In this document: piece after piece, positions 1 to 64,000 of the stretch
Layout of the letters: each line of letters begins with the position of its first letter
How positions within the stretch are numbered: position 1 is the stretch's first letter
Virus record (IMG/VR): IMGVR_UViG_3300027859_000009
Location: 16,535-80,534 of that record
Strand: one strand, 5' to 3'
Length of the DNA stretch: 64,000 nt
Source: a virus
Program-made: the position numbers and the translations under genes
Notes under the pieces: model-generated
Databases searched by the model: none
Told to the model about the DNA's origin: nothing
What the model saw: only the letters and a program-made list of their open reading frames with translations

Positions 1-16
1 CCCTTTAGGGTCTGTC

Positions 17-1051
17 ATGTCAGAAAGCGATTTTAGCGAAGTTACAGAATATATTGATACTGGAAATTATCACCTTAATGCATGTGTAAGTGGTTCACTT
101 TTTGGTGGATGGCCAAACAGTCGAACTTGTGCATTAGCTGGACCTTCCGGAACAGGTAAAACTTTTCTTATTTTAAATAGTATTAAAAGGGCAATCGATA
201 TGGGTTACAGCATCGTCTTCTATGATTCTGAAGCTGCAGTTGATAGACAATTAATGAAAAAGTTTGGAATTGACGTGAGTAAAGTTAACTACCAACCGAT
301 TAATACTGTTCAGGCATTTAGACATTCAGTAACTACAATTACTACAAAGATGCAAGAAGTCAAAGCAGCAGGTGGAGAAGTTCCAAAATTAATGATTATT
401 CTTGATAGTGCTGGTAACTTGGCAACTCAAAAAGAAATTAATGATGCAGTAAGTGGAAGTGAAAAAGCAGATATGACAAGAGCAAAAATTCTTAAATCAA
501 TTTTTAGAATTATAATGACTCCATTAGCAGATCTGAAAATTCCTTTCCTATTTACAAACCACACTTATATGTCGCAAGGTTTTATTGCACAGCAAATTGC
601 AGGTGGTGGAACTGGACCAGAATACGCAGCATCAATTGTTCTATTTTTAAATAAAGCACAATTAAAAGAAGGTACTGAAAAAACCGGAATTATTGTTACA
701 GCAAAACCAAATAAAAACAGATTTGCAAAACCAACACCAATCAAATTCCATTTACACTTTACAAAAGGAATGAATAGATATGTAGGTTTAGAACAATATG
801 CATCATGGGATATTTGTGGAGTAGCAAGAGGAACTATTGTAAAAGGTGAAAAAGTATTAAAAGAAACCGCAAGAACTTGGGTTTGCAAACATCTAGACAC
901 AACGGTTTCAAATGCTGACTTTTTTACAGACAAGGTTTTTACCAAAGAAGTACTAGAAAAAATAAACGAACATATCCAGCCAATATTCAACTATAACGAT
1001 ATTTCACACGATGTTGATGTTGATGAAATCTTAGAAGAGACAACAGAATGA
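17..1051 (+). CDS. uvsX: RecA-like recombinase (UvsX); true start probably lies upstream of the window
   Basis: Walker A GPSGTGKT, YDSE, LDSAGNL, NHTY and GGG motifs of UvsX/RecA; frame is open to the window edge. Confidence 0.93.
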   Translation: MSESDFSEVTEYIDTGNYHLNACVSGSLFGGWPNSRTCALAGPSGTGKTFLILNSIKRAIDMGYSIVFYDSEAAVDRQLMKKFGIDVSKVNYQPINTVQAFRHSVTTITTKMQEVKAAGGEVPKLMIILDSAGNLATQKEINDAVSGSEKADMTRAKILKSIFRIIMTPLADLKIPFLFTNHTYMSQGFIAQQIAGGGTGPEYAASIVLFLNKAQLKEGTEKTGIIVTAKPNKNRFAKPTPIKFHLHFTKGMNRYVGLEQYASWDICGVARGTIVKGEKVLKETARTWVCKHLDTTVSNADFFTDKVFTKEVLEKINEHIQPIFNYNDISHDVDVDEILEETTE

Positions 1052-1347
1052 TTTTACAGATAGACGAAGATAAATTACCCATAAAATATATTTTGGGAAT
1101 ACATGAGTCTTTACCAGAATATCCAACAGGTTTTGATATTTTATATGAAAAAATCAGAAGACATATTGGTGAAGATAGCAGAGGTAATTTTACCAAACAT
1201 GCTTCTATGAAATATCATTTAAAAGATGTAGAAGAATCTAAAGTAGATTTAGCATTAGAAGAATTGATAAATGACGGTTGGATACGAACAATAAATGAAA
1301 CAGAAGGCAAAGAGTCTTATAAAATACTTAAAAACCCATTTATATGA
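1048..1347 (+). CDS. hypothetical protein (possible winged helix)
   Basis: ORF with ATGA overlaps to both neighbours. Confidence 0.6.
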   Translation: MILQIDEDKLPIKYILGIHESLPEYPTGFDILYEKIRRHIGEDSRGNFTKHASMKYHLKDVEESKVDLALEELINDGWIRTINETEGKESYKILKNPFI

Positions 1348-2660
1348 ATTTTAGTCAAGATTACGAAAAAATATTTTTTAGACTTTCTTTAGAAAAAACA
1401 AAGTACCTTACTACAATAAAATCAGGTTTTTACTCTTCTGAAGAAATTGATATATTGTCAAATCTTTCTTTAAAATTTTATAATAAATTTAATGAAACTC
1501 CTAAAAAAGACCAGCTTAAATTATTAGTTGACAATGCACCTGGAGCTAAAGATAGAATAAGTGATAATATTATAAATATAATATTTGATGTAAGCCTAGA
1601 AGAATATGACGAGGAATGGTTATTATCTACTGCAGAATCATGGATAAAATGGAGAAATTTTGATACAACTTTAAACGATACTATTGAATTTGTAAAAACA
1701 ACATCAGTAACTCCAGAAAATACAGACCATATAATTTCAAAAGTAAAGACATTAATTAATGAAAGAAATAATCTTACTTTTAATAGCGATATAGGTTTAG
1801 ATTTCTTTGATGTAGACTCACATGACCAAAAAAGTACTGAAAAAATCAGTTCCGGATATAACTTTTTAGATAGAGTTTTAGAAGGCGGTTATGATAAAGG
1901 CGGTAACTTGGTAGTGTATGCTGGAGAACAAAACATTGGTAAATCAATATATTTAGCAAATGATGCTGCTGAATTTGTTAAAGCAGGTACAAATACTGCT
2001 GTAATTACAGCGGAAATGGCAGCTCACAAATTTGTTAAAAGAATAGGTTCGAACCTCTTAAGCATTCCAATTAATGAATATACTGAAAAGTCTAAAAATA
2101 AAGACTATGTAAAAAGAAAATTAGAAACAGTAGGAAATGGTTTTACTCCTCCAGGAAGTTTATTTATCAAACAAATGCCAACTTCACAGGCAACTGTATT
2201 GGATATTGAAGCACATCTTTCTCAAATAGAAGAAGAAAAAGGAATAAAATTAGGCGCTGTAGTTATTGACTACATAAACATATTGTGTAATTATAGAAAC
2301 CCAAATAGTGAAAATACTTACATGAAAATTAAACAAATTGCAGAAGACCTTAGGGCAATGGGTGTAAGAAATAACTGGCTAATAATAACAGCAACTCAGA
2401 TAACAAGAAATGGTTATAATTCAACAGACATTACAATGAACGACATTGCTGAATCTGCAGGTTTATCGCATACTGCAGATGTAATGTTAGGAATTATTCA
2501 AGATGATATTATGAGAGCAAATGACGAGTATTGGCTTAAAATACTTAAAATAAGAGATGGTGAAGGTAAAGGTACAAAGTGCAAGCTTGATATCAATTGG
2601 AACTATCTAAGATTAAATGAAACTGATGAAATAACAACAAGCAATATACATTCAATATGA
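1344..2660 (+). CDS. gp41: replicative DnaB-like helicase (T4 gp41-like)
   Basis: GEQNIGKS Walker A, TAEM, VIDYIN, TATQITR and ESAGL motifs. Confidence 0.93.
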   Translation: MNFSQDYEKIFFRLSLEKTKYLTTIKSGFYSSEEIDILSNLSLKFYNKFNETPKKDQLKLLVDNAPGAKDRISDNIINIIFDVSLEEYDEEWLLSTAESWIKWRNFDTTLNDTIEFVKTTSVTPENTDHIISKVKTLINERNNLTFNSDIGLDFFDVDSHDQKSTEKISSGYNFLDRVLEGGYDKGGNLVVYAGEQNIGKSIYLANDAAEFVKAGTNTAVITAEMAAHKFVKRIGSNLLSIPINEYTEKSKNKDYVKRKLETVGNGFTPPGSLFIKQMPTSQATVLDIEAHLSQIEEEKGIKLGAVVIDYINILCNYRNPNSENTYMKIKQIAEDLRAMGVRNNWLIITATQITRNGYNSTDITMNDIAESAGLSHTADVMLGIIQDDIMRANDEYWLKILKIRDGEGKGTKCKLDINWNYLRLNETDEITTSNIHSI

Positions 2661-3097
2661 GAAAAAAGACAGACAAAATATTTGATAATAATTTTGATTC
2701 ACCGGAAAGTGAATTTGGTGGAAAAATATCTTTTAATTTAGACCCTAGTTTAGCAAGCGCAGATGAAGAAGATACTATTTATAGAGTTATGCTACAAAAA
2801 GAAATTCATGATTTAATTAATAATTCTAGATTTAGAAAATTTAACGAAATAGATGAATTTGCAAATGCAATAAAATTAAAAAAATTAGACATTAATGAGG
2901 TGTACGGTTTCATGTTAGATGAATTGCTAGCAAATTATTCTAGAATAGATATATTTTCTGAAATGTCGAGTTATTTTAATATTCATCCTACAAAATTTTA
3001 CAATTCATTATCTAATATATTTAAAGAAGGTTTAATAGAAGAACTAGATAAAAAAACCGGAGTACTTTCTAGAAAAAACATTAATAAATTATTTTAA
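2657..3097 (+). CDS. hypothetical protein
   Basis: Tightly coupled ORF between helicase and gp47. Confidence 0.6.
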   Translation: MRKKTDKIFDNNFDSPESEFGGKISFNLDPSLASADEEDTIYRVMLQKEIHDLINNSRFRKFNEIDEFANAIKLKKLDINEVYGFMLDELLANYSRIDIFSEMSSYFNIHPTKFYNSLSNIFKEGLIEELDKKTGVLSRKNINKLF

Positions 3098-3098
3098 T

Positions 3099-4214
3099 AT
3101 GATAAATCAAAAAGATTTAAAAAAACCAGTAAAAAGGGTTTGGGTCTTAGGTGATTTACATTTTGGAGTCAGATCAAATTCTTTAGAATGGTTAGAAATT
3201 CAAAAAGACTTTTTTGAAAACCTATTTATTCCTACACTTAAGAAACACTATAGACCTGGAGATGTTTTAGTGCAAGTAGGAGATACTTTTGATAATAGAC
3301 AGAGTATTAATATAAGAGTTTTAAATTATGCTATAAACTTATTTGAAAGATTAGGTGAAATTCTTCCAGTTCATATCATTGTCGGTAACCATGATATATG
3401 GGCTAAAAAATCAAATAGTGTAACTTCAATCGATAGTCTTAAATGGATACCCAACGTTCAAGTTTATACTGATCCGGAGATGTATGATTGGAATGATAGA
3501 AAAATATTACTTATGCCATGGAGAAGAGATTCTGCACATGAAGCAGAGACTCTTGCTGATAACCCAACAAGTGAAATAGTATTTTGCCATTCAGAAGTCC
3601 GTGGAATTTATCTTAATTCTAAAGTTAAGAATCAACATGGAAATGAAAGTAATATTTATGATAAATATACAAGGGTTTATAGCGGACATATTCATTACAG
3701 ACAAGAAAAAAATAAACTCTTAATGGTTGGGGTTCCATATCAACTTACCCGATCAGACATGAATAATACTAAAGGATTTGATTTGGTAGATTTAGAAACA
3801 ATGGAAGAGACTTTCTTTGAAAATAATATCAGTCCTAAATTTTTAAGGTACAATATTAAAATGCTATATGATATGAGTCTTGGTAATTTTAAAGAGCAAA
3901 TAGAAAATAATTTTATAGACCTTTACGTACCATCTGATGTTGCAACAACCTCAGCACTCTCAAATCTTATTAATAAAGTACAAAAAATCGGTAGAAAAAT
4001 AGAACCAAATATTTATCAAGAAGATAATATGATTGATAAAGACCTCTACGATATCGATGAAATAGAAGAAATGCAAAAGAATTATAGTGTTTTAGGTTTA
4101 TGTGAGAAGTTTATAGATTCATCTCACTATGATAAAAAACTGAAAAAAGAAATAAAACAAAAATTAGAAACTCTCTATAACTCCTGCGTAAACAACTATG
4201 ATACAGACCAATGA
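3099..4214 (+). CDS. gp47: recombination nuclease, Mre11/SbcD-like (gp47)
   Basis: GDLHFG, GDTFD, GNHD and SGHIH phosphoesterase motifs; precedes SMC ATPase. Confidence 0.92.
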   Translation: MINQKDLKKPVKRVWVLGDLHFGVRSNSLEWLEIQKDFFENLFIPTLKKHYRPGDVLVQVGDTFDNRQSINIRVLNYAINLFERLGEILPVHIIVGNHDIWAKKSNSVTSIDSLKWIPNVQVYTDPEMYDWNDRKILLMPWRRDSAHEAETLADNPTSEIVFCHSEVRGIYLNSKVKNQHGNESNIYDKYTRVYSGHIHYRQEKNKLLMVGVPYQLTRSDMNNTKGFDLVDLETMEETFFENNISPKFLRYNIKMLYDMSLGNFKEQIENNFIDLYVPSDVATTSALSNLINKVQKIGRKIEPNIYQEDNMIDKDLYDIDEIEEMQKNYSVLGLCEKFIDSSHYDKKLKKEIKQKLETLYNSCVNNYDTDQ

Positions 4215-5881
4215 GAATAAATAGTATAGAATTTAAAAACTTTGCAAGTTACGGAAATACTATTCAAAAGATAGAATTTGGTGATGAAGCTCAACTATAT
4301 TTAACGTTGGGAAAGAATGGTCACGGAAAAACTACAATTGCTAATAGTATTATTTATGCCCTTTATGGAAAGGTAGAAGGTGTAAAATTGGCAGATCTGC
4401 CAAATAGAATCAATAAAGAATTATGGGTAAAAATCAATTTAACATGTAAAGACATGCAGGTTGAGATTGAAAGAGGTCTTATGCCCGGAAGATTTAAAGT
4501 CATGGTAAATGGTGTTGAATTTGACAAGGCTGGAAAAAGATCGGTACAAGAGTATTTGGAAGATGAGATATTCGGTATACCCTACCACGTCTTTAAAAAC
4601 ATTATTATTTTAAGTATTAATGATTTTAAGTCTTTTTTAACCATGTCATCAGGTGATAAGAAACAGATAATCGATAAAATGTTCGGCTTCTCTGTCTTAA
4701 ATGATATGTTTAGAGAGGTTAAAGAAGAGAGAAAACAGATTAAAATGGAAGTTGACTCTTATAATTCTGAACTGAATCAGATTATGGAATCAATTTCTTC
4801 TGTAAAATATAAACTTAATAATCTTTTAGAAGAGAGTTCTAAAAAAGATAAGGCAAAAATAGAAGAGTTAAAAGAAAATCTTTTAGGTTATGGAGAAGAT
4901 ATTCAAAAGCTGAATGAAGCTAAATCTTCTATTTCTACAAAACTGGAAGAGTATTCTGAAGTTACTACAAAAACTTCAAATGAAGAAGGAGACCTTGTCA
5001 GAGAAAATAGATATATTGAAGATAAAATAGAGCTTTATAAAAAGGGTAAATGTCCAACTTGCGAAACAAGTTTAACTTCAACCGAGCATTTGAATAGACT
5101 TGCTGATTGGAAAGTTGACAAGGAAACAAATGAATCTAAAATAGATGAACTTAAAACTTTGATAAAAGATACTGAAGAAAAAGTATCAGCCCTTAAAACT
5201 AAAAAGAAACAAGTAGAGACCAGATCGACAAGCATCAAATATTCTATTAAAGAAATAAAGGACGAGCTGATTAAAATAAAAGAGACTACAAAAAACGCTA
5301 GTCAATTTCAGCATCTTAAACAGATAATAAAAGACTTTGAAAAAACAGAAAAAGAAAAAAGTAAAAAGAAGGTTGTTGTAGAAAAAGAAGACGCCTTTAT
5401 GACTATTCTTGAAGAAGTTTTAGGAGAAGATGGAGTTAAAAACTTGGCAGTAAAAACTATCCTACCTGGATTAAATGCAAATATTGCAATGATGGTTCAA
5501 ACAATGCACCTTCCATTCCATATTAAATTTGACGAAAAGTTCAATTGTATAGTAAATCATTTAGGAGAAGAAATTAACCCGTTAACACTGTCAACAGGAG
5601 AGAGAAAGAAAGCTGACTTTATAGTTATAATAGCTATTATAAAAATATTAAAACTGAGATTCCCTCAATTAAATCTAATGTTCTTAGACGAACTATTAAG
5701 CTCTGTCGACCAAGACGGAGTCTACAATATTCTCAAAATATTAAATGAGGTTATAAAAGAGAATGGATTAAATACATTTGTAATAAATCACACTGAATTA
5801 CCACATGAAATTTTCGACCAAAAAATACAAATATATAGAGAAAACGGCTTCTCTAAATTTGAGATAGAGAAGATTGATTAA
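4211..5881 (+). CDS. gp46: recombination ATPase, Rad50/SbcC-like (gp46)
   Basis: GKNGHGKTT, CPTC zinc hook, LSTGE signature, FLDE Walker B. Confidence 0.93.
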   Translation: MRINSIEFKNFASYGNTIQKIEFGDEAQLYLTLGKNGHGKTTIANSIIYALYGKVEGVKLADLPNRINKELWVKINLTCKDMQVEIERGLMPGRFKVMVNGVEFDKAGKRSVQEYLEDEIFGIPYHVFKNIIILSINDFKSFLTMSSGDKKQIIDKMFGFSVLNDMFREVKEERKQIKMEVDSYNSELNQIMESISSVKYKLNNLLEESSKKDKAKIEELKENLLGYGEDIQKLNEAKSSISTKLEEYSEVTTKTSNEEGDLVRENRYIEDKIELYKKGKCPTCETSLTSTEHLNRLADWKVDKETNESKIDELKTLIKDTEEKVSALKTKKKQVETRSTSIKYSIKEIKDELIKIKETTKNASQFQHLKQIIKDFEKTEKEKSKKKVVVEKEDAFMTILEEVLGEDGVKNLAVKTILPGLNANIAMMVQTMHLPFHIKFDEKFNCIVNHLGEEINPLTLSTGERKKADFIVIIAIIKILKLRFPQLNLMFLDELLSSVDQDGVYNILKILNEVIKENGLNTFVINHTELPHEIFDQKIQIYRENGFSKFEIEKID

Positions 5882-5895
5882 AAATATTTGATATT

Positions 5896-6207
5896 ATGAA
5901 AATATTAGAAACATTCAACCAGTTTATTAATGAATCAGTAAATGTTGATGAATTAATAAAAGGTCTAGAAAAAGAATTCTCTTGGAATCAAGGATCTGCT
6001 AAAGAAATGACAACAAGTCCTGATTTTGCTTTTAGAAGAGGTGCTAAAGATGATAAAAACATTTTTATAACATATAGCGGTATGAAAGGCCAGTCAATTG
6101 CAAAAGATATTAGACAGTTTATCAAAGATTCCGGTGCAAAAGCATTACAAGTTGAAAAAGAAAACGGCGATAACGAGCACTATTACCATATAGAAATTAA
6201 AAGATAA
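5896..6207 (+). CDS. putative internal head protein with capsid-targeting-like N-terminus
   Basis: N-terminus MKILETFNQFINES resembles T4 CTS MKTYQEFIAE. Confidence 0.5.
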   Translation: MKILETFNQFINESVNVDELIKGLEKEFSWNQGSAKEMTTSPDFAFRRGAKDDKNIFITYSGMKGQSIAKDIRQFIKDSGAKALQVEKENGDNEHYYHIEIKR

Positions 6208-6208
6208 T

Positions 6209-6973
6209 ATGGCAACTTATAACTTAAAGTTTAATAAAGATGATAGTGTGGTTAGACACCTTATTATTGGCTTGCTTGCCGACTTAAATAAAAAAGTAAC
6301 ATTTTGGAGACAGTTAGACAATGAAACACGGTCATTAGTAGACGTTCCATTTTACTACTCAATAACAGGCGATGAAAATTTTGTAAAAGATAATTTTTTA
6401 TTTTCTACAGCAAATGGTCTAGATTGTGCACCCAATCCTGAAAAAGCAGATGGTAATTATGACGCTGTACCTAGAGGAGTAGTCAACATGTCGTCATTAT
6501 CAATAGATGCTTCTAAATTAATTAATAAAAGGAATAGAGGTAATTTTTCTAAAATGACTGACCAGGGAATTTTAGAAGGTTATCAAGCTGAATTTGAATT
6601 AATTCCAATAACAGTAGGTGTAGATATTGAAATAATACTTTCTAGCCAATTAGATATTTTTAAATGCAGCGAAGAAATAATTAAAAGACTTTACAAATCA
6701 AATCAATATAATGTCGAAGTAGGTCACTTAGACGAAGGACTTTATAGAATGGCAGCATACTATGCAATGCCAGATGAATATTCAAACGAAAGACCGGTAG
6801 AATTTTCTTTTGATGATAAAGGACAATATAAAATAACATTTAGTTTAGAAATTAACTCTTTTATTCCTTCTATAAACTTCGATACAGAACAACATGCTGG
6901 AAATAGGGTGTTTGGTTTTACTAGCGGATTGACTGACGGTAAAGAAATAGACCAACAACAAACAAATCAATAA
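6209..6973 (+). CDS. tail terminator / sheath stabiliser (gp15-like)
   Basis: VPFYY...PRG...P-I-T-V-x-x-D-I-E-I pattern resembles gp15; 254 aa. Confidence 0.6.
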   Translation: MATYNLKFNKDDSVVRHLIIGLLADLNKKVTFWRQLDNETRSLVDVPFYYSITGDENFVKDNFLFSTANGLDCAPNPEKADGNYDAVPRGVVNMSSLSIDASKLINKRNRGNFSKMTDQGILEGYQAEFELIPITVGVDIEIILSSQLDIFKCSEEIIKRLYKSNQYNVEVGHLDEGLYRMAAYYAMPDEYSNERPVEFSFDDKGQYKITFSLEINSFIPSINFDTEQHAGNRVFGFTSGLTDGKEIDQQQTNQ

Positions 6974-7013
6974 TTTTTAAAGGATATATAAAAAAAATAA
7001 AATAATATTAAAA

Positions 7014-8168
7014 ATGGCAAAAGTTACACAAAACATTATCTCGCCTATTCATGTTAATGAAGACGAATCTACCTACATTTCTTTAGATGGTAAGGCGTTT
7101 TTAGTAAAAGAAAACGAGATTACAGAAGCAGAAATGACATCGGCACCAAACGAGTTTAAAAACCTAGTAGTGGCCCTTGATAAATTTAAAGTTACAAACG
7201 AAGGAGTTGCATGGTATCATGGAATTTCTAGATTTAGATATAATAAAGAAGATAATAAATTCTTTATTTCTAACTCAGAAGTTTTAAGTGAAAGTTTTAA
7301 AAACCACTTATTAGCAACAGGACTTGTAAGCTACTCTTTAAATCCAATGATTGACTTATTTGAAAATGCAGCTAAAAATCATGATAAATTTGTATCATTA
7401 GAATTTGCTAGTAAAATTTCAAATAAGAATATCCACTGCTATGTTATGGAGCAAAATGGAAATTTCTTTGTATATAAAATCAATGAATCAAATAAAATCT
7501 ATAAGTTTGAAAAAATGACTGCTAGTGAATGTTTTGATTATGTTAAAGAGCAAACTGGCCACGAATTAATAATGGCTTCAGAATTACTTGAGGGTGAAAG
7601 AGCTCAAGCAGCTGAAACTCACAAGAAAATAGAGATTTTAGAACAAATGATAGCATTCTTAAAAGACCAAAGAGGAGTTATTGCAGAAGCTGATAAATCT
7701 ATTGAAGAAATAAAAGAAGCAGATACTTTAATTAATTCAGAAATCAAAAGATTAGAAGAAGAAATTTTAAAAATAGAAGAAGCTAAAAACGAAGGAGAAG
7801 GAAATGACCCAGTAGAATTAGAAGATGAAACTAACGAAGTTGATTCTGACGAAGCTAGAGAAGAATTAGGAGAAGAAGCAGATAAAGAAGTACCTGAAGA
7901 CGAAGGAGAAGAAGGTGCAAAAGAAGTAGCTGAAAAAAAAACTAACGAGGCCGAGCTAGAAGAAGACCACGTTAGCAGAACTAATGGTTATGTTCCTGGA
8001 ACTCTTAAATTTGGAATCGAAAAATATGCTGAAGGAACTGAAGTAAAAGTAGATGCAGAAGGTTACACAACATCAGGTCAAGATGAATCAATTACTGTTT
8101 TTGTAGGAGATACTCCAGTAAAAGTTACTAAAAGAGAAGTTGCATTAGCAGATACTGAAACAATTTAA
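7014..8168 (+). CDS. acidic late (probably virion/prohead) protein
   Basis: Follows late motif GATATATA at 6983; coiled coil and acidic stretch. Confidence 0.5.
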   Translation: MAKVTQNIISPIHVNEDESTYISLDGKAFLVKENEITEAEMTSAPNEFKNLVVALDKFKVTNEGVAWYHGISRFRYNKEDNKFFISNSEVLSESFKNHLLATGLVSYSLNPMIDLFENAAKNHDKFVSLEFASKISNKNIHCYVMEQNGNFFVYKINESNKIYKFEKMTASECFDYVKEQTGHELIMASELLEGERAQAAETHKKIEILEQMIAFLKDQRGVIAEADKSIEEIKEADTLINSEIKRLEEEILKIEEAKNEGEGNDPVELEDETNEVDSDEAREELGEEADKEVPEDEGEEGAKEVAEKKTNEAELEEDHVSRTNGYVPGTLKFGIEKYAEGTEVKVDAEGYTTSGQDESITVFVGDTPVKVTKREVALADTETI

Positions 8169-8190
8169 AAAAATAGTCTATAATATACAG

Positions 8191-8559
8191 ATGAAAAAAG
8201 TAAACAATTTTGAAAGTTTTTTAAATGAAGGATTTAGCCAAGCTTACAACACCAGAACGCTAAAAGGTATTACATTTTCGTTACCACCATGGGAGCACGT
8301 AGATGATATGTTTAAAAAAGGAGATGAATTTGAAATAGCCTTTAATCAAAGAGCAGATACTGAAAAAATTTGGAATGACATTAGAAAGGCTCAAAAAGAA
8401 CATAAAGCTGTTAAGGCAATGAATATTGGTTGGATGTCAAATGAATTTCATGATGCTATCATTTCAGTTAAAGATGGAAATTACCCAGGTTTGACATATC
8501 TTTTTAAAGCATTAGATAAACATTATGGTAAATTCGGCGCAGCGATGGGTTGGAGATAA
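8191..8559 (+). CDS. putative internal head protein with capsid-targeting-like N-terminus
   Basis: N-terminus MKKVNNFESFLNEG. Confidence 0.5.
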   Translation: MKKVNNFESFLNEGFSQAYNTRTLKGITFSLPPWEHVDDMFKKGDEFEIAFNQRADTEKIWNDIRKAQKEHKAVKAMNIGWMSNEFHDAIISVKDGNYPGLTYLFKALDKHYGKFGAAMGWR

Positions 8560-8579
8560 ACACCAAATAAACTTACTAC

Positions 8580-8611
8580 AAAGGGCTAAATGAAACATTT
8601 GGCCCTTTTTT
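8580..8611 (+). terminator. intrinsic terminator overlapping a class II promoter
   Basis: AAAGGGCTAAATG-AAA-CATTTGGCCCTTTTTT hairpin with U-tract. Confidence 0.75.
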
Positions 8612-8618
8612 CATATAA
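8593..8618 (+). promoter_or_regulatory. class II (putative middle) promoter AAAC-N17-TATAA upstream of gp55
   Basis: Same motif and 17-nt spacing at 10 intergenic sites. Confidence 0.65.
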
Positions 8619-8638
8619 TAAAGTAAAATATACAAATA

Positions 8639-9019
8639 ATGCCTAGAAAAAAGAATTATTTAAACAACAAAGACCTTAGAGAGCAAATAATAATTTCTTT
8701 AGAACAAGATGAATTAACTAGAGAAGCTCAAAAAATGCTACAATTATTGGCTGAAAAAACAATTAATAAATTAAGATATGCTAATGAGGATGATAGAAAG
8801 GATTGCCTTCAATTCGCTCTTTTAGACCTTTTAAAATATTGGAGAGGTTACAAGCCTCAATACCCAAATGCATTTGCATATTATACTGAAATAGCAAAAA
8901 GAGGTTATGCAAAAGGATGGAATAAACTTCATCCCCACAAATATAAAGGAACGCTTTCAATGGATAGAATTAATTCTAATGATAGCGATTCAGGAAATTC
9001 AGGAATGTTTAATATTTAA
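8639..9019 (+). CDS. gp55: late-transcription sigma factor (T4 gp55-like)
   Basis: NYLNNKDL N-terminus and NAFAYYTEIA motif typical of gp55. Confidence 0.82.
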   Translation: MPRKKNYLNNKDLREQIIISLEQDELTREAQKMLQLLAEKTINKLRYANEDDRKDCLQFALLDLLKYWRGYKPQYPNAFAYYTEIAKRGYAKGWNKLHPHKYKGTLSMDRINSNDSDSGNSGMFNI

Positions 9020-9020
9020 A

Positions 9021-9494
9021 ATGTCCATAAAAAATAATAAGCCTTCTGGCAATTCCAACTGGAATCAGGGTTATTATAACCCTGTATATCCCCAAAAATA
9101 CACTGGAAAAGGACCTATTATATATAGAAGCTCATGGGAGTTAAAATTTATGAAAATGTGCGATAATAGAGAAGATATTGTACTATGGTCAAGTGAACCG
9201 GTAGAAATAAAATATTGGAGTTCGCTTGACAATAAAGAACATTCATATTTTCCAGATTTTTATATCAAAGTTAAAAAAGATGAAAGTTTTGAAGAAACTT
9301 TGATAGAAATTAAACCAGAAGAGCAAATAAAAAAACCACAACCACCTACAAAAAATAGTAAACAAGCTCTTAAAAACTATAAATTTCTTGCAGAGCAGTT
9401 CATAAAAAATAGAGATAAATATAAATATGCACAAGAATGGGCAAAGTCAAGAGGCTGGAGATTTGTAGTCATGACAGAAAAAAGTCTTAAATAA
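9021..9494 (+). CDS. gp4: head completion nuclease (gp4-like, TnsA-type fold)
   Basis: QGYYNP..KY.G, YRSSWE, WSSE, YFPDF, EIKP motifs; start moved to ATG 9021. Confidence 0.85.
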   Translation: MSIKNNKPSGNSNWNQGYYNPVYPQKYTGKGPIIYRSSWELKFMKMCDNREDIVLWSSEPVEIKYWSSLDNKEHSYFPDFYIKVKKDESFEETLIEIKPEEQIKKPQPPTKNSKQALKNYKFLAEQFIKNRDKYKYAQEWAKSRGWRFVVMTEKSLK

Positions 9495-10084
9495 TGGGTC
9501 AAGTTAGAAACGATATAAAAAAACTAATTAAAGAAAATGGAAGTTTAGCTAAGGCTTCTTCTGCTTCTCAAGATTGGTTTGATGCTGGTAAAAAATCTGT
9601 AAATGAAAAAGGTGCAAGTTTTACCTCTAAAAGGTTTTTTCCAGGAAAAATATACATTTTTAGATATACGCCTTTAAATTCAAAAAATCTACCATGGTTT
9701 GATAAAAACCCAGTAGTTTTAGCTTTAGACCCTGCAGGTGCAAATGATGTTGGAATAAATTTAAACCTTTTACCAAAAGATGTAAAAGAAAATTTATTAG
9801 ATAAGGTATATAGTATGTTTGAGGCAGAAATTAAAAGTAATTCAGTAGGAGGTGCAGCAAATAACGTTAAAAGACAAAAGCATCTATCAATGACTTGGGA
9901 AAATATGAAAGGTTTTTTAAAAGGACCTGGATATGATTTTGCGTTAAGGCAATACATTGTTGGTAGAAAGTCTGCACAGGCATTTGTTAGTTATGAAAAC
10001 TGGGCAAAAATAGTATTATGTGATTTTGCAGATTTGCAAGGAACTTCGTATGCTGAATTAGAAAGGCTTTTTAAAAAGAAATAG
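9494..10084 (+). CDS. gp2: DNA end protector (gp2-like)
   Basis: PGKIYIFRY.P...LPWFDKNP.V, GINLNLLP, RQY motifs. Confidence 0.8.
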   Translation: MGQVRNDIKKLIKENGSLAKASSASQDWFDAGKKSVNEKGASFTSKRFFPGKIYIFRYTPLNSKNLPWFDKNPVVLALDPAGANDVGINLNLLPKDVKENLLDKVYSMFEAEIKSNSVGGAANNVKRQKHLSMTWENMKGFLKGPGYDFALRQYIVGRKSAQAFVSYENWAKIVLCDFADLQGTSYAELERLFKKK

Positions 10085-10123
10085 AATAAAAAGAATATAT
10101 AAATTGAAAAAGTATTAAAAATT

Positions 10124-11725
10124 ATGGCAGGTTTTGCAGATAAGGACCCTAGAAATGGGCCTTTTAGTACAGGTAAAAGACCATTTAGTCTAAGTAATAC
10201 ACTAAAAAGATTATCTTCATTTGGTATGAGATATGATGATTTAGTACTTAGGCAATCACAGGCTATTGGTCCTTTAGAAGATAAATTCGGATATGGCGAC
10301 ATTAACCCTATGGGTATTGACGATGATAATATGTATGCGGCATTTGCTGCATTATCAATGGCCGATACAACAATGCGAAAAAATGTACCTTTTTTCGATC
10401 AGCAATATGTTGTAAAAAGAGAAGAACTTAGAAGATTTTCAGTAAATGATGAAATTGAAGATATTTTAGATATTCTTTGTGATGAAACAATAGTATATGA
10501 TAATAAAAATTTCTTTGGTTCTCCTGAAATATTAGGAGTTGAGGTTTCTGATGGAATTCAAAAAGACTTAAATAGATATTTTAGACAAATATATCATGCA
10601 TTTGGATTTAATTCAGATCAATCTGCTTGGTACTACTTTAGGAAATGGTTAATTGACGGATATCTTGCATTTGAAATTATTTATTCACCAGATCAATCAG
10701 AAATTATAGGTTTTAAAGAATTAGACCCAGTAAGTTTAATTCCTGGATATAATAAAGATGATGGTAAAAAAGTTTGGATTCAATTTAAGGATGACCCTGT
10801 AAAAGAAAGAACTCTTTATGATTCTCAAGTAATTTATCTTTCTTATTCTTCAATAACTACAGCCTCTAGAGTATCTTATGTTGAAAGATTAACAAGGTCA
10901 TTTAACTTATTAAGAATTATGGAGCACACCAGGGTAATTTGGGCTGTTACTAATAGTTCATATAGAATGAAATTTGTAATACCTGTAGGTGGTAAATCTA
11001 AGACTAGAGCAAAACAATCTTTAGCACAACTTATGAATTCGTATAAAGAAGTTGTTGATTTTGATTGGGAATCTGCTTCAATGCAAACAAATGGACAGCC
11101 AATGTTACAATTTAATAAAGAGTATTGGTTACCAAGTAAAGACGGAGATAGTCCAGAAATAGAAACATTAGATAGTTCAGGTCCGGACCTTTCAGACACA
11201 GAAGCATTAAAATATTTTAGTGATAAATTAAAACACGTTTCTAAAATACCGTATTCAAGATTTTTATATGAAGATGGAGGTGGAGACTTTAATCTTGCTG
11301 CAGATGGAATGATTAGAGATGAAATAAAATTCAGTAAATTTGTTAAGAGACTTAGAGCAGCTTTCCAAGAAATTTTAGTTAAGCCTCTTTATTTACAAAT
11401 GTGCATTAAATATAAAGACCTTTCTGAAGACCCACAATTTAAAACTCAAGTGGCTTTAAGATATTATAAAGATAATGATTTTGCAGCATTAAAAGAAATG
11501 GAAATCATGGAACGTAGATTAGACTTCGTTTCAACAATGAGAGATTCATTGATGACAACAAATCAAGAAACTATGGAAGAAGAATACTACTTTGATATGG
11601 AGTTCTTAGTTGATAGATATCTGCAGCTTAGCCCAGATGATATTGCAGCAAATGCAGCGGCTAAAGCTAAGGAAGAAAGAGAAAAAGAAGAAGCACCTGA
11701 GCCAGAAGACCCAATGGCAATGTAA
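10124..11725 (+). CDS. gp20: portal protein (gp20)
   Basis: FRKWLIDG, NLLRIME, EYWLP..DG...EIETL, RDEIKFSKFV motifs. Confidence 0.93.
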   Translation: MAGFADKDPRNGPFSTGKRPFSLSNTLKRLSSFGMRYDDLVLRQSQAIGPLEDKFGYGDINPMGIDDDNMYAAFAALSMADTTMRKNVPFFDQQYVVKREELRRFSVNDEIEDILDILCDETIVYDNKNFFGSPEILGVEVSDGIQKDLNRYFRQIYHAFGFNSDQSAWYYFRKWLIDGYLAFEIIYSPDQSEIIGFKELDPVSLIPGYNKDDGKKVWIQFKDDPVKERTLYDSQVIYLSYSSITTASRVSYVERLTRSFNLLRIMEHTRVIWAVTNSSYRMKFVIPVGGKSKTRAKQSLAQLMNSYKEVVDFDWESASMQTNGQPMLQFNKEYWLPSKDGDSPEIETLDSSGPDLSDTEALKYFSDKLKHVSKIPYSRFLYEDGGGDFNLAADGMIRDEIKFSKFVKRLRAAFQEILVKPLYLQMCIKYKDLSEDPQFKTQVALRYYKDNDFAALKEMEIMERRLDFVSTMRDSLMTTNQETMEEEYYFDMEFLVDRYLQLSPDDIAANAAAKAKEEREKEEAPEPEDPMAM

Positions 11726-11743
11726 AAAAAAGATATATAAAAC

Positions 11744-12130
11744 ATGAAAATACAAAGAATAACATCGTACGAACAATTTTCAAGAGTTTTCGGTCCTATA
11801 AGTGAGGAAAAGAAAGAATCTTTATCTTCTATTAAAGCAGGTGATGAAAGTAAAGTTGAAGTATCAGATCAAAAAACTTCAGATGGTAAAATTATTTCTG
11901 CACAGGAGATTCTAGGTCAAATAATTGCTTCTGAAACAGAAGGAGATTTTAAAAAATATTTTTATGATAAGTATGGAACTACTAAATTCGATACTGAGAC
12001 AATGGGACAAATGGTAACAACTTACCAGGAATATAATAAAGAACTTGCAGCTGAAGAAAAGGAAGAAGAAAAGGAAGGCGGTGAAGGTGAAGGAGGTGAA
12101 GAAGATCCACTTGCAGGACTAGATGTTTAA
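11744..12130 (+). CDS. prohead core / internal protein
   Basis: Between portal and protease; ITSYEQF N-terminus; acidic tail; late motif at 11732. Confidence 0.5.
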   Translation: MKIQRITSYEQFSRVFGPISEEKKESLSSIKAGDESKVEVSDQKTSDGKIISAQEILGQIIASETEGDFKKYFYDKYGTTKFDTETMGQMVTTYQEYNKELAAEEKEEEKEGGEGEGGEEDPLAGLDV

Positions 12131-12176
12131 AAAATAAAATTTTATTAAAGATATATACAAAAAATAAGAAACAAAA

Positions 12177-14060
12177 ATGGATAAACTTATCGACAAGACA
12201 AGCAATTTTGATTTGTTAATAGTAGAGAAGTCCTCATCAATTTTAACAAAATCTGGTGATGACAAAGACTATGTTTTAGAAGGTACTTTTGGAGAGATTG
12301 ATGTTAAGAATAAAAACAACAGAATTTATACAGAAGGAGAATATTTACCACAAATTGAATCATTGCAAAATAAAATTAACTCTTCTAAGTTATTAGGAGA
12401 ATTAGACCATCCTCAGCAATTTGATATATCTTTAAAAAACGTATCGCATATTATTGAAGAATTAAGATATGATAAAGAAAATAAAAAAGTAAAAGGTAAA
12501 ATCAGACTACTTGATACCGACGCAGGAAGACAAGCTAAGGCTTTAGTAGACGCTGGTGTACCTTTACACATTAGCTCTAGGGCAGCAGGTGAAGTATCAG
12601 AAGGAGGTAAAGTAAAAATAAAGCAATTATTTACTTATGACCTCGTTGCAGACCCTGGTTTTCAAAATGCAGAATTAACAAGAGTAAATGAATCTTATGG
12701 ATATTCAAATGACGAAAACTTATTTATTTACGAGTTATTTAAAAGAAAAGAAGAAAATAAAAACCAAAACATAATAGAAAATAAAAACAAAAAAGAAATG
12801 GAAGAATTTGTAAAAACAGATGATTTCAACAACTACACAAAGTATCTTGCTGAGCAGATCAAAGGTTTAAAATCGGTTATTTCTGAATTATCAGAAAAAA
12901 CAAATAATGGTTCGGATGAAACAAATGAAACTATTGAAAATGTAACAGCACATAACGACAGTATTGTTGAACAATTAAACAATTTAACAGAGTACGTTAA
13001 ATATGTTGCAGAAAAAACAGACCAAAACATCTCATACACTGAGCATGTTGCAGAAAAAACAGACCAAAGTATTCAATATGCTGAGTACGTTGCGGAAAAA
13101 GTAGACCAAGGAATCGGATACACTGAACACGTAGCAGAATCTTTAACATCTTTAAAAGAGTATGCAAACTACGTTGCAACATCTTACAACGAAGGTGCTG
13201 AAACAACAGAAAAATTAATAGAGTATGTTGAGTATTTAAGAGGTAATGTACAAAATATCAGTGAATATGCTAATTATATTGCTGAATCTATCAACGAAAA
13301 TCTAGTAATAGAAGGCGATGATGAAACAGCAAAAGAATTCGATGAATCAGATGAAGATAACGAATTAGAAAAAGTAGGAGATAACTCTGGAGAAGCTAAT
13401 AGAGCTGATGGTGGAGCTGGTCAAGAAAAAGAAGATTTAGATAACGATTTAAAAGACGTTACTACACCTGATGAAAAAGAAGAAGCTGATAAAGAAGTTC
13501 CTAAAAATTCAGGAGCAGACGGTGCTGATGACCCGCTAGAATCATATAAAGATGAAATTTCAGGTAAATTAAGTAGTTTACTAGAAAAAGCAGCTACAAA
13601 AGAAAATAAAGACCCTCATTTCTTTAAATTAGTTAGTTCTACAACAGCAGAAAAATATAATAACTTAGATGAAAATTCTAAAACTGCAGCTAGAAAATCA
13701 ATTACTGAATCAGGATTTTTAACAGAATCTCAAATTATCAGAATCATTGAAAACGTTAATGAAGTATCAGGAAACGTTTCAAATGAGCCTTTATTTATTA
13801 CAGCTATGCCGTCTGAATATAAAGATAAATGGAATTCACTTTCAGAATCTAAGAAAAGACAAATTGTTGCACAGTCTAAGACTCGTAAATTAGAAACAGA
13901 ATATCAAGTAAGAAACTTCTGGCAAACTAGAGACCTTAGAGAATTTGCTCCAGTAATGGAAAAAGTAGAAATGATTAACGAAAGTAAAAAAGAAGAACCA
14001 AAATTACCTTATAGTCTAGATGGTGTACAAGAGGCATTATCAAAAAGATTTAATAAGTAA
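12177..14060 (+). CDS. gp21: prohead protease (gp21) fused to scaffold/core (gp22-like)
   Basis: NKNNRIY, GELDHP, VSH, ISSRAAG, YDLVADPGF motifs, then a long acidic helical region. Confidence 0.88.
   Translation: MDKLIDKTSNFDLLIVEKSSSILTKSGDDKDYVLEGTFGEIDVKNKNNRIYTEGEYLPQIESLQNKINSSKLLGELDHPQQFDISLKNVSHIIEELRYDKENKKVKGKIRLLDTDAGRQAKALVDAGVPLHISSRAAGEVSEGGKVKIKQLFTYDLVADPGFQNAELTRVNESYGYSNDENLFIYELFKRKEENKNQNIIENKNKKEMEEFVKTDDFNNYTKYLAEQIKGLKSVISELSEKTNNGSDETNETIENVTAHNDSIVEQLNNLTEYVKYVAEKTDQNISYTEHVAEKTDQSIQYAEYVAEKVDQGIGYTEHVAESLTSLKEYANYVATSYNEGAETTEKLIEYVEYLRGNVQNISEYANYIAESINENLVIEGDDETAKEFDESDEDNELEKVGDNSGEANRADGGAGQEKEDLDNDLKDVTTPDEKEEADKEVPKNSGADGADDPLESYKDEISGKLSSLLEKAATKENKDPHFFKLVSSTTAEKYNNLDENSKTAARKSITESGFLTESQIIRIIENVNEVSGNVSNEPLFITAMPSEYKDKWNSLSESKKRQIVAQSKTRKLETEYQVRNFWQTRDLREFAPVMEKVEMINESKKEEPKLPYSLDGVQEALSKRFNK
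12993..13180 (+). repeat. 42-bp (14-aa) tandem coding repeat in the scaffold region
   Basis: YVKYVAEKTDQNIS / YTEHVAEKTDQSIQ / YAEYVAEKVDQGIG / YTEHVAESLTSLKE. Confidence 0.85.
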
Positions 14061-14082
14061 TAAAATTCTATTTTTGTTTTTT

Positions 14083-14109
14083 AAAGCCCAGAATTTTCTG
14101 GGCTTTTTT
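14083..14109 (+). terminator. intrinsic terminator
   Basis: AAAGCCCAGAA-TT-TTCTGGGCTTTTTT. Confidence 0.85.
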
Positions 14110-14146
14110 ATGTTCCTAGAAAGATATATAATAAAAAACATCAGTT

Positions 14147-14338
14147 ATGATTAAACATATATTTCACTTATTACCGGTTATTTTATGCTTAGGGTTTTCT
14201 ATCCTTTGGCCTTTTTGGTTAGCAAACGGATATTTAGATACTTTATACCTTAAAGCAGCAACTTTTATAGCGGCTTATGGTGGCTTTATAGGAGGTACTG
14301 TATGGTACATTCAATGGGTTAAAAGAAACAAAAGATAA
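14147..14338 (+). CDS. small membrane protein
   Basis: Two hydrophobic segments; late motif at 14123. Confidence 0.55.
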   Translation: MIKHIFHLLPVILCLGFSILWPFWLANGYLDTLYLKAATFIAAYGGFIGGTVWYIQWVKRNKR

Positions 14339-14439
14339 TCCTATAATCAAATACTCTACTTTTATTTAAAAAATATACAACTTTATTATATGATTCTAGT
14401 TATATAATATTAATGTAGTATTTTATTGAAAAATAAAAA

Positions 14440-14447
14440 GATATATA
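14440..14447 (+). promoter_or_regulatory. class III (late) promoter GATATATA of the major capsid gene
   Basis: Same octamer at 6983, 11732, 12150, 14123, 16010, 23692, 28450, 30805, 32984, 46347, 48492, 50804, 53457, 54332, 54956, 55301, 60699, 62561; AATATATA variants at 10094 and 25948. Confidence 0.75.
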
Positions 14448-14533
14448 AAACATATTCGACGATTTGGCTAAAGAAGCAGAAAGCCATGTAAATAATGTCG
14501 AAAACTAAAACGCAAAAAAATAAATTTAACAAA

Positions 14534-15946
14534 ATGGCAAATTTAATTAACGAAGCGGAAATTAGAGATACATGGTCACCGATTATTGAATCGGCAACTG
14601 GTATCAAAGACGCTGAAAAATTATCATGGATGTCTGAGTACTGTCACAATCACAAACTTTACGAAGACGCAAACATCATGTCCCTTAACCCAGGAATGAA
14701 CTTAACAGGTATGGGTGCAGTAGCATTCCCATCAAACTTTGACGGTGCAGCTGACGGTTCAGGAGACAAAGCTCCAACTTTACTTCCTTTAGCGATGCAA
14801 GTTGCAGCTCAAACAATCGGATTAGACTTAGTACCAGTTGTACCAATGGCTGGACCTATGGGTCTTTTATCTTACCTAGACTTCGTATACGAAGGAGGTA
14901 CTTTAGGTGCTGGAGCTTCCGGTGCTGATGGTACTGTAGCACCTACATACATCAAATCAGGAGCAACTGCTGCTTCTACTGGTGATACTATCGTAGGTAC
15001 ATCTAGAATTGACGGAAAATCAATCATCAAAATTGGAGCAACAACTGAAGCTGCAGCACCAGTAACTAACACTTACGCTGACGCTGAATTAGTTGCTGCA
15101 TTAGACGACCATATCCCTGGTTTCGTTGGAAATGATGATGGAACTCCATACACTAGAGAAGTTGGTGAATCAACTCCGGACAGAGTTATGGGTCTTTCAT
15201 TGTTCAGTAAATCAGTAGACGCTAGAACTTATCAAGTTGCTGCTGCAGTTACTAGAGAGCAAGTACAAGATTTAAAACAATTCGGTGTAGATGCAGTTGC
15301 TCAAGTAGAGGCTGTATTAACTAACGAGCTTACTCAAACAATCAATGATTTAATTATCAATAACATCGATTCACTTGCTACTGCTAACATGGCAGCTGCT
15401 GGTATCGCTGGAAACTTAAACGTAGCTTTAACTCCTGTTGCATCTGCAGCTGGTGGTGCTACTGAAGGTTCACAACACAGAAAAGTATTAACAGGTATTC
15501 TTGCTGCTGCTAACTTAATTGCTAACAGAGGTAGAAGAGGTGCTGGTAACTTTGCTGTAGTTGGACCACAGGTTGCTACATTAATTCAATCGGTTTCAGG
15601 ATTTGTTCCTAACCCATTCGCTAACACGGCAAACCAATCAGCAGGTGCTATTTATCCTGTAGGTTCTGTTGCTGGTGTACAAGTTTATACTAACCCAAAA
15701 TGGAATTGGTCTTACAATGAAGTATTAGTTGGTAGAAAAGGAGACGGAAACGGACCTGGATTAGTATTCATGCCTTACTTAATGGCAGAATCAGTACAAA
15801 CAATTGCTGAAGGAACTATGGCTCCTAAAGTAGCTGTTAAGTCTAGATTCAGAATCGTTGAAGCTGGTTTCCACCCAGAAACACAATATGCAAAATTTGC
15901 AATTACTGTTGCTGGTGGTGGTACTGATTTAGTAAACATCGCTTAA
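14534..15946 (+). CDS. gp23: major capsid protein (gp23)
   Basis: LVPVVPMAGPMG, EQVQDLK, ELTQTIN, RGRRGAGNF, FMPY, KSRF motifs; strong codon bias; start ATG 14534 (MANLINEAE). Confidence 0.95.
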   Translation: MANLINEAEIRDTWSPIIESATGIKDAEKLSWMSEYCHNHKLYEDANIMSLNPGMNLTGMGAVAFPSNFDGAADGSGDKAPTLLPLAMQVAAQTIGLDLVPVVPMAGPMGLLSYLDFVYEGGTLGAGASGADGTVAPTYIKSGATAASTGDTIVGTSRIDGKSIIKIGATTEAAAPVTNTYADAELVAALDDHIPGFVGNDDGTPYTREVGESTPDRVMGLSLFSKSVDARTYQVAAAVTREQVQDLKQFGVDAVAQVEAVLTNELTQTINDLIINNIDSLATANMAAAGIAGNLNVALTPVASAAGGATEGSQHRKVLTGILAAANLIANRGRRGAGNFAVVGPQVATLIQSVSGFVPNPFANTANQSAGAIYPVGSVAGVQVYTNPKWNWSYNEVLVGRKGDGNGPGLVFMPYLMAESVQTIAEGTMAPKVAVKSRFRIVEAGFHPETQYAKFAITVAGGGTDLVNIA

Positions 15947-15971
15947 TAAACTTTTAATAGTTTTAAGATAT

Positions 15972-15997
15972 AAAGGGAAACGTAAGTTTCCCTTTTT
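15972..15997 (+). terminator. intrinsic terminator after the capsid gene
   Basis: AAAGGGAAAC-GTAA-GTTTCCCTTTTT. Confidence 0.88.
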
Positions 15998-16046
15998 CTG
16001 ATTTAAAAGGATATATACTATATTAATCTAAATAAAATTAACAAAA

Positions 16047-17072
16047 ATGAAAAGATTTTACCTAAAAGAAAATTTAAAAACATACAGTGAGTTTACATCA
16101 CTTAATGAAGAAATCAATATTGAAAACCAACAAGAAACCTCTATATCAGGTCAAGATATTGAGGGCGATGTCATAACTGGAGATAATCTTTCCGGTGAAA
16201 TTGATACCATCTTAGATAAATTAAAAGAATTAGAAGATGGAATAGAAGAAGAACTTGCGGTTAAATATTTAGGTCTTATAGAAGATAGAGACCTTTTTGA
16301 AGAAGAAGATGGCGCAATGGCCAAAATAAAAGATTTTGTATTTGTAGCACCTAAAGTTACAAAAATGCAGAAAAAAGCTAATAAAATTAGACTTAATAAA
16401 GAGGTCTTAGATATGACTGTACAAAATCCTGAAATAGATGGTAAGAAAAAGAAATCGTTAGAACAAAAAAGAGACGGACTTAAAGACCAACTTAAAGATT
16501 TAGAAAATGCAGTTACCCAATATCAAAAAGATAACGGTGGAAAATATTCTGCTAGAAAACTTGCTAAAACAAAAATTGAAGGTCAATTAGCAGCTATTAA
16601 GAAAAAGACTGGTATGTCAGATGACCCAAAACAGCAAAAGTCATTAGCACAAGATGCTAAAGAACTTGCAGTAAGATACAAAGAAGAAGTTGCAGCAACA
16701 AAAGAAATTGCAGATGCTGATAAGCCTTCACCGGAAGAAGTAGCTAAAGCTAAAGCTGATGAAATCAAAACTCAAAGAAAAGAACTTATCGATAAGAAAG
16801 AGTCTACTGATGATAAAAAAGCACAAGCAACTTTACAAGTAGAAATAGAAACACTTAACGTAAAAATAGCTGCATTAGAGAAAGAAGGTGAAGCAGAAGC
16901 TAAACAAGATTTAAAAGATGCTAAGGCAAAATTAGCAGAAATTGAATCTGGAGGAGCAGAAGCAGAAGCAGGAGCTGAAGGAGAAGCAGGAGCTGAAGGA
17001 GAAGCAGGAGCTAAAGGATATAATGAGTCTGAATTTGATGGTTCTGGTAGAAGTTTACCTATCGCAGAATAG
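16047..17072 (+). CDS. coiled-coil late protein, probable internal head protein
   Basis: LKTYSEFTSLNEE near N-terminus; K/E-rich; EAGAEG repeats; late motif at 16010. Confidence 0.55.
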   Translation: MKRFYLKENLKTYSEFTSLNEEINIENQQETSISGQDIEGDVITGDNLSGEIDTILDKLKELEDGIEEELAVKYLGLIEDRDLFEEEDGAMAKIKDFVFVAPKVTKMQKKANKIRLNKEVLDMTVQNPEIDGKKKKSLEQKRDGLKDQLKDLENAVTQYQKDNGGKYSARKLAKTKIEGQLAAIKKKTGMSDDPKQQKSLAQDAKELAVRYKEEVAATKEIADADKPSPEEVAKAKADEIKTQRKELIDKKESTDDKKAQATLQVEIETLNVKIAALEKEGEAEAKQDLKDAKAKLAEIESGGAEAEAGAEGEAGAEGEAGAKGYNESEFDGSGRSLPIAE

Positions 17073-17083
17073 TATTTTTTAAA

Positions 17084-17695
17084 ATGATACCTAAGATAAT
17101 ACACCAAATATGGATAGGAGATAAACCTATCCCAGAAAAATGTAAAGCTTTTAGTGCAAAAATGAAGCAACTACATCCAGACTGGAAATATGTTTTTTGG
17201 GACAATAATAAAATATTTAACGAAGTTTATAAAGAAGATGAATATCTGCAAAGCTACTACGAGGATATTAATACCCATTTTAAACCTGCCCATATTGCGG
17301 ATAGAGCTAGACTTTTAATATTAAGAGATTTTGGAGGAGTTTACGTGGATATGGATGCTAACCCTATAAAATCGTTTAATAATATTCATGAAAAACTAAA
17401 CGAATCAATTACTTTTTTTGGAGGTGTTAGGCCTAAAAGTAAAGAAGAAAAAAGAGGAGCATTAATAGACTGTACTGTTTTAGGAGCTGAAAAAAACTCA
17501 AGAATAATCAATGAGGTTTTAAAAATTTATAAGAGTAAAAATTGGGCATGGGGAGGAAGAGCACTTTCTGATAAAATGTTTGAAAATTTAGGACCTGATG
17601 TTGCACTTTTTAACTATAAAAAATTTTACGATACAGAAATAACAGAAGAAACTATAGTTTCTCATGACTCAAATAGACTATGGTCTTGGTTATAA
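17084..17695 (+). CDS. DXD glycosyltransferase (GT32/OCH1-like sugar-binding)
   Basis: MIPKIIHQIWIG, ADRARL...FGGVYVDMD. Confidence 0.85.
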   Translation: MIPKIIHQIWIGDKPIPEKCKAFSAKMKQLHPDWKYVFWDNNKIFNEVYKEDEYLQSYYEDINTHFKPAHIADRARLLILRDFGGVYVDMDANPIKSFNNIHEKLNESITFFGGVRPKSKEEKRGALIDCTVLGAEKNSRIINEVLKIYKSKNWAWGGRALSDKMFENLGPDVALFNYKKFYDTEITEETIVSHDSNRLWSWL

Positions 17696-17696
17696 T

Positions 17697-18188
17697 CTAA
17701 GATTTCTTACCCTTTTTAACAATACGTATAAACTCTTGTTGGTCTTCCAGCAGGAGTTTTTTACAATATTTTCGAAATTCAATACTGCTTTTAAGAATAC
17801 GACTATCTACCATACTTTGTTTCAGGATATCAGAATACTCAGGGTGAATAAAATTTTCAAGCTGAAAGTTATTAAATTTAGCTTTAATGGGTTTACGACT
17901 TATTGCGCAGAACCAATCTATGGTATCATACGAATTAATTAGCTCTTCCATCTTAACAGGTGTTTGATTTGTCCAATCATAATAAAACTTATCTCTTAAA
18001 ACGGTGTTTTTTAGTTTTAACTCTTTTTGTTTAATTCTAAGAATTTGCTCCATAAAAACCATATCATTTTTCCATCTACGTAGATTTCTGTGTTCTATCA
18101 TAAATTTACGAAGAGTTCTAGGAAGGCCATCAAGTCTTACTCCATGCCGATGAGCCTGTTTAGGATTGTTTGAGCGTTTTATTTGCAT
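17697..18188 (-). CDS. hypothetical basic protein (only credible minus-strand gene)
   Basis: 163-aa ORF filling the gap; AATATATAAAT just upstream on the minus strand. Confidence 0.65.
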   Translation of the reverse strand: MQIKRSNNPKQAHRHGVRLDGLPRTLRKFMIEHRNLRRWKNDMVFMEQILRIKQKELKLKNTVLRDKFYYDWTNQTPVKMEELINSYDTIDWFCAISRKPIKAKFNNFQLENFIHPEYSDILKQSMVDSRILKSSIEFRKYCKKLLLEDQQEFIRIVKKGKKS

Positions 18189-18220
18189 TTATTTATATAT
18201 TTGTTAAAAATAATTGCCCT

Positions 18221-18262
18221 CAGATTTTTTTATGTCGTTTATAATGATTATATTTATACTAT
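18221..18262 (+). promoter_or_regulatory. class I (putative early) promoter repeat
   Basis: CAGATTTTTTTATGTCGTTTAT-N6-TATATTTATACT. Confidence 0.8.
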
Positions 18263-18283
18263 ATTAATCAAAACGAATAAATT

Positions 18284-18850
18284 ATGGAATTTTTACACTA
18301 CTTAGGAAAAGGATTAGGATGGTTACTAATGTACGGTGCCATTGCGGCATCAATAATATACAGTGTATTGCTACTATTCGGTTTAATAATATATTCTACT
18401 AGATATGTTATTTGGAAATTAATCTTAAGAAAAGAAACTTCAACTGAGTTTCTTGATAGACTTGCTATAGAAAAAGGATATACGTCATATCAGGAGATGC
18501 GTGATATATGGAAGAACCAGTTCGGCTCACATTTTGAGTGGTCTTACTACGCAGCATCTGAACAGAACCTTGAACCCTATCTTGAAGAAGAAGACAGGAC
18601 TGATCGAGAATATAGCAAAATGTATGACAATTTGTATGATATTTATAGAAAACACAACGAAACTTATAATAATCCATGGAAGAAAAGATGGTATATCTTA
18701 ACTGATTACAAATTTACAGCTAATAAAGAATGGAAAGGCGAGGCTTTTGTAGTTGCAGCAACCACGTTCATTATTTCAATATCAGCATATATGATAGCAG
18801 CACTCACATATTATATGGAGCATGGACAAAAGATGCCTCTACTATTTTAA
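18284..18850 (+). CDS. hypothetical membrane protein
   Basis: N- and C-terminal hydrophobic helices. Confidence 0.6.
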   Translation: MEFLHYLGKGLGWLLMYGAIAASIIYSVLLLFGLIIYSTRYVIWKLILRKETSTEFLDRLAIEKGYTSYQEMRDIWKNQFGSHFEWSYYAASEQNLEPYLEEEDRTDREYSKMYDNLYDIYRKHNETYNNPWKKRWYILTDYKFTANKEWKGEAFVVAATTFIISISAYMIAALTYYMEHGQKMPLLF

Positions 18851-18873
18851 AAAAAGTGAAAAATAAATCACTC

Positions 18874-18915
18874 CAGATTTTTTTATGTCGTTTATTTTTC
18901 TTATATTTATACTGT
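18874..18915 (+). promoter_or_regulatory. class I promoter repeat
   Basis: Same 42-bp motif. Confidence 0.8.
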
Positions 18916-18936
18916 AACAAATTAATAATAACAACA

Positions 18937-19104
18937 ATGAAATTACCTTTTGAACTTAAATTTTTATTAACAATTATAATAATGGCAATCTTTATTATTT
19001 GGATTCCAGTATTATTCGCTTTGAATATTGAAGATATCAGAATTTTAATACCAATTTGCACAGTATATGGATTTTGTTTAGGTAAATTAATTGCAAATAA
19101 CTAA
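18937..19104 (+). CDS. small two-TM membrane protein
   Basis: MKLPFELKFLL...; start reassigned to downstream of the promoter. Confidence 0.6.
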   Translation: MKLPFELKFLLTIIIMAIFIIWIPVLFALNIEDIRILIPICTVYGFCLGKLIANN

Positions 19105-19107
19105 AAA

Positions 19108-19845
19108 ATGAATTTAGAAAACTTAAATTTCACATCACCTGAACAGCATATACCAGCTGTTACTATCCCAGCAAAAACTTATATTTTTGCAGAAGAACTA
19201 GAAAAAGCAGTACTTAAGTACATGGAAGATAGATATCATTATCTTGCAGAAGGAAGACATATCCTTGATGACTTAAGTCCATCGTCTTATATTAAGAACC
19301 TCGCAAATATTTTCACAAAAGTATCATATCATGATATTGAAAAGCACTTTAATGCTCTTGGTGAAAAAATCACGGCTGAAAGATTAAAAAAAGAAAGAGA
19401 AGAGTATTTTGAACATCATGGCATTGATGTTAAAATAGACTCAGAAATGTTACTTCAATCATGTAAGTTTTTAAGAGAAAGGTTTCTTAAAAATAGACCT
19501 ACGAAAGGATGGAATACAAATAAAATGGACAAATGGAGACTTCAAAACGAAGAACTACTCTATGAAGAACTTGGTTTAAAAACATATACAAAATCTGATA
19601 AAAATTGTTTAGACCTTAGAGGCTATGAAGACATAGACATCATAATTCACACTGATGGAATATTCCCAAGAAATGAGTGGGAGGCTGATAGAGGAATGGA
19701 ATCTTTCTACATTAAAGCCCATTTTCCTAACGAATTTAGATGGGCAGAGCAGAAAAAACACGGTTCAGTAGGTATCTTAGAGATATACTACAGCAAGCGC
19801 AAAAATGAAATAAGAAATAATACAAACACAATAAAAATTAAATAA
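19108..19845 (+). CDS. hypothetical protein
   Basis: 245-aa ORF in operon. Confidence 0.65.
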   Translation: MNLENLNFTSPEQHIPAVTIPAKTYIFAEELEKAVLKYMEDRYHYLAEGRHILDDLSPSSYIKNLANIFTKVSYHDIEKHFNALGEKITAERLKKEREEYFEHHGIDVKIDSEMLLQSCKFLRERFLKNRPTKGWNTNKMDKWRLQNEELLYEELGLKTYTKSDKNCLDLRGYEDIDIIIHTDGIFPRNEWEADRGMESFYIKAHFPNEFRWAEQKKHGSVGILEIYYSKRKNEIRNNTNTIKIK

Positions 19846-19846
19846 A

Positions 19847-20209
19847 ATGAGAAAAAGAAGAATAGATTGGTTTAGAGTAACAATGGTAGGTACTTTTGTA
19901 TTGGTAGCAGCAATAATACTAGGAGGTATTGGCTTAGAAGTAGCGTACTATCAAACATCAGATACTGTTACATTTACAGTAACGGATAAAGAAACAAAAG
20001 TAACATCAGATGGAGAACACGTATCTTCAAAGTATATTGTCTTTACAGAAAACGAAACCTTTGAAAATACAGACCTTTTATTTGGGGGTAAATTTAACTC
20101 TTCAGATATCCAAGGAAAACTTAAAAGAGGAGAAACATACACTGCTGAGGTTTATGGATGGAGAGTTCCTTTCTTCTCAATGTACAGAAATATAGTAGTA
20201 ATTAAATAA
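19847..20209 (+). CDS. membrane-anchored protein (DUF1523-like)
   Basis: N-terminal TM, VTDKE...ENTD...KFNSSD...GWRVPFFSMYRNI. Confidence 0.6.
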   Translation: MRKRRIDWFRVTMVGTFVLVAAIILGGIGLEVAYYQTSDTVTFTVTDKETKVTSDGEHVSSKYIVFTENETFENTDLLFGGKFNSSDIQGKLKRGETYTAEVYGWRVPFFSMYRNIVVIK

Positions 20210-20219
20210 AATAATAAAA

Positions 20220-20402
20220 ATGACTAAACAAGAAGCATTAAATGAAATAATGAAAGCAGTGGAATATAAAGTACCTGGATATGATAACACAGAATTAGTA
20301 AAGGCTATTCTAGGAGTTTTTGAAAAACAGGTAAGAATAGACCAGATAGAAAAAGACCGCGAAATGAGTATGAAAACCCTAAATATTACTAAAATTAAAT
20401 AA
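20220..20402 (+). CDS. hypothetical protein
   Basis: Small ORF with A-rich leader. Confidence 0.55.
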   Translation: MTKQEALNEIMKAVEYKVPGYDNTELVKAILGVFEKQVRIDQIEKDREMSMKTLNITKIK

Positions 20403-20426
20403 ACAAATCAAAGATTTTTTCTATAA
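20401..20426 (+). promoter_or_regulatory. class II promoter upstream of clamp loader
   Basis: AAAC-N17-TATAA. Confidence 0.65.
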
Positions 20427-20440
20427 AATAAAAATAAAAT

Positions 20441-21406
20441 ATGCAAGCAGTTCAACAACTTTTCACAGAAAAATACAGACCAAAAAATCTTAGTGAACTT
20501 ATTCTACCAGAAAGAGTGATGAATAAATTCAAAGACGGGTTAGTTCAAAACATGTTATTAGCGGGTAGTCCAGGTACTGGAAAAACATCAACAGCTAAAG
20601 CAATTGTTAATCAATTTAACATGCCGTATCTTTACATAAATGCATCGACAGATACTTCAGTAGACGTAATTAGAACAAGAATCACAGACTTTTGTTCTAC
20701 AGTTTCTATTATGGACGGACCTAGTTCTATGAAGGTTGTAATATTAGATGAGGTTGATGGTGTATCAGATCAATTCTTTAAAGCACTTCGTGCTACAATG
20801 GAAACCTTCGCATCAAATAGCAGATTTATTGCTACATGTAATTATATAAATAAATTACCAGATCCAATACTTTCAAGATTTGAAGTTATTAATTTTGATT
20901 TTGACAAAGAAGACGAAGCTGAACTAACTAAAAAATATATTAGAAGAGTTTACGAAATATGTCAAAATGAAGGACTTGAAATAGAAAAACCAGCTCTATT
21001 AGAATTTGTAAGGCGAAATTTTCCAGATCTAAGAGATACTCTTAATAAACTGCAGGGCTTTAAATCTCAAGGAACTTTAGATATTAAAGTAGAAGACGTA
21101 AAAAGATTTAACTCTGTCTATAAAGACATATTTGAACTCATATTTAATGAAACAAATCCAGTAGTTAATTATAAAACATTAGTAAGCAATTATTCAAACA
21201 GAGTTGAAGATGTATTGCAGAGCTTAGGTAGCGATTTTATTGATTATATAAATCAAGAAAAAAGCCAGTACACAAAGCATATTCCAGAAATAACAGTGGA
21301 AGTTGCACAGCATCAAGCACAGAGACTTTCTGTAATAGACCCTGTAATTACAATGCTTTCATTAGTGTTTAAAATACAAACAATAATAAAAGAAACAAAG
21401 GTATGA
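20441..21406 (+). CDS. gp44: clamp loader AAA+ subunit (gp44/RFC)
   Basis: EKYRP, GSPGTGKT, INAS, ILDEVD, TCNY, SRF motifs. Confidence 0.93.
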   Translation: MQAVQQLFTEKYRPKNLSELILPERVMNKFKDGLVQNMLLAGSPGTGKTSTAKAIVNQFNMPYLYINASTDTSVDVIRTRITDFCSTVSIMDGPSSMKVVILDEVDGVSDQFFKALRATMETFASNSRFIATCNYINKLPDPILSRFEVINFDFDKEDEAELTKKYIRRVYEICQNEGLEIEKPALLEFVRRNFPDLRDTLNKLQGFKSQGTLDIKVEDVKRFNSVYKDIFELIFNETNPVVNYKTLVSNYSNRVEDVLQSLGSDFIDYINQEKSQYTKHIPEITVEVAQHQAQRLSVIDPVITMLSLVFKIQTIIKETKV

Positions 21407-22635
21407 TGAAAAAAGGAGGACATACACTATTAATAGATGGCAATTATTTTTTGCACAGCAGACTTTTTGTTCTTCCAAGACCATCTAGTGGTAAAATGAT
21501 GGAAGATGAAGAATCAAGAGCCAATCTTATGCGCAAATTAGCGATAGACTTAGCATCCGAAGTAAGAAAGATGAGAGACTTTATAGATAAAGTTGTAGTA
21601 ACAGTAGATGCTAGAAGTTGGCGCAAAGACCTATTCCCACAAGCAGAATATAAAGGTACTAGAAAGCAAGATTCTAAAATAGATTGGACTGGCGTATATG
21701 GAATTTATGAAGAATTTCAAGCTATTTTACAAAAGCACGGTGTTATTGTACATAGAATAGACGGCGCAGAAGCAGATGATGTTCTTTTTGGTTGGTCAAC
21801 TTACTTAAACAATAAAGGTAAAAATTGTATAATATGGACAGGTGATAGAGACCTTATTCAATTAGTAAATTATTCAATACCAAATGATGCATACACACTA
21901 TGGTATTCAAGTGCTCATAAAAGTTTATATACTTTTCCTAACTTTGAAGAAGTTATTAATAGGAAAGAAGATATAGATAAAAATGACATGTTATTTAATA
22001 TGAGTCACTATAAAGGTCTTTCTCAAGAATCTAGACACTCTCTTAAATTATGGATGGAAAATAATAAAGTAAAATTAACTGAAGTAGATTGTGACGAGTT
22101 TTTATTTAAAAAAATACTTGTAGGTGACAGTGGTGATAACATACCATCTGTTATTACTTGGCAAAAAGTAATGAAGAATGGTAAATTAAGAACTTATTCT
22201 ATTACAGATAAAATGGCAGATAAAATATATGCTCAGTTTACAAAAGAATCAGATGGATTTGTTGTAGATACCTTATTTGTAAAAAGCGAATTAGAAAGAA
22301 TGGCTGATGTTGTTTATAGGGTAGTAGGTAGAGAATCTGCAAAGATTATATCTAACAGGATATTTGATAATATGTCTCTAATGATGCTTCACTCTAGAGT
22401 AATACCTGAACCTATTCAGAACGAAATATACAAAGCAGTAGAAAATGAATTTTCTTTGCTAGATAGAATGGACCTATCTAAGTTAACAAACAAAGATAAA
22501 ATATTAGAAAATACAAAATGGTTAGATATTAAAAAATCTAAAAAAGCAGATATTTTCTCTAATTTAGATATAGAAGATAACCAGCCTAAAAAATTAAAAT
22601 TAATAAATAAGAATAACAAAAATAAATTGTTCTAA
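21403..22635 (+). CDS. rnh: 5'-3' exonuclease / T4 RNase H
   Basis: LIDGN, YKGTR, EADD, TGDRD, GDSGDNIP motifs. Confidence 0.88.
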   Translation: MMKKGGHTLLIDGNYFLHSRLFVLPRPSSGKMMEDEESRANLMRKLAIDLASEVRKMRDFIDKVVVTVDARSWRKDLFPQAEYKGTRKQDSKIDWTGVYGIYEEFQAILQKHGVIVHRIDGAEADDVLFGWSTYLNNKGKNCIIWTGDRDLIQLVNYSIPNDAYTLWYSSAHKSLYTFPNFEEVINRKEDIDKNDMLFNMSHYKGLSQESRHSLKLWMENNKVKLTEVDCDEFLFKKILVGDSGDNIPSVITWQKVMKNGKLRTYSITDKMADKIYAQFTKESDGFVVDTLFVKSELERMADVVYRVVGRESAKIISNRIFDNMSLMMLHSRVIPEPIQNEIYKAVENEFSLLDRMDLSKLTNKDKILENTKWLDIKKSKKADIFSNLDIEDNQPKKLKLINKNNKNKLF

Positions 22636-23060
22636 TGTTAGACGACACAAAACTTTTTGATTTTATTAAAATAATGTTTACAAAACCGGAGCATTATAAT
22701 AAATTAAAAAACTTTTCAAAGAAAAGGCATCATTTTATGGTAAATAGATTTATGTCAATTAAACACCCAACAACTGCAAATTTATTTAATATAAATGGTA
22801 TTGATGGCGGAAGAGTAATTGATTGTTGGCACAAAGTTACTAGTAGATTTAATAAAGTCCCAGGTTGGATATACACTAAGACTAAAAGTTCAAAGAAAAA
22901 TATTAAAGAAAAATACCAACCAAGTGAAGAAGCTTTAAGAATTTATATGGAAAAAAATGAAATAGGAAAAAGAGAAATAGAAGAGTTAAAAAAATTTTGC
23001 AAAGAAGAGTTATATCAAGATTTAAAAACATTAGAAAATCAAATAAAAGTTTATGGCTAA
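22635..23060 (+). CDS. probable clamp loader small subunit (gp62-like)
   Basis: LFDFI...FMVNRFMS pattern, size, proximity to gp44. Confidence 0.45.
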   Translation: MLDDTKLFDFIKIMFTKPEHYNKLKNFSKKRHHFMVNRFMSIKHPTTANLFNINGIDGGRVIDCWHKVTSRFNKVPGWIYTKTKSSKKNIKEKYQPSEEALRIYMEKNEIGKREIEELKKFCKEELYQDLKTLENQIKVYG

Positions 23061-23700
23061 CTATCTTTTTCCTGAAATTGTAGCTATAACTCTACAAAAA
23101 CATAATTCAATAGACAATAAAATTTACACTCTTATAAAAAATAAAGGGTGTTTTACTAAACATGCTAATACTATTTTAGTAAAAAGCGAAGAATTATATT
23201 CCATTCTTAAAGAAAATTATGAATTAGAATTAGAAAAATTAAATACTATTTCTAATAAAAACCTATATAAAGGAGCAACTACAATTTACTTTCTTAATAA
23301 ATTCATGAAAGACATGAAAAACTTAAGATGGTTTCAAATCACTTTATGTAAAAATATATCTTATAGTAGAATTAGTAGCAATCATCAGCCAGATGAAGAA
23401 AAAACTTTAAATTTTGATTTTAAAGTAATAAGAGGAAGTTTTAGAACTTTTGATTTATTTAAAGAAGAATTATTACCATCGGTTAATAAAATTTTAAAAC
23501 TAGTAGGATGTGTTAACAAATCACACTACGCTGTAGTAAAACTAAAAAATTTAGAAAATAGAATTTTAAATTTTAAAGAATCTTCCAATGACTTAACAGA
23601 AGAAGAAAATAGTATATGTAGTACTTTAATCTATCATTTTTCAGAATGGTCAGATGATAATCCACAAACACTTATAGTCACAGATTTCTTAGATATATAG
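23053..23700 (+). CDS. hypothetical protein
   Basis: 215-aa coupled ORF. Confidence 0.6.
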   Translation: MANYLFPEIVAITLQKHNSIDNKIYTLIKNKGCFTKHANTILVKSEELYSILKENYELELEKLNTISNKNLYKGATTIYFLNKFMKDMKNLRWFQITLCKNISYSRISSNHQPDEEKTLNFDFKVIRGSFRTFDLFKEELLPSVNKILKLVGCVNKSHYAVVKLKNLENRILNFKESSNDLTEEENSICSTLIYHFSEWSDDNPQTLIVTDFLDI

Positions 23701-23719
23701 TAGAAATACGTATTATATT

Positions 23720-23965
23720 ATGAAAGATAACAAGACTTTTTTTGAAAAGTTGCTTTCTGATGTTGATGGTCAGCCATCTTCTAAAAGATTAGTAACTTTA
23801 GTAGCATTCGTTTTAATTTCCGGAGCATTTGTTATAAATATTTTTGCTGAAATACCATTAAAAGAATATATGTTTGAGGGTATGCTTTGGTTAACTGGAG
23901 CTGGAATAGGTTCAGCAACAGTTGAGAAGTTTAGTAGAAAAGGGTTTAAAGACGAATCAGAATAA
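23720..23965 (+). CDS. holin-like two-TM protein
   Basis: SSKR followed by two TM helices; late motif at 23692. Confidence 0.5.
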   Translation: MKDNKTFFEKLLSDVDGQPSSKRLVTLVAFVLISGAFVINIFAEIPLKEYMFEGMLWLTGAGIGSATVEKFSRKGFKDESE

Positions 23966-23981
23966 ACTAGATAAATAAAAC

Positions 23982-25943
23982 ATGGTTACAAGTTACACAG
24001 CATCCGAAGTAGGAGATATTATCATTGCTAAATTAGTAGAACCTTACAAAGGGGCAGAGCAAATTTTAGATTGGGATATACAAGCCGGTTTTTCTAATGA
24101 GTTTACTGTTGGAAAAATAACTTTTGTACAAGGAAGTTCAACAGTTACTGGGATTGGAACAAATTTAGACCTTAATTCCGGAGATATTATTTTAGCAGCA
24201 GGTTATGAATTCGAAGTATCTTCTACACCTGACCCTAATACAATAGAACTATCTTCACCATCTCTTTATGATTTAACAGATGTTGAGTTTCATATAAAAG
24301 AAAACGAATGGAATTATTTTAAATACGAGTTTAGATGGTCGCAAAATGATGTAATAGAAAAAGGAGGAGAGCATAGTGAATGGCATCCCTTAAATAAAAC
24401 AAATATTTTAGGAGATATTTTAACTTTAGATATAAATCCAGCAGCCCCTTTTTGGGTAGAAATAAAATCAACAGTTCAGGATTTACAACCTCTCCATACT
24501 ATTTCTTTTTTAAAAGTAACATACACTATTCAATATGAAAATGGTACAATAGAAGAATGTCCTCAAATATGCGCAGAATGTGAACCTTATGATGTCATAG
24601 GATGTGCTAATATTTTAGTAGAATGTGACTCAGAAAATCTTTATAACCCCTATGGTTTAAGTAGGCCTGTAAAAATCTATAATAGTTTATCTAATTTAGC
24701 AAATCAAGTTTATGGTCATCCTGTAACATATTATAGAGTTGAACCAAATGTTAGGAGTAAAGATGTTATTTTAAAAGAATATTCGCTTTATGATGTTATT
24801 GAAAAGGCAACAATAAAGATAATGGTACCAGATAACGAATTTCCTACAGAAGCTGCAAGTTTTGATATTTTTGGGATGGGTTTTGAAGATTTTGAAATTC
24901 ACATGTTAGGTTCTGAATTTAGAAAGCATTTTGGTGAAGGTAAAAGCCCCAGATCAAGGGACTATTTATTTATACCATACAATAATAGAATGTATGAAGT
25001 AAATTCAGTTTCTTTAGCCGACGAATTTAATAAAGAGCTAACTTATTTCAAACTACATTTGAAAAAATATGAAAATAGAACTTCTACTAATAAAGGAGAT
25101 TTTGCAGAAGATTTAACAGACTTAGTAGTAGGAGTAGAAGAAGTTCTAGGAGAAGACATAAAAGAAGAGTTCACAAAAGTTACAAAACCTTTACAATACC
25201 AAGCAACTCATCATGCATCACAGGACGGTGTTAGAAAATATGTTCATAAAGATTTAGAAATTAGAGATATTAATTTAATGAATAAATGGACGGTTGTTTC
25301 TAGAAATTACTACGAAACATCAAGTATTTTAGGAGATGAATCTCAAAGTCCTGCTGTTATTTATAATGAAATTTCTAAAAATGGAGTTGGTGAAAATCTT
25401 TCACTACACCACTGGTTTCAACCAACTAAAAGATTCGATTACAAAAAAGCTGAACAGTATACAACATTAGATGGAACTGATATTGAAGGAAATGGACTTG
25501 CTTTAAAAATATCATCAAAGGGTATTATTGTTAGAATAAACAATCAAGATTATTTATTTAAACATAAAATAATATTTGGTTCAGATCATTGGTACTCAAT
25601 AGTTGTTAACATGAGTAACACTTATAACGAAGTTTCTGTAAGTATTTTTAAATTAGATGGGCAAAATAATTATAATAGCCCTACAGGTCCTATGGAACTT
25701 GAAGAAATGTTTTTTGGTAAATTAGATATGCTTTCAATTCAAACTTGGGAAACCGATGTTAATTGGTCTTTAAGAGGCAGCGAATTAAACATAACTAATG
25801 TTAGAATATTTAAAAAGACTATCGAAGACGAACAAAAAGTTCCAGTATTACACCAATATGTAGTAAGAGATGCACATCACCTTTTATTAGCAGATAATGC
25901 CATACCATCGTTAATGTTACAGAAGTATGGTCAATCTAGATAA
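23982..25943 (+). CDS. neck/head-closure protein (gp14-like core) with C-terminal LamG-like domain
   Basis: YGHPVTYY...DVILKE...FGM...PRSRDYLFIPYNNRMYEV core; WYSIVV/ITNVRIF LamG pattern. Confidence 0.6.
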   Translation: MVTSYTASEVGDIIIAKLVEPYKGAEQILDWDIQAGFSNEFTVGKITFVQGSSTVTGIGTNLDLNSGDIILAAGYEFEVSSTPDPNTIELSSPSLYDLTDVEFHIKENEWNYFKYEFRWSQNDVIEKGGEHSEWHPLNKTNILGDILTLDINPAAPFWVEIKSTVQDLQPLHTISFLKVTYTIQYENGTIEECPQICAECEPYDVIGCANILVECDSENLYNPYGLSRPVKIYNSLSNLANQVYGHPVTYYRVEPNVRSKDVILKEYSLYDVIEKATIKIMVPDNEFPTEAASFDIFGMGFEDFEIHMLGSEFRKHFGEGKSPRSRDYLFIPYNNRMYEVNSVSLADEFNKELTYFKLHLKKYENRTSTNKGDFAEDLTDLVVGVEEVLGEDIKEEFTKVTKPLQYQATHHASQDGVRKYVHKDLEIRDINLMNKWTVVSRNYYETSSILGDESQSPAVIYNEISKNGVGENLSLHHWFQPTKRFDYKKAEQYTTLDGTDIEGNGLALKISSKGIIVRINNQDYLFKHKIIFGSDHWYSIVVNMSNTYNEVSVSIFKLDGQNNYNSPTGPMELEEMFFGKLDMLSIQTWETDVNWSLRGSELNITNVRIFKKTIEDEQKVPVLHQYVVRDAHHLLLADNAIPSLMLQKYGQSR

Positions 25944-25971
25944 AAGGAATATATAATCTAAATTAATAAGA

Positions 25972-26622
25972 ATGTCAGAAGATAAAAAGAAGACTATTTC
26001 AGAACAAGCTGAATTTATTAGAAAAGACTTAGAAGACCTTTTAGGTCCAGATAATAGTATAGACGTAGAACAAGACCCGTCAGATTTACCTATTCCTAAA
26101 TTTCATAATGCAAAACCAGCTGTAAATTATTCTGAAATGAAAGGTATTTCAGAAAAACAGGCTAAAAAAACTATCTCTAGCCTAATGGAATTTTACTTAG
26201 ATTCAGAAATCATTGAAAAAGATGAATATTTACAAGCTAAGAAAAAAATGGATGAAATGACTATGGGCTCTCTTGTGTATCAGCTACAAGCAGGTGAAAG
26301 AGCACTAACAACATTATTAGAAACTATTGAAGGAGGAGAATTAGCACCCAGAATGTTTGAGGTATTAGCAACATTGCAAAAATCAATGTTAGATATTATT
26401 AAAAGCCAAACCATGTACCTTATGGCAACTGAAGAGAGCGCAAAAAGAATAGCAAGAGATATTGAACTCTATAAAAAGAGAGATAGAGATGATGAACTAG
26501 AACAGGTTGGAGGAAAAGAAAATGGAAATATTCAAAGAGGTACAAAAGACCTTATGAATCAAATTCAAGCAGGTATAAATAAAGCTGACATAGAAGATAT
26601 AGAACCAGAAACAGATGAGTGA
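25972..26622 (+). CDS. terminase small subunit (gp16-like)
   Basis: PRMFEVLATL motif; directly upstream of large terminase. Confidence 0.7.
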   Translation: MSEDKKKTISEQAEFIRKDLEDLLGPDNSIDVEQDPSDLPIPKFHNAKPAVNYSEMKGISEKQAKKTISSLMEFYLDSEIIEKDEYLQAKKKMDEMTMGSLVYQLQAGERALTTLLETIEGGELAPRMFEVLATLQKSMLDIIKSQTMYLMATEESAKRIARDIELYKKRDRDDELEQVGGKENGNIQRGTKDLMNQIQAGINKADIEDIEPETDE

Positions 26623-28429
26623 TAACGTTTGGATTCCTAAAGAAACAGGCCAGGCAACTTCAGAAAGACTTGTTTGGACAACTAAAAAAGTAAATGATTT
26701 AGAAGTAGCACTTGACCAAGGTTATAAACCACAGGTTAAAATGCCATTTTATGAAGGAAAGCAATTTTTAAGAAGAGGTAATATTGTATTTGAATACACT
26801 GATGGAGAGATTCAAGAGCTGGCTAGATGCGCGTCAGATATTGTATATTTTGCAGAAAAATATGCAGTTGTTTTAACTGATGAGGGAATTCAGCAGGTAA
26901 AATTAAGAGATTATCAAAAGGAAATGTTGCGTAATTTCCAAAATAATAGATTTAATATTTGTTTAGCAGCCCGCCAAATGGGTAAAACAGTTATGGCAAG
27001 TATTTTTAATGCATGGTTCTTAACTTTCAATACAGATAAAAACACACTGTTATTAGCAAATAAATCTGACACAACAAAAGAAATTATCGATAAAGCAAAG
27101 GTTGTTATAGAAAATCTTCCATTCTTTATGAAACCTGGAATTACAAAATATGATGTAATGAACGTAAAATGTGACAATGGCTGCAGACTTGTAGGACAGA
27201 GCACGACAGCTAAAGCAGGTATTGGTTTTACAATTCATTTATTATTTTTAGATGAGTTTGCACATATTCACCCTTCTATAGTTGACGCTTTTTACGAAAA
27301 TGTTTATCCTACACTTTCTGCTTCTAAGGTGTCCAGGATTATTATCACAAGCACACCAAACGGCTTTAATAAGTTTTATCAAATATACACCGCAGCTGAA
27401 AGAGGAGATAACGAATATAATTCTATGAGAATAGATTGGTGGCAGCATCCCGATAGAGACGACGCTTGGTATAAAAGAGAACTTGGAAACTTAGGAACTG
27501 TTGAGGCTTTTAATAGACAATATGGAAATGAATTTGTAAGTTCATCAAATTTGCTTTTAGACCCAGGGTCTATGAAAAAGATGAGAAGTTCAATGAAAGA
27601 ATATGTACATCATGAATTCGATTGTTTTACCGATAACCAAATAGATATAAAAGGTTTTTTAAGTTTTCACCCAGGCTTTGATGTAGAAACTTTAAAAGAC
27701 AAAGATAAATATTGGCTTTTAACAGTAGATATTGCTGAAGGAAACGGAGGAGACTATTCTATTATTAATATATTTAGAATCGACCCAATGACTAAAAAAC
27801 AGATAAAAAATGTTACAACACCAGGTGCAATGTATGACTTTTTTAAATTAAATCAAGTCGGTGTTTTTAGAAGCAATGAACATATTATTGAAGATTTTTC
27901 AAAAATACTTTATTTAGTAGGAGTAGAATTGCTATATAATGAAAACACAAAGATAATCGTAGAATTTAATACTTATGGTTCAGTTCTTTTAAAATATTTA
28001 CAAACTGTATTCCCTAGAACAAATGATTTTGATGAAGAGATGATTTTAAGATTTAAACACAGGCACGATAGTAAAGGTTTAAAACATGGAATAAAAATAA
28101 AAAATGATAATAAGCCAATATTTTGTCAAAATTTCAAATCTCTTTATGAAAATAATAAAATAAACATTACTGAATTTCAAACAACAAACGAAATAAGTCT
28201 TTTTGGAACTTTACCCTCAGGAAACTATGGTGCTCAGATGGGCAATGATGACCTTGCAATGTCAAGTATTATAGCAACTGAATATTTTAATACAGCAGCA
28301 TATGCTGATTCAGTAGAAGAATTGTTAGACTTAATTGACCCAGACTTGCATGATTTCATGGAAACTACGTTATTTAAAGATAATCAAGACCAAGGAGACT
28401 TAAATTTCGACATTTATGACCTATTATAG
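26615..28429 (+). CDS. gp17: terminase large subunit (gp17)
   Basis: LRDYQ, ARQMGKT, LLANK, LDEFA, TSTPNG, VDIAEG.GGDYS, DDLAM. Confidence 0.95.
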   Translation: MSDNVWIPKETGQATSERLVWTTKKVNDLEVALDQGYKPQVKMPFYEGKQFLRRGNIVFEYTDGEIQELARCASDIVYFAEKYAVVLTDEGIQQVKLRDYQKEMLRNFQNNRFNICLAARQMGKTVMASIFNAWFLTFNTDKNTLLLANKSDTTKEIIDKAKVVIENLPFFMKPGITKYDVMNVKCDNGCRLVGQSTTAKAGIGFTIHLLFLDEFAHIHPSIVDAFYENVYPTLSASKVSRIIITSTPNGFNKFYQIYTAAERGDNEYNSMRIDWWQHPDRDDAWYKRELGNLGTVEAFNRQYGNEFVSSSNLLLDPGSMKKMRSSMKEYVHHEFDCFTDNQIDIKGFLSFHPGFDVETLKDKDKYWLLTVDIAEGNGGDYSIINIFRIDPMTKKQIKNVTTPGAMYDFFKLNQVGVFRSNEHIIEDFSKILYLVGVELLYNENTKIIVEFNTYGSVLLKYLQTVFPRTNDFDEEMILRFKHRHDSKGLKHGIKIKNDNKPIFCQNFKSLYENNKINITEFQTTNEISLFGTLPSGNYGAQMGNDDLAMSSIIATEYFNTAAYADSVEELLDLIDPDLHDFMETTLFKDNQDQGDLNFDIYDLL

Positions 28430-28489
28430 AATAATTCCCATAATTCTTAGATATATACTTTAACAAACTAAAAAAAAATAATTTCAATT

Positions 28490-30742
28490 ATGGCACTAAG
28501 TCCTCAATTATTACAATTCAAATCAAGCGGTGTTTACCGTTTAGAATTTGATAAGTCTCAAGTATCTACAGTTACTGCAGAGACTATTAGGTTATTGGCA
28601 GGTCACTCTAAAAAAGGACCAATCAATACACCAGTATATTGCGAAGATACAGAATCTTTTACTCTTATCTTTGGTAATATCGATAAAAAATTAGAAAAGA
28701 AAGGAATGTTCTTTCACAGAAGTTGTTTAGAAGCTCTTAAAAGAGGTCCTATTCTAGCTATTAATTTAGCAGACCTTTCATCAGCAGATAAAGCTGACTA
28801 TTGGAAAATTTCAACAGATGCGACAGGAGCATCTGCTGCAGCATCTTCAACTTCAGATGATGAATATGAATCATTCCACAACACTGACAAATTTATGTTT
28901 GCATCAGACTCTGAGTTTTTAGCAACTGTCGGAGAACACCCTGAAGAAGCATTAAACATTGTTAATTTAGGTAATGATAATCTTTCAGTTATCGTAAGAC
29001 AAGCACAAGATGTTAAAGCTTTTGAAGTACAGGCTAGAGATTGGTATGGAACAGGAAATATTCCAGAAGGAATTTCTGAACTAGACTATATTTCAGACTA
29101 CATGGTCGATGTCTTTGTATTTAAAGGTAAATTTGACGCAGCTGCGTTAGATGCAGACCCTGTATATGGAGATTACTTTACTTCAACTGGTCTTAAAAAA
29201 GATAAACTTAACGCTTTTGCAGATGAAAGACAAATCACTTTATTATCACAGTATACTGGTTCAATCATACCAAACTTTCAAGATTTAGAAGGAAATGGTC
29301 TATACATTGAACAAATAATAAATGCAGAAACTAGAAGAACTGGTTTATTTTGTGCAGTTAATGAAGAAGCTGTAGAAGATTCAAAAGTAAATTTAGTAGG
29401 AATAAATGCTGCTGTTGCTATTGACGCTTTATCTTATCAGATTGGAGCTACAGCTAGAGCCATAGATTTCTCAACAACTGATTTCGTTTATACTTCAAAT
29501 GGTTCATCATTTGATTTCGAATCTGCATCAAATGATGATTTAGATTTAGTTGTAGGAGACTATTTTCCAGGAGCAACAGGTACAGATTTAGTTAAAGTAA
29601 CTAGAATTTCACAACAAGGTACTTCACCGACAGTATATACTGTTACATGTTCAGGACCAGTTGATTCAGGTTTTACAGTATCTTCTGATGTTGCGTTTAA
29701 ATCTCTTGAAAAAACAGCTACTGAGTACAGAATTTTTAATTTTGATGCAGCAACTTTAGCAGATCAGTCTATTTCAGATTGTTTAACTGCTATTTCATCA
29801 GATGGATTATTCTCTGCATTAACAGATAGAGACGTTATAGATTTAAGATATATTGTAGATACTTTTGGTTCAATAGATGGTTCAAACCTTTTAAATAAAA
29901 ATGAATTTACAAGAATCGCAAAAGAAAGACAAAACGTATCTTGTATATTAAATGCACCTACAGTTGCTGAATTTAAAAAATCAACAGACCCGTCGTTTAA
30001 AGATGCTACTACAAAGAAATTTAATACAAGATTTGTAAAAGATGGTGGTGATTTATCACAAAATCCAACTGCAATTTATTCGCTACCTTCAATTGCTGAA
30101 GGAGCTAATTACGGTTTTTATTACGGACCTGGTTTAGAAGTAAGAGAAAACGGAAAAGTTAAAACAGTTGTACCAGCAGCTTACGTATCTAATAACTATA
30201 TTGATAAATTTACAAATGCACTTCCTTGGTCTATTGTATCAGGACCTAGAAGAGGAGTTATTACAGGAACTAACGTTATTGGAGCTGAATATGCATTCGA
30301 TAAAACAGACAGAGATAATTTAGAACCTTTTGGAATCAACCCAATTGTATTTGAAAGAGGAGTTGGACTAAATATTAAAGGTAATAAAACAGGACAGCAA
30401 AGCGTAAAATCGGCTTTAAGTTCAGCTCACGTAAGAGAGGTATTAATCTTCATCGAAAATGGTTTAGCAGATATACTTAAAGATTACTTATTTGAGTTTA
30501 ACACTGCACAAACTAGATTAGAAATTAAAACACTTGCTGATTCATTCATGGATGGTGTTTTAGCAGATGAAGGTGTATTTGCATATAATAATGTAATAGA
30601 CTCAACTAACAACACAAATGAAGTTATAGATGCTAATATGGGTATCCTTGATACATTTGTAGAACCAGTTAAAGGTTTAGAAATTATTGTACATAGAACA
30701 ACAGTACTTAATACTGGAGATATAGCTTCAGGTAACTTCTAA
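28490..30742 (+). CDS. gp18: tail sheath protein (gp18)
   Basis: SSGVY..EFD, KGPINTP, PW...GPRRG, INPI, GNKT, HVRE motifs. Confidence 0.92.
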   Translation: MALSPQLLQFKSSGVYRLEFDKSQVSTVTAETIRLLAGHSKKGPINTPVYCEDTESFTLIFGNIDKKLEKKGMFFHRSCLEALKRGPILAINLADLSSADKADYWKISTDATGASAAASSTSDDEYESFHNTDKFMFASDSEFLATVGEHPEEALNIVNLGNDNLSVIVRQAQDVKAFEVQARDWYGTGNIPEGISELDYISDYMVDVFVFKGKFDAAALDADPVYGDYFTSTGLKKDKLNAFADERQITLLSQYTGSIIPNFQDLEGNGLYIEQIINAETRRTGLFCAVNEEAVEDSKVNLVGINAAVAIDALSYQIGATARAIDFSTTDFVYTSNGSSFDFESASNDDLDLVVGDYFPGATGTDLVKVTRISQQGTSPTVYTVTCSGPVDSGFTVSSDVAFKSLEKTATEYRIFNFDAATLADQSISDCLTAISSDGLFSALTDRDVIDLRYIVDTFGSIDGSNLLNKNEFTRIAKERQNVSCILNAPTVAEFKKSTDPSFKDATTKKFNTRFVKDGGDLSQNPTAIYSLPSIAEGANYGFYYGPGLEVRENGKVKTVVPAAYVSNNYIDKFTNALPWSIVSGPRRGVITGTNVIGAEYAFDKTDRDNLEPFGINPIVFERGVGLNIKGNKTGQQSVKSALSSAHVREVLIFIENGLADILKDYLFEFNTAQTRLEIKTLADSFMDGVLADEGVFAYNNVIDSTNNTNEVIDANMGILDTFVEPVKGLEIIVHRTTVLNTGDIASGNF

Positions 30743-30757
30743 AAATAATTAAGATAA

Positions 30758-30785
30758 ATCAGGAAAGACTTCGGTCTTTCCTGAT
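30758..30785 (+). other. stable C(UUCG)G hairpin between sheath and tube genes
   Basis: ATCAGGAAAGAC-TTCG-GTCTTTCCTGAT, 12-bp perfect stem with no immediate U-tract. Confidence 0.8.
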
Positions 30786-30840
30786 AAATTTTAAAAAAGA
30801 ATTAGATATATAAAACATAAATAAAAATAAAAATAAAGAA

Positions 30841-31395
30841 ATGGCATTACCACATTATTCAAACGACCAAACTAGCAAGAAAGGTAAGAATTTTGAACCA
30901 GTATTAGCGAATATGTTTGAGGTAACTATTCTTCCACCAGCAGGAGTTGGAGGTCAAGAATTATTAATTCAACATATTAACAGTATTTCAGGTTTAGAAC
31001 TTCATAAAGATTTGGGAACAGTAACCCAAAAATTCAAATGGTCTACAAGGTCTTTTACAGGTGTACCTGGAGATTCCTTCTTAGACGTTACCGTTAATTT
31101 CTCATTAAACTTAAACGATGCAAATCAAATGTACCTTTACAAAACATTAAGAGATTGGTACAGACTAGCATATAACCCAGAAACTGGAGAAACGGGTCTT
31201 AAAAAAGACTACGTTGGACAGATGGTTATAGTTCAATTCAACAGAAAAGGTGATATTTTTAGAAAAATCACACTAGACGATTGTTTCGTATATTCACCAT
31301 TGAATCCATTGGCTGAAAATAACTATGAAACAGGAGACCCACAAGCAATTGATTGTGTATGGAGAGCTGACGTATGGTCAGAAGAATTAGCATAA
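30841..31395 (+). CDS. gp19: tail tube protein (gp19)
   Basis: Follows sheath; NMFEV, W..L.YNP.TG..GLKKDY motif. Confidence 0.85.
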   Translation: MALPHYSNDQTSKKGKNFEPVLANMFEVTILPPAGVGGQELLIQHINSISGLELHKDLGTVTQKFKWSTRSFTGVPGDSFLDVTVNFSLNLNDANQMYLYKTLRDWYRLAYNPETGETGLKKDYVGQMVIVQFNRKGDIFRKITLDDCFVYSPLNPLAENNYETGDPQAIDCVWRADVWSEELA

Positions 31396-31412
31396 CAGCA
31401 TTAAATTTTAAG

Positions 31413-31444
31413 AAAGAGAAGGCAATAAAACCTTCTCTTTTTTT
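31413..31444 (+). terminator. intrinsic terminator
   Basis: AAAGAGAAGG-loop-CCTTCTCTTTTTTT. Confidence 0.85.
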
Positions 31445-31476
31445 ACACTGAAAATATAATATAATAATATTTTAAT

Positions 31477-31680
31477 ATGTCCAACAAAAAAGATTATTTA
31501 GTAGATAAGTTAATTAAAAAAATTCAAGTTTTATTAACAGAGCCGGAGTTTGAGGAGTTAAATAATATTATTTTAAGCGAAGCACTTCAAAATAAACAAA
31601 GACCTAGGTCTGTAAGTGCTTTTGTTAGAGAACTTGTTAAAAAAGAAATAAAAAGAATCGAAGATTCTGAAACAAAATAA
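31477..31680 (+). CDS. ribbon-helix-helix-like DNA-binding protein
   Basis: KKIQVLLT..E....L...SVSAFVRELV pattern. Confidence 0.5.
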   Translation: MSNKKDYLVDKLIKKIQVLLTEPEFEELNNIILSEALQNKQRPRSVSAFVRELVKKEIKRIEDSETK

Positions 31681-31695
31681 ATTAAATTTATATAA
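31670..31695 (+). promoter_or_regulatory. class II promoter
   Basis: AAAC-N17-TATAA. Confidence 0.6.
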
Positions 31696-31715
31696 ACCTT
31701 AAAAATTCATTAAAA

Positions 31716-32735
31716 ATGAGCAAAGAAGAAAACAAAAATGAAGAATTTGATAAATTCTTAAACAAAAAAGAAGAAGGCAACGGATACGATTCTGTTGAAA
31801 ACACTTCAACAGAAAAAGCTGGACCAGACTCAAACCCTGAGTTAGCCTCTTTTGAAGAAACAATCAATGAAAAAGGATTGGGTTCTGTAGATATTTCAAA
31901 CTATGGAAGAAAAAAGGCAGATTCTACAGATACTGTATTAGGTTATGTACCTCTATCTATGGAAACACTTTTTTCTAAAGGTAGATTTTATCCACAAGAC
32001 GCATCTATTCATGTTAGATCTGCAAAAGTTGCAGAAATTAGACATTTTTCAACAATGAACGAGCAAAATATTTTGGACATTGAAGAAAAATTAAACAACA
32101 TTGTAAAATCTTGTATTAGATTTGAATCAAAATCTAAAAAGCTTTCATATAAAGACCTTATGGAAGAAGATAGAATTGCAGTACTTTTAGCAATTAGAGA
32201 CCTTACTTTTCCAGAGCCTGAAAACAAAATCATAGTTCAAGCAGAAAATAGTTATGGTCAAACTAAAGATGTTGAGATTGCTACAAATAATTTTGTTGCA
32301 AATGAAATTCCAGAAGAAATAGAAAAGTATTACGATGTAGTTTCAAGATGTTTTAGAATTCAAACTCGCTCATCTGGAGAAATATTAATGAGACCCCCTT
32401 CTATTGGAGTTATGGAAGAAGTTACTAAGTATATTAGAACTCAGCAGGAAAGTAAAAAAAGATGGGACCAGGCCTTTATTCAAATCTTACCATATATTCA
32501 GTTAGATTGGAGAGGTTTTAGTTCAAAAGAAATCTTTAATCAAGAGATAGACTTCCAAGGTTGGAATGAGAAAAAATACATGGTAGTATATAGATTAGCA
32601 GAAAAAATGAGAATTGGCGCACAGCCGGAAATGCAAGTAGATGTTGACGGGGAGGACGTTTCGGTCCCTCTCGATTTCCCAGGTGGAGTCAAAAGCCTTT
32701 TCATTATTTCAGATCTCGCTGGAGAGCTTCTTTAA
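31716..32735 (+). CDS. baseplate hub / tail assembly chaperone (gp26-like)
   Basis: LFSKGRFY, L.E.DR..VLLAIRDLTF, MRPP motifs; upstream of tape measure. Confidence 0.65.
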   Translation: MSKEENKNEEFDKFLNKKEEGNGYDSVENTSTEKAGPDSNPELASFEETINEKGLGSVDISNYGRKKADSTDTVLGYVPLSMETLFSKGRFYPQDASIHVRSAKVAEIRHFSTMNEQNILDIEEKLNNIVKSCIRFESKSKKLSYKDLMEEDRIAVLLAIRDLTFPEPENKIIVQAENSYGQTKDVEIATNNFVANEIPEEIEKYYDVVSRCFRIQTRSSGEILMRPPSIGVMEEVTKYIRTQQESKKRWDQAFIQILPYIQLDWRGFSSKEIFNQEIDFQGWNEKKYMVVYRLAEKMRIGAQPEMQVDVDGEDVSVPLDFPGGVKSLFIISDLAGELL

Positions 32736-32982
32736 GGCTAAATTCTATCTGGGTTTTCATTTGCATCTCCAGCCTAGTGAAATTGATGCACTCGACTTTT
32801 ATGAGTATCAGTATTATATACAAAATCTTACTGAGCATCTTAAAAAGCAAAATAAAGAAGAGGCTGAACAAAATGAACAGATGCAAGAGCAATATGGTAC
32901 AAAAGCACCAAAAACACCAAAAATGAGTGATTATGGGGTAAATATGCCTAAAATTCCAAGTATGAAAATGCCTAAGTTTTAG
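32700..32982 (+). CDS. gp51-like hub assembly catalyst; start uncertain, possibly frameshift-expressed
   Basis: SLESFFKAKF.L..H...PSEIDALDFYE...YIQ.L.E.L pattern; no ATG near the conserved part. Confidence 0.55.
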
Positions 32983-33010
32983 AGATATATAATAAAAATA
33001 CTTAAGTTAG

Positions 33011-36000
33011 TTGGCAAGACCATTTTCATCCCCGTTTGAAAAATTATCAGTAGATAATCAGAAAGTTTTAATCGAACAGCTCTCCCCAGGAGGAGAGCTG
33101 TTTAGTTTGTTTGAAGAAATTTTAAATCAACTTCAAAGTACTGACGATCGCCAGCAAAAAGACGAAGCAAAAACAAAAGTAAGTTTATTTTCTGGTTTAA
33201 CAATTAAAGAAGCATTAGCATGGAAACTGCTAGGAGAAAAAGGTCTTCAATCTATAGGTAAAGGTTTAGGAGCGATAGCTGAAGTTATTGACAAAATGAC
33301 CACTGCCGGTAAAGAAGTTAAAGAAAGAATAGAAGGTATAGCGATGGGTATCGAAACGGTATTTGGCATTGCTCCTAAAATTCTTAAGTTTGCATTTACC
33401 ATGGTGCTAGCTCTTCCACTTTTAATGCTTGCCGTAGTAGCAGTGCCTTTTATAGGGCTATTGCTATTAGGTACTTTAGCAATAATGGGTATTTTAAGTA
33501 AAGTTGCAGAGAAACAAAAAGGAATGTATGAGAGTCTAGCTCTTTTAGGAGATGTAGGCGCTGCAATATTAAAATTTGGAGGTTATTTAGCACTTTCTGC
33601 ACTGGTATATCCAATAGCGTTACTTGGTATGATAGTAGTTATACCTACGTTGCTAATAATGTTAGCTGCGTTAACACTTATAGGACGTTTAGTAGACCCT
33701 AAATCTATGGAAAAATATAAAGGTTTAGAAGAAGTAGGTAAAGCAATACTTTTATTCGGTGGATATTTAGCACTCTCTTTATTAATATATCCATTTGCTA
33801 TATTAGCAACACCTATGGTTCTCGGAGTAATAGTTGGTTTTGCTGTAGTATTTGCTCTTTTAGATAGATTTGGTTTTGTAAAATCTGTAAATAAAGCTGG
33901 AAAAGCACTTAAACAAGTAGGAATAGCAATATTAGTATTAGGTGCCGCTTTATTTATTTTTGGACTTATTTTTCCACCTACCGTAGAAACATTTCAAACT
34001 TTAGGTTTTGTAATGTTAGTACTTGTAGGTATTTCTGCCGCTATGTGGTTAGTCGGTAAAATGTATAAAAAAATGAGAAAAGGTGCAATAGGACTTGCCT
34101 TAACAGGTCTTGCTATTCTAGTATTAGGATATGCCCTTAAGAAATTTGAAGAATCTTTGCCTGCCAATCCATGGGAATTCTTTGCTGAATTAGGAGTTGC
34201 ACTTGTAGGTTTAGGTGTAATAATGTATGGTTATGGTTCACAATGGAAAAGTATAGCAAAAGGTGCATTAGTACTTGCCGGATCTGGATTAGCCCTTGCA
34301 CTTATGGGATATGGTATTTCAGAAATAGGAGAAGCTTTAAATAGTACAGGAGATGCTTGGATGTTTATGGCTGAACTTGGAGTATTTCTTGTTGGTATGG
34401 GAGTTATGGCAGCAGGTTGGGGTGCAGCAGTAATGTTGATAGGTCCGGGTCTTTTAGCAATGGGTGGTGCAGGAGTTGCATTAAAATCAGTATCATGGGG
34501 TCTAGAAGGATTTATACCTATATTTAAAGGTTCAGAATGGAAATCTATGGTAGGCGAACATCATAAATCTAAAGGTATTTTAGGAATGGGTGGTGGATCT
34601 GTATCTAATTTTCAAGCTCTAATGGAAGCTGTAGGTTATAGCTTTATTTGGAACCCTGTTTCGGTTGCCGGTATTTTAGGAGGAGCAGCAGCTCTTGGTG
34701 CAGCAGGATTGGCATTAAAGCCTCTTGCTAAAGGTATTAATGATATGATTCCTATATTTAAAGGAAAAGGTTGGAAAGAAATGGTTGAAACTAAAGGAAA
34801 CCCTAAAGCCGGAGGTATTTTAGGATTTGGTGCTACTGAACAAACAAATATTCAACTTTTAATAAGTTCTATAGCAAACTCCTTTAAATTAGGCTTTGGT
34901 GTTATTAATGTAGGTGCAGGTGCAGGTGCAATGGCAATTGTAGGAAAATCTTTAAGTAAATTAGCAGTAGGACTAAATGATTTTATGAAATATAAAATAA
35001 GTAAAACTATTGCAAAGAATATTGCTTCTATGGTTGATGCAGTCGCCGGTACTTTTGGTGAGATAGGAAAAGAATATGGAGGTGCTGGCTTTTTTGGTTT
35101 GGGCGCAGGACCATTATATGATGGTATTGAAGCAACGATGGGAATGGGTGATGCTTTAACTAGCATCGCAAAAGGTATGGCTGCTGTAGCAGAACTTAGA
35201 TTTCCTACTTATGGAGACCCTAAAAACCCTGGTAAAATAACTGAATATATTACTTTAGATAAAGGTAAAATGAGAGACGTTTCAGCCAATGTTGCAGATA
35301 TGGTTGATGCTCTTGCAAGTGCTTTTGGTGAAGTAGGAAAGAGATATCCTAATAAGCCTGCATCTGGTTTATGGGGCTTTTTTGGAGGAACAGAGAATCC
35401 TGTAAAAACAGGTCTATCTTCAGTTAGTGGTATGGGAAGTGCATTAGGAGGAATTGCACAGGGAATGCAAGATTTCTCAACTCTTAAATTTCATAAATAT
35501 GATGACCCTACTAACCCTGAAAAAATAACAGCAACAATTGACTTAACCCAAGGAGACGTACTTAGTGAAGTTACTGCAAACATAGTTTCGATGATCGATT
35601 CTTTAGCAACAGGTTTTGCTCAAATAGGTATAAGATATCCAAAAGTAAAAAAGAAAGGTTGGTTCGGTATAACTTATTCTACTAATGGACCTGTTGGTGT
35701 AGGTATTGAACAATCTTCAGGTATGGGTGCTATTGTAGCGGCAATAGGTCAGGGAATGAGAGATTTTTCAGAAATGAAATTTCCGGTATATGATGGAACT
35801 AAAGTAGTAGAATACATTGATTTGACAAAAGGAAATGCCCTTAAAAAAGTTACAAGCAATATTACTGAAATGGTTCTATCTTTAGCTGGAGGTTTTGCTG
35901 AAGTTGCAAGAAGGTTCCCTAGAAAAAAATACAAAACTTGGTGGGGAGCTACCAGATATGCACCGGACGGTACAGTAGGTGAAGGGGTAAAACAGGCATC

Positions 36001-37363
36001 AGGTATGGGTGGTGTAATATCAGAATTAGGTTCTGGTTTAAAAGACTTTTCTACACTTAAATTTCCAATTTACAAAGGTACTAAAGTAGTAGGATATACC
36101 ACTCTTACTAGTCAGACTATGGGTAAGACGACTGACAATATCGTATATATGATAGAATCTCTCATGAATGGTTTTGCTAAGATAGGAGATAAATACGGTT
36201 CTTGGCCAGGTACTAGAAGTTCAGTACAACAAGGTGTACAAGCTGCGCAGGGCGCAGGATTTGAAGTTGCAATGTTGGCTATAGGTTTAAAGTCAATGGC
36301 TATGTTAAGATTCCCAATTTATAAAGGTAAGAGAATTGTAGGTTATGAATCTCTTACGGGAGATGGTATAGAAAAAGTAGCAAGAAATATTTATATGATG
36401 ATATCCTCTCCTTTAGATGCTTTCGGTAGGATTGGTAAAAAATATGGTGGAGAAGTCGTTAGTTTTATGGGAGTTAGAAGCGGAGATGGAGGAGACGTAG
36501 GTAAAGGTATTCTAGCCGCAAAAGAATTACCTAAAGGATTAGGAACAGTAATGGGTTCTATTTTGGGAGTAGTAAGTCATAAAAACTTTAAAGAAGTTGT
36601 AAAAGCAACACCTATAGTTTCTAAAATGGTTACTATGATAGGAGAATCATTTGAACCACTTGCTAAAGCAGGCCCTGATGGCATTATGGCTTCTGCAAAT
36701 GCAGTTAAATATTATTTTGAGCAGTTTGCAACTATAGAAACTCCAATCAAAAATTGGTTAAAGTTATCAGATAATTATAGAACTATGCAACTAACAAATA
36801 GATATTTTGCAGGTATCGCTCGCTCAACTAAAGAAATTGGAGAAACTCCAGTATTTGGTGCAATGATGCTTTCTAGATTAACTAAAACCCTACAAGATAG
36901 AAAATTAATGAAAACTGCCTTAGCAATGACACATATTGCAAATGCTTATAAAAAAATACAGGTATCTTCTACTGAAATGGAAATTGAGGCTTTAGAAAAG
37001 TCAACAGAGATGTTTAAAGCACTTTCTTATCTTACTGAACAGGGAGGTGAAACTGCAATAGAGGCATTAGGAGATAATTTAATTGAAGCTGTAAAAGAAT
37101 TAGCATCAATGATAGCTAATTTTGAACAGACTGTTGGTGACGCTAAAGACCAGAATGCTGATGTTGCTGAAAAAATGGAAAATACAGGAAGCATATTTGA
37201 TAGAGTAGCAGCAGTATTTTCAGATAATCCTGCAACACCAATAGGTCAGCCAACTCCTTCAGCTGATCCTTCACCATCTTCATCTTCTGGAGATATGCAA
37301 GAGTTAATAGATATATTGACTAGTGGTGACGCAATAGTTCAAGTACAAAAGACTTTTGATTAA
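33011..37363 (+). CDS. tape measure protein
   Basis: 1450 aa, TTG start, A/G-rich helical with many hydrophobic segments and repeated (L/M)(K/R)FP.Y units; follows tube and chaperone genes. Confidence 0.75.
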   Translation: MARPFSSPFEKLSVDNQKVLIEQLSPGGELFSLFEEILNQLQSTDDRQQKDEAKTKVSLFSGLTIKEALAWKLLGEKGLQSIGKGLGAIAEVIDKMTTAGKEVKERIEGIAMGIETVFGIAPKILKFAFTMVLALPLLMLAVVAVPFIGLLLLGTLAIMGILSKVAEKQKGMYESLALLGDVGAAILKFGGYLALSALVYPIALLGMIVVIPTLLIMLAALTLIGRLVDPKSMEKYKGLEEVGKAILLFGGYLALSLLIYPFAILATPMVLGVIVGFAVVFALLDRFGFVKSVNKAGKALKQVGIAILVLGAALFIFGLIFPPTVETFQTLGFVMLVLVGISAAMWLVGKMYKKMRKGAIGLALTGLAILVLGYALKKFEESLPANPWEFFAELGVALVGLGVIMYGYGSQWKSIAKGALVLAGSGLALALMGYGISEIGEALNSTGDAWMFMAELGVFLVGMGVMAAGWGAAVMLIGPGLLAMGGAGVALKSVSWGLEGFIPIFKGSEWKSMVGEHHKSKGILGMGGGSVSNFQALMEAVGYSFIWNPVSVAGILGGAAALGAAGLALKPLAKGINDMIPIFKGKGWKEMVETKGNPKAGGILGFGATEQTNIQLLISSIANSFKLGFGVINVGAGAGAMAIVGKSLSKLAVGLNDFMKYKISKTIAKNIASMVDAVAGTFGEIGKEYGGAGFFGLGAGPLYDGIEATMGMGDALTSIAKGMAAVAELRFPTYGDPKNPGKITEYITLDKGKMRDVSANVADMVDALASAFGEVGKRYPNKPASGLWGFFGGTENPVKTGLSSVSGMGSALGGIAQGMQDFSTLKFHKYDDPTNPEKITATIDLTQGDVLSEVTANIVSMIDSLATGFAQIGIRYPKVKKKGWFGITYSTNGPVGVGIEQSSGMGAIVAAIGQGMRDFSEMKFPVYDGTKVVEYIDLTKGNALKKVTSNITEMVLSLAGGFAEVARRFPRKKYKTWWGATRYAPDGTVGEGVKQASGMGGVISELGSGLKDFSTLKFPIYKGTKVVGYTTLTSQTMGKTTDNIVYMIESLMNGFAKIGDKYGSWPGTRSSVQQGVQAAQGAGFEVAMLAIGLKSMAMLRFPIYKGKRIVGYESLTGDGIEKVARNIYMMISSPLDAFGRIGKKYGGEVVSFMGVRSGDGGDVGKGILAAKELPKGLGTVMGSILGVVSHKNFKEVVKATPIVSKMVTMIGESFEPLAKAGPDGIMASANAVKYYFEQFATIETPIKNWLKLSDNYRTMQLTNRYFAGIARSTKEIGETPVFGAMMLSRLTKTLQDRKLMKTALAMTHIANAYKKIQVSSTEMEIEALEKSTEMFKALSYLTEQGGETAIEALGDNLIEAVKELASMIANFEQTVGDAKDQNADVAEKMENTGSIFDRVAAVFSDNPATPIGQPTPSADPSPSSSSGDMQELIDILTSGDAIVQVQKTFD

Positions 37364-37387
37364 ACTTTTTAATTTTATCTTATATAA
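37362..37387 (+). promoter_or_regulatory. class II promoter
   Basis: AAAC-N17-TATAA. Confidence 0.6.
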
Positions 37388-37408
37388 AAATAAAATAAAA
37401 TAAAAATT

Positions 37409-37648
37409 ATGCCAAAATTATCAGAAACTGTAAAATATAATTCAAGTACCATAAAATCTTCTCACTATAATTTTAAAGATAAAAATTTAGAAGTAATGTT
37501 TAAATCCGGTTCTGTATATGAATATAAGAGCGTTCCGATTATAAACTATACTTTTTTTAGAGATGGTGTTTCAACTGGAAAATCTTTTAACGAATATATC
37601 AAAGATTTTGATTTTACTAAAATTTTTGAAGAAGCAAAAGTTGATTAA
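37409..37648 (+). CDS. KTSC domain protein
   Basis: SSTIKS..Y......LEV.FKSG.VYEY..VP...S.GK.FN..IK. Confidence 0.88.
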   Translation: MPKLSETVKYNSSTIKSSHYNFKDKNLEVMFKSGSVYEYKSVPIINYTFFRDGVSTGKSFNEYIKDFDFTKIFEEAKVD

Positions 37649-37673
37649 TATATACTTAAAATAAATACAAACA

Positions 37674-37805
37674 ATGGCAAAATCAATATCATCTAAAGAA
37701 AAGGTACAAAAAACAAAAAGACCAGGAGTTCATTCTAAAAACAACACATCTAGGTCTAAAGAATCCAAAAACTATAAAAAGAAGTACAGAGGACAGGGCA
37801 AATAA
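37674..37805 (+). CDS. small basic protein (43 aa) ending KKYRGQGK
   Basis: Hand-translated: MAKSISSKEKVQKTKRPGVHSKNNTSRSKESKNYKKKYRGQGK. Confidence 0.7.
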   Translation: MAKSISSKEKVQKTKRPGVHSKNNTSRSKESKNYKKKYRGQGK

Positions 37806-37814
37806 CCCGGTTAC

Positions 37815-37916
37815 ATGGACTTACCTACTAAAATGGTCACATTAATAGCAGTTCTTGCATTTTTCATGATAGGCTTTGCCTTAAACCACATTGACAAAAA
37901 GTGGCCAAATAAATAA
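37815..37916 (+). CDS. 33-aa single-TM peptide
   Basis: MDLPTKMVTLIAVLAFFMIGFALNHIDKKWPNK. Confidence 0.45.
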   Translation: MDLPTKMVTLIAVLAFFMIGFALNHIDKKWPNK

Positions 37917-37940
37917 AACTTTTTTAAAAAAAAGTCACTC

Positions 37941-37982
37941 CAGATTTTTTTATGTCGTTTATTATTGTTATATTTATACTAT
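37941..37982 (+). promoter_or_regulatory. class I promoter repeat
   Basis: Same 42-bp motif. Confidence 0.8.
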
Positions 37983-38000
37983 AATTAATTAATCAAAACA

Positions 38001-38285
38001 ATGACAAAAATGACAAAAGTTAAAGTAGGAGACAAAGTTAGAAGTTTCGACTTCGATAGTCACGAAGTAAAAGGAAAAGATGCTTGTTACGTTGAAGGCG
38101 TAGTAGAAAGCATAGAAGGTCACCCGATGAGCGGTGACGGAGAATACGCTAAATTCAAAATCACTCTTAAAATCTTCGGTGGAGAAGAGAGAACAGAAGC
38201 TGTTGGAGAATATAACTGGGTTCCTCAAAATGGCCAAGAAACTTGGCTCGGAAAATTAACTAATCACTTAACAATAATAGCATAA
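38001..38285 (+). CDS. hypothetical SH3-like protein
   Basis: VKVGDKVRSFDF...YVEGVV. Confidence 0.6.
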   Translation: MTKMTKVKVGDKVRSFDFDSHEVKGKDACYVEGVVESIEGHPMSGDGEYAKFKITLKIFGGEERTEAVGEYNWVPQNGQETWLGKLTNHLTIIA

Positions 38286-38286
38286 T

Positions 38287-38499
38287 ATGTCAAACTCAAA
38301 GAAAAAATCATTTCCAGTATTTACAATAATATTTCTAATATTTTTAACTTTAAAGCTTGCTGAAATTGGACAAGTAGCAGCTTGGTCATGGTGGTGGGTA
38401 ACCGCACCTTTATGGCTACCTCTTATAGTAGGATTATTCGTAATAGGATTAACAATCACAGTAGGTGTAATTATAGCCTACATAAATAGTAAATTATAA
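38287..38499 (+). CDS. small membrane protein
   Basis: FLTLKL....WSWWWVTAPLW motif common in phage membrane proteins. Confidence 0.7.
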   Translation: MSNSKKKSFPVFTIIFLIFLTLKLAEIGQVAAWSWWWVTAPLWLPLIVGLFVIGLTITVGVIIAYINSKL

Positions 38500-38519
38500 A
38501 CCCTTAAAAACCAAAAATT

Positions 38520-38981
38520 ATGCCATGTTCAGATGCAGGAGCCTACGATTACTTAAACGACCACAGGACTCAAAGACAGTTAAATGAAAACGAAGCTCTT
38601 AGAAAAGAAGTTTTAAGACTTGAAAAACGATTAGAAGAATCTAAAACTGAAAAAGAATTAAAGCTTGAAGCAGAACTTCAAACTGCAAAAATAGCAGCTA
38701 AAGATTTCGCACAAAGATTAAATAAGACAACAGAGCTTTTATGTAATGCAACCTTTATATTATTCGAAGAAGGATATTTGCACGGAAATTCAAAACTTCA
38801 AGAGTGGTTTAACAATCATACCGAAGAAGACGCTAAAAGAATGAAAACCGATTTAGATAAAATAATGAAACGTAAAAACGGTACTATTCAAAGCCTTATT
38901 AAATGGTACGAAACCCTAGATGCAAAAGAGCAATGGGTATTTGAAACTCATAAAAATTTCAAAGGATATAAATTAAACTAA
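38520..38981 (+). CDS. hypothetical coiled-coil protein
   Basis: MPC.D start, LLC...W...H..ED..R. Confidence 0.6.
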   Translation: MPCSDAGAYDYLNDHRTQRQLNENEALRKEVLRLEKRLEESKTEKELKLEAELQTAKIAAKDFAQRLNKTTELLCNATFILFEEGYLHGNSKLQEWFNNHTEEDAKRMKTDLDKIMKRKNGTIQSLIKWYETLDAKEQWVFETHKNFKGYKLN

Positions 38982-38982
38982 A

Positions 38983-39183
38983 ATGGAAATAACATTAAAC
39001 AGAAAACACACAATAGACCAGATAGAATGGGTAACAACTGAATTCGAATGGCCTGAAGTAATGAGAAAAGAATGGGTTTCTTTTTTAAGAAGTAAAAAAG
39101 TTCATGAATTAAAAGATTTAAAAAGTTTACCTATGGAAGAATTAAACGAAATATACGGAGAAGCATATTCTCTATTAACATAA
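38983..39183 (+). CDS. hypothetical protein
   Basis: ORF in operon. Confidence 0.55.
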   Translation: MEITLNRKHTIDQIEWVTTEFEWPEVMRKEWVSFLRSKKVHELKDLKSLPMEELNEIYGEAYSLLT

Positions 39184-39196
39184 AAACAAAATAAAA

Positions 39197-39391
39197 ATGA
39201 AAAATATTTTAGAATACAAATTAAGTAGAATGGTACAACTGGTCGCTTTATTTAGTCTTCCAATAATTATATACGGCGAATGGATCGAACCTTACAGCCT
39301 TGAAAACAACATTTGGATAGGAATTAATGGAGCAGTATGGTTACACTTTTTAGACCGAGCACGAAATGGTCTACCATCTAAAAAAGTTTAA
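39197..39391 (+). CDS. small membrane protein
   Basis: Two hydrophobic segments. Confidence 0.55.
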   Translation: MKNILEYKLSRMVQLVALFSLPIIIYGEWIEPYSLENNIWIGINGAVWLHFLDRARNGLPSKKV

Positions 39392-39404
39392 AAATAAATC
39401 ACTC

Positions 39405-39445
39405 CAGATTTTTTTATGTCGTTTATTTTTATTATATTTAACTAT
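39405..39445 (+). promoter_or_regulatory. class I promoter repeat upstream of ligase
   Basis: Same motif. Confidence 0.8.
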
Positions 39446-39471
39446 AATTAATTAATCAAAACAATAACAAT

Positions 39472-40776
39472 ATGCTAGATAGACTACAAGAATTCGTAGA
39501 GAGGAGTAACTCAACAAACTCAAACACTGATAAATTAGATGTCTTAAGAGACTACTCGACAGATCAGGAGGTACTAGGAGCTCTTAGGTATACTTATTCA
39601 CCATTTAAACAATATCATGTTACTTCAAAAAATCTTAAAAAGAGAAGTGACCTGGTTAGTCCAATCGGAAACCAATACGGTAGTATATTTACCCTATTAG
39701 ATACGTTAAATGATAGAATAATCACAGGACATGATGCTATTGCAGCCGTAAACAGATTTATTCTCGAGAACAGACAATATGAAGAACTCATCTATAATAT
39801 TATAGATCGAAATCTTAAGACCCGTTCTACAGCTTCAATGATTAATAAAGTTGTACCCGGTCTCATACCAGGATTTGATGTTGCATTAGCCGCAACCTAT
39901 GATGAGAAAACAAAAAAGAAAGTCGATCTTGATACTGATGATTGGTACCTTTCTAGAAAATTGGACGGAGTCAGATGTTTAGCATTCTTCGACAACTTCG
40001 GAACTGTTACTTTTAAAAGTAGAAGTGGCAAACCATTTGATACACTTGGAAAAGTTGCTAAAGAACTTGAAGAACTGAAACTTTACAACGTCGTGATGGA
40101 TGGAGAGATTTGCATTGTTGATGAAAATGGTGATGAAGATTTTCAATCAATCATCAAAGAAATCAAAAGAAAAGACCACACTATCAAAAACCCATTATTT
40201 CAAATTTTTGATATGATATCGTTAGAAGACTTTGAGAATAAGACTTCAAGGGAAAAATTAAGTGAAAGACTTGATAATCTTGAAATGGTCTTCCATCACT
40301 TCGACCCTAAATACACCAAAGTACTTGAACAAGACCTCTTAACCAGTTGGGATATGTTTGAGTCTAAGATGGACCTAGCCGTTCAGAGTGGTTGGGAAGG
40401 TCTAATGCTACGAAAAGACGAGAAGTACAAAGGTAAAAGAAGTACAGATATCCTGAAGGTAAAGAAATTCTATGATGAAGAATATATCGTCGTAGACGTA
40501 GAGAACTCCCCCAATCGTGTAATTGTTGATGGAGTCGAAGTAGAAGAGATGATGCTAAAGAACGTCATCATAGAACACAAAGGCAATAGAGTACAGGTTG
40601 GAAGTGGTTTTACAATTGATGAAAGAAGAAACTATTTTGAAAACCCTAATAAAATATTAGGAAAGACCATAACAGTGCAGTACTTTGAAGAGACTACAAA
40701 TCAAAATGGCACCCATTCATTGAGGTTCCCAGTGATTAAAGCAGTCTACCAAAACGGAAGAGTTGATTATGTATAA
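39472..40776 (+). CDS. lig: ATP-dependent DNA ligase
   Basis: KLDGVR (motif I), SRSGK, DGEI, FD, EGLMLR, LKVK, VGSGF, LRFP. Confidence 0.95.
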   Translation: MLDRLQEFVERSNSTNSNTDKLDVLRDYSTDQEVLGALRYTYSPFKQYHVTSKNLKKRSDLVSPIGNQYGSIFTLLDTLNDRIITGHDAIAAVNRFILENRQYEELIYNIIDRNLKTRSTASMINKVVPGLIPGFDVALAATYDEKTKKKVDLDTDDWYLSRKLDGVRCLAFFDNFGTVTFKSRSGKPFDTLGKVAKELEELKLYNVVMDGEICIVDENGDEDFQSIIKEIKRKDHTIKNPLFQIFDMISLEDFENKTSREKLSERLDNLEMVFHHFDPKYTKVLEQDLLTSWDMFESKMDLAVQSGWEGLMLRKDEKYKGKRSTDILKVKKFYDEEYIVVDVENSPNRVIVDGVEVEEMMLKNVIIEHKGNRVQVGSGFTIDERRNYFENPNKILGKTITVQYFEETTNQNGTHSLRFPVIKAVYQNGRVDYV

Positions 40777-40788
40777 ACCAAAACTGAG

Positions 40789-40956
40789 ATGAGTAAAGAA
40801 GAAAGATTTGAGTTATGGGTAAATAAATTCAGAAATGAATTAACAGAAGGACAAATAGAAGTTCTACAAGATAGTTTATCTAATTTCGAATGGCCAGATG
40901 AATATAAAGAATTGATACAAGATAGAATAGAAGAACTTAAACCAAAACAAAGATGA
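40789..40956 (+). CDS. micro-gene cassette 1 (55 aa)
   Basis: Hand-translated MSKEERFELW...IEELKPKQR. Confidence 0.65.
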   Translation: MSKEERFELWVNKFRNELTEGQIEVLQDSLSNFEWPDEYKELIQDRIEELKPKQR

Positions 40957-41132
40957 GTCCAAATAAAGATGAAAAGAAATACTGGAATAGAATTTATGGT
41001 TTTTTAGGTAATAGTATTTATGAAATCTATGATACTGAAACGGCAGAAAAGAGAAAACTAAAAGGACAGAAAGTTTTTAAAGAGTTATTAGAACAGAGAT
41101 TAAACCGAAAAAAAGATGAAAGTAATAATTAA
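40953..41132 (+). CDS. micro-gene cassette 2 (59 aa)
   Basis: MSPNKDEKKYW...RLNRKKDESNN. Confidence 0.65.
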   Translation: MSPNKDEKKYWNRIYGFLGNSIYEIYDTETAEKRKLKGQKVFKELLEQRLNRKKDESNN

Positions 41133-41292
41133 ATACAATCCAGAATATAAGACTTCAGTAAAAGTACATGAAGTTAAAGAAGAAGAAGATGCTTGGGATC
41201 TAATAGATGAAGCCAAGCAAAGTTTTGGTCAAGGAATTATATTGACTGACCAGGAGTTTGCGCAATTAATAAACCAAAACAAAGATGAGTAA
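41116..41292 (+). CDS. micro-gene cassette 3 (58 aa)
   Basis: MKVIIKYNPE...QLINQNKDE. Confidence 0.65.
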   Translation: MKVIIKYNPEYKTSVKVHEVKEEEDAWDLIDEAKQSFGQGIILTDQEFAQLINQNKDE

Positions 41293-41389
41293 AATTTGGA
41301 AATACATTTTTAAAAAGAGATATAATTTTTTAGATGTAGTCATGGTTGCTATTATTAGTCAAATCATATATGAATACATTATAAAGTAA
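41285..41389 (+). CDS. micro-gene cassette 4 (34 aa, one TM)
   Basis: MSKIWKYIFKKRYNFLDVVMVAIISQIIYEYIIK. Confidence 0.55.
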   Translation: MSKIWKYIFKKRYNFLDVVMVAIISQIIYEYIIK

Positions 41390-41401
41390 ACCAAATTAAA
41401 G

Positions 41402-41941
41402 ATGATTTGTAAAAAATGTAACGAAATTATTCCACAGGCTAGAGTAGATTTAGGTTACTCTGTTTGTGTTGAATGCTCAGAAGTAGAAAAGTATGGATGT
41501 GTTGATGTTGTACAGCATAAGACTGGAAATACAATCGAAGTACTTTCTAGAAAAGATGCAGAACAGGCAAACAAATTAACTCAAAGGACTGGGTTTGGAA
41601 CTCTAAGAAGTTTAAGATCTGGCACCACTAAAAAAGAAAAACATGTTGGTGGTCAATGTTGTTCAAATGCTTTTGTAGGAAACGAAAAAAGTTTTGAAGA
41701 AGTTGGAAAAGACTGTATGTTATGGGTAGAACTTGAAGATTGGAATAAAGTAACTTATACTCTTCAAAAAGCTCTAGATAAAAGAGAAATTTCAAAAAGT
41801 CAATGGCATCAACTAACCCGAATATTTAAAGAGTTCATGCCGAAAGAAGAAAACAAAATACAAAAAACGATTATAAAATCAGTAGATGAAGAAATCAACC
41901 ATGTATTTAAAAATTGGCGAAATTCAAAAATTTATAAATAA
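41402..41941 (+). CDS. protein with DksA/TraR-type C4 zinc finger
   Basis: CKKCNEIIPQAR.......CVEC. Confidence 0.65.
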   Translation: MICKKCNEIIPQARVDLGYSVCVECSEVEKYGCVDVVQHKTGNTIEVLSRKDAEQANKLTQRTGFGTLRSLRSGTTKKEKHVGGQCCSNAFVGNEKSFEEVGKDCMLWVELEDWNKVTYTLQKALDKREISKSQWHQLTRIFKEFMPKEENKIQKTIIKSVDEEINHVFKNWRNSKIYK

Positions 41942-41960
41942 AAGTTAAAATAAATCACTC

Positions 41961-42003
41961 CAGATTTTTTTATGTCGTTTATTATGATTATATTTATACT
42001 ATA
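41961..42003 (+). promoter_or_regulatory. class I promoter repeat upstream of the NAD+ operon
   Basis: Same motif. Confidence 0.8.
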
Positions 42004-42016
42004 ACAAATTAAAGAT

Positions 42017-42880
42017 ATGCTACAACTTAACTTATATCCAAATCAGAAAAAAGGAATCAACTACGAAATTTATAAATTTCCAGACGGTCAACAATCTATT
42101 AAAATAGATGAATTTGCATTTCAACATGATCGATTTGAGGTAGAAATTGTAAGTCCTTTTACTTCATTCCTAGATTTAGAATTAATAATCTGTGCAAATC
42201 AAGCTCTTAAAGAAATGGGAGTTCAAAAAGTCAGTTTATATACACCATATTTCTTAGGTGGTAGAAGTGATAGAAAATTCGAAGAAGGAACTTCAAACTA
42301 TTTAAAAACAGTAGTTTGCCCAATTATTAACAGTCAAAACTTTCATAGAGTTACTGTTTTAGACCCACATTCAGATGTAATAGAAGCGTGTCTTAATAAC
42401 TTTAAAGGAATCGATACTGTTGATTTCGCTGAACAAGTTTTAAAAGATGTAAAAGCTCAATATTATCCGGTACAAGATTTAGAATATCCTATCGTGCTTG
42501 TATCTCCAGATGCAGGTGCTCTCAAAAAAGTATTTAAAATTCAGAAAAGTACAGGTATTAAAAACCTAGTTATTGGTTCTAAGAATAGAGATGTCAAAGG
42601 ACAAATAACACATACTTCTATTTCAGGACTGAAAGACATAAATATCTCAAACGCAACCTATATTATCTTCGATGATATATGCGATGGAGGTAGAACTTTC
42701 CTTGAACTTGCTAAAGTTATAAAAAAGGAAAAAGAAAATGCTAGAATAGTTTTAGCAGTAACACATGGTCTTTTTACTAAAGGTCTTCCGATCGAACATG
42801 TTGACCACGTATACACCACAGACTCTATTGTTCGTGAATTTGAATCAAAGAGTCTTACTATTATAAATTGTAACAAATAA
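42017..42880 (+). CDS. PRPP-synthetase-like enzyme (probable Adps, ADPR-PP synthase)
   Basis: FPDGQ, PYF.G.RSDR, DPHS, VSPDAGA, DDICDGGRTF, THG. Confidence 0.85.
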   Translation: MLQLNLYPNQKKGINYEIYKFPDGQQSIKIDEFAFQHDRFEVEIVSPFTSFLDLELIICANQALKEMGVQKVSLYTPYFLGGRSDRKFEEGTSNYLKTVVCPIINSQNFHRVTVLDPHSDVIEACLNNFKGIDTVDFAEQVLKDVKAQYYPVQDLEYPIVLVSPDAGALKKVFKIQKSTGIKNLVIGSKNRDVKGQITHTSISGLKDINISNATYIIFDDICDGGRTFLELAKVIKKEKENARIVLAVTHGLFTKGLPIEHVDHVYTTDSIVREFESKSLTIINCNK

Positions 42881-42891
42881 AAATCAATAAT

Positions 42892-44409
42892 ATGAAAATG
42901 AACAGCTTATTTTTAACAGATGGTTATAAAACTGGACACCATCAACAATATCCAAAAGGAACAAACACAGTTTATTCTAACTGGACACCAAGAGGAAACA
43001 AGTATGCACCGAGAGGTTGTGATAAAGTCGTTTCATTTGGACAACAAATGGTAATTCAATGGTTAGTAGACCATTTTAATGATAACTTCTTTAGTCAACC
43101 TAAAGAAAAAGTTTGCGGTCAAATGAAAGCTGAATTGTCAATGTACTTAAATACAGACTATGATGTAACTCATTTCGAAGAACTTCACGATTTAGGTTAT
43201 CTTCCTATTGAAGTTAAATCTTTAGAAGAAGGAATCGAAGTTCCTTTAAGAGTTCCAATGTTGACAGTACAAAATACTGGAAACTTTGGATGGTTAACTA
43301 ACTTTTTAGAGACTATTTTATCTAATATGTTATGGCAACCAATGACTTCAGCGACAATCGCTTTGTTATACAAGCGAATTTTAACTGAAGGTGCTTTAAA
43401 AACAGACAAAGATGCAATTGGTTTTGTAGACTTCCAGGGACATGATTTTTCTATGAGAGGAATGGGAGGATTTATGAGTACTATCTTAAGTGGACTAGGA
43501 CATGCTGCCGCATTTAGTGGAAGTGATTCTTTGCCAGTTATTGCAGCAGCCAGAAACTACTACAACGAATCTGGTTTCGTTGTCGGTTCAGTAAATGCCA
43601 CGGAGCATTCAGTAATGTGTGCTGGAACTAAAGGAGATGAATTAGGAACCTTTAGAAGATTAATGGATACCTATCCAACAGGAATATTAAGTATTGTATC
43701 TGATACCTGGGACTTATGGACAGTAGTCACTGATTATTTACCAGCATTAAAAGACGAAATTATGAGTCGAGATGGTAAAATAGTTATTCGACCTGACAGC
43801 GGAGACCCGGTAGATATTCTTTGTGGATATAACTCTCTTACGACAGACGAGTTCAAGGGCAAGGCAATCACTGTGGGTGATGCACATCCTGCTAATAAAG
43901 GTTTAATTGAACTTTTATGGGAAACCTTTGGAGGAACTACAAATTCACAGGGCTACAAAGTCTTAGACCAACATATTGGAGCAATTTATGGAGATAGTAT
44001 TACTCCAGATCGAGCAAGACAAATTATTGAAAGACTTGCTAGAAAAGGATTCGCTTCTACAAACGTAGTTCTAGGTATTGGAAGTTACACTTATCAATAT
44101 AACACTAGAGATACATTTGGTTTCGCAATGAAAGCAACCTATGTTGAAGTTGAAGGAAAAGGAAGAGAAATCTTTAAAGACCCTATCACAGATGATGGAA
44201 CCAAAAAATCTGCAAAAGGTTTATTACATGTAAGTAAGAACCCAGAAACTGGAGAACTAGAACTAAGAGATATGGTTTCTAGAAAAACAGAAGCAGAAGG
44301 AGAATTAAAAACTATTTTCAAAGACGGTAAATTCTACAATAGAACTACCTTAACTGAAGTTAGAAATAAAATCTCTAACTTGATTACAGACCCTAAATTG
44401 GTTAAATAA
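42892..44409 (+). CDS. nicotinamide phosphoribosyltransferase-like enzyme (NadV / probable Namat)
   Basis: TDGYK.GH, HDFSMRG, ATEHSVM, SIVSDTWD, IRPDSGDP, IYGDSIT, KDPITD.G.KKSAKG. Confidence 0.9.
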   Translation: MKMNSLFLTDGYKTGHHQQYPKGTNTVYSNWTPRGNKYAPRGCDKVVSFGQQMVIQWLVDHFNDNFFSQPKEKVCGQMKAELSMYLNTDYDVTHFEELHDLGYLPIEVKSLEEGIEVPLRVPMLTVQNTGNFGWLTNFLETILSNMLWQPMTSATIALLYKRILTEGALKTDKDAIGFVDFQGHDFSMRGMGGFMSTILSGLGHAAAFSGSDSLPVIAAARNYYNESGFVVGSVNATEHSVMCAGTKGDELGTFRRLMDTYPTGILSIVSDTWDLWTVVTDYLPALKDEIMSRDGKIVIRPDSGDPVDILCGYNSLTTDEFKGKAITVGDAHPANKGLIELLWETFGGTTNSQGYKVLDQHIGAIYGDSITPDRARQIIERLARKGFASTNVVLGIGSYTYQYNTRDTFGFAMKATYVEVEGKGREIFKDPITDDGTKKSAKGLLHVSKNPETGELELRDMVSRKTEAEGELKTIFKDGKFYNRTTLTEVRNKISNLITDPKLVK

Positions 44410-44426
44410 AAATCATAGATAAATAT

Positions 44427-44455
44427 AGCAGAGTGAAACTATTCACTCTGCTTTT
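44427..44455 (+). terminator. intrinsic terminator overlapping a class II promoter (AAAC at 44436)
   Basis: AGCAGAGTGAA-ACTA-TTCACTCTGCTTTT. Confidence 0.8.
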
Positions 44456-44466
44456 ATATTAAAAGT

Positions 44467-44730
44467 ATGCAGTTAAAAGAACAAATTATATACGTTAAAA
44501 AAATTGTAAGTAGTTGCAAAACAGAAGAACAAAAAACTGTAGCGACTTCTTGGGCTGAAAACTGGGCTAAAAGAATGCAAAAGATATTTCCCAATGTTAT
44601 AGATAATTGGGTAGATTTATTTATAGAGGTTATGCAAGTTAAATGTACATGTTCAACTGGAAAAGTTGTTAAGTCACATAACCCAAACTGCAGTTATATG
44701 AATGAAATCTTTGGAGAAAATGTGGGATAG
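44467..44730 (+). CDS. hypothetical protein
   Basis: ORF with CxC...H...C at C-terminus. Confidence 0.55.
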   Translation: MQLKEQIIYVKKIVSSCKTEEQKTVATSWAENWAKRMQKIFPNVIDNWVDLFIEVMQVKCTCSTGKVVKSHNPNCSYMNEIFGENVG

Positions 44731-44989
44731 AGATAGTAGAATTTTAATGGTATTTCTTTTATTCCTTTTAGGTTTAATTCTTTTAGCATCTTGTGGAACT
44801 AAAGTAATTACAATAAAAGAGCAATTTCCAGTAACTTTTAAATATGAACTAGAGATTCCCCACCATAACTTAAATAATGAGTGTTTTCCTGAAAAAACCA
44901 TAACATTTTTATGTAAAGATACCATTAAATTAGAATATGAATATGTTAGAAATTTTAAAAGATATATAAGGAGAAATGGCAAAAAATAA
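44702..44989 (+). CDS. putative lipoprotein
   Basis: Hydrophobic signal ending in lipobox LASC. Confidence 0.55.
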   Translation: MKSLEKMWDRDSRILMVFLLFLLGLILLASCGTKVITIKEQFPVTFKYELEIPHHNLNNECFPEKTITFLCKDTIKLEYEYVRNFKRYIRRNGKK

Positions 44990-45299
44990 AAAGTCAGTGA
45001 AAAAGCTTAAAGTAATACATGAAGAGTATAAAACTCTAAAACCAGGTGAGTTTAGACACGTTATTTTAGAGAATTTCTTTTTTGGTTTAAGTGGAGCTAT
45101 CATAGTCCCATTTATCGCAGTTAGGTTAGATATAGCTGTTCTTATATGTTATATGATTCACTATTTCTATATTAGTAAAGTTATTAATAGGCCTAAATAT
45201 GTTACTAGCCTTGCAAAATTTTTATTATTTCCTATTCCTACTGCACTAGGAGGCTTTACAGGATACAAACTAGCATATTATATAAGTACACTACTATGA
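44976..45299 (+). CDS. membrane protein
   Basis: About three hydrophobic segments. Confidence 0.6.
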   Translation: MAKNKKSVKKLKVIHEEYKTLKPGEFRHVILENFFFGLSGAIIVPFIAVRLDIAVLICYMIHYFYISKVINRPKYVTSLAKFLLFPIPTALGGFTGYKLAYYISTLL

Positions 45300-45475
45300 C
45301 GAAAAAAACAGCATCTCAGAAAGATTACGAGCACATTAATTTAATTTTAAATGAAGCTGAAAAGCATGGTTTAAAATGGGAAGTAGAACACGATGCTATA
45401 AAAATAATGAAAGAGCACCCAACTATGGATATGGTAGACGCATTTACACATGCATTTAATAATTGGGTAAAATAA
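45296..45475 (+). CDS. hypothetical protein (59 aa)
   Basis: Hand-translated MTKKTASQKD...AFNNWVK; ATGA overlap. Confidence 0.6.
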   Translation: MTKKTASQKDYEHINLILNEAEKHGLKWEVEHDAIKIMKEHPTMDMVDAFTHAFNNWVK

Positions 45476-45481
45476 ACTAAA

Positions 45482-45670
45482 ATGGCAAAATTAATAAAAA
45501 CAGTAGTAATACAAAAAACAATTACATACGAGGCAGATCTTTCTAAACAAGAGATAGAACAGTATTTAGAAAATGAAGATAGTTGCGTACTATTTGACTT
45601 TAAAGAAACTGAAGCTAAAGAAAGACAAACAGAGTGGGTAAGAATTTACACAGACCAAACACCATATTAA
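45482..45670 (+). CDS. hypothetical protein
   Basis: ORF in operon. Confidence 0.55.
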   Translation: MAKLIKTVVIQKTITYEADLSKQEIEQYLENEDSCVLFDFKETEAKERQTEWVRIYTDQTPY

Positions 45671-45835
45671 ATGACAAGAAAAGAATACGACAATAAACTT
45701 AATCAACTTTTAGAAAAAATTGAAGAACTAGAAAACAGCTCTGAAAAAAATTCTTTAGAAAAATTAAAACAATTAAGAAACGAAGTAGCAAGACTTAAAT
45801 TAGAAAATTTAAACTTTTCTAATATTTTAGGTTAA
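45671..45835 (+). CDS. small coiled-coil protein (54 aa)
   Basis: Hand-translated MTRKEYDNKL...NILG. Confidence 0.5.
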   Translation: MTRKEYDNKLNQLLEKIEELENSSEKNSLEKLKQLRNEVARLKLENLNFSNILG

Positions 45836-45840
45836 GTCAT

Positions 45841-45866
45841 AAACTTTTTTTATTTTTTTAATATAA
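45841..45866 (+). promoter_or_regulatory. class II promoter
   Basis: AAAC-N17-TATAA. Confidence 0.6.
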
Positions 45867-45871
45867 CATAC

Positions 45872-46345
45872 ATGAAAATTATTTTAGTAGGAAAAGCAGC
45901 AGCAGGAAAAGATTATTTAAGAGAAAGATTAGAAAATAAATCTTTTATTTCTGGTGTAAGTCATACAACTAGACCTCCAAGAAAAACAGAAAAAGACGGT
46001 GTAGATTATCATTATACTACAGAAGAAAAGTTTATAGAACTTATAGATTCCGGAGAAATGTTAGAACACATGATATTCAAAGGAACTTATTATGGTTTAA
46101 CAAAAGAAGAGTTTGAAAAAGGAGATATACTTATTATGTCTCCAGAAGGTTTAGAGCTTTTACCAGAAGACCTTAAAAATAAGTGCTTAATAATCTATTT
46201 AGATATTGAACCTACTACCAGATTAGTCCGATTAATCTTACGTAATGATAAAAACGACACATTAGAACGTAGATTCGAGGCAGATGAAAAGCAATTTAAA
46301 AACTTTCAAGAATTCGATTTAAGGGTAACGAATTCAGAATTTTAA
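45872..46345 (+). CDS. gmk: guanylate kinase
   Basis: GKAAAGKD P-loop, SHTTRPPR..E.DGVDYHY, YYG. Confidence 0.88.
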   Translation: MKIILVGKAAAGKDYLRERLENKSFISGVSHTTRPPRKTEKDGVDYHYTTEEKFIELIDSGEMLEHMIFKGTYYGLTKEEFEKGDILIMSPEGLELLPEDLKNKCLIIYLDIEPTTRLVRLILRNDKNDTLERRFEADEKQFKNFQEFDLRVTNSEF

Positions 46346-46378
46346 AGATATATAATTAACACCCTAAAATTTATATAA

Positions 46379-46927
46379 ATGTCAAAACTAGAAGACTTAA
46401 GAAAAAGAAGAGATGAACTAGAAAAAGAAGCACAGAGACTAACAGAGCTAGAAGCATCTAAAATTTTCACAGTAAAAATCGATGATGTGAAAATGATTAA
46501 AACAATCCAAGACCACCTTAACAAAGGTTACACATGGACCACAAAAAACGCAGCAATTATCGTAACTCTATACGATAAGTTGAAAACTGAAAGAACTAGA
46601 ATTACTAAAGAGGTTGCTGAACTTGGAACAGACCAAGAGGTTACTGATTACCAATCAGTTCTTGAATTAAAAGCCTATGAGCTTAATGGTTTGTATCAAG
46701 CTCTATTGAATGTAAGCGGAGAAGGTATCGAAAATGCTAGAAAATTTATTAGAATGCTAACACTTGTTGGCGAATCAGTTACCGGAGCAATGAATGAAAT
46801 GACCGAATCTAATAAAGTTATTACAGACCTGCACGTTGAATTAAATGACCTAGATGGAACTATTCAGCACCTAGAAGAGTCAGAAAAAACAGAAGAACTC
46901 GAACCTACTTTGACTAAAGACGTTTAA
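46379..46927 (+). CDS. hypothetical coiled-coil protein
   Basis: Late motif at 46347. Confidence 0.6.
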   Translation: MSKLEDLRKRRDELEKEAQRLTELEASKIFTVKIDDVKMIKTIQDHLNKGYTWTTKNAAIIVTLYDKLKTERTRITKEVAELGTDQEVTDYQSVLELKAYELNGLYQALLNVSGEGIENARKFIRMLTLVGESVTGAMNEMTESNKVITDLHVELNDLDGTIQHLEESEKTEELEPTLTKDV

Positions 46928-46936
46928 TTTTTCTAA

Positions 46937-47464
46937 ATGAAAGGTAAAACTTATATCACATCAAATATGCAACTTGGAAGGCCTTCTGCCATTGGAAAAT
47001 GGAAAAGGCCTTTTAAAAATGTTGATGAAATGACAGAAACTCTAATAAAAAATTGGAACGATACTGTCACAGAAAGAGATACTGTATATCATTTGGGTAA
47101 TTTTGCATGGGACCCTAAAACAGCATACGACTCTATACAAGCATTAAAAGGATTAAATATTTACTTTATTCTTGCTGAAACTGATGAGCCTTTATTAGAA
47201 TTATGGGATAAAAATACACTTCCTAAAAATGTAAAAATAATAGATGATATTTATTTCGATTCTGATAATAATAGAGTTTATTCATATTGGCCTTTGAAAG
47301 AATGGAAAAATAAATCAAAAGGAGCGTATAATATTGTTGGATATCCCAATAGAAAATATAAAACTTTACCAAAAAATAAAGTTATCAATTGCAGTGTAGA
47401 CCAGTGTAATTTTAAACCGCAAGACTTAGAATCAATATTAGGTCTTCTTAAAGAAATAGAATAA
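46937..47464 (+). CDS. calcineurin-like phosphoesterase homologue with degenerate active site
   Basis: RPF..VDEM...LI.NWN..V...DTVYHLG scaffold kept; metal ligands replaced. Confidence 0.7.
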   Translation: MKGKTYITSNMQLGRPSAIGKWKRPFKNVDEMTETLIKNWNDTVTERDTVYHLGNFAWDPKTAYDSIQALKGLNIYFILAETDEPLLELWDKNTLPKNVKIIDDIYFDSDNNRVYSYWPLKEWKNKSKGAYNIVGYPNRKYKTLPKNKVINCSVDQCNFKPQDLESILGLLKEIE

Positions 47465-47485
47465 AAATTTTAAAAATAAATGACA

Positions 47486-47528
47486 CAGGATTTTTTTATG
47501 TCGTTTATTTTTCTTATATTTATACTAT
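47486..47528 (+). promoter_or_regulatory. class I promoter repeat upstream of ECF sigma
   Basis: GGATTTTTTTATGTCGTTTATTTTTCTTATATTTATACT. Confidence 0.8.
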
Positions 47529-47553
47529 ATTAAAAACACAAAAACGTACATAT

Positions 47554-48153
47554 ATGAAACAATTAACTTACAGAGAATTAGGAGAAAACTTCTACAACAC
47601 CCGATCAGAAAAAGACTATAATAAGCTTTATTTAAGAGTAAAACCAGGTCTTAAAAATTATATATTTAAAGTAGTAAAAGACAGTGAAGTTGCTGAAGAT
47701 TTACTATCTAATACTCTTGTAAAATTGTGGACTAAAATAGACCAATACAATCCAGAGTGGCAAATAACTACTTGGTTGTATAAAATTGCGTTTAACGAAT
47801 CTCTTGCATATATCAGAGAAAGAAATAAAAAGTCTTCTCTAGATGGAATGCGAGATGCTGGAGTTCAGCTATCAAGTAGTGGCGTAGTTAATGATTCTCT
47901 TTCTAGCTTAATAGAAAGCTTTGAACAAAAAACCGAAGAAGACTTTATTATGGAAGATGAAGAAATCATGAACCAATATCATAGTGCTCTTAAAGCAATT
48001 GATAATTTAAAGCCAATGTATAAAGGTATTATGGAAGACCGTCTTATTAAAAATATGAAATACGAAGATATTGCAGATAAGCATAAAGTCAATCTACAAA
48101 CTGTTAAGAACAGAATTAGACGTGGTAAGGTATTAATCTCAGAAAATATTTAA
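47554..48153 (+). CDS. RNA polymerase ECF-type sigma-70 factor
   Basis: Region 2 AEDL....VKLW......TTWLYKIA.N; region 4 L...Y......MKYEDIA......TVKNRIRRG. Confidence 0.9.
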   Translation: MKQLTYRELGENFYNTRSEKDYNKLYLRVKPGLKNYIFKVVKDSEVAEDLLSNTLVKLWTKIDQYNPEWQITTWLYKIAFNESLAYIRERNKKSSLDGMRDAGVQLSSSGVVNDSLSSLIESFEQKTEEDFIMEDEEIMNQYHSALKAIDNLKPMYKGIMEDRLIKNMKYEDIADKHKVNLQTVKNRIRRGKVLISENI

Positions 48154-48155
48154 AA

Positions 48156-48341
48156 ATGGATAAAGATTTAACAGAAAAAGAAGTAGAGATGTTAGTAAGA
48201 TTAAATTCTAGAGCTTTAAAGATAGTTAAAATAGAAGAACATTTCTTAAAAAATAAATTAAGAATAGATACCAAATATCTAGATACACTTACAACAAAAG
48301 AAATAGATAACATAATAAATACGCACTGCATTGAAAAATAG
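48156..48341 (+). CDS. hypothetical protein
   Basis: Small ORF directly after sigma. Confidence 0.5.
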   Translation: MDKDLTEKEVEMLVRLNSRALKIVKIEEHFLKNKLRIDTKYLDTLTTKEIDNIINTHCIEK

Positions 48342-48513
48342 TAAAAGTATAAAAATAACCTATTATGGCTCAGGAGAAATATCCATGATAGAGGTTCCTA
48401 CTTTAACACAGCACTCTTTAGAATTTTATATGGAACAATATCAAAGAAATAGAGAAGCTTTTAAGTGGGAAATTGTAGAAGATAATAAAAAGATATATAA
48501 AAAAACAAAGTAA
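48331..48513 (+). CDS. hypothetical protein
   Basis: Small ORF, TTG start. Confidence 0.45.
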   Translation: MKNSKSIKITYYGSGEISMIEVPTLTQHSLEFYMEQYQRNREAFKWEIVEDNKKIYKKTK

Positions 48514-48518
48514 AAAAG

Positions 48519-48830
48519 ATGGAAGAAAAAGAACATATATTAGATACTATTCTGAATAAAGTAGGAGATTCATTGACTGAAGGAGTTGAGATTTTTTTAG
48601 CTAGAGACCCTGAAGATAATGAAGTTTTAGCAATTCAAACAAAAGATTGGCAAAAAGGTCTTTCAATAGATCAGCTAGTTAATAGTTATGGAAGTTTTAG
48701 AATATACACTGCAGATTCAGAAGAAGATGCTATCGAACAATTAGTAGAAAGCATTAAATTATCGATAGAAAACATGTTAAAAGAAGAACTTCCTTCTGAT
48801 GAAGATAAAACAGAGGAAGACAAAAGTTAA
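48519..48830 (+). CDS. acidic hypothetical protein
   Basis: Late motif at 48492. Confidence 0.6.
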   Translation: MEEKEHILDTILNKVGDSLTEGVEIFLARDPEDNEVLAIQTKDWQKGLSIDQLVNSYGSFRIYTADSEEDAIEQLVESIKLSIENMLKEELPSDEDKTEEDKS

Positions 48831-48836
48831 TCGTTC

Positions 48837-48909
48837 GGGGGATTGATGAAATCGGCTATCATAGCACCCTTGCACGGTGCCTTTCCGAGTTCGAGTCTCG
48901 GATCCTCCA
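48837..48909 (+). tRNA. tRNA-Ala(UGC), no encoded CCA
   Basis: Acceptor GGGGGAT/ATCCTCC with G3:U70; D stem ATGA/TCAT; anticodon arm GCACC-CTTGCAC-GGTGC; T arm CCGAG-TTCGAGT-CTCGG; followed by A-CAC. Confidence 0.92.
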
Positions 48910-48912
48910 CAC

Positions 48913-48940
48913 AAAAGCCCTATTAATTTAGGGCTTTTTT
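48913..48940 (+). terminator. intrinsic terminator after tRNA
   Basis: AAAAGCCCTA-loop-TAGGGCTTTTTT. Confidence 0.85.
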
Positions 48941-48946
48941 GTTTTT

Positions 48947-48972
48947 AAACAAAATACAAAAAAATTATATAA
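48947..48972 (+). promoter_or_regulatory. class II promoter
   Basis: AAAC-N17-TATAA. Confidence 0.6.
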
Positions 48973-48997
48973 TATACATAACTTTAAAATCTAAAAT

Positions 48998-49195
48998 ATG
49001 AGTGAAGAAAGAAAAATAATGCTAGAACTATTAGAACAATTACAAGAGACATTAAATGATGTACAAGAAGATGCTACAAAATTTAGTGAAAAAGGAAATA
49101 AAGCAGCCGGTACTAGAGTACGTAAGCAAATGCAAACAATTAAGTCATTGGCACAAGACGTAAGAGTCGCAGTTTCAGCAGCAAATAACGCTTAA
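48998..49195 (+). CDS. histone H1-like protein (Hc1 family, Bacteroidota type)
   Basis: DA.KF.EKGNKAAGTRVRK.MQ.IK..AQ.VR. Confidence 0.8.
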   Translation: MSEERKIMLELLEQLQETLNDVQEDATKFSEKGNKAAGTRVRKQMQTIKSLAQDVRVAVSAANNA

Positions 49196-49246
49196 TAAAA
49201 TTAATAAGGGTACTAAACATGCCCTTATTAAAAAACAAATTAAATC

Positions 49247-49732
49247 ATGAAACTTATATACAATTACATATTTTATCCTGTTCTATACTGGTATGGATTT
49301 TTAAAAGAGATTAGAATATGGCTTAAATTTATGAACACTACTAAGAAAAATAAAAAATTATTAGAAGAAAGTGAATTAAGAGTAGATTGGATAGGAAGAG
49401 TTTACGGTGTAGTCAATGTTCCTGATGAAGTTTTAGGAGCTGCTGAAGAAATTCAACAAGCTTATGTATTAAAAGAAATGGGAAGGTATGGAAAAGTTAT
49501 GACAGAATTAAAACTTTCAAATGTTGTGTATCCTCAAATGCAAGAAATACAAGGAACTGGGGCATACTTAGTTATATTTTGGCCAATACTCGATAAGCTC
49601 GACATACTTATTATTTTAGCAAATATATTAGGTTCAATTGCATGGTTCTTTTTAAATTGGATAATAGTTAAAATTTTAATTACTACCGGTGTAATATCTA
49701 CATTATGGAACTTTATATATAATTTAATATGA
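49247..49732 (+). CDS. membrane protein
   Basis: LRVDWIGRVYGVVN; C-terminal TM. Confidence 0.6.
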   Translation: MKLIYNYIFYPVLYWYGFLKEIRIWLKFMNTTKKNKKLLEESELRVDWIGRVYGVVNVPDEVLGAAEEIQQAYVLKEMGRYGKVMTELKLSNVVYPQMQEIQGTGAYLVIFWPILDKLDILIILANILGSIAWFFLNWIIVKILITTGVISTLWNFIYNLI

Positions 49733-49884
49733 ATTATATGGAAGATTTAAAAAAATACGCAGATGAAATTTCTTTTAGATTACTGGCAACTAGAAATCAT
49801 GAGGATTACGAATGGCTATTAGAAATTTTAAAAAAAATAAAAGATAGCGATGTTGATAAAAGTAAAGAGAGATTGGATAACTAA
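49729..49884 (+). CDS. hypothetical protein (51 aa)
   Basis: Hand-translated MNYMEDLKKY...ERLDN. Confidence 0.45.
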   Translation: MNYMEDLKKYADEISFRLLATRNHEDYEWLLEILKKIKDSDVDKSKERLDN

Positions 49885-50041
49885 AGAATTCGAGGTAGAA
49901 GTAGAAGGAGAAATTCTCATATTTAAAATTGTAAAAAAAGGAGAAAAAACCACTTACTTTATAGACAATATGCCTTATAACCCTAAATCGCCTTTTCATG
50001 AAAAGTTTATGAATAATTGGCCAAATTCATTTTTAATATGA
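49850..50041 (+). CDS. hypothetical protein
   Basis: Small ORF. Confidence 0.5.
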   Translation: MLIKVKRDWITKEFEVEVEGEILIFKIVKKGEKTTYFIDNMPYNPKSPFHEKFMNNWPNSFLI

Positions 50042-50799
50042 CTGAAGAAATTAAAAGAGTTTATAAAGAAGACGGAAAACGTTTTTATGAAGTAACTCAA
50101 GAAGGTAAAGTTATAGCAACTTTACCATCCGTAACAACGGTTATGGGTTCTATGGCTGATAAGTCTGGTTTAGAAAAATGGCGACAAAAAGTAGGCGAAG
50201 AAGAAGCTGATAGAATCAGTAACCTTTCAATGAACAGGGGAACTATCATGCATCGACTTATAGAATTGTATAAACCTTTACCAGGTTCACCTCAAGAAAA
50301 GAGAGATTATTTAGAAGACACTGCAGCAAATGATACTGAAGTTTTAGAAATAACAGAACTTGAAAACGGTCAATTATATTACAATGAAGCTTGGAAAATG
50401 TTTGATAAGTTTTGGTACAATAATAGCAGATTTTTTGGAAAAGTTGATGAGGTTTTAGAATCAGAAAGATTTTTATGGACTGTTAAAGGAGGAGAGTTTG
50501 CTGGAACATTAGATAATGTTTCTAGGCTAAAAGATGGCACCGTAAAAATTATCGATTACAAAAATTCAAGAAGACCTAAAAGAAAAGAATGGATTCAAGA
50601 TTATTTCAGACAAACTGCAGCATATTGGGTTGCTTATTGGGATAGAACCGGAATAAAAGCCGATGGCGCCGAGATATGGATAGCAAATGAAATAGATTTA
50701 ACGCCACAGTGTTTTGAACTTACCAAAGAAGAATTAGAAATGTATTACAAAAGTTTTATGGATATTAGAAAAGATTTCCGTGAAAAATTTGGATATTAA
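50017..50799 (+). CDS. PD-(D/E)XK (Cas4/lambda-exo-like) exonuclease
   Basis: PSVTTV, W...VGEEEA, RGT..H, AGT.D, IIDYKNS, Q..AY; start may be ATG 50038. Confidence 0.85.
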   Translation: MAKFIFNMTEEIKRVYKEDGKRFYEVTQEGKVIATLPSVTTVMGSMADKSGLEKWRQKVGEEEADRISNLSMNRGTIMHRLIELYKPLPGSPQEKRDYLEDTAANDTEVLEITELENGQLYYNEAWKMFDKFWYNNSRFFGKVDEVLESERFLWTVKGGEFAGTLDNVSRLKDGTVKIIDYKNSRRPKRKEWIQDYFRQTAAYWVAYWDRTGIKADGAEIWIANEIDLTPQCFELTKEELEMYYKSFMDIRKDFREKFGY

Positions 50800-50833
50800 A
50801 ATAGATATATAAATTATTAAAAAAAATAGAACT

Positions 50834-51136
50834 ATGAATAAATTTGATAAATTTTTTGCAGAACACGGAATAAAAGTAATATGCGTACTTTTAGTCCTAA
50901 CTTACTTTAGAGCATGTTCAACTTCAAGATCTGTTGCTAGAGTAGATGAAGACATCGAAGTAGTAGACAAGAAAATTGAAAATATCAGAAAAGATTTTGA
51001 AAACAAAATAATCTCTGCGCCTGAAATGATAGACATTATTAAAAATACTCCAGCATGGAGAACTTTAGAAATAGAAGAATTAAGCGATAAAAATAGAATT
51101 CCTATCAATTCTTTCAAGAATAAAGAAGAAAACTAA
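50834..51136 (+). CDS. membrane-anchored late protein (possible lysis accessory)
   Basis: N-terminal TM ending RAC, coiled coil; late motif at 50804; same unit as endolysin. Confidence 0.45.
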   Translation: MNKFDKFFAEHGIKVICVLLVLTYFRACSTSRSVARVDEDIEVVDKKIENIRKDFENKIISAPEMIDIIKNTPAWRTLEIEELSDKNRIPINSFKNKEEN

Positions 51137-51750
51137 TGAAACCAAGCGTAGTAAGAAAATTTATTATAGGAATATTCTGTTCACTTTATATTCTAGTCTC
51201 TTTAATATCAACAGTTCATGTTATTGACTTTTTTGAAGTAGCTAATCCAAGTTGGATGGCAATAACTTTGGCAGTTGCTTTTGAAATAGGAGCAGCAGCA
51301 TCTTTAGCGTCTCTAGTTATTTTAGATAAGATGAATAAAACTTTAGTGTGGGCTCTTTTCATTGCTATTACACTTATGCAAATGCAGGGAAATCTCTATC
51401 ATGCATTTACACATTTAGGAGATTACAGTCAATGGTCAGAACTTTTTTGGTTATCTGAAGAAGAACCCTTATTTCAAAAAAGAGTATTTTCACTAGTTGC
51501 CGCAGGTATTTTACCATTAGTTGCATTAGGTTTTATTAAGTCTTTAGTAGATTATATTAAACCAGGAGAAACTGAAGAACTTAAAGAAGATTTAGACGAT
51601 ATTTTAGACCCTCCGGGCAATCCAGAATATATTCCGCATGATTTTGAATTATATCAAGAAGAATCTGAAATAGACCCCCTAGATGCTGCTACCAAGAAAA
51701 ATGAAGATGATAAAAAATCTGAAATTTTAAAAGGAGAGGATGATAAATGA
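51136..51750 (+). CDS. four-TM membrane protein (possible holin-type)
   Basis: Four hydrophobic segments plus acidic tail. Confidence 0.5.
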   Translation: MKPSVVRKFIIGIFCSLYILVSLISTVHVIDFFEVANPSWMAITLAVAFEIGAAASLASLVILDKMNKTLVWALFIAITLMQMQGNLYHAFTHLGDYSQWSELFWLSEEEPLFQKRVFSLVAAGILPLVALGFIKSLVDYIKPGETEELKEDLDDILDPPGNPEYIPHDFELYQEESEIDPLDAATKKNEDDKKSEILKGEDDK

Positions 51751-52156
51751 TATAAAATTTCAATTACCTAGTCTTTATATAACTAAGCCGATTGAATGTA
51801 CTTCTTTAGAAAATATAAAAAATGAGAACTTTAATGTTATCAAAAGAATTTATATGATTAAAAATGAAGTAAACCCTGAATATTATTTTATGGAACTGGA
51901 TATTTCTTCCGGGTTTACTTTATCTGCAAAAATAATACCTAATTATGTCATAGTAGGAAACGCAGCCAAGCAACTAAAAAAAGCAAAAATTAAAAATAAA
52001 AGTGACCTGTCTCCCTATTTTAAAATAAAAGCAGCCTTATATAAAATAAATGAATATGAAAATATTTGGGAGTTTTCTCATATTACTAAAAAAGAAAGCG
52101 AAATATATAAAATAATAAAACAAATAAAAAAACAAATTCCACATGAGCTCAAATAA
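51740..52156 (+). CDS. hypothetical protein
   Basis: Coupled ORF. Confidence 0.5.
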   Translation: MINDIKFQLPSLYITKPIECTSLENIKNENFNVIKRIYMIKNEVNPEYYFMELDISSGFTLSAKIIPNYVIVGNAAKQLKKAKIKNKSDLSPYFKIKAALYKINEYENIWEFSHITKKESEIYKIIKQIKKQIPHELK

Positions 52157-53048
52157 TGTAATTTTAAAATTTGGAAGCACTGGAGAACTAGTAGGTATAT
52201 TACAGGGAATCTTAAATATTACTGTAGATAATCACTTTGGTAAATTAACACATGTCGCAGTTACAAAATTCCAAAAATCAAAAAATTTAGTAGCAGATGG
52301 TATTGTAGGACCTCTTACATGGAAAACATTAGGATATAGTCCTTTAGAATTTGAACTAGATACTGATAGGTCTACTTACGAGAACTGGATTGAAAAATAC
52401 CACCTTCCTAAAGGAGAATATATTCATAAAATAACTAATAAAGAATGGATAATGCTTCACCATACTGCAGGTAGAGAAAACCCGTATAGAACAGTAGATG
52501 GCTGGGCAAGAGATAGTAGAGGTAGAGTAGGCACCAATTACGTTATCGGAGGAGTATCTACTAATGGAAAAAATACAAAAGATGATGGAAGAGTTTTAAG
52601 AGCGATAGATGACGAATATTTTGGTTGGCATATAGGTAACGGAGGAATTTATGCTCTTAAAGAAAAGTCTTTAAGTATAGAAGTTTGTAGTGCTGGTGGA
52701 TTAAAACAAAAAAATGGAAAATGGTATACTTGGTTTAAAGAAGAAGTAGACCCTAGTCAAGTATGTATTTTAGATGAACCGTTTAGAGGATATAAGGCAT
52801 TTCATAAATATTCAGAAGAACAAATAAAGTCATTAAAAGCTCTTTTAATATTCCTAGGAGAAAAACATGGTATCGATATAAAACAAGGAATGTCAGCAAT
52901 GCTTCATTCAAACGTTAATGCATTTGAATGGAACAAAGGAGTATGTGAAGGTAAAATAAAAGGAATCATAAATCATACAAATATCAGAAAAGATAAAAGT
53001 GACATGTTTCCACAGCCAGAACTTATAGAAATGCTATTAAGTCTTTGA
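52143..53048 (+). CDS. endolysin: peptidoglycan-binding domain plus N-acetylmuramoyl-L-alanine amidase
   Basis: FQ....L.ADGIVGP.TW; LHHTAG, WH, SIEVC, H...RKDKSD. Confidence 0.9.
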   Translation: MSSNNVILKFGSTGELVGILQGILNITVDNHFGKLTHVAVTKFQKSKNLVADGIVGPLTWKTLGYSPLEFELDTDRSTYENWIEKYHLPKGEYIHKITNKEWIMLHHTAGRENPYRTVDGWARDSRGRVGTNYVIGGVSTNGKNTKDDGRVLRAIDDEYFGWHIGNGGIYALKEKSLSIEVCSAGGLKQKNGKWYTWFKEEVDPSQVCILDEPFRGYKAFHKYSEEQIKSLKALLIFLGEKHGIDIKQGMSAMLHSNVNAFEWNKGVCEGKIKGIINHTNIRKDKSDMFPQPELIEMLLSL

Positions 53049-53073
53049 AACTAATTAAATAAACCTTATATAA
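53048..53073 (+). promoter_or_regulatory. class II promoter
   Basis: AAAC-N17-TATAA. Confidence 0.6.
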
Positions 53074-53078
53074 TATTT

Positions 53079-53273
53079 ATGGAAAATAAAGAAATGACAT
53101 TACAGGAAGCAGTAAGAGTTCTACATCAAGTTGCAGAATTAGCTCAAAAAGCTGGAATACTTTCGATGCAGGATGCAGCATTAACATTTAGCGCAGTAAA
53201 TATAACTACTAAAGAAATATTGACAGAACTGAATACTGACAAAAAAAGTGACGAGGCGATAGCTGAAGCATGA
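53079..53273 (+). CDS. hypothetical protein
   Basis: A..VL.Q.AE.AQK.G.L...DA. Confidence 0.6.
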   Translation: MENKEMTLQEAVRVLHQVAELAQKAGILSMQDAALTFSAVNITTKEILTELNTDKKSDEAIAEA

Positions 53274-53467
53274 ACCAGGAAGTTAAAGAAATATTAGATA
53301 AGATTCAAGTTCTTAAAAAAGAGCTTGAATCTATTCAGAAAAAATGTACTCATGAAGAATATTCAGTCGAGTTAATAGATGGTAGTTTAATAAGGATATG
53401 TCGCTTCTGTAAAAAAAATATAGGATACGCAAACCAAGAAGACTTAGAAGGATCTGGATATATATAA
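53270..53467 (+). CDS. small zinc-binding-like protein
   Basis: C.H...C..C. Confidence 0.55.
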   Translation: MNQEVKEILDKIQVLKKELESIQKKCTHEEYSVELIDGSLIRICRFCKKNIGYANQEDLEGSGYI

Positions 53468-53478
53468 AAAATCACATT

Positions 53479-53766
53479 ATGAAAAATAATATAAACAAAT
53501 TTTTAGAACTTTTTTCAGACTTTGATTTGGTAGTTACTAAATCTGGAAAATACTCAGAATCAGATGAATATTACAAATCATTGGTAGAAACAGAATTAAA
53601 TCTTTCAGTTCAAGACCTTAAAAAAAGTATTAAGAGATTAGAAAAAGAATATTCTGCGGCTAAAAAAGCTTGGAAAGCCGGAAAACTACAAAGAGAAGAG
53701 CTTTATGATTATGAATGGAGGTTATTTGAGTTAAAAGAAGAACTCAAAAAAATTCAAGGAGAATGA
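53479..53766 (+). CDS. hypothetical late protein
   Basis: Late motif at 53457. Confidence 0.55.
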   Translation: MKNNINKFLELFSDFDLVVTKSGKYSESDEYYKSLVETELNLSVQDLKKSIKRLEKEYSAAKKAWKAGKLQREELYDYEWRLFELKEELKKIQGE

Positions 53767-54071
53767 AAGACCTAGTGGCAAATCACATTATAGAGTGGGC
53801 AATTGTTGCATTTTCTGCGTTTTTAGGATTTGCATTAAAAGATTTAATACAAAACTTTTTTGTAGGTCTTCAATTTTTATGGGGCCATGATTTTGATGTA
53901 GACGATATCGTATACATTAAAGGTAATAAAAAGGCAAGAATAGTCAGACAAAATATATGGAAAACAACATTTTATGTTTTTCCACATCAAAGAAAATTTA
54001 TTATTCCAAACTCTCTGCTTTGGAAGCTAGATATAGAAAAACAATTACCTTTAAATAACGACTCAAAATGA
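53763..54071 (+). CDS. minimal MscS-like mechanosensitive channel protein
   Basis: GFALKDLIQNFFVGL...F.V.D.V.I.G.....T.......IPNS. Confidence 0.7.
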   Translation: MKDLVANHIIEWAIVAFSAFLGFALKDLIQNFFVGLQFLWGHDFDVDDIVYIKGNKKARIVRQNIWKTTFYVFPHQRKFIIPNSLLWKLDIEKQLPLNNDSK

Positions 54072-54340
54072 CAGATTCATTAATTTATGGCTTTTTTGCA
54101 GCCTTTCTTTTAATATTTTTAAATTATACAGTTCTTAAAATATACAAGCAATTTCCAACTTATGGAATTGCACTTGTATGGGGAAGCTTAGGTGTAAAAC
54201 TTTTATTTATTTCTGCGTTTACAATTTTAATACAAGTTTCTATTAAAGAGCCTATAATTTATGCTTTTACTATTTTAGCGGGTATATTATTTTCAAATGT
54301 TCAAACTTTATTAACTTTAAAGAAAAACGGTGATATATAA
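54068..54340 (+). CDS. three-TM membrane protein
   Basis: Hydrophobic throughout. Confidence 0.55.
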   Translation: MTDSLIYGFFAAFLLIFLNYTVLKIYKQFPTYGIALVWGSLGVKLLFISAFTILIQVSIKEPIIYAFTILAGILFSNVQTLLTLKKNGDI

Positions 54341-54346
54341 ACCGTT

Positions 54347-54934
54347 ATGAGCCCAAACGAGTTAAACGAAGCGAAACCTTATAAAGATTCCGGAAAAATA
54401 TTAGTTTTTGACCTAGACGATACTATAATTGTATCAGCAGCAAGAATATGGGTTACTAATAAATCAACCGGAGAAAAGTTCTCTCTAACTCCAGAAGAAT
54501 TTAATTCATTTCAAAAAAAGCCAAATCAAGTTTTAAATTTTGATGAATTTCAAAGTTTAGAAATTATGAAAGCAGGTAAGCTAATTAATTATTATTTTAA
54601 AATATTTAAAGAAGCATATAGAAATAAAATTGCAATTGCCATTGTAACTGCAAGAGATGACCATAGAATGATTTATAGATGGTTGAAAGAGCACTTAAAA
54701 CACCCAATAGATTCAGATCTGGTTTTTGCAGTAAACGATAATGGACATCATAGATTTAAAGGAGATATTGCAGATCGTAAAAAAGAAGCATTTAGAGAAA
54801 TTATTGCAAAGGGTTTTGATGATTTGCAGTTTTACGATGACGATGACGCTAACTTAAGACTAGTGAAATCTTTAGAAGATGAATATCCAGACATAAATAT
54901 TTCTACAATTAAAGCAAAAAAATATCATAGATAA
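54347..54934 (+). CDS. HAD-family phosphatase (PNK 3'-phosphatase-like)
   Basis: VFDLDDT, IVTAR, K, FYDDD motifs. Confidence 0.75.
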   Translation: MSPNELNEAKPYKDSGKILVFDLDDTIIVSAARIWVTNKSTGEKFSLTPEEFNSFQKKPNQVLNFDEFQSLEIMKAGKLINYYFKIFKEAYRNKIAIAIVTARDDHRMIYRWLKEHLKHPIDSDLVFAVNDNGHHRFKGDIADRKKEAFREIIAKGFDDLQFYDDDDANLRLVKSLEDEYPDINISTIKAKKYHR

Positions 54935-54994
54935 AGAAACTTTCTGAAATTCTTTGATATATAAATTAATAAACCCTAAAAACATTTATTAAAG

Positions 54995-55165
54995 ATGGAC
55001 AGAATTTCAGAAGCCAAAACTTCTGAAATGAAACCAATTCAACCTCAAGAGGAGTTTGAAAAAACCTTACAACAGGAAGATATTTTCAGTATCTTCTTAA
55101 GCGAAGGTACAGATGATGAATCAGATGATGAAATGTTTCTTTTCGGAGTAGGTGGCCCAGCTTAA
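54995..55165 (+). CDS. small acidic protein (56 aa)
   Basis: Hand-translated MDRISEAKTS...DDESDDEMFLFGVGGPA; own promoter (54937-54963) and terminator. Confidence 0.6.
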   Translation: MDRISEAKTSEMKPIQPQEEFEKTLQQEDIFSIFLSEGTDDESDDEMFLFGVGGPA

Positions 55166-55171
55166 AACATT

Positions 55172-55195
55172 AAGGACTCTAAGGAGTCCTTTTTT
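55172..55195 (+). terminator. intrinsic terminator
   Basis: AAGGACTC-TAAG-GAGTCCTTTTTT. Confidence 0.85.
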
Positions 55196-55249
55196 ATTAA
55201 ATCCGTGTTAACAAAAACAATAACATTTTATTAAGAATTAAATCTACTT

Positions 55250-55308
55250 CAGATTTTTTTATGTCGTTTTTTATTCTTATATTTATAGTATATTAAAAAC
55301 GATATATA
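55250..55308 (+). promoter_or_regulatory. tandem class I and class III promoters upstream of CCA-adding enzyme
   Basis: CAGATTTTTTTATGTCG...TATATTTATA followed by GATATATA at 55301. Confidence 0.75.
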
Positions 55309-55312
55309 ATTT

Positions 55313-56467
55313 ATGAGAATTAAGCCAATAAACGAATTCATGAACATTTTAGAAGCACAGCAAAATTTAAAGTTGAATGTACCAAAAGATGTTAAAGACC
55401 TTCATAAACTTTTTAAGAAGAATAAAAGGGAATTGTACATTGTTGGAGGAGCTGTTCGAGATGCCCTTCTTGGTCAAAAACCAAAAGACTTTGATTTAGC
55501 AACTGATGCTAAACCGGATGAGGTTGTAAAAATATTAAAATCCGGAGGAATTCCTACAATTGGAGAAGTTGGCCAGCAATTTGGTGTAGTTATTGCAAAA
55601 ACACCAAGTTTTGCAGAAGGAATGGAAATTGCTACATTCAGAGAAGACATTGGAAAGGGTAGAAGACCTGACGCTGTAGAATACTCAACAATAGATAAAG
55701 ATGTTCTTAGAAGAGACCTTACAATTAACGCACTTTTTTACGATATTGAAAGTCAAGAAGTAGTTGACCTAGTAGGAGGAGTTGCAGATATTCAAAGTAA
55801 CACTATTAGAACAGTTGGTAGGGCACAAGAAAGATTTGATGAAGACCCTCTTAGAAAATTAAGAGCATTAAGATTTGCAGGTAGAACAGGAAGTAAACTT
55901 GAAAAAAATACAGCCGAGGCTATTATCAGCGATAACAGTTTAGAAGATATTAGTAGTGAAAGAATTAGAGACGAGTTTAAGAAATCTGTAGAAAGCGCAA
56001 AGTCAGCTAGATTTTACTTAGATATGGTTTCAGAATTTAGTCTTTGGGGAGTAATGTTTCCAGGTTTAGAAATCAATAAAACTTTCTTAGATACTAACAA
56101 TTGGCTTTTACAAATAACACAGTTATTTGGAGATAATCAAGAAGAACTTCTTAAAAAAGAATTAAATAAGATGTCTTTTTCAAATCAAGAAATAGATACA
56201 ATTGTATTCTTTAAAAGATTTTTAGAACTTAAACCAGAAAATGCATTTCAATTAAATAAAGAATGGAAAATTGTAAAACTTGATAAAAAATTACTATTAG
56301 AATTTTCTAAGATAAATAAATTAGATATTAAATTAGTAAAAACATTCCTTAAATATAAACCTTCTACAAACGGAGGCCAAGTTATGAAAGAATTTGGTAT
56401 TAAAGGTTCTGCAATTGGAGATAAAATAAAAGAAATAGAAACCGAAAAATTTAAACAATTATTATGA
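55313..56467 (+). CDS. cca: class II tRNA nucleotidyltransferase (CCA-adding / poly(A) polymerase family)
   Basis: VGGAVRD.LLG..PKDFDLAT, EIATFR, RRDLTINAL, RFDEDPLR.LR.LRF, SSERI..E. Confidence 0.9.
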   Translation: MRIKPINEFMNILEAQQNLKLNVPKDVKDLHKLFKKNKRELYIVGGAVRDALLGQKPKDFDLATDAKPDEVVKILKSGGIPTIGEVGQQFGVVIAKTPSFAEGMEIATFREDIGKGRRPDAVEYSTIDKDVLRRDLTINALFYDIESQEVVDLVGGVADIQSNTIRTVGRAQERFDEDPLRKLRALRFAGRTGSKLEKNTAEAIISDNSLEDISSERIRDEFKKSVESAKSARFYLDMVSEFSLWGVMFPGLEINKTFLDTNNWLLQITQLFGDNQEELLKKELNKMSFSNQEIDTIVFFKRFLELKPENAFQLNKEWKIVKLDKKLLLEFSKINKLDIKLVKTFLKYKPSTNGGQVMKEFGIKGSAIGDKIKEIETEKFKQLL

Positions 56468-56868
56468 AACAGCAGTGGAAAGAAATATTTGAAGAAACCT
56501 TAAATGAATCAGGCTTTTTTGGAATTTTTAAAAAGAGAAAGAAAGAAATAGCAAAAGAGAAGCCTATAGATTATAACCCTAATAAAATAGGATATGACCA
56601 TCCTGACTTTGAAGAAGAATTTCCTGGTTTTGCAAAAAACCCTGAAGAAAGAATCGAAAAGGCATTCAAAACTCTTCAGGCAGCTGAAAATAAAATGTCC
56701 GGTCCGATGAACGAGATGGAAATCGATCTTCATGAAATACGAGAAATGTTTGCTCAACAGGATATGGTTAATGGAAATTCGGCAAATGCTAAATATATTT
56801 TAGAAATAGATAAGTTTCTTAAAGAACATGAATCATTTTGGTTTAAAATAAGAAAAGGAATTTGGTAA
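56464..56868 (+). CDS. hypothetical protein (LNES motif near N-terminus)
   Basis: Coupled to cca. Confidence 0.55.
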   Translation: MKQQWKEIFEETLNESGFFGIFKKRKKEIAKEKPIDYNPNKIGYDHPDFEEEFPGFAKNPEERIEKAFKTLQAAENKMSGPMNEMEIDLHEIREMFAQQDMVNGNSANAKYILEIDKFLKEHESFWFKIRKGIW

Positions 56869-56869
56869 T

Positions 56870-57490
56870 ATGAAATATTTAAAAGAATTTGCAGCTTTTT
56901 CAAAGCAAGGAAAGCATTTAGTAGACACTTCAACAGGACTTCCTTTAAAGGCATTATCATTAGATGCCGTAAACGATAACATCACTATCTTTTTTAATGA
57001 AAAACAAAACATCATGTTTCCAGCCGGAAAAATATTAGCATATTTCCATGATGAAAAATGGTTACCTTTATACGATGAAGGTAAAGCTGGAATTTTGATG
57101 TTTAACCCGATGAGGGGAAGTCTTAGTCAATATGGTGCATCACCTATCACAGATATTTGGAAAAAGAGTTATAATAAAAGAATTGAAAATTCAGAAATGA
57201 TATGGTCTTGTATAGAAGGACAAATAGTTGATGGATATCTTATTATTGAAATGATGAGTACCAGACCAGGTTATAAGAGAAATAGCATTAATAAGAAAAT
57301 GTTAGATGCTATCGTTAAAGACCATAAAGAGCCACTCGTTTGGGACTCTCCAACTGAAGACGGACTTAAATTCATAAAAAGTTATAGCGGAGATGATGCT
57401 AAGTTTTGGTTTTCTGGCAACTACGGAAGGCCAAAGAACTTTTTAAAATTGTACCCCGATGGGGAAGAAAGAGTAATAAAATTTGATTAA
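56870..57490 (+). CDS. GNAT-fold-like protein
   Basis: IEMMSTRPGYKRNSI..KML and TEDG..F resemble acetyl-CoA-binding motifs; MKYLKEF N-terminus. Confidence 0.45.
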   Translation: MKYLKEFAAFSKQGKHLVDTSTGLPLKALSLDAVNDNITIFFNEKQNIMFPAGKILAYFHDEKWLPLYDEGKAGILMFNPMRGSLSQYGASPITDIWKKSYNKRIENSEMIWSCIEGQIVDGYLIIEMMSTRPGYKRNSINKKMLDAIVKDHKEPLVWDSPTEDGLKFIKSYSGDDAKFWFSGNYGRPKNFLKLYPDGEERVIKFD

Positions 57491-57530
57491 TGTAAAACTT
57501 TTTTTAATCTGGTGCGAAAATAATTCACAC

Positions 57531-57573
57531 CAGATTTTTTTATGTCGTTTATTTTTCTTATATTTATACTATA
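57531..57573 (+). promoter_or_regulatory. class I promoter repeat with upstream inverted repeat
   Basis: Motif preceded by AATCTGGTG...CACCAGATT. Confidence 0.8.
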
Positions 57574-57596
57574 ATTAATTAATCAAAACAATAGAA

Positions 57597-57812
57597 ATGA
57601 TTAGAAAGAAACAACCCAAAAGAGAAATCATCATAGACCTAACAGGTCCAGATGGAAATGCATTTGTACTAATTGGAAAAGCGATGAGATTTGCAAGTCA
57701 ATTAGGTTTAGATGGAAATAGTATTAAAGAAGAAATGATGTCAGGAGATTATGAAAACCTTTTAGAGGTATTTGATAAAAACTTCGGTCACTTCGTAATT
57801 TTAGAAAGATAA
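57597..57812 (+). CDS. conserved small phage protein
   Basis: IDLTGPDGNAF.L.G...EMMSGDY..LL..F. Confidence 0.7.
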   Translation: MIRKKQPKREIIIDLTGPDGNAFVLIGKAMRFASQLGLDGNSIKEEMMSGDYENLLEVFDKNFGHFVILER

Positions 57813-57829
57813 TTTAAAAACAAATAAAA

Positions 57830-58018
57830 ATGATAAATTCAAGATTAGTATCAGTAGAAGAGAGACAATCTATTTTAGATCGAATTCAAATCGCATTAGT
57901 AGTTGGTAATTATCCGACTTCAGCTAACGACCCTCTTATGAAAGATTTACAAAGGTTGATAACAGATGCAACTGAAAAAGTAATTAGTAAACAACTAGAA
58001 AAATTAAAAACCAAATAA
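57830..58018 (+). CDS. hypothetical protein
   Basis: Small ORF. Confidence 0.55.
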   Translation: MINSRLVSVEERQSILDRIQIALVVGNYPTSANDPLMKDLQRLITDATEKVISKQLEKLKTK

Positions 58019-58029
58019 AAACAGAAACC

Positions 58030-58188
58030 ATGAAAAAAGAAACCATGAAAAAAGAAACCATGACAAAAGAAGAAATAAGATTAAACCATTCTATTTTTAA
58101 TTTTTTAAACAATTTAGTTAAGAAATATCCTAATGACGCAGATCTTGGTGAAGCTATCAGGGAAATATGGATTAATCCATCAAAATAA
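58030..58188 (+). CDS. small protein with YPND.DLG..IR motif; three tandem 15-bp repeats give alternative starts
   Basis: (AGAAACCATGA(A/C)AAA)x3 at 58023-58067. Confidence 0.55.
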   Translation: MKKETMKKETMTKEEIRLNHSIFNFLNNLVKKYPNDADLGEAIREIWINPSK

Positions 58189-58205
58189 ATTGTTAATAAC
58201 TTTTT

Positions 58206-58273
58206 AATCTGGAGTGAAAATAAATCACTCCAGATTTTTTTATATCGTTTATTATGATTATATTTATACTGTA
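58206..58273 (+). promoter_or_regulatory. class I promoter repeat with perfect 12-bp inverted repeat
   Basis: AATCTGGAGTGA-AAATAAA-TCACTCCAGATT then TTTTTATATCG...TATATTTATACT. Confidence 0.8.
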
Positions 58274-58307
58274 GTTAATTAATAATAACCTTTAAAAAAT
58301 ATAAAAT

Positions 58308-58817
58308 ATGAAAAATTTACTTAATAAAAATCGAATCTTTAAAAAATCTGAAATCGTAGACAAATACTACGCTAACATAGATGGTGTAAAAACCTATTTA
58401 ACTCCTGCTAATCGCGGAGAAGCTCCATTCTTAGACCATTATAAAGACTTAATGGCTGCTAAGTCTACTATACGTAGAGCTGCCGATCAATGGATGGCTG
58501 TTAAGCCTAAAAGAGTTAAAGTAACTCAAAAAGAAGTTGAGAGTGCTTTATTACGTCTTTGGTTTAAAAATATAACTGAAGAAATCTCAAAAGAAGATTG
58601 GGCTTCTGAAATGAAGTCTTTATTTCCTTATGTAACTACTTACTCTGGTTGGAAAGGAATTGTATCTAGAATGTATACACTTTTATGGTTTGCATATTCT
58701 CAATCTTCTGCTGTTAGAGATGGAGATACTTCTAACTATGGATATCGTCTCCATTATAAGACATTTGAATCTTTCCATACTAGTTATAAAAAATATGAAA
58801 ATGTTGGACAGTGTTAA
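58308..58817 (+). CDS. hypothetical early protein
   Basis: Follows class I promoter. Confidence 0.65.
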   Translation: MKNLLNKNRIFKKSEIVDKYYANIDGVKTYLTPANRGEAPFLDHYKDLMAAKSTIRRAADQWMAVKPKRVKVTQKEVESALLRLWFKNITEEISKEDWASEMKSLFPYVTTYSGWKGIVSRMYTLLWFAYSQSSAVRDGDTSNYGYRLHYKTFESFHTSYKKYENVGQC

Positions 58818-58854
58818 TAACATTGTTCATAACTTGTTCATAACTTTATGGCAC

Positions 58855-58897
58855 CAGATTTTTATTTATCGCATATAATAGTTATATTTATACTGTA
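58855..58897 (+). promoter_or_regulatory. degenerate class I promoter repeat
   Basis: CAGATTTTTATTTATCG...TATATTTATACTGTAGTTAATT. Confidence 0.7.
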
Positions 58898-58934
58898 GTT
58901 AATTAATAATAATAACCTTTAAAACACGTAAAAA

Positions 58935-59252
58935 ATGGAAAATTCAACAAATTACTTCGATCAAAAACAACCAACTTTAATCGCTCAACTAGGGCCAGAA
59001 AAAGAGGTGGTATATACTAACAAGTCTTTTACTGAGATAGAGGCTATCATAGAACCTTTTAGAATAGCCAATCCTGAAATGGGTTGTGGAATCAAAACTC
59101 CAAAAGGAAATAGCTGGGTCGGATTAGTTACTTGGGCTGATCAGATGGAAATGTTCTGGGAGTACCCAACATATACTCCAGAAGGAGACAGACTTGCGGC
59201 GCTTCGTAAAGCAGAGCAGGATGCTAAAGGAATATTAGCATCTTGGGGATAA
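58935..59252 (+). CDS. hypothetical early protein
   Basis: Follows class I promoter. Confidence 0.6.
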   Translation: MENSTNYFDQKQPTLIAQLGPEKEVVYTNKSFTEIEAIIEPFRIANPEMGCGIKTPKGNSWVGLVTWADQMEMFWEYPTYTPEGDRLAALRKAEQDAKGILASWG

Positions 59253-59280
59253 TCAATTAATAACCCTTAAAAACAAAAAA

Positions 59281-59508
59281 ATGAAAAATTTTAACTTTAA
59301 AGAAATGATAAACATCTTCAAAACCTTATGCATGTTTGGACTTATTGCCTTTGTTAGCATTTGGATAACATATACATTGATTTCATTCATTGTATGGTAT
59401 TTTACTATGATGTTCTTATACCCTACAACTGCATTAATAGTTTTGATTTTAGGCTGTCTTGCATTCGCTGGAATAACTAAAGCATTAGAAATTTATAATA
59501 ATTTATAA
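59281..59508 (+). CDS. two-TM membrane protein
   Basis: Hydrophobic. Confidence 0.55.
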   Translation: MKNFNFKEMINIFKTLCMFGLIAFVSIWITYTLISFIVWYFTMMFLYPTTALIVLILGCLAFAGITKALEIYNNL

Positions 59509-59524
59509 TAACAAATAAAAACAA

Positions 59525-60007
59525 ATGAAAAAAAGATTAGAACAAAGAATGTACGGATTGGTGCCTTATAACCTTAGTCCAATCCAACAAGGAATTCAAT
59601 TTGGACATGCTGTAGTAGAATATAGTTTAAACCATTATTCTTACACTGAACAAAAAGGTTCGAACCCATATAGTCAATGGGCGCACTATGATAAAACATT
59701 TATTATCCTGAACGGTGGAACCACAAACAATAACGCAGAACATTGGGGTACTCTTAATCAAGCAGTCTTAGAACTTGGAAGACTAAGAGTTGAAAAGGCA
59801 ACTTTCAATGAACCAGACCTTGGAGACCAATTAACTGCCGTAGTATTTTTAGTAGATGAGCGGGTTTGGGACAAAGAGAAATATCCAGAGTATAACCCTC
59901 ACCATACTGATTTGGAACCTTGGGATTATTATGATTTAGTTTTCGGAGAAGATGCCAAGCATATATTAGAAATGAGAGATTTCCTTTCTAAATACAAACT
60001 AGCCTAA
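59525..60007 (+). CDS. peptidyl-tRNA hydrolase Pth2-like protein
   Basis: MY..V..NLS..Q..IQ.GHA...W....K..I.L...F.EPDL..Q.TAV. Confidence 0.6.
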   Translation: MKKRLEQRMYGLVPYNLSPIQQGIQFGHAVVEYSLNHYSYTEQKGSNPYSQWAHYDKTFIILNGGTTNNNAEHWGTLNQAVLELGRLRVEKATFNEPDLGDQLTAVVFLVDERVWDKEKYPEYNPHHTDLEPWDYYDLVFGEDAKHILEMRDFLSKYKLA

Positions 60008-60010
60008 TAG

Positions 60011-60036
60011 AAACATTTTAAAAAACTGCAATATAA
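60011..60036 (+). promoter_or_regulatory. class II promoter
   Basis: AAAC-N17-TATAA. Confidence 0.6.
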
Positions 60037-60041
60037 AATAT

Positions 60042-60191
60042 ATGTTTAAAAACAAAAGAATATCAGAAGTGATGCCGCATCTAGAATCAGTTGCTAGAGA
60101 CCACGGTCTCAAGTTAAATTACACTAAAGATTTTAAAATAGCAAGAAAACTTTTACTAATTAGATATTTGTCTTATGGGAATTTTAAATAG
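60042..60191 (+). CDS. small basic protein (49 aa)
   Basis: Hand-translated MFKNKRISEV...YGNFK. Confidence 0.5.
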   Translation: MFKNKRISEVMPHLESVARDHGLKLNYTKDFKIARKLLLIRYLSYGNFK

Positions 60192-60654
60192 AATAAACCT
60201 TTTCCTTACATTTTTATACATTCCACTTTTTCCAATTGGAGAAAACTTTAAATCTTCAGTTGTTGTTGAAAAAGAGGAAAAGAAAATAGAAGTAGTAGAG
60301 GTAGTAGAAGAATCAAATCTTTTAGAAGCAATGATTCAAGTAGAAAGCAGAGGAAATGAATCTGCAGTTGGAGACACTCACATGGACGTTCCATCAATTG
60401 GGGTTTTACAAATTAGACCTATCATGGTTAAGGAAGTAAATAGAATTCTTGGAAAGGAAGTTTATACTTTAAAAGACCGAGCTAGCCGTGAAAAATCAAT
60501 TGAAATGTTCGAAGTATGGAAAAATCACCACCATAAAAATTCAAGTGATGAAAAAATAGCGAGATGTTGGAACGGAGGGCCTTTAGGTTATAAATATAGT
60601 GGGACAGATCATTATTGGTCAAAAGTTCAATTGGAGATGCAAGTTAGTAGGTAG
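60175..60654 (+). CDS. lysozyme-like / lytic transglycosylase with N-terminal anchor
   Basis: AMIQVESRG...A.GD...G.LQI, AR.WNGGP, YW..V. Confidence 0.8.
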   Translation: MGILNRINLFLTFLYIPLFPIGENFKSSVVVEKEEKKIEVVEVVEESNLLEAMIQVESRGNESAVGDTHMDVPSIGVLQIRPIMVKEVNRILGKEVYTLKDRASREKSIEMFEVWKNHHHKNSSDEKIARCWNGGPLGYKYSGTDHYWSKVQLEMQVSR

Positions 60655-60729
60655 GTCCGTGTAACCGGAGAGTATACAAAAGTGGCACCAATAAAAAAGA
60701 TATATAATTAATAAAAATAAATTAAGAAA

Positions 60730-62523
60730 ATGAGTAGAGTTTTAACATCAGAAGCATTCATGCTTGTAAACGGTTTAGATATTCAACATTCAAGTGAATG
60801 GGAAGATTATTTAGAAATGAACGCGCAGATAAATGGTTTAACAAGAGAAGAATATGCAGCATACTATTTAAACACGCAATGGCAAATGCAGTGTATGGAA
60901 AGTATTGTTACTTTATTTGAAGCTAAAAAAGTTACAAGAAAGCAATTAGATAAGGCTCTTGGTGAAATTACAAGAATTACTCAAGATTTAAAGTCAACTG
61001 TCCTTTTATGGAAAGATGCTAAAGAAAATGGAAATGGTGCTAAAGAAAAAGAACATTTAGATACTTTAAAGAAATTAAATGCTGAGAAAAAAGAAGCAGA
61101 GAAAGAAGTAGAAGGGTTTATTAAAGGACTTGATAAGAATGTAGAATTAAGCATTACAGAAGCCATCGAAGTTACCAAAGAAATGTGGGACAAGGAATGG
61201 CCACTTAAAAAAGTATTTGGAAAAGACTACGAGGCTAATTTCGCAAAAAGAGTAGAAGCAGCAATGTCAAAAGCCAAAAACGAAGAACAGGCTGAAGAAT
61301 GGGCTTATAAAAACTTTAAACAATTACCAAACCCTGCAAAAGGGATGACTATAGAAGAATCAGTTATGAATGAATATGGCCCAATGCGAGGTTCTGGTAA
61401 TAGAGATTATAGTACTAGTGAACTTGTTGATAGAGCTGGCGAACTAGATGATATTTTTCAAGATTCTAGAAATCGTAGAGCTATTAGAGATTGGGAAGAA
61501 TATACTGAAGACCTATTTGGTGAATATGCAGGAGACCAAGACGGTGGAACACAAGATGTATATTGGGCAGATATTCCAGAACATGAACTTCAAACAGCAA
61601 TCGATGTTGGCGAGGATATTATGAATAAGTATAAGATTAAAGAATCAGTTATGAATGAAGCAAAAGGCGCACCATGGCCAGAACAATTAGAAAAAGGGTT
61701 AACTCATTGGGGTTACAAAAAAGGAACCCATACTAGAGAACTTAAAACACTTCCTTGTAGAATTGGAAGAAATGCACAAGAATTTGGTGGACCTAACCAT
61801 GCCCAATCAGTTGTAGACCTTAATATGAAAGACCCAATGGTCAAGAAATTCTTTAAGCCTAAATTTAAAGTTAGAGCAGATGGAAATTACGTAAATGATT
61901 ATGTTGAACTAATTCCTAAAAAGGGTTATTTATATAGTCTACATGTAGGTACTGGACAATTTGAATATTTTTGTTTAGCAATTAAACCAGGAGAGGTTTA
62001 CATATTTAGAAAATATGACGAAGCCTATGGACAATATGAATATTTCAAATTCGAAGAGAATATGTCAACAAGATCTGGAGTATTTGATTTTAAAAGACAT
62101 AGAGAAGAAGAACAATGGAAATGGAATAAATTAAAACCAGACGGTGCAAGTCATTTCGTATCAGTTGGATGGGGAATCATGGATATTGGTTTAGAATATA
62201 CTCAATTAGAATTACCATTTGAACATCTAAAAACTTACGAAAGTTTTGTTACTGAAAAAAAAAACTTATCTAGTTCAATTAAAGCAGCATTAAAAAATGG
62301 TTTAGTTAATGTTGGAGGAGACAAGGTTAAAGTTTCTGTTACTAATAAAAACCAATATAAAATCCAACCATACGACTCTCTTGTTGGCGGTGATTGGGCA
62401 GAGGCAGATCTACGAGATAATTTCAAAGACTTGGTTGATGACCTTAATTTTTCTTTAAAAGGCAAATATTCATTTTCACCAATCGATGTTACTAATAAAG
62501 AATGGATAATAGAATTACTCTAA
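60730..62523 (+). CDS. modular late protein; putative polyprotein of internal head proteins
   Basis: Late motif at 60699; internal LFE-A, ITE-A, ESVMNE (x2) and HLKTYESFVTE linkers. Confidence 0.55.
   Translation: MSRVLTSEAFMLVNGLDIQHSSEWEDYLEMNAQINGLTREEYAAYYLNTQWQMQCMESIVTLFEAKKVTRKQLDKALGEITRITQDLKSTVLLWKDAKENGNGAKEKEHLDTLKKLNAEKKEAEKEVEGFIKGLDKNVELSITEAIEVTKEMWDKEWPLKKVFGKDYEANFAKRVEAAMSKAKNEEQAEEWAYKNFKQLPNPAKGMTIEESVMNEYGPMRGSGNRDYSTSELVDRAGELDDIFQDSRNRRAIRDWEEYTEDLFGEYAGDQDGGTQDVYWADIPEHELQTAIDVGEDIMNKYKIKESVMNEAKGAPWPEQLEKGLTHWGYKKGTHTRELKTLPCRIGRNAQEFGGPNHAQSVVDLNMKDPMVKKFFKPKFKVRADGNYVNDYVELIPKKGYLYSLHVGTGQFEYFCLAIKPGEVYIFRKYDEAYGQYEYFKFEENMSTRSGVFDFKRHREEEQWKWNKLKPDGASHFVSVGWGIMDIGLEYTQLELPFEHLKTYESFVTEKKNLSSSIKAALKNGLVNVGGDKVKVSVTNKNQYKIQPYDSLVGGDWAEADLRDNFKDLVDDLNFSLKGKYSFSPIDVTNKEWIIELL
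61355..61659 (+). repeat. 20-bp exact direct repeat AAGAATCAGTTATGAATGAA, 285 bp apart
   Basis: Copies at 61355-61374 and 61640-61659, both in frame as ESVMNE. Confidence 0.85.
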
Positions 62524-62588
62524 AATAGACTTATATCAAATCTATCTTAAATATATCTTAGATATATAAAAGAAAAGATAGATTTATA

Positions 62589-62966
62589 ATGTCACAAAAA
62601 TCAAACGCTGAATTAGTAAAAGAATTAATAGATGCTTTTTCTGAGTTAAAAACTAAACTCGAAGACCCAAATAGAGTTTATTTAGAAAGTTCTATAAAAC
62701 AGCTTATTGAAAATCAAAATGAGATGAAAGATGCTATTTCAAGTTTGAAAAAAGAAATCTTAAATCCATACAGTGGAGTAGTTGTAGAAACAATTAAGAA
62801 TACTGAATTTAGGCAGAAAATGGAAGAAAAGGGAGACCTTGGAATCGATCTATTGACAGAGCACAAAGAACTTATGAAATGGAAAAGTACTATCACTAAA
62901 ATGGGCTGGATGGTAATTACCACAATATTTGGTATTTTGGCTTTTTTAATTACAGGAAACATTTAA
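62589..62966 (+). CDS. coiled-coil protein with C-terminal TM
   Basis: Late motif at 62561. Confidence 0.55.
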   Translation: MSQKSNAELVKELIDAFSELKTKLEDPNRVYLESSIKQLIENQNEMKDAISSLKKEILNPYSGVVVETIKNTEFRQKMEEKGDLGIDLLTEHKELMKWKSTITKMGWMVITTIFGILAFLITGNI

Positions 62967-62967
62967 A

Positions 62968-63471
62968 ATGGTTGCAGATAGAATATCATTAATAACAATT
63001 TATAGGTCTCTTTTGGCTATTAATAGCAGTGACGGTAAAATAGATTCTATTTTATTAAATAGGAAAAATGATTATGGGACAAAATCAATTCCTAAATTTA
63101 ATTCTTTACTAGAATTAAAAGAATTTATAGATACTTTATATCCTTATAAAAATGCAACTAATTGTAATTGCCTTACTAGTAATGAGGGAATATATAATTT
63201 AATAAGTTTTAGTTTTAAAAATAAAGAAGAGTTTATTTATGTAAATAATATGCAAACTAAATTTGAAACATCTAAACCTAAAAAAATAACTGAAATAAAT
63301 TTCAAAGGTTTAGATAACATAAATTCTATAAATGCAGAACTAAATAAACTTTACGGCGACTATGTATGTTTTCCATATATGGAATATGGGTACACTGAAT
63401 GTAATTACATTGAAATGATAACCAATGAAAGATACGATGACCTAATAGAATTATATAAAAAAATAAAATAA
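62968..63471 (+). CDS. hypothetical protein
   Basis: 167-aa ORF. Confidence 0.5.
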   Translation: MVADRISLITIYRSLLAINSSDGKIDSILLNRKNDYGTKSIPKFNSLLELKEFIDTLYPYKNATNCNCLTSNEGIYNLISFSFKNKEEFIYVNNMQTKFETSKPKKITEINFKGLDNINSINAELNKLYGDYVCFPYMEYGYTECNYIEMITNERYDDLIELYKKIK

Positions 63472-63474
63472 ACA

Positions 63475-64000
63475 GTGAGTAAACTTTTAGACCAATACAC
63501 AGCATTAGATTCTCAAGCTTTTGCAGATAATATCCACAGAGAAGCAAATGGATATTGGAAACCAATATATCCAGGAGAATTAAATAGACCTCTTAAGCAT
63601 GTAGAGGCAGATTACAATTATAAAGTTCTTACAGGAACTTTAGCAAATTATAGAATTTATCCATCTGCAATTTTACCAGGAACAACAGGTGCTGCAGTAG
63701 AAGATTTTACTGGAGATGATAATAAAGTACTGCAATTAAAGTATGATGCAACTGAAGGTTGGTATTGGACTCTTCTTTTGGGTGGTTCGGGAACTACTGG
63801 TCCTGCTGGTCCTACCGGTGCTGCTGGTCCTACCGGTGCTGCTGGTCCTACCGGTGCTGCTGGTCCTACCGGTACAAATGGTGCAACAGGTCCTGCTGGT
63901 CCTACTGGTGTCAGCGGAACTCCTTATGCGAATAGTAAAACAGAAACTTACACTTCAGCAAACATACTTGCAGGCGACAAAATTAATCTTTTAAACAGTT
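63475..64000 (+). CDS. collagen-repeat (Gly-X-Y) fibre/structural protein, runs off the window
   Basis: GTG start [10 protein letters not shown]...; [43 protein letters not shown]; absent from the ORF track because it has no stop in the window. Confidence 0.8.

Follow-up and report, generated by a model that had tools for sequence, protein, structure and literature searches.

Three promoter-like classes and two phage sigma genes are present in the DNA of an uncultured marine T4-related jumbo phage, and the three classes are real and conserved. The gene of an ECF-type sigma factor has class I in front of it, class II precedes the replication genes as well as the gene of a gp55-like late sigma factor, and the virion genes follow class III. 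This arrangement, proposed in the first-pass annotation as an SPO1-like sigma cascade, is found in the sequence and is conserved in relatives. It suggests a three-step sigma relay, which as a whole has somewhat better than an even chance of being correct. In the first step, which is reasonably probable, host RNA polymerase carrying the primary sigma of the host would start at the class I cassettes, and small accessory proteins, the ligase, NAD-salvage enzymes and the phage ECF-type sigma would be made. In the second step, rated only a little lower, the ECF-type sigma, with its sigma-2 domain and its sigma-4 domain, would guide the host core polymerase to class II before the DNA polymerase halves, the UvsX-helicase-SbcCD operon, the clamp loader, nucleotide enzymes, Hc1 and the gp55-like gene. 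In the third step, which is very likely, the gp55-like protein would read the lone octamer GATATATA before virion and lysis genes. The motif classes, their positions, their conservation and their downstream genes are read directly from the DNA. No published description of this relay was found in the literature.

The phage and its host

The window, the whole stretch that was analysed, comprises 64,000 nucleotides (positions 16,535 to 80,534 of IMG/VR record IMGVR_UViG_3300027859_000009). All coordinates refer to it, and all features described lie on the + strand. The whole source contig is 80.5 kb long and its DNA has a G+C content of 30%. It covers only about 28% of the genome, the size of which is estimated at about 290 kb (CheckV), and further sigmas may therefore exist. 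The label 'T4-like' given to the phage earlier is right only if taken broadly; Lak and PAU, both huge uncultured phages, are its closest relatives. Phages related to the contig infect Bacteroidota (PMC4621102), SD-like motifs are found at 7% of starts versus 15% of random positions (cf. PMC6847099), and the A content of the leaders is 58%. For these reasons the host phylum is probably Bacteroidota.

Class II promoters

The class II motif, AAAC-N17-TATAA, occurs 14 times in the window versus 3.3 matches expected. None of 100 dinucleotide shuffles reached 14. The + strand of the whole contig carries 18 matches at spacing 17 versus 0-4 (about 2) at each other spacing from 8 to 26, and the - strand carries one. 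No tetramer other than AAAC is over-represented at 17 nt upstream of TATAA (AAAC: 18 versus 2.25, P 4e-11). Fifteen of the 18 sites are intergenic, with TATAA 5-25 nt before the ATG, and the intergenic share of the contig is 5.6%. The matches at 4155, 21807 and 41851 are intragenic and do not exceed chance. The fuller consensus is [G/T]AAAC-N17-(A)TATAA(T). In 44 sites from the contig and the relative G001 (75% complete) the boxes alone are conserved and the spacers are free, an A preceding TATAA in 37 of them; the orthologous gmk promoters have kept boxes and spacing over diverged spacers. Class II appears to behave as a two-box promoter with a strict spacing of 17 nt. The same motif is found in G001 (36 sites versus 6.6 expected, P 1e-15), in LR756500 (22 versus 7.4) and in PAU (31 versus 8.9; consensus cTGAAAC-N17-TATAAT). 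PTm1 has no class II peak. In PAU a cassette analogous to those of class I is made with the class II promoter, the -35 box of which lies inside the hairpin loop; hairpin-embedded sites number 2 of 18 in the contig and 1 of 36 in G001.

Class II precedes both DNA polymerase halves and an NTP pyrophosphatase, with RNR genes in the same block, as well as the UvsX-helicase-SbcCD operon. All ten class II positions listed in the first-pass annotation proved correct, two variants included, and the clamp loader, 5'-3' exonuclease, gmk and Hc1 identities of the downstream genes were confirmed. An operon that encodes the clamp loader gp44 (20441) and the 5'-3' exonuclease (21403) follows the site at 20401..20426, gmk (45872) that at 45841..45866, where the end of TATAA is 5 nt from the ATG, and the Hc1 histone-like gene (48998) that at 48947..48972. 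Further sites precede 31716 (31670..31695; 339 aa, no assigned function), the KTSC-domain protein gene 37409 (37362..37387), 53079 (53048..53073; TATAA again ending 5 nt from the ATG) and 60042/60175, which has a weak SLT-like match (60011..60036). The TATTA variant at 44436..44461, with GAAAC in a hairpin loop, lies before 44467, and the TATAT variant at 54937..54962 overlaps the class III site 54956 before 54995. Two sites were absent from the earlier list: 8158..8183, before 8191 (122 aa), and the class II-like 15948..15973, right after the capsid gene and right before a terminator, the function of which is doubtful.

The site before the gp55 gene (8575..8618; AAAC at 8593, TATAA at 8614) is conserved, AAAC-N17-TATAA being exact in 39 of 39 distinct orthologous gp55 upstream regions. 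Its -35 GAAAC is located in the hairpin loop of the upstream gene's terminator (-16.7 kcal/mol), and the terminator stem shows compensatory changes across the orthologous regions. The terminator may seal the gp55 gene off from upstream transcription.

The ECF-type sigma factor, the proposed reader of class II

The ECF-type sigma gene (47554..48153) encodes 199 aa, with sigma region 2 at residues 25-91 and region 4.2 at residues 146-192. The product matches PF04542 (Sigma70_r2, 1.7e-11) and PF08281 (Sigma70_r4_2, 2.9e-6) in Pfam, and PHROG 1740. It scores 67.7 bits on NCBIfam TIGR02937, and the ECF assignment made earlier is real by the cut-off of that family (42.9). The best NCBIfam subfamily is Sig70_bacteroi1, a Bacteroidota subfamily, and the nearest solved structure is SigW, 5wuq. 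In relatives, too, whose sigma is 93, 71, 59 and 57% identical, the gene follows a class-I-type promoter. It is without autoregulation in the lineage, and no anti-sigma partner is recognisable, both of which count against the proposed relay.

The ECF sigma would be linked to class II by elimination: a two-domain sigma would suit the AAC-type -35 box and the strict spacing of 17 nt, and no other phage sigma of this kind was seen in the lineage. G001 and other large contigs of the lineage have no Sigma70_r2 gene besides it. ECF sigmas read an AAC -35 box (PMC8103513). Further points count against the link. The -10 box of class II is TATAA(T) and not the ECF-typical CGT (PMC8103513; PMC9723704), the sigma linker of about 54 residues is slightly over the usual ECF limit, and PAU has class II without any ECF-type sigma (profile E > 1).

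The last point also speaks for the alternative that class II is read by another phage sigma, group-3-like or of the PAU gp1 type, encoded beyond the 28% fragment. The sole two-domain sigma-like protein in PAU is gp1, unrelated to the ECF-type sigma; Lak carries both sigma families, and LR756500 and G002 have four and three sigma-region-2 genes, respectively, one of those in G002 lying behind a class-I-type promoter. Under this alternative a smaller or different set of genes would be left to the ECF-type sigma, and the three classes and their order would stand. This is unlikely, as no gp1-type or other Sigma70_r2 gene was found in G001 (75% complete) or in five further contigs of the lineage (77-126 kb), and PTm1 has a gp1-type protein yet lacks the class II peak, so that the gp1 family does not track class II.

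It is less likely still that the reader of class II is host RNA polymerase with a host sigma, be it the primary sigma redirected by a phage activator/appropriator, in the manner of MotA/AsiA, or a phage-activated host ECF sigma. The -35 box of SigW, a cellular ECF sigma of Bacillus, is TGAAAC, and the GAAAC box of class II resembles such cellular boxes. Moreover, class II is kept in phages with differing sigma sets (the contig, LR756500 and PAU), for which a conserved host reader would be a simple explanation. Against this, the primary sigma of Bacteroidota reads TTTG/TAnnTTTG and not a TATAAT-type -10 box (PMC9723704), and PTm1, a Bacteroidota phage, is without class II. AsiA/MotA domains were not found in the contig or G001 in a search that had no positive control, and a stress-gated host sigma seems a fragile basis for replication genes. 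The ECF-type sigma is retained here as the probable reader of class II.

The gp55-like protein and the class III octamer

The gp55-like late sigma gene (8639..9019) encodes 126 aa with a sigma region-2-like domain only. The product matches PHROG 234 (late sigma) with an E value of 9e-6, and the top PDB fold match of its AlphaFold model (pLDDT 77) is 7d7c_F, T4 gp55. The earlier identification as gp55 is borne out by these matches. Orthologues are found in Lak, PAU, PTm1 and Xoo-sp13.

The octamer GATATATA has 20 matches in the window, all on the + strand, versus 5.0 expected. The motif reported in the first-pass annotation is real; its count was given as 19. Of the 25 matches of the contig, 23 lie at most 60 nt upstream of an ORF start. 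As had been claimed, class III sits mainly before structural and lysis genes. Sites precede a virion structural-like gene (6983..6990, before 7014), the prohead protease (12150..12157, before 12177), the major head protein (14440..14447, before 14495), a head closure-like gene (23692..23699, before 23720/23982), the tail sheath (28450..28457, before 28490) and the tail tube (30805..30812, before 30841). The site at 32984..32991 lies before 33011, a 1450-aa repeat protein with no family match, which is taken here as a putative tape-measure-like protein, and that at 50804..50811 lies before 50834, in the block leading to the endolysin at 52143. Others lie before the polynucleotide kinase-like gene 54347 (54332..54339), before 60730 (60699..60706; 597 aa), and before 11744 (11732..11739), 14147 (14123..14130), 16047 (16010..16017), 44976 (44961..44968), 46379 (46347..46354), 48519 (48492..48499), 53479 (53457..53464), 54995 (54956..54963) and 62589 (62561..62568). 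The remaining site, 55301..55308, is found downstream of a class I cassette and 4 nt before the CCA-adding enzyme gene (55313).

The late octamer differs by lineage, being GATATATA in the contig and G001 and TATACATA in PAU and PTm1, and class II is unchanged across gp55 lineages whose late motif differs. Because of the T4 gp55 fold, the lone octamer and the change of the octamer with the gp55 lineage, the pairing of gp55 with class III is well supported. The third step of the relay would rest on this covariation together with the analogy to T4.

Class I cassettes

The 17-nt head of class I, CAGATTTTTTTATGTCG, has 10 matches with at most 3 mismatches in the window, all on the + strand, versus 0.6 expected; the same contig carries an 11th one in its part upstream of the window. 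The copies can be aligned over about 90 nt. In each cassette the remains of a terminator are followed by a promoter whose core is T-run-N19-TATATTTA. The complete upstream terminator hairpin is kept in two copies, 57503..57572 before 57597 (AATCTGGTG...CACCAGATTTTTTT, -18.5 kcal/mol) and 58203..58272 before 58308 (-20.8 kcal/mol), and in most copies only the 3' arm and the T-run are left. The ten copies and their placement before small accessory genes, the ligase, the NAD genes and the ECF sigma gene agree with the first-pass account. The copy at 47487..47528 lies directly before the ECF sigma gene, 39405..39445 before the ATP-dependent DNA ligase (39472), 41961..42002 before the PRPP synthetase-like gene and NAMPT (42017/42892) and 55250..55291 before the CCA-adding enzyme. 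Small ORFs follow 18874..18915 (18937) and 37941..37982 (38001), a gene for 188 aa without assigned function (18284) follows 18221..18262, and a diverged copy, 58855..58896, precedes 58935.

The core, TTTT-N19-TATATTTA, is a near match only to the Bacteroidota consensus TTTG-N19-TAnnTTTG, and the canonical host promoter, TTTG-N18-20-TAnnTTTG, is not enriched in the contig, G001, PAU, Lak or LR756500. PTm1, which uses it, shows a clear peak (9, 11 and 15 sites). These observations leave some room for the view that class I is not a plain host-sigma promoter, and that its upstream part binds a phage-specific or injected factor, so that even the first step would be independent of the host primary sigma, or that its conservation stems mainly from the spread of a mobile terminator-promoter cassette, for which PeSLs are a precedent (PMC2839356, PMC4122927). 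The copies are nearly identical to each other over about 42-90 nt, the spacer included, and the long upstream part is lineage-specific: TTTATGTCG in the contig, TTTCACGGGTC in G001 and an inverted repeat, TTACACA...TGTGTAA, in G002, with one hybrid copy in G001. The sigma-like gp1 of PAU is, in addition, annotated as an internal capsid protein. The view is nevertheless improbable. The core and the spacing of the T-run are common to the three lineages, and the shared variants, in which a T-run lies 19-20 nt upstream of TATATTTA or TATATTAG, are in register with the -33 and -7 boxes of Bacteroidota (PMC9723704). Two of these lineages have exchanged genes (their ligases are 88% identical), and the common core fits a shared host polymerase. 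As for an injected factor, the N-terminus of the ECF sigma shows no conserved protease site that would target it to the capsid, and its gene is without the late promoter that packaging of the protein would call for. Recognition of class I by the host primary sigma is the preferred reading.

That the motifs are not promoters but terminator loops, signals for translation, sites of recombination or packaging, or artefacts arising from the composition of AT-rich intergenic DNA, is very improbable: the DNA and the motifs are AT-rich and the gp55 GAAAC box doubles as a GNRA-like hairpin loop, but dinucleotide shuffles never reached the observed counts, the single-spacing peak, strand specificity and fixed start-codon distance are not composition effects, few class II sites are embedded in hairpins, and the boxes are conserved over diverged spacers in classes that sort by gene function.

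Comparison with known systems

Both a phage ECF-type sigma and gp55 are found in the T4-superfamily phages PhiM9 of Sinorhizobium and P10VF of Rhizobium, where an RpoE-like ECF sigma beside gp55 was called unusual for phages and considered a possible late sigma replacing gp33/gp55 function (PMC4621102). These phages differ from the present one in their alphaproteobacterial host and in a sigma close to the host RpoE, and that study describes neither promoter classes nor wiring. The dispersed, near-identical PeSLs of T4-like phages, early promoters with stem-loop terminators flanking small variable genes (PMC2839356, PMC4122927), have the same make-up and location as class I; their sequences are unrelated, and the whole hairpin is present in only two class I copies. 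The sigma of phiEco32 and 7-11 is small and a distant relative of the cellular sigma-70 family, and its experimental consensus is TAATGTATA (PMC4331800). It likewise guides host core polymerase to AT-rich middle and late promoters, but these enterobacterial podoviruses have one phage sigma with an anti-sigma and no gp55 tier, and their promoter is a single extended -10-type element whereas class II has two boxes.

T4 itself uses sigma-70, then MotA/AsiA, then gp55-gp33-gp45 on TATAAATA, and its middle tier includes gene 55 along with the replication genes (PMC2988020, PMC2988021). The present phage shares with T4 the structural and replication core genes, a gp55 homologue, a lone AT-rich octamer at -10 and the placement of replication genes and gene 55 in the middle tier. 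It differs in that AsiA/MotA domains were not found and an ECF-type sigma gene is present, in that its middle promoters have a -35-type box at 17 nt in place of the MotA box at -30, and in that no homologue of gp33 or of gp45 was identified in the contig. T4 gp55 has 185 aa, and the gp55-like protein is thus shorter.

In the Bacillus phage SPO1, host sigma-A is followed by gp28 and then by gp33/gp34. The host core polymerase is re-targeted by the phage sigmas (PMC13401047). The likeness to SPO1 lies in each tier's sigma gene standing behind the promoter of the previous tier, here as deduced from sequence. There is no relation in phage lineage or host phylum, nor between the sigma proteins or the promoter sequences, and the last tier is a single-domain factor of the T4 gp55 type instead of the gp33/gp34 pair. 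If the pairing of proteins with classes and the temporal order, both of which we infer, are correct, the regulation of this phage would follow an SPO1-like logic on a T4-like chassis.

Promoter classes

The three promoter types that the first-pass annotation had distinguished in the window are recovered both by their counts against expectation and by an unbiased 7-mer enrichment of upstream regions, which returns the same three motif classes; the coordinates reported for them are correct. Of class I, a 42-bp early-type cassette, 0.6 copies would be expected in the window and 10 are present; they align across about 90 nt, and the contig has an 11th further upstream. Class II, AAAC-N17-TATAA, has 14 window matches against 3.3 expected. 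The class II sites originally listed stand, two others (8158 and 15948) had been missed, and three intragenic matches are at the level of chance. Class III, the lone octamer GATATATA, has 20 window matches against 5.0 expected, all on the + strand; the motif had been described correctly and one copy too few, 19, had been counted.

Genome and host

The window spans bases 16535-80534 of an IMG/VR virus contig of 80.5 kb (28% complete by CheckV, about 30% G+C). The contig carries all its genes on the + strand, and intergenic DNA makes up 5.6% of it. Its structural genes are of T4 type (portal, prohead protease, major head protein, terminase, sheath, tube, gp4-like and gp2-like), as are its replication genes (clamp loader gp44, UvsX, DnaB-like helicase and SbcCD-like gp46/47). 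The family-B DNA polymerase is encoded by two genes about 5 kb apart in the contig upstream of the window (L176:8630-10036 and L176:15235-16440), separated by ribonucleotide reductase genes and one gene with a late promoter; the polymerase of phage PTm1 is likewise split, with an intein. The gp4-like head completion gene at 9022-9494 has an N-terminal Pfam match to TnsA-like endonucleases (5e-19), a fold that is usual for this family. Its start is likely the ATG at 9022, the longer call, 8907-9494, running into the 3' end of the gp55 gene. Two repeats were also seen. A 9-nt period repeat, GGT CCT NNN, in 14 overlapping copies at 63763-63937 encodes collagen-like Gly-X-Y in an ORF that runs past the window end, and at 40773-41293 the junction ATAAACCAAAAC(T/A)(G/A)AGATGAGTAAA recurs between tiny ORFs, which had earlier been read as micro-gene cassettes.

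None of the GenBank phages matched a 25-kb query in Megablast, and kin were located through proteins instead. The portal protein is nearest to that of the uncultured huge phage LR756500 (57% amino acid identity), followed by other huge phages, PAU and Lak. The relatives with cultured or assigned hosts are phages of Bacteroidota: Lak of Prevotella, PTm1 of Tenacibaculum, phages of Chryseobacterium and Flavobacterium, and PAU, whose host has been reclassified to Sphingobacterium (PMC4621102). Shine-Dalgarno-like motifs precede 7% of the starts in the contig against 15% of random positions, and the leaders are 58% A; low use of such motifs together with A-rich leaders is a pattern known for Bacteroidota (PMC6847099). 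We infer a host in this phylum.

Early-type cassettes

Class I cassettes stand in front of small unknown ORFs and of the genes for an ATP ligase, a PRPP synthetase-like protein, NAMPT, the CCA enzyme and the ECF-type sigma factor. The cassette is composite. Two copies have a full terminator hairpin, whose 3' arm and T-run make up the 'CAGATTTTTTT' head, and the remaining copies retain only this 3' half; the PeSL cassettes of T4-like phages have the same promoter-terminator make-up (PMC2839356, PMC4122927). Across the first four groups of sigma-gene orthologues the shared core is only TTATATT(T/A)(A/G) with a T-run 19-20 nt upstream, the rest being lineage-specific.

The identical core also occurs in G002, a more distant T4-related phage (IMGVR_UViG_3300024346_000014, L169-L175) with three Sigma70_r2 genes. 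Its early-type cassettes, about 20 in number, carry the inverted repeat TTACACA...TGTGTAA in their -35 region. Its portal and terminase are 40% and 39% identical to those of the contig. Because the ligase is nevertheless 88% identical and the small ORFs 74-87% identical at the amino acid level, the comparison of these sequences implies recent gene exchange between the two phages, which would probably share a host pool. A hybrid early cassette is found at 112170-112260 (L033) of G001, a large relative of the same lineage; it joins a window-type head, 'GATTTTTTTATGTC', to a G001-type tail, as expected if cassettes recombine across lineages.

Read as TTTT-N19-TATATTTA, class I is in register with the -33 and -7 boxes of the Bacteroidota promoter, yet it is not canonical, the consensus being TTTG-N19-TAnnTTTG (PMC9723704). 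The canonical promoter forms a peak in PTm1 (9, 11 and 15 sites at spacings 18-20) and is not enriched in this contig, G001, PAU, Lak or LR756500. That the host primary sigma factor reads class I is plausible, and we lean slightly towards it.

Putative middle promoters

The spacing of the class II boxes is strict. In the contig, the + strand has 18 sites with 17 nt between the boxes and the - strand has one, and the other spacings between 8 and 26 have 0-4 each; no tetramer besides AAAC is enriched at a distance of 17 nt ahead of TATAA (P 4e-11). The consensus is [G/T]AAAC[A/T][A/T]..-(A)TATAA(T) with free spacers, and 15 of these 18 sites fall between genes, 5-25 nt ahead of an ATG. G001 (205 kb, 75% complete) has 36 such sites against 6.6 expected (P 1e-15), and among gmk orthologues the boxes and their spacing are kept while the spacers have diverged. 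In the window, class II precedes the genes for gp55, the clamp loader with the 5'-3' exonuclease, gmk, Hc1 and a KTSC protein. Over the 16.5 kb that lie before the window, class II stands ahead of an NTP pyrophosphatase gene, after which comes the DNA polymerase's N-terminal half, and of an operon that begins with the C-terminal half of this polymerase, continues with UvsX and the helicase and ends at SbcCD.

At some sites the promoter is built into a terminator. Before gp55 (8575-8618), at 44428-44461 and at one position in the contig ahead of the window, the loop of the upstream terminator contains the GAAAC box; there the 3' arm and T-run occupy the 17-nt spacer, so that terminator and promoter form a one-piece module. 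The module also occurs upstream of gp55 orthologues (L051-L130) and in cassettes of PAU, for example at PAU 35745-35810. The motif could be suspected of being an artefact of GNRA hairpin loops; this was rejected, since only 2 of 18 sites in the contig and 1 of 36 in G001 are embedded in hairpins.

TATAA ends 5-6 nt ahead of the ATG (TATAAtNNNcATG) at 5 of 15 class II sites here, among them 45841-45874, 53048-53081, 60011-60044 and a site in the contig at window coordinate -14302, and at 13 of 29 sites in G001. The short gap suggests that the mRNAs started from these sites may be leaderless. About 5.5% of Flavobacterium mRNAs are leaderless (PMC9723704). None of the class II sites of PAU has TATAA 5-6 nt before the ATG. 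At 15948-16017, right after the capsid gene, a perfect class II match leads within 3 nt into a terminator hairpin (GGGAAACGTAAGTTTCCC and a T-run), and a class III site comes next. The match may be due to chance, give rise to a very short transcript or be part of some regulatory arrangement.

The late promoter and its probable sigma factor

Class III has no conserved -35 box. In the contig, 23 of its 25 sites lie at most 60 nt upstream of starts, and it precedes the genes for the protease, capsid, sheath, tube and a 1450-aa repeat protein as well as the block containing the endolysin. In G001, GATATATA occurs 43 times on the + strand against 5 on the - strand.

The gene at 8639 (+ strand, 126 aa) matches PHROG 234, 'late sigma transcription factor' (E 9e-6), and by tblastn the annotated late sigma factor of Xoo-sp13 (2e-8); its orthologues have weak Sigma70_r2 matches. 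The family profile found zero matches in the PDB by sequence, and the fold search alone succeeded. The model built from 13 orthologues (pLDDT 77) has four helices. Among PDB entries Foldseek ranks first 7d7c_F, which is gp55 of the T4 late open complex (probability 1.00, TM 0.67, E 0.017), and places region 2 structures of sigma-E next. The fold is a sigma region-2-like helical domain without sigma-4. By homology, predicted fold and the type of its putative promoters, the 8639 product is a member of the T4 gp55 late sigma family. The T4 partners gp33 and gp45 had no match in the ORFs scanned, including 23053-23700 and 22635-23060 beside the clamp loader, in a contig that represents 28% of the genome.

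This contig and G001 share the late motif GATATATA; PAU and PTm1 have TATACATA, and their gp55-like proteins reach only about 30% identity with the 8639 product. The late motif thus shifts with the gp55 lineage, and class II does not differ between this contig and PAU, which argues that gp55 reads class III and not class II. That the gp55-like protein would read class III is well supported by this covariation; together with the fold match to T4 gp55 it supports the proposal that gp55 drives the virion genes. The idea that gp55 itself reads class II, both promoters having a TATA-like -10, fails on the same constancy of class II, and also because the gp55 gene is itself behind class II, after a terminator.

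Candidate reader of the middle promoters

The fixed spacing of a -35 and a -10 box means that the reader of class II needs a sigma-4 domain. The gene at 47554 (+ strand) encodes a protein of 199 aa with Sigma70_r2 at residues 25-91 and Sigma70_r4_2 at 146-192 (Pfam) and no further domain. By profile it matches the chains of SigW, SigH and SigE along their entire length, SigW being the nearest solved structure. It scores 67.7 bits against the 42.9-bit cut-off of the ECF family TIGR02937 (NCBIfam), and its best subfamily is TIGR02985, Sig70_bacteroi1 of Bacteroidota, at 83.9 bits, under the cut-off of 126.4. The linker between the Pfam envelopes is about 54 residues (92-145), the envelope ends being imprecise; ECF (group 4) factors have a linker of fewer than 50 residues (PMC8103513). 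Orthologues were found at 93, 71, 59, 57, 55 and 37% identity. The N-terminus, MKQLTYRELGE, resembles the T4 capsid-targeting peptide MKTYQEFIAE. A capsid-targeted protein was rejected, as the Glu is not conserved in the orthologues and the gene has no late promoter.

Three points speak for this factor as the reader of class II. It is the only Sigma70_r2 gene detected in the lineage (G001 and further large contigs), and no second, gp1-type sigma factor was found there by tblastn, jackhmmer, two IMG/VR scans or Pfam searches of six large contigs, none of them a complete genome. AsiA (PF09010) and MotA (PF09158, MotCF) had no match in the contig or G001, both of which are incomplete, in a search without a positive control. 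Finally, AAC at -35 is the hallmark of ECF target promoters (PMC8103513), and AAAC is invariant at the -35 position of class II, the candidate regulon of 47554, at a spacing of 17 nt.

Against the link stands the -10 box, which is TATAA(T) and not the CGT of ECF targets (PMC8103513). There is also no sign of an anti-sigma factor: the downstream ORFs 48156-48341, 48331-48513 and 48519-48830 have no transmembrane or zinc-binding features by eye, and the ORF at 48519 has no family match. Nor does the sigma gene appear to regulate itself, class I and not class II lying upstream of it here and in the 93-57% relatives; an imperfect AAAC-N18/19 is seen only in the 55% and 37% relatives.

The most important objection is PAU. 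Its class II peak is sharp (31 sites against 8.9, cTGAAAC-N17-TATAAT, including 12 near-identical hairpin cassettes) and it has no ECF-type sigma factor, its only sigma-like two-domain protein being of the unrelated gp1 type. Profile-profile comparison of the two families found nothing in common past the helix-turn-helix. PTm1 has a gp1-type protein and no class II peak, and Lak has both families and a class II peak at spacing 18. In this small and deeply diverged sample of phages, no sigma family follows class II cleanly. On balance, the ECF-type factor remains a plausible reader of class II, one we would back by a narrow margin.

PAU gp1 (L157:94-1182, 362 aa) has sigma-70 region-2-like (22.4 bits) and region-4-like (17.1 bits) Pfam matches just below the cut-offs, and its GenBank note reads 'internal capsid vertex protein'. 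At its end the PAU record has a late TTATACATAT motif and a class II site, which would be upstream of gp1 if the record ends join. It is conceivable that PAU gp1 is a virion-packaged sigma factor, because PAU has neither canonical host promoters nor an ECF-type sigma factor. A far broader reading, which we consider improbable, is that this lineage, LR756500, Lak and PAU, as one whole clade of jumbo phages of Bacteroidota, have abandoned canonical host-sigma promoters and carry or make their own sigma factors for every tier, the host primary sigma having little or no part, with the middle promoter fused into the terminator loop as a stop-and-restart signal and many middle transcripts leaderless. 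It would draw on the lack of a TTTG-N19-TAnnTTTG peak, unlike in PTm1, and on the annotation of PAU gp1 as an internal capsid protein.

Wiring of the proposed cascade

Class I precedes the sigma gene at 47554, and class II precedes the gp55 gene at 8639, with a terminator upstream. The sigma gene is behind a class-I-type cassette in the groups of 93, 71, 59 and 57% identity. Among gp55 orthologues (70-97% identity) an exact AAAC-N17-TATAA is present in 39 of 39 distinct upstream regions, and the hairpin stem shows compensatory changes across these 39 relatives while the boxes and spacing are fixed. Each sigma gene would therefore stand behind the promoter type of the previous tier, as in a cascade of the SPO1 kind, and the predicted wiring is real and conserved. 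Of the relay first proposed, in which class I drives the ECF sigma, the ECF sigma drives gp55 and gp55 drives the virion genes, the class I and class II arrangement upstream of the two sigma genes is upheld; the step from the ECF sigma to class II is plausible, with PAU as a counterexample.

Relation to known systems

The SPO1 cascade, as outlined in PMC13401047, has the same logic. The late tier is T4-like on a T4-type chassis (PMC2988020), and phiEco32 is a precedent for a phage-encoded sigma factor with AT-rich promoters (PMC4331800). PhiM9 combines gp55 and an ECF-type sigma factor in one T4-superfamily genome, and its description is without promoters (PMC4621102). Surveys of Lak and of jumbo 'group 2' phages mention sigma genes and do not contain promoter classes or wiring (PMC6784885, PMC7824862), and a 2025 paper on large aquatic Bacteroidota phages states only dependence on host transcription (PMC12619734). 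We found no published description of the relay.

The promoter classes permit hundreds of unknown genes of uncultured phages to be sorted from sequence into early, middle and late, and PAU, the counterexample, makes it possible to test which of the two is conserved, the specificity of the promoter or the identity of the sigma factor. The transcription signals of Bacteroidota are unusual and orthogonal parts for them are scarce; if the relay is true, its sigma and promoter pairs would be ready orthogonal expression parts for these bacteria. T4 is the textbook phage that re-targets the host polymerase without a sigma factor for its middle genes. A large group of marine and gut phages of Bacteroidota, related to T4 and common worldwide, would, if the relay holds, use a dedicated ECF-type sigma factor between the host sigma factor and gp55.

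Follow-up and report, generated by a model that had tools for sequence, protein, structure and literature searches.

In T4-type phages, the elements known as PeSLs are short conserved regulatory sequences that flank ORFans in variable regions (PMC2839356, PMC4122927). Each forms a transcription unit boundary, with a strong sigma-70-like promoter and a terminator hairpin, and the joints of insertions, deletions and replacements between close relatives fall within the element. Homologous recombination between copies, with the expression signals travelling with the cassette, is the proposed mechanism. In Cluster K mycobacteriophages, the SAS and ESAS are short, asymmetric repeats in one orientation, found right at the start codons of some non-structural genes; the SAS is a 13-bp, GC-rich sequence with AGGAG as its Shine-Dalgarno core, at a distance of 3-7 bp from the start, and is restricted to one phage cluster, and its function is not known (PMC3203893). 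Integron arrays (attC sites with IntI) and CALINs are rows of genes, mostly small and without known function, that lie in one orientation, lack promoters, share a common boundary and turn over rapidly. Among translational signals, calicivirus TURBS and bacterial ATGA coupling have a conserved motif immediately before the stop/start overlap of consecutive ORFs on one mRNA, and the TURBS acts by pairing with 18S rRNA. Finally, Bacteroidia use a Shine-Dalgarno-independent, 'Kozak-like' mode of initiation with low pairing near the start, for which adenines at -3, -6, -12 and -13 are positive determinants in F. johnsoniae (PMC6847099).

The locus described here shares features with each of these systems. 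It lies in a 64,000-nt stretch (the window) of the virus record IMGVR_UViG_3300027859_000009, positions 16,535 to 80,534; the record covers part of a much larger phage, its completeness being 28% by CheckV estimate. The features of the locus, in window coordinates, are as follows.

39392-39449, plus strand: class-I promoter-like element upstream of the ligase gene; a ~55-bp element that recurs at about 10 sites in the record.
39472-40776, plus strand: ATP-dependent DNA ligase, conserved left flank (Pfam DNA_ligase_A_M, 8e-18; DNA_ligase_OB_2, 1e-10).
40773-40797, plus strand: junction 1 (-16 to +9, ATG at 40789), 2 mismatches.
40789-40956, plus strand: cassette gene 1, 55 aa, ORFan; its stop is the TGA of junction 2.
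40937-40961, plus strand: junction 2, exact 19-mer.
40953-41132, plus strand: cassette gene 2, 59 aa, ORFan; a single weak homologue, in contig G005 (41% over 32 aa).
41100-41124, plus strand: junction 3, 2 mismatches, without the TAA at +6.
41116-41292, plus strand: cassette gene 3, an ORFan of 58 aa with a junction-4-encoded tail, NQNKDE.
41269-41293, plus strand: junction 4; 41270-41293 is the exact 24-nt consensus with all three stops.
41285-41389, plus strand: cassette gene 4, an ORF for a hydrophobic micro-protein of 34 aa.
41386-41410, plus strand: junction 5, 2 mismatches; heads the conserved right-flank gene.
41402-41941, plus strand: ORF for a 179-aa protein with a CxxC...CxxC zinc-finger motif, conserved right flank.
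41948-42005, plus strand: next class-I promoter-like element, before PRPP-synthetase-like and NAMPT-like genes.

The transcription unit containing the array would probably begin at the first class-I element, and the next unit, with the PRPP-synthetase-like and NAMPT-like genes, at the second.

An earlier note on this DNA had described five copies of a 19-bp repeat with set spacings, each supplying the next ATG at a constant offset while the upstream gene ends in any of three frames, and our analysis bears this out. On the plus strand, copies of the 19-mer begin at 40774, 40938, 41101, 41270 and 41387 (2, 0, 2, 0 and 2 mismatches), spaced 164, 163, 169 and 117 bp apart; 0.12 copies are expected by chance, and none of 100 shuffles reached five. 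The ATG at the same offset from every repeat heads ORFs of 55, 59, 58, 34 and 179 aa. The TAA that opens the repeat is the stop of both the ligase gene, as the first triplet of junction 1, and ORF4, whereas ORF1, with the tail KPKQR, stops at the TGA of ATGA, ORF3 stops at the TAA directly past the ATG, and ORF2 stops 14 nt further on. All four junction-to-junction frames are open at 31% GC (p ~5e-8 by our own base-composition estimate), and the four small ORFs show no similarity to one another. The record has two further near-copies of the repeat, close to its beginning and beyond the window. The 19-mer is thus real, but the conserved unit is longer than the earlier note proposed: it spans about 24-25 nt, from -16/-15 to +9 around the ATG, and includes the codons AGT AAA. 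Its consensus edges are sharp at -16 and +9, and positions +5 to +9 are conserved even though they lay outside the search pattern.

Within this unit, stops are present in all three frames: TAA at -15, TGA at +2 and TAA at +6. In other contigs, upstream ORFs end at these three positions in 62, 62 and 79 of 270 junctions, respectively, and the complete set of stops is present in 157 of 293 junctions. When sites were sought without requiring an ATG (n=186), 114 were followed directly by ATG and 36 by AAGATG. The junction core is almost purely A and C, with no G from -15 to -2, and carries adenines at -3, -6, -12 and -13. In these adenines, in the lack of a Shine-Dalgarno sequence and in low pairing near the start, the junction resembles the Bacteroidia initiation context (PMC6847099); however, the cellular signal is a loose preference, whereas the junction keeps its 24-mer exactly, with C's that do not vary, heads a few per cent of the phage's genes and is nearly absent from cellular genomes. 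Predicted RNA accessibility at the five junctions is 0.70 against a local mean of 0.54, a modest difference, with junction 1 being average. The placement of a motif before a stop/start overlap on a single mRNA is common to the junction, TURBS and ATGA coupling. Unlike the TURBS, however, the junction core has no unusual complementarity to small-subunit rRNA: with Flavobacteriaceae 16S rRNA as a proxy, the best duplex (-7.9 kcal/mol) was matched by 34% of shuffles, and TURBS-like tethering was rejected. A class-II promoter, in which an AAAC box is followed 17 nt later by a TATAA box, likewise does not fit the junction by sequence inspection.

Comparison with related contigs indicates that whole genes are exchanged exactly at the junction, also across lineages. 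Orthologues of the ligase are 88-91% identical at the amino acid level in L001-L005 and L008, and these relatives have wholly different genes between the same flanks, with homology breaking inside the junction. The window is 94% identical to L001 up to 40795 and 89% identical from 41402 on, and the two have nothing in common in between. At junction 1, homology with L001 and L003 stops and homology with L050 starts; at junction 2, the window and L050 are alike through ATGAGT and unrelated beyond; and L003 has about 15 cassettes in the corresponding position. The window matches L001 again from precisely the ATG at 41402, in junction 5, where the L001 orthologue has no junction; the junction is therefore not required for the expression of every gene that it heads. 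The zinc-finger protein encoded there is 86% identical (amino acids) in L001, L002 and L008, and matched no Pfam or PHROG family; a homologue search with its gene returned three contigs only. These alignments of the window with L001, L003 and L050 agree with the earlier suggestion that close relatives replace whole cassettes with breakpoints in the repeat, and different genes between the same flanks were found instead of a fixed gene order without turnover. More broadly, downstream neighbours belong to different families in 11 of 19 scorable cassette families, and upstream neighbours in 15 of 21. Between G001 and G000, G003 or G004, the most similar genes are array cassettes (82-93% amino acid identity), against a median of 43-50% for all shared genes. 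With exchange occurring exactly at a stop-start sequence, the junction would act as a standard connector for gene trading between phages.

The cassettes themselves are real genes: they have conserved homologues, and the median dN/dS of 0.21 over 28 cassette pairs shows that the cargo is under purifying selection. Cassette 1 is 91% identical in amino acids and 86.6% in nucleotides to a cassette with different neighbours in the 380-kb contig G001. Cassette 3 has 14 homologue clusters (76-93% identity) from marine and other metagenomes, most of which end in the same junction-encoded tail; proteins with such tails proved common when searched for. The homologue of ORF4 is weaker, its cassette being 74.5% identical in nucleotides, junction to junction, to L087:809-951. 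About 90% of the cargo families are ORFans, but some of the other families encode ordinary enzymes, including thymidylate synthase, a C5 methylase and UvdE. The arrays may be expressed early and may include the host-takeover or anti-defence genes that the earlier note envisaged.

A search with the 19-mer, as the earlier note had proposed, found many copies in metagenomic phage contigs but few in cellular genomes: at least 119 stretches in IMG/VR carry the junction (6 for the reversed control), compared with 25 stretches in 596 Gb of prokaryote genomes. Five large carrier records hold 9-22 copies each, all on a single strand within a record, and no copies of the reversed control. The carriers include jumbo myoviruses whose capsid proteins are 25-47% identical, those of G001, G002 and G004 being 25-27% identical to that of the window. 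By these sequence comparisons, the element is not private to the source phage but common to deeply diverged jumbo phages. No junction copies were found in the cultured relatives pT24, PTm1 and MaF61 or in the huge phage LR756500, indicating that the motif is not general to Bacteroidota phages. In searches that may not have included the record itself, the locus gave no DNA match among GenBank phages, and the ligase protein matched relatives at 33% identity or less only. SD-like sites precede 2-7% of carrier genes, as in the cultured Flavobacteriaceae phages pT24 and MaF61, and the nearest cultured relatives of the sheath protein, at 33-35% identity, infect Tenacibaculum, Flavobacterium and Prevotella, suggesting that the carrier hosts are probably Flavobacteriia or other Bacteroidota. 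PeSLs and SAS are known precedents, and a literature search by sequence and keywords found no published description of the junction itself.

Together, these observations probably describe a stop/restart junction that separates co-transcribed accessory genes and supplies the homology for cassette exchange. By analogy, it is best read as a Shine-Dalgarno-independent stop/restart adaptor, the translational counterpart of T4 PeSLs and mycobacteriophage SAS. The setting would be AT-rich, Shine-Dalgarno-less jumbo myoviruses, in which the junction sits between co-transcribed, mostly tiny ORFan genes. On the mRNA, the junction would terminate the upstream gene in any frame (by the TAA at -15, the TGA at +2 or the TAA at +6) and present the next gene with an A/C-only, poorly pairing leader followed by ATG AGT AAA. 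A terminating ribosome would then restart at the junction or a fresh ribosome would load, both being possible because the leader matches the Bacteroidia initiation context; the position and composition of the junction suggest these start and coupling activities. On the DNA, the same 24 nt would flank every cassette on both sides, so that any pair of junctions, whether in the same genome or in two co-infecting phages, could recombine and thereby delete, insert or swap whole genes with frame and expression preserved. Cassettes with perfect junctions would stay exchangeable, which helps to explain conservation far beyond the needs of initiation. Exchange would presumably proceed by homologous recombination between copies of the 24 nt, as proposed for T4 PeSLs, although 24 nt is short for this process, which counts against it.

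The two precedents are matched only in part. Like PeSLs, the junction is a short conserved sequence flanking ORFans in a variable region, the joints between close relatives fall within it, and the same recombination between copies is proposed. However, it lacks both the promoter and the terminator of a PeSL: no terminator-like sites were found in 39300-42100, sigma-70-like sites are not enriched (12, with 11.8 expected) and none coincides with a junction, and inspection of the 24-mer revealed no -35/-10 pair. Instead, the junction lies within an operon, operates at the level of translation, measures 24 nt, includes the start codon and the three-frame stops, and is identical across more divergent phages. 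In addition, mini-circles excised by recombination between neighbouring PeSL copies have been shown experimentally, whereas exchange at the junction is seen here in sequence comparisons. Like SAS, the junction is asymmetric, keeps one orientation and sits at the start codons of some non-structural genes; in both cases, the gene families differ, host genomes are nearly devoid of the element, ATG is preferred and an upstream stop is sometimes included. The junction differs in having no Shine-Dalgarno sequence, a fixed register with the ATG and two further codons, three-frame stops, recombination joints and a distribution that crosses deep lineages.

The three C's and the G at -1 are kept exactly across very divergent phages, beyond what an unstructured A-rich leader or a generic A-rich start context needs, and this would also fit a sequence-specific reader. 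It is possible, though we consider it unlikely, that the junction is an mRNA operator for such a reader, a RegA-like repressor or activator or a RegB-like endoribonuclease of phage or host origin that switches an accessory regulon, with shuffling as a by-product. The identity of the sequence in phages whose capsid proteins are 25% identical agrees with this explanation, and the mycobacteriophage SAS, suspected binding sites for host or phage factors at start codons, offer a precedent (PMC3203893). Whole records were compared, with G001 as the reference against G000, G003, G004, G005, pT24 and MaF61, a comparison bounded by BLAST sensitivity and incomplete records. The carrier-only genes encode an HD_4 hydrolase, ClpP-like proteases, a lysozyme, a peptidase and a small Smr-domain protein; the Smr-domain protein (73 aa) and the HD_4 hydrolase are common to the carriers and missing in two non-carriers, but no recognisable RNA-binding regulator is among them. 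RegA and RegB (PF01818, PF10715) had no match in G000, a 28% complete record in which the positive controls were silent too. An operator would leave the three-frame stops and their even use unexplained, and it can coexist with the stop/restart and exchange functions proposed above.

Frequent exchange between divergent phages, with joints at one short sequence, might also be expected if a junction-specific homing-type nuclease cut in or close to junctions and the breaks were mended by copying cassettes from another genome in the same infection, the junction being the nuclease target. One cassette family does match an HNH endonuclease PHROG (4e-5), but the arrays have no regularly associated nuclease, the fixed ATG register and the three stops point to a function in mRNA, and insertion normally destroys a homing target instead of keeping it on both sides. 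This explanation appears quite improbable.

Still less credit can be given to the view that the junction is nothing special, either an ordinary phage start context or the remnant of a tandem duplication of one gene start. Gene starts in this genome are all A-rich and lack a Shine-Dalgarno sequence, and ATGA overlaps occur often. However, the junction heads only 3-5% of genes and so is not the genome-wide initiation consensus; had it been, the earlier note's interpretation would have been refuted by its own terms. These genes have a median length of 57-85 aa, compared with 146-164 aa for other genes, and C occupies -5, -10 and -11 in 91-95% of junctions but in 4-16% of ordinary genes. At least 77 different contigs, drawn from many samples, carry the same sequence, at an enrichment of at least 20-fold over the reversed control, and the cassette proteins show no relation to each other (325 ORFs fall into 206 clusters), which together with the low usage refutes both ordinary-start and duplication origins.

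An integron-like array, moved by site-specific recombination with an integrase encoded elsewhere, would account for co-oriented, promoterless cassettes with a common boundary and a content that differs among relatives, and integron parts are reported in some phages (PMC9892861); but no tyrosine recombinase (PF00589) was found in G000 or G001-G005 (G001 being rated 100% complete), while the control matched in 14 of 14 genomes, no inverted repeat or attC-like hairpin is consistent at the five junctions, and the A/C-rich, non-palindromic junction, at 24 nt, is much shorter than attC, so that this explanation is rejected and close to refuted. The earlier observation that no integrase is visible thus extends to six carrier records, and its picture of integron-like gain, loss and shuffling holds for the outcome but not for the machinery, homologous recombination being the better explanation. 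The junction further differs from integron and CALIN boundaries in doubling as a translation start.

Beyond the stop/restart junction with cassette exchange favoured here, a bolder version, which we regard as speculative and rather doubtful, would have the junction as a dedicated, integrase-free exchange standard: a specific phage or host factor would recognise the 24-mer, restart ribosomes and target recombination, and unrelated jumbo phages of the same host would draw on a common pool of accessory genes.

These findings bear on the old question of how phages gain and trade the ORFans of their variable regions. Two views have been held, one invoking exchange at conserved linkers and the other mostly illegitimate recombination followed by selection, and the linker view finds in the present locus a natural example of unusual clarity. 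One 24-nt element would fix frame, termination and initiation for any gene placed between two copies, and it also marks the joints where close relatives have replaced genes and where genes have passed between lineages with only 25% identical capsid proteins. One prediction is that metagenome assemblies will break at junction arrays. The junction may also serve as a compact, Shine-Dalgarno-free operon connector in Bacteroidota, for which expression tools are scarce. As a search query, it leads directly to hundreds of small, mobile phage genes under selection, candidates for roles in host takeover or counter-defence.

The 19-mer copies described in the earlier note were recovered where it had placed them, at 40774, 40938, 41101, 41270 and 41387 on the + strand with 0-2 mismatches, five copies in the window against 0.12 expected by chance. 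Each of the five supplies the ATG of an ORF, as had also been claimed. This repeat, hereafter the junction and numbered from that ATG, delimits four small cassettes within the following stretch:

39392-39449, promoter-like element, ~55 bp, bounding the array stretch upstream
39472-40776, ATP-dependent DNA ligase, left flank
40789-40956, + strand, junction-1-led ORF (cassette 1), ATG from the repeat
40953-41132, + strand, junction-2-led ORF (cassette 2), ATG from the repeat
41116-41292, + strand, junction-3-led ORF (cassette 3), ATG from the repeat
41285-41389, + strand, junction-4-led ORF (cassette 4), ATG from the repeat
41402-41941, + strand, junction-5-led ORF, zinc-finger protein of 179 aa, right flank
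41948-42005, promoter-like element, ~55 bp, bounding the array stretch downstream
42017-44409, PRPP-synthetase-like and NAMPT-like genes, 3' of the zinc-finger gene behind their own promoter-like element

Between the two bounding elements, neither terminator-like sites nor a surplus of promoter-like sites was found, so that ligase, cassettes 1 to 4 and zinc-finger gene look like one operon. The PRPP-synthetase-like and NAMPT-like genes just 3' of the array form an NAD+ salvage pair.

A junction consensus was derived from 294 distinct copies in the whole record (G000) and in contigs fetched by motif; window positions 41270-41293 match its 24 nt exactly. Conservation extends from -16/-15 to +9 with abrupt edges on both sides, and positions +5 to +9 are 60-77% conserved though they lie outside the search pattern. 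The AGT AAA conserved after the ATG gives most products an MSK start. The junction carries one stop per frame (TAA at -15, TGA at +2 and TAA at +6), all three being kept in 157 of 293 junctions, and the longest upstream ORF ends at these stops in 62, 62 and 79 of 270 cases, respectively. The recurring peptide tails pointed out in the earlier note are explained by translation of the junction in the two frames running into it. When 186 sites were collected by the first 15 nt alone, independently of the ATG, ATG followed directly in 114 and AAGATG in 36. In each of five large carrier records all copies are clustered on a single strand, and the reversed 19-mer has no copy in the same five records.

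That the motif is not simply the genome-wide start consensus was borne out: in G000 and four fully fetched carrier records, only 3-5% of genes are junction-led, with median lengths of 57-85 aa versus 146-164 aa for the others. Ordinary starts in carriers are A-rich and lack a Shine-Dalgarno (SD) sequence, SD-like sites occurring at 2-7% of genes, the same usage as in the cultured Flavobacteriaceae phages pT24 and MaF61. C is found at -5, -10 and -11 in 4-16% of ordinary starts versus 91-95% of junctions. The closest cultured relatives by sheath protein, at 33-35% identity, are Tenacibaculum and Flavobacterium jumbo phages and Prevotella Lak phages. In Flavobacterium johnsoniae, initiation proceeds without SD pairing, helped by low structure, and is favoured by adenines at -3, -6, -12 and -13 (PMC6847099). 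All four of these positions are A in the junction, which otherwise consists only of A and C and so is unable to self-pair; across the five junctions, accessibility is predicted at 0.70 versus a local mean of 0.54, a modest gain.

The junction is a phage feature. The exact 19-mer occurs in at least 119 stretches of IMG/VR and in 25 scattered stretches, mostly MAGs, of 596 Gb of bacterial and archaeal genomes. The 80 IMG/VR matches listed are spread over 77 separate contigs, 1-380 kb in length and many of them multi-copy, and the reversed 19-mer gave six matches there, each single. A 30-mer spanning the junction and the first five codons was found in 24 stretches.

Judged from sequence, the cassette cargo is real and diverse. 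The fetched loci hold 360 junction-started ORFs (median 60 aa), of which the 325 complete ones of at least 20 aa form 206 similarity clusters, including 149 singletons; median dN/dS is 0.21 over 28 gapless homologous pairs. For cassette 3, 14 clusters of homologues (76-93% identity) occur in ENA, JGI, Tara and NCBI data, most of which share its junction-encoded tail. About 10 of 100 family representatives match Pfam (thymidylate synthase, UvdE, C5 methylase, PD-(D/E)XK nuclease, spore photoproduct lyase, a metallophosphatase and several DUFs), and the remaining ~90 have no match. Hydrophobic micro-proteins of 28-34 aa, which look like single-pass membrane peptides, differ between relatives at the same locus (L001:7325-7514; window 41285-41389).

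Turnover is evident at the junctions. In the contig loci L001, L002 and L008, ligase and zinc-finger gene are 91% and 86% identical to those of the window and enclose four different ORFs of 28, 28, 143 and 50 aa; in L003, L004 and L005 (ligase 88%) about 15 junction-led ORFs lie 3' of the ligase. The window and L001 are 94% identical in nucleotide sequence as far as 40795, within junction 1; homology is then lost and returns, at 89%, from exactly 41402, the junction 5 ATG. Cassette 1 is found junction-to-junction in the 380-kb carrier G001 (86.6% nucleotide, 91% amino-acid identity) with both neighbours different, similarity starting and stopping at the junction, and cassette 4 recurs likewise in L087. 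The downstream neighbour family varies in 11 of 19 scorable cassette families and the upstream one in 15 of 21. Some arrays sit at extreme contig ends (IMG/VR records behind L044, L046 and L073), which suggests that assemblies break there owing to variation of the arrays within populations:

G001:375020-380234, array at contig end
G002:62-835, array at contig end
G003:110-5540, array at contig end

The best-supported reading is that the junction serves as an mRNA stop/restart adaptor, doubling on DNA as homology for cassette exchange: it would stop the upstream gene and restart translation at the next, and its copies would provide the homology through which cassettes exchange. Possibly, the junction is also the site of a sequence-specific RNA-binding regulator or nuclease, which would account for the invariant C's; among genes common to carriers only, no evident RNA-binding regulator was found. 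Searches of the fragmentary G000 for the RegA and RegB families gave no hit, and neither did their controls. A stand-alone Smr-domain protein of 73 aa (L184:16462-16680, in G001) has homologues in G003 and G004 and is absent from the two non-carriers compared; as Smr domains can cleave ribosome-bound mRNA, it is a possible junction reader. An integron-type mechanism is excluded, within the reach of these tools, by the absence of a tyrosine recombinase from six carrier records, one rated complete, and of hairpin-forming repeats at junctions. Pairing of the junction with 16S rRNA is unsupported.

No description of the junction was found in the searchable literature. The closest published systems are the promoter-early stem-loops (PeSLs) of T4-type phages, which share the evolutionary role of the junction but consist of promoter plus terminator, and the start-associated sequence of Cluster K mycobacteriophages, which shares its position and whose function is likewise not known, but which contains an SD core and is confined to one phage cluster. 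The PeSLs may have their counterpart in this phage in the ~55-bp element, conserved upstream of about ten genes or operons in G000; the element, which has a TAnnTTT-like box and then TATAAT-like bases at its 3' end, is similar to the -33/-7 promoter layout of Bacteroidota. Several other small genes are preceded by a second motif of ~15 nt (AATAACC, then T and A runs), whose opening bases are similar to those of the junction. Further sites in the window are:

near 18208-18270, 18861-18925 and 37928-37990, ~55-bp element
near 47474-47535, 57518-57580, 58218-58280 and 58842-58905, ~55-bp element
38490-38519, 54965-54994, 58278-58307, 58905-58934 and 59251-59280, ~15-nt motif

G000 is a contig from IMG/VR, 80,534 bp long. 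Its genes for sheath, portal, capsid and terminase proteins and its CheckV completeness of 28% together mark it as a fragment of a large myovirus; at that completeness it probably derives from a jumbo myovirus of at least 250 kb, only part of which the window covers. Two more near-copies of the junction lie outside the window near the start of G000, where a second small junction array directly follows this gene:

record positions 859-1833 (~15.7-14.7 kb before the window start), HD_4 (RelA/SpoT-type) phosphohydrolase

The phosphohydrolase is 48-67% identical among carriers with capsid proteins ~25% identical, and is absent from the two non-carrier Flavobacteriaceae phages compared.

The large carriers (G001 to G005) hold 9-22 junction copies each, and all carriers fetched have a GC content of 30-31%. 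Their major capsid proteins are 25-27% (G001, G002, G004) or 37-47% (G003, G005) identical to that of the window. A homologue in G000 is detectable for only 28 of the 460 ORFs of G001, at a median identity of 43%, and cassette 1, at 91%, is the best of them; the genes most similar between G001 and G003 or G004 (82-93%) sit in G001 junction arrays. That cassettes are the most similar genes between diverged carriers indicates that they moved between lineages, and that this transfer long postdates the divergence of the core genomes.

Follow-up and report, generated by a model that had tools for sequence, protein, structure and literature searches.

How does a phage come to carry a single gene for a string of unrelated protein blocks separated by nearly identical short peptides, and what might those peptides do? 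The question is raised by the gene of P0001, which lies in a 64,000-nucleotide stretch of viral DNA (the window) contained in an 80.5-kb viral contig with 31% G+C and an estimated completeness of 28%. The source is an uncultured giant marine relative of T4. A first-pass annotation of the window had called a 597-aa reading frame at 60730–62523, and this frame is confirmed, open and with no stop along its length. We consider it probable, at roughly 0.6, that P0001 is a polyprotein of capsid-targeted cargo, to be cut up in the prohead, and that its linkers double as recombination joints; this reading is drawn from sequence comparison.

Modules and joints of P0001

P0001 consists of five unrelated small modules chained together, with short peptides at the joints (Table 1). 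Five motifs had been picked out as separators of dissimilar blocks, and all five lie where they were reported: TLFE at residues 61–64 (followed by A), SITE at 141–144 (A), IEESVMNE at 208–215 (Y), IKESVMNE at 303–310 (A) and HLKTYESFVTE at 499–509 (K). Their role as separators stands for the three ESVMNE/ESFVTE linkers and for SITE, which is a decayed copy, but not for TLFE, which lies inside the conserved N-module. The hydrophobic-x-Glu triplets at these places read M-N-E, M-N-E, V-T-E, I-T-E and L-F-E. The last of them is conserved in 78 of 78 relatives, with L or I at P3 and E at P1 but any of A, T, F, Y, L, D and S at P2. At its own beginning the N-module has a leader-like peptide in which the final Glu is missing (MSRVLTSEAFMLVNG); further on it contains a long helical part (residues 70–136).

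IEESVMNE, IKESVMNE and HLKTYESFVTE are copies of a single family-wide linker. We compared P0001 with 123 relatives and based the motif statistics on 121 family proteins. In these, the joints follow the rule E-S-(F/V/I)-(V/I/M/L)-(N/T)-E, or the short form E-S-V-N-E, and the next residue is mostly A, K or G. The linker E-S-Φ-(Φ)-N/T-E occurs in 259 copies across the 121 proteins, against 1.1 expected from shuffles. Within P0001 the strict form ES-Φ-(Φ)-[NT]-E is found three times against 0.012 expected, and none of 5000 residue shuffles reached three. Generic [ILVM]-x-E occurs at 11 sites among the 64 Glu residues of P0001; among the motif definitions, the extended motif alone carries weight and the generic one carries none. 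We also built a PSSM for linker scoring from the linkers of the relatives, with P0001 left out (Table 1), and in this genome and a 205-kb relative it matches only coding-strand ORFs. In L002–L004 the two linkers that flank one module differ at synonymous sites, which indicates selection on the peptide, not on the DNA.

Table 1. Features of the window discussed in the text. Positions are window coordinates, and an arrow (↓) marks a cut or putative cut.
Feature	Position	Strand	Remarks
Free-standing 103-aa gene, leader MKILETFNQFINE↓S	5896..6207	+	motif search
Free-standing 122-aa gene, leader MKKVNNFESFLNE↓G	8191..8559	+	motif/PSSM search
gp21-type prohead protease with a long, fused scaffold-like tail	12177..14060	+	Peptidase_S77, E = 1.4e-10 (above curated cut-off); phrog_207
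Major capsid protein, Gp23 family	14495..15946	+	Pfam Gp23; N-terminal MANLINE↓AEIR
Highly charged coiled-coil protein, encoded downstream of the capsid gene	16047..17072	+	N-terminal peptide ...LKTYSEFTSLNE↓E
Promoter-like motif AAGATATATAA	60697..60707	+	23 nt upstream of the P0001 start codon
Polyprotein gene P0001, 597 aa, about 69 kDa	60730..62523	+	open frame without stop; homologues on independent contigs
N-module, residues 1–144	60730..61161	+	always N-terminal; present in 80 family proteins
L-F-E site, residues 62–64, inside the N-module	60913..60921	+	T4-type [LI]-x-E
SITE↓A joint, residues 141–144	61150..61161	+	degenerate linker; in the alignment the closest relatives have ...SESVNE↓G here
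Module B, residues 145–215	61162..61374	+	in 45 proteins, at varied positions
Linker IEESVMNE↓Y, residues 208–215	61351..61374	+	holds copy 1 of the 20-bp repeat; PSSM 32 bits
Module C, residues 216–310, 95-codon cassette	61375..61659	+	presence or absence in relatives
Linker IKESVMNE↓A, residues 303–310	61636..61659	+	holds copy 2 of the 20-bp repeat
Module D, residues 311–509, alpha/beta domain	61660..62256	+	AF2; follows leader ...NHIMLFEEFVNE↓ in P0096
Linker HLKTYESFVTE↓K, residues 499–509	62224..62256	+	complete leader copy, internal
Module E, residues 510–597, small alpha/beta domain	62257..62520	+	free-standing in P0121

The AF2 model of the full chain (mean pLDDT 59) shows long helices over residues 70–136 of the N-module (70–99 and 103–136, pLDDT 61–84 over 71–130), a confident alpha/beta domain in module D (10-residue blocks of 61–92 over 331–460, mostly ≥70) and a small alpha/beta domain in module E (blocks of 73–89). 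Values fall below 50 at residues 134–252, 301–317 and 493–509. When D and E were modeled alone (pLDDT 70.5), module D was again confident and the linker region 493–515 again stayed below 50. The models thus predict folded modules that are parted by low-confidence segments exactly at the linkers, and the linkers, lying in stretches below 50, would present hydrophobic-x-Glu in an accessible segment, as is expected of a Peptidase_S77 substrate.

The modules have few recognizable relatives. P0001 gave no match in Pfam, PHROGs or NCBIfam, Pfam found no domain in eight long relatives, and blastn and tblastn against 50,697 phage records (T4 included) gave no match to the modules, so none was found in cultured phages. 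The ESM Atlas yielded no usable feature match (its own model has a pLDDT of 0.46), and Foldseek returned nothing at E ≤ 0.001 for the full model against PDB and BFVD or for D+E against PDB and VIA-wide. The best fold match (Z 6.4, module E only) lies within background, and the matches from a PDB-sequence profile search were coiled-coil noise only. Module D is rare, with 8 representative clusters among 1.8 billion proteins, and module E is rare as well.

Module exchange at the conserved linkers

Modules are exchanged at the conserved linkers. Exchange at linker-coding repeats had been proposed from the sequence of this gene, and the relatives bear it out by whole-cassette insertions and deletions, by breakpoints at linkers and by discordant identities of neighboring modules. 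The starting observation, a 95-codon block bounded by an exact 20-bp direct repeat, was reproduced: AAGAATCAGTTATGAATGAA occurs at 61355–61374 and again at 61640–61659, with a spacing of 285 bp (95 codons), and is the longest repeat within the P0001 gene. Proteins with an N-module of at least 91% identity show three states between the two ESVMNE copies: no module, the 95-aa module C (P0001 only) or an unrelated module of ~58 aa. Module C is absent in 8 of 8 such relatives, and it is found at 80–89% identity in 10 other proteins of different contexts and architecture. Four of the closest relatives have an additional module of ~98 aa at the SITE joint. Identities are discordant along the chain: in P0011 and P0012 the N-module is only 47–51% identical to that of P0001, while modules B, C and D are 85–89% identical. 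Module B also occurs in a second protein family with different N-termini.

Of the homology breakpoints, 27% lie no more than three residues from a linker end, compared with 4.9% for random positions. In the relative G002, a 43-bp exact repeat brackets a 104-aa module. The locus as a whole is a fixed syntenic slot with mosaic gene content, and in L004 the flanking genes are 80–95% identical. Homologues on independent contigs are collinear or mosaic with respect to P0001; collinearity of orthologues over the full length, named beforehand as a refuting outcome, is not what the relatives show, because modules are gained, lost and swapped at the linkers. A rough count gives 61 different cut-pattern architectures for the 121 proteins. 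A module census (cutting at linkers, then single-linkage) merged into one large cluster since some linkers were missed, and its family count was not used.

The linker as leader and its likeness to T4 sites

If the linkers were only joints, why should the same peptide stand at the beginning of other genes? The motif [FY]xx[FL]Φ[NTA]E has five copies in the 80.5-kb contig and none on its minus strand. Four copies end at ORF residue 11–13, and the fifth is P0001 residues 499–509. The four leader-bearing ORFs start at genome positions 7127 and 13172 and at window positions 5896 and 8191. The linker PSSM finds, in this genome, the three internal copies of P0001 and two ORF starts. In free-standing genes of this genome, of one relative and of database homologues, the leader is 11–14 residues long, and the consensus of leader and linker is ...(T/I)(L/Y/K)-E-S-(F/V)-(I/V/M)-(N/T)-E. 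In G002, five ORFs start with the leader, such as MKTIKTFESFVNE↓ directly after its polyprotein; one of the five is itself an 820-aa polyprotein that starts MATFEEFLNE↓, and two more polyproteins (681 and 690 aa) have the leader inside.

The same modules occur in both arrangements. Of the five modules of P0001, three stand elsewhere directly after a leader, as sole cargo or at the front of the cargo: module E in P0121 (124 aa, free-standing, behind MKKLVNTFNEFVNE↓), module B in P0115 (first module behind MKLHSFTQFINE↓; this 78-aa fragment breaks off inside module B) and module D in P0096. Conversely, P0088–P0093 have as an internal module what the free-standing gene at genome position 7127 encodes as cargo. 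In P0001, the strict leader copies are all internal and the N-terminal copy has no final Glu, so that this copy, in departure from a T4-type N-terminal leader, would not be removed.

Many internal linkers in the relatives retain an initiator Met (MKNLETLESFINE, MKKLQTLESFVNE), which points to fusion and fission of leader-bearing genes. Such a Met, at leader position 1, could also serve as a start site, so that modules would be translated separately and the long ORF would be an incidental read-through of fused genes. We judge internal initiation to be very unlikely: 0 of the 3 strict linkers of P0001 has a Met at this position, the P0001 gene contains no promoter-like motif, and long frames with as many as eight linkers remain uninterrupted on dozens of independent contigs.

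The head genes of the contig follow T4 in content and order: Portal_T4, a small acidic protein, a 627-aa protease of the gp21 family and a Gp23-family capsid protein. The Peptidase_S77 part of the protease comprises its first ~165 residues, and the protein aligns with the T4 gp21 structure 5jbl. Its tail contains six [YH][VI]AE sites and has the C-terminal end ...VEMINE↓S; the tail of the G002 protease ends MVTE↓K, compared with MINE↓S here. Because the contig represents only ~28% of the genome, a second protease could be encoded elsewhere. The capsid protein is closest to those of uncultured huge phages (LR756500, 462 kb, 51% identity; Lak megaphages, 41%), and that of G002 (205 kb, 75% complete) is 80% identical. 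Its N-terminal peptide, with LINE at 14543–14554 (Glu at residue 20), is kept as MANLINE↓AEIR in G002 and G003 and as MIKLINE↓AEIM in LR756500; this MANLINE↓AEI-type start is conserved down to 51% identity. The Lak capsid N-terminus, ESYVNR↓A, did not lend itself to interpretation. We liken LINE↓AEI to the T4 gp23 site by analogy; as the aligned equivalent of the gp23 cleavage site it was rejected, since the alignment maps the T4 site near residue 67. The coiled-coil protein encoded after the capsid gene is a candidate scaffold or core protein.

In T4, the capsid targeting sequence (CTS) is MKTYQEFIAE (PMC8442874), with residues 4 and 7 mainly responsible for targeting and residues 8 and 10 for processing (PMC9026906). 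The internal linker HLKTYESFVTE has the same K2, T3, Y4, F7 and E10, with V in place of I8. The aromatic residues at positions 4 and 7, the hydrophobic residue at 8 and the Glu at 10 (Y4, F7, V8 and E10 in this linker) also recur in the free-standing leaders. Unlike the T4 CTS, the leader in this lineage is 11–14 residues long and ends in N/T-E. The T4 record AF158101 has gp23 cut at ...GSFLTE↓AEIGG and contains ...LNFVTE↓A in gp22; among the proteins matured by gp21 (gp23, gp22, gp67 and gp68), the P4–P1 residues of SFLTE↓A (gp23) and NFVTE↓A (gp22) equal those of the SFVTE↓ linker. The connection that the first-pass annotation drew between P0001, the protease at 12177 and a T4-type targeting peptide is therefore well supported at the level of comparison: by the Peptidase_S77 domain, by the equivalence of linker and leader and by the likeness to T4 sites.

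Targeting alone might be enough to account for this likeness. The leader-like peptides could be repeated docking helices for the scaffold core; the product would then be packaged and work as a single chain of several domains, with no trimming or with trimming at just one or two places. The two functions are separable in T4, where Asp at CTS position 10 blocks cutting and leaves targeting intact (PMC9026906); the N-terminal leader of P0001 itself lacks the Glu, and AF2 places short helices (208–211, 305–307 and 497–507) within or overlapping the three linkers. We nevertheless consider an uncut chain unlikely. The final Glu is invariant in 187 distinct linkers, although the pattern by which they were collected required Glu, and the residue that follows is small or Lys, as at protease sites. 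Moreover, free-standing genes have the same peptide at their extreme N-terminus, the position from which a T4-type leader is cleaved off, and the T4 sites with the same P4–P1 residues are cut.

Would the product enter the virion at all? The promoter-like motif AAGATATATAA is always found on the + strand (18 occurrences versus 9.3 expected). It stands 4–47 nt upstream of the genes for protease, capsid protein and tail tube, of a prohead-core-like gene and of others, and it also precedes a 1450-aa ORF at 33011. Its timing is read from the genes downstream. It also stands before possibly non-structural genes such as that for tRNA nucleotidyltransferase. Its distribution supports co-expression with virion genes and nothing beyond that. 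The T4 late promoter TATAAATA is barely enriched (24 versus 15 expected) and is not positioned before the P0001 gene.

The occurrence of the motif before the tRNA nucleotidyltransferase gene would suit a cytoplasmic modular protein that is not virion cargo and whose linkers are the site of another protease, an interaction motif or recombination joints kept by gene conversion. To this can be added that P0001 is encoded among accessory genes, at a distance of 46 kb from the head genes, that no module has structural-protein homology (Pfam, PHROG, NCBIfam) and that exact DNA repeats are present. Yet the linker is conserved as a peptide, with synonymous differences; it resembles the sites of the only protease family known to be present, as well as the start of the capsid protein; and its bias to ORF N-termini fits a removable leader, not a recombination scar. 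We therefore assign a non-virion role a low probability, similar to that of the uncut chain.

A proposed route into the head, and its nearest known counterparts

In the reading that we favor, that of a cargo polyprotein cut in the prohead, the leader/linker peptide would be this lineage's counterpart of the T4 CTS and, at the same time, a gp21-type prohead protease site. The P0001 chain would be made late, alongside the head proteins, and would be drawn into the assembling prohead core by the N-module, the leader-like peptides or both. Every linker would then be cut by the protease at 12177 behind its final Glu, as probably would the N-module behind LFE-64. These cuts would release five or six proteins of about 8–23 kDa that would stay in the head and, by analogy with the T4 internal proteins, would enter the host with the DNA. 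Recombination at the linkers would insert, delete and swap modules, making the locus a cassette site; homologous recombination is suggested by the shared peptide that flanks every module and, in some cases, by shared DNA. Packaging, targeting, cleavage, retention in the head, ejection and a function in the host are steps that we infer.

The predicted cleavage products (7.6, 9.0, 8.3, 11.0, 23.4 and 9.8 kDa) have pI values of 4.2–8.9. This range counts against the cargo reading, since the modules are not uniformly basic as the T4 internal proteins are. So does a second property of the predicted pieces: after cutting, all of them but the last would retain, at the C-terminus, the leader of the following module, for which T4 offers no counterpart.

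Among the closest known systems are the gp21-processed T4 proteins IPI, IPII, IPIII and Alt. Like P0001, they combine aromatic residues at the targeting positions of a short leader with a Φ-x-E cut site, they belong to a phage with a gp21-family protease in a T4-type head module, and unrelated, fast-changing cargo lies behind the conserved leader in a hypervariable locus (PMC9026906, PMC3012670, PMC8442874). Homology of the P0001 cargo to T4 internal proteins or Alt was not found by Pfam, PHROG, NCBIfam or tblastn. T4 uses one gene per cargo and a single N-terminal leader, whereas here there are five modules per ORF (up to nine in relatives) and the leader is repeated inside. Several cuts within one chain do occur among T4 gp21 substrates (PMC5694885), but the multiply cut T4 proteins are scaffold, with the peptides discarded, while the pieces of P0001 are predicted to be folded domains and are presumably kept.

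In the giant phages phiKZ, 201phi2-1 and SPN3US, a protease related to gp21 cuts many proteins of the head interior after Glu; a targeting role has been suggested for the propeptides, and N-termini are conserved among paralogues (PMC5694885, PMC9026906). Unlike P0001, the phiKZ-type proteins have one long propeptide and one mature part per gene and a motif (S/A/G)-x-E, and exchangeable-module chains have not been reported for them; the head genes described here are nearer to those of T4, Lak and LR756500 than to those of phiKZ-type giant phages. The polyvalent proteins offer a different comparison: they join many unrelated domains in one polypeptide that is delivered with the invading DNA and reshuffled, and proteolytic release of the domains has been proposed (Iyer et al. 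2017, PMC5512222). The P0001 family shares with them the many unrelated domains and the extensive shuffling among relatives. Polyvalent proteins, however, have known effector domains and release by an embedded metallopeptidase, whereas the joints of P0001 mimic prohead-protease sites. Neither effector domains nor an embedded MPTase-type peptidase was found in P0001 and eight long relatives by Pfam or by fold searches, from which very divergent domains could escape. In the literature on T4 internal proteins, giant-phage ejection proteins and polyvalent proteins, we found no description of a chained leader-cargo polyprotein.

A bolder idea, which we put forward tentatively and hold to be possible but doubtful, is that the linker acts as a dual-purpose plug: as a peptide it would be both a prohead address and a protease cut mark, and as DNA it would be a recombination joint. 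Any ORF that came to lie between linkers would become injected cargo, and the phages would carry, as polyproteins, a combinatorial and rapidly rearranged arsenal for injection, plausibly one of counter-defence. Such a gene organization is not known to have been described in tailed phages.

If the favored reading is correct, tailed phages would have a polyprotein strategy by which several small capsid proteins are loaded from one gene. The T4 internal-protein paradigm of one leader and one cargo would widen into a cassette system, which would account for the recruitment and exchange of unrelated cargo. A simple sequence rule, a leader or linker ending in Φ-Φ-N/T-E, would predict the injected proteome of uncultured giant phages, and the modules without family or fold match would supply candidate proteins for host takeover or anti-defence. 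The leader would also be a candidate tag for loading foreign proteins into the capsids of non-coli phages.

Capsid start and protease tail

Inspection of the capsid protein ORF (Gp23 family) revealed two in-frame Met codons between 14495 and 14554, only the second of which is retained in relatives, as MANLINE/AEIR or MIKLINE/AEIM (the slash marks the proposed cut after Glu by the gp21-type protease). Because only this second Met is retained, comparison of the sequences indicates that the true start is probably 14534, in which case the predicted capsid propeptide would be 7 residues long, compared with 65 residues in T4. The repeat in the tail of the prohead protease is abundant in [YH][VI]AE sites, and the protease together with this tail looks like a fusion of gp21 and gp22 (protease-scaffold).

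Features discussed in the text (window coordinates unless marked genome)
Feature	Position	Strand	Description
Tail fused to prohead protease, ~400 residues	12900-14060	+	11-residue periodic repeat (...YVAEKTDQNISYTEHVAEKTDQ...)
Promoter-like motif (A)AGATATATAA	6981-62569, 18 sites	+	4-47 nt 5' of many start codons
tRNA nucleotidyltransferase	55313-56467	+	phrog_2244, E = 2e-57
Gene immediately upstream of polyprotein	60175-60654		Hydrophobic N-terminus
ORF running past window end	63475-63999		Collagen-like (GPTGAA)n repeats; matches tail-fibre PHROG families
419-aa ORF	genome C1:13172, 3362 bases ahead of window start		N-terminus MILNYGEFLNE/K

Upstream motif and polyprotein neighbor

Among the genes preceded by (A)AGATATATAA are two of the head module, encoding protease and capsid protein, together with the tail tube gene (30841), a 1450-aa ORF (33011) and the tRNA nucleotidyltransferase gene (55313); phages of this lineage probably use the motif as their late promoter. 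The gene immediately upstream of the polyprotein is 88% conserved in the related locus L004, and its product gives a weak, sub-threshold match to SLT lytic transglycosylase (E = 7e-4).

Module D in other proteins

Among the database homologues of the polyprotein, P0042 is an 801-aa ClpA/B-like AAA+ protein, encoded on a 4.4 kb ENA contig, whose C-terminus carries a piece of module D (81% identical, query residues 354-455); the contig may be an assembly chimera, or the two parts may truly be fused. In two other homologues, P0096 and P0097, module D is preceded at the N-terminus by MKDFKPHMMYDPKTGKAYKAEKPEDHERMQKLGYVH, a kind of peptide that presumably occurs in other marine phage proteins as well.

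Further leader-like peptides

In the 419-aa ORF, a second copy, FTQFLNE/D, lies ~27 residues after the N-terminal peptide; this may be a further leader-bearing or multi-linker protein. The tRNA nucleotidyltransferase also begins with a leader-like peptide, MRIKPINEFMNILE/A; if packaged, a CCA-adding enzyme would be unusual.
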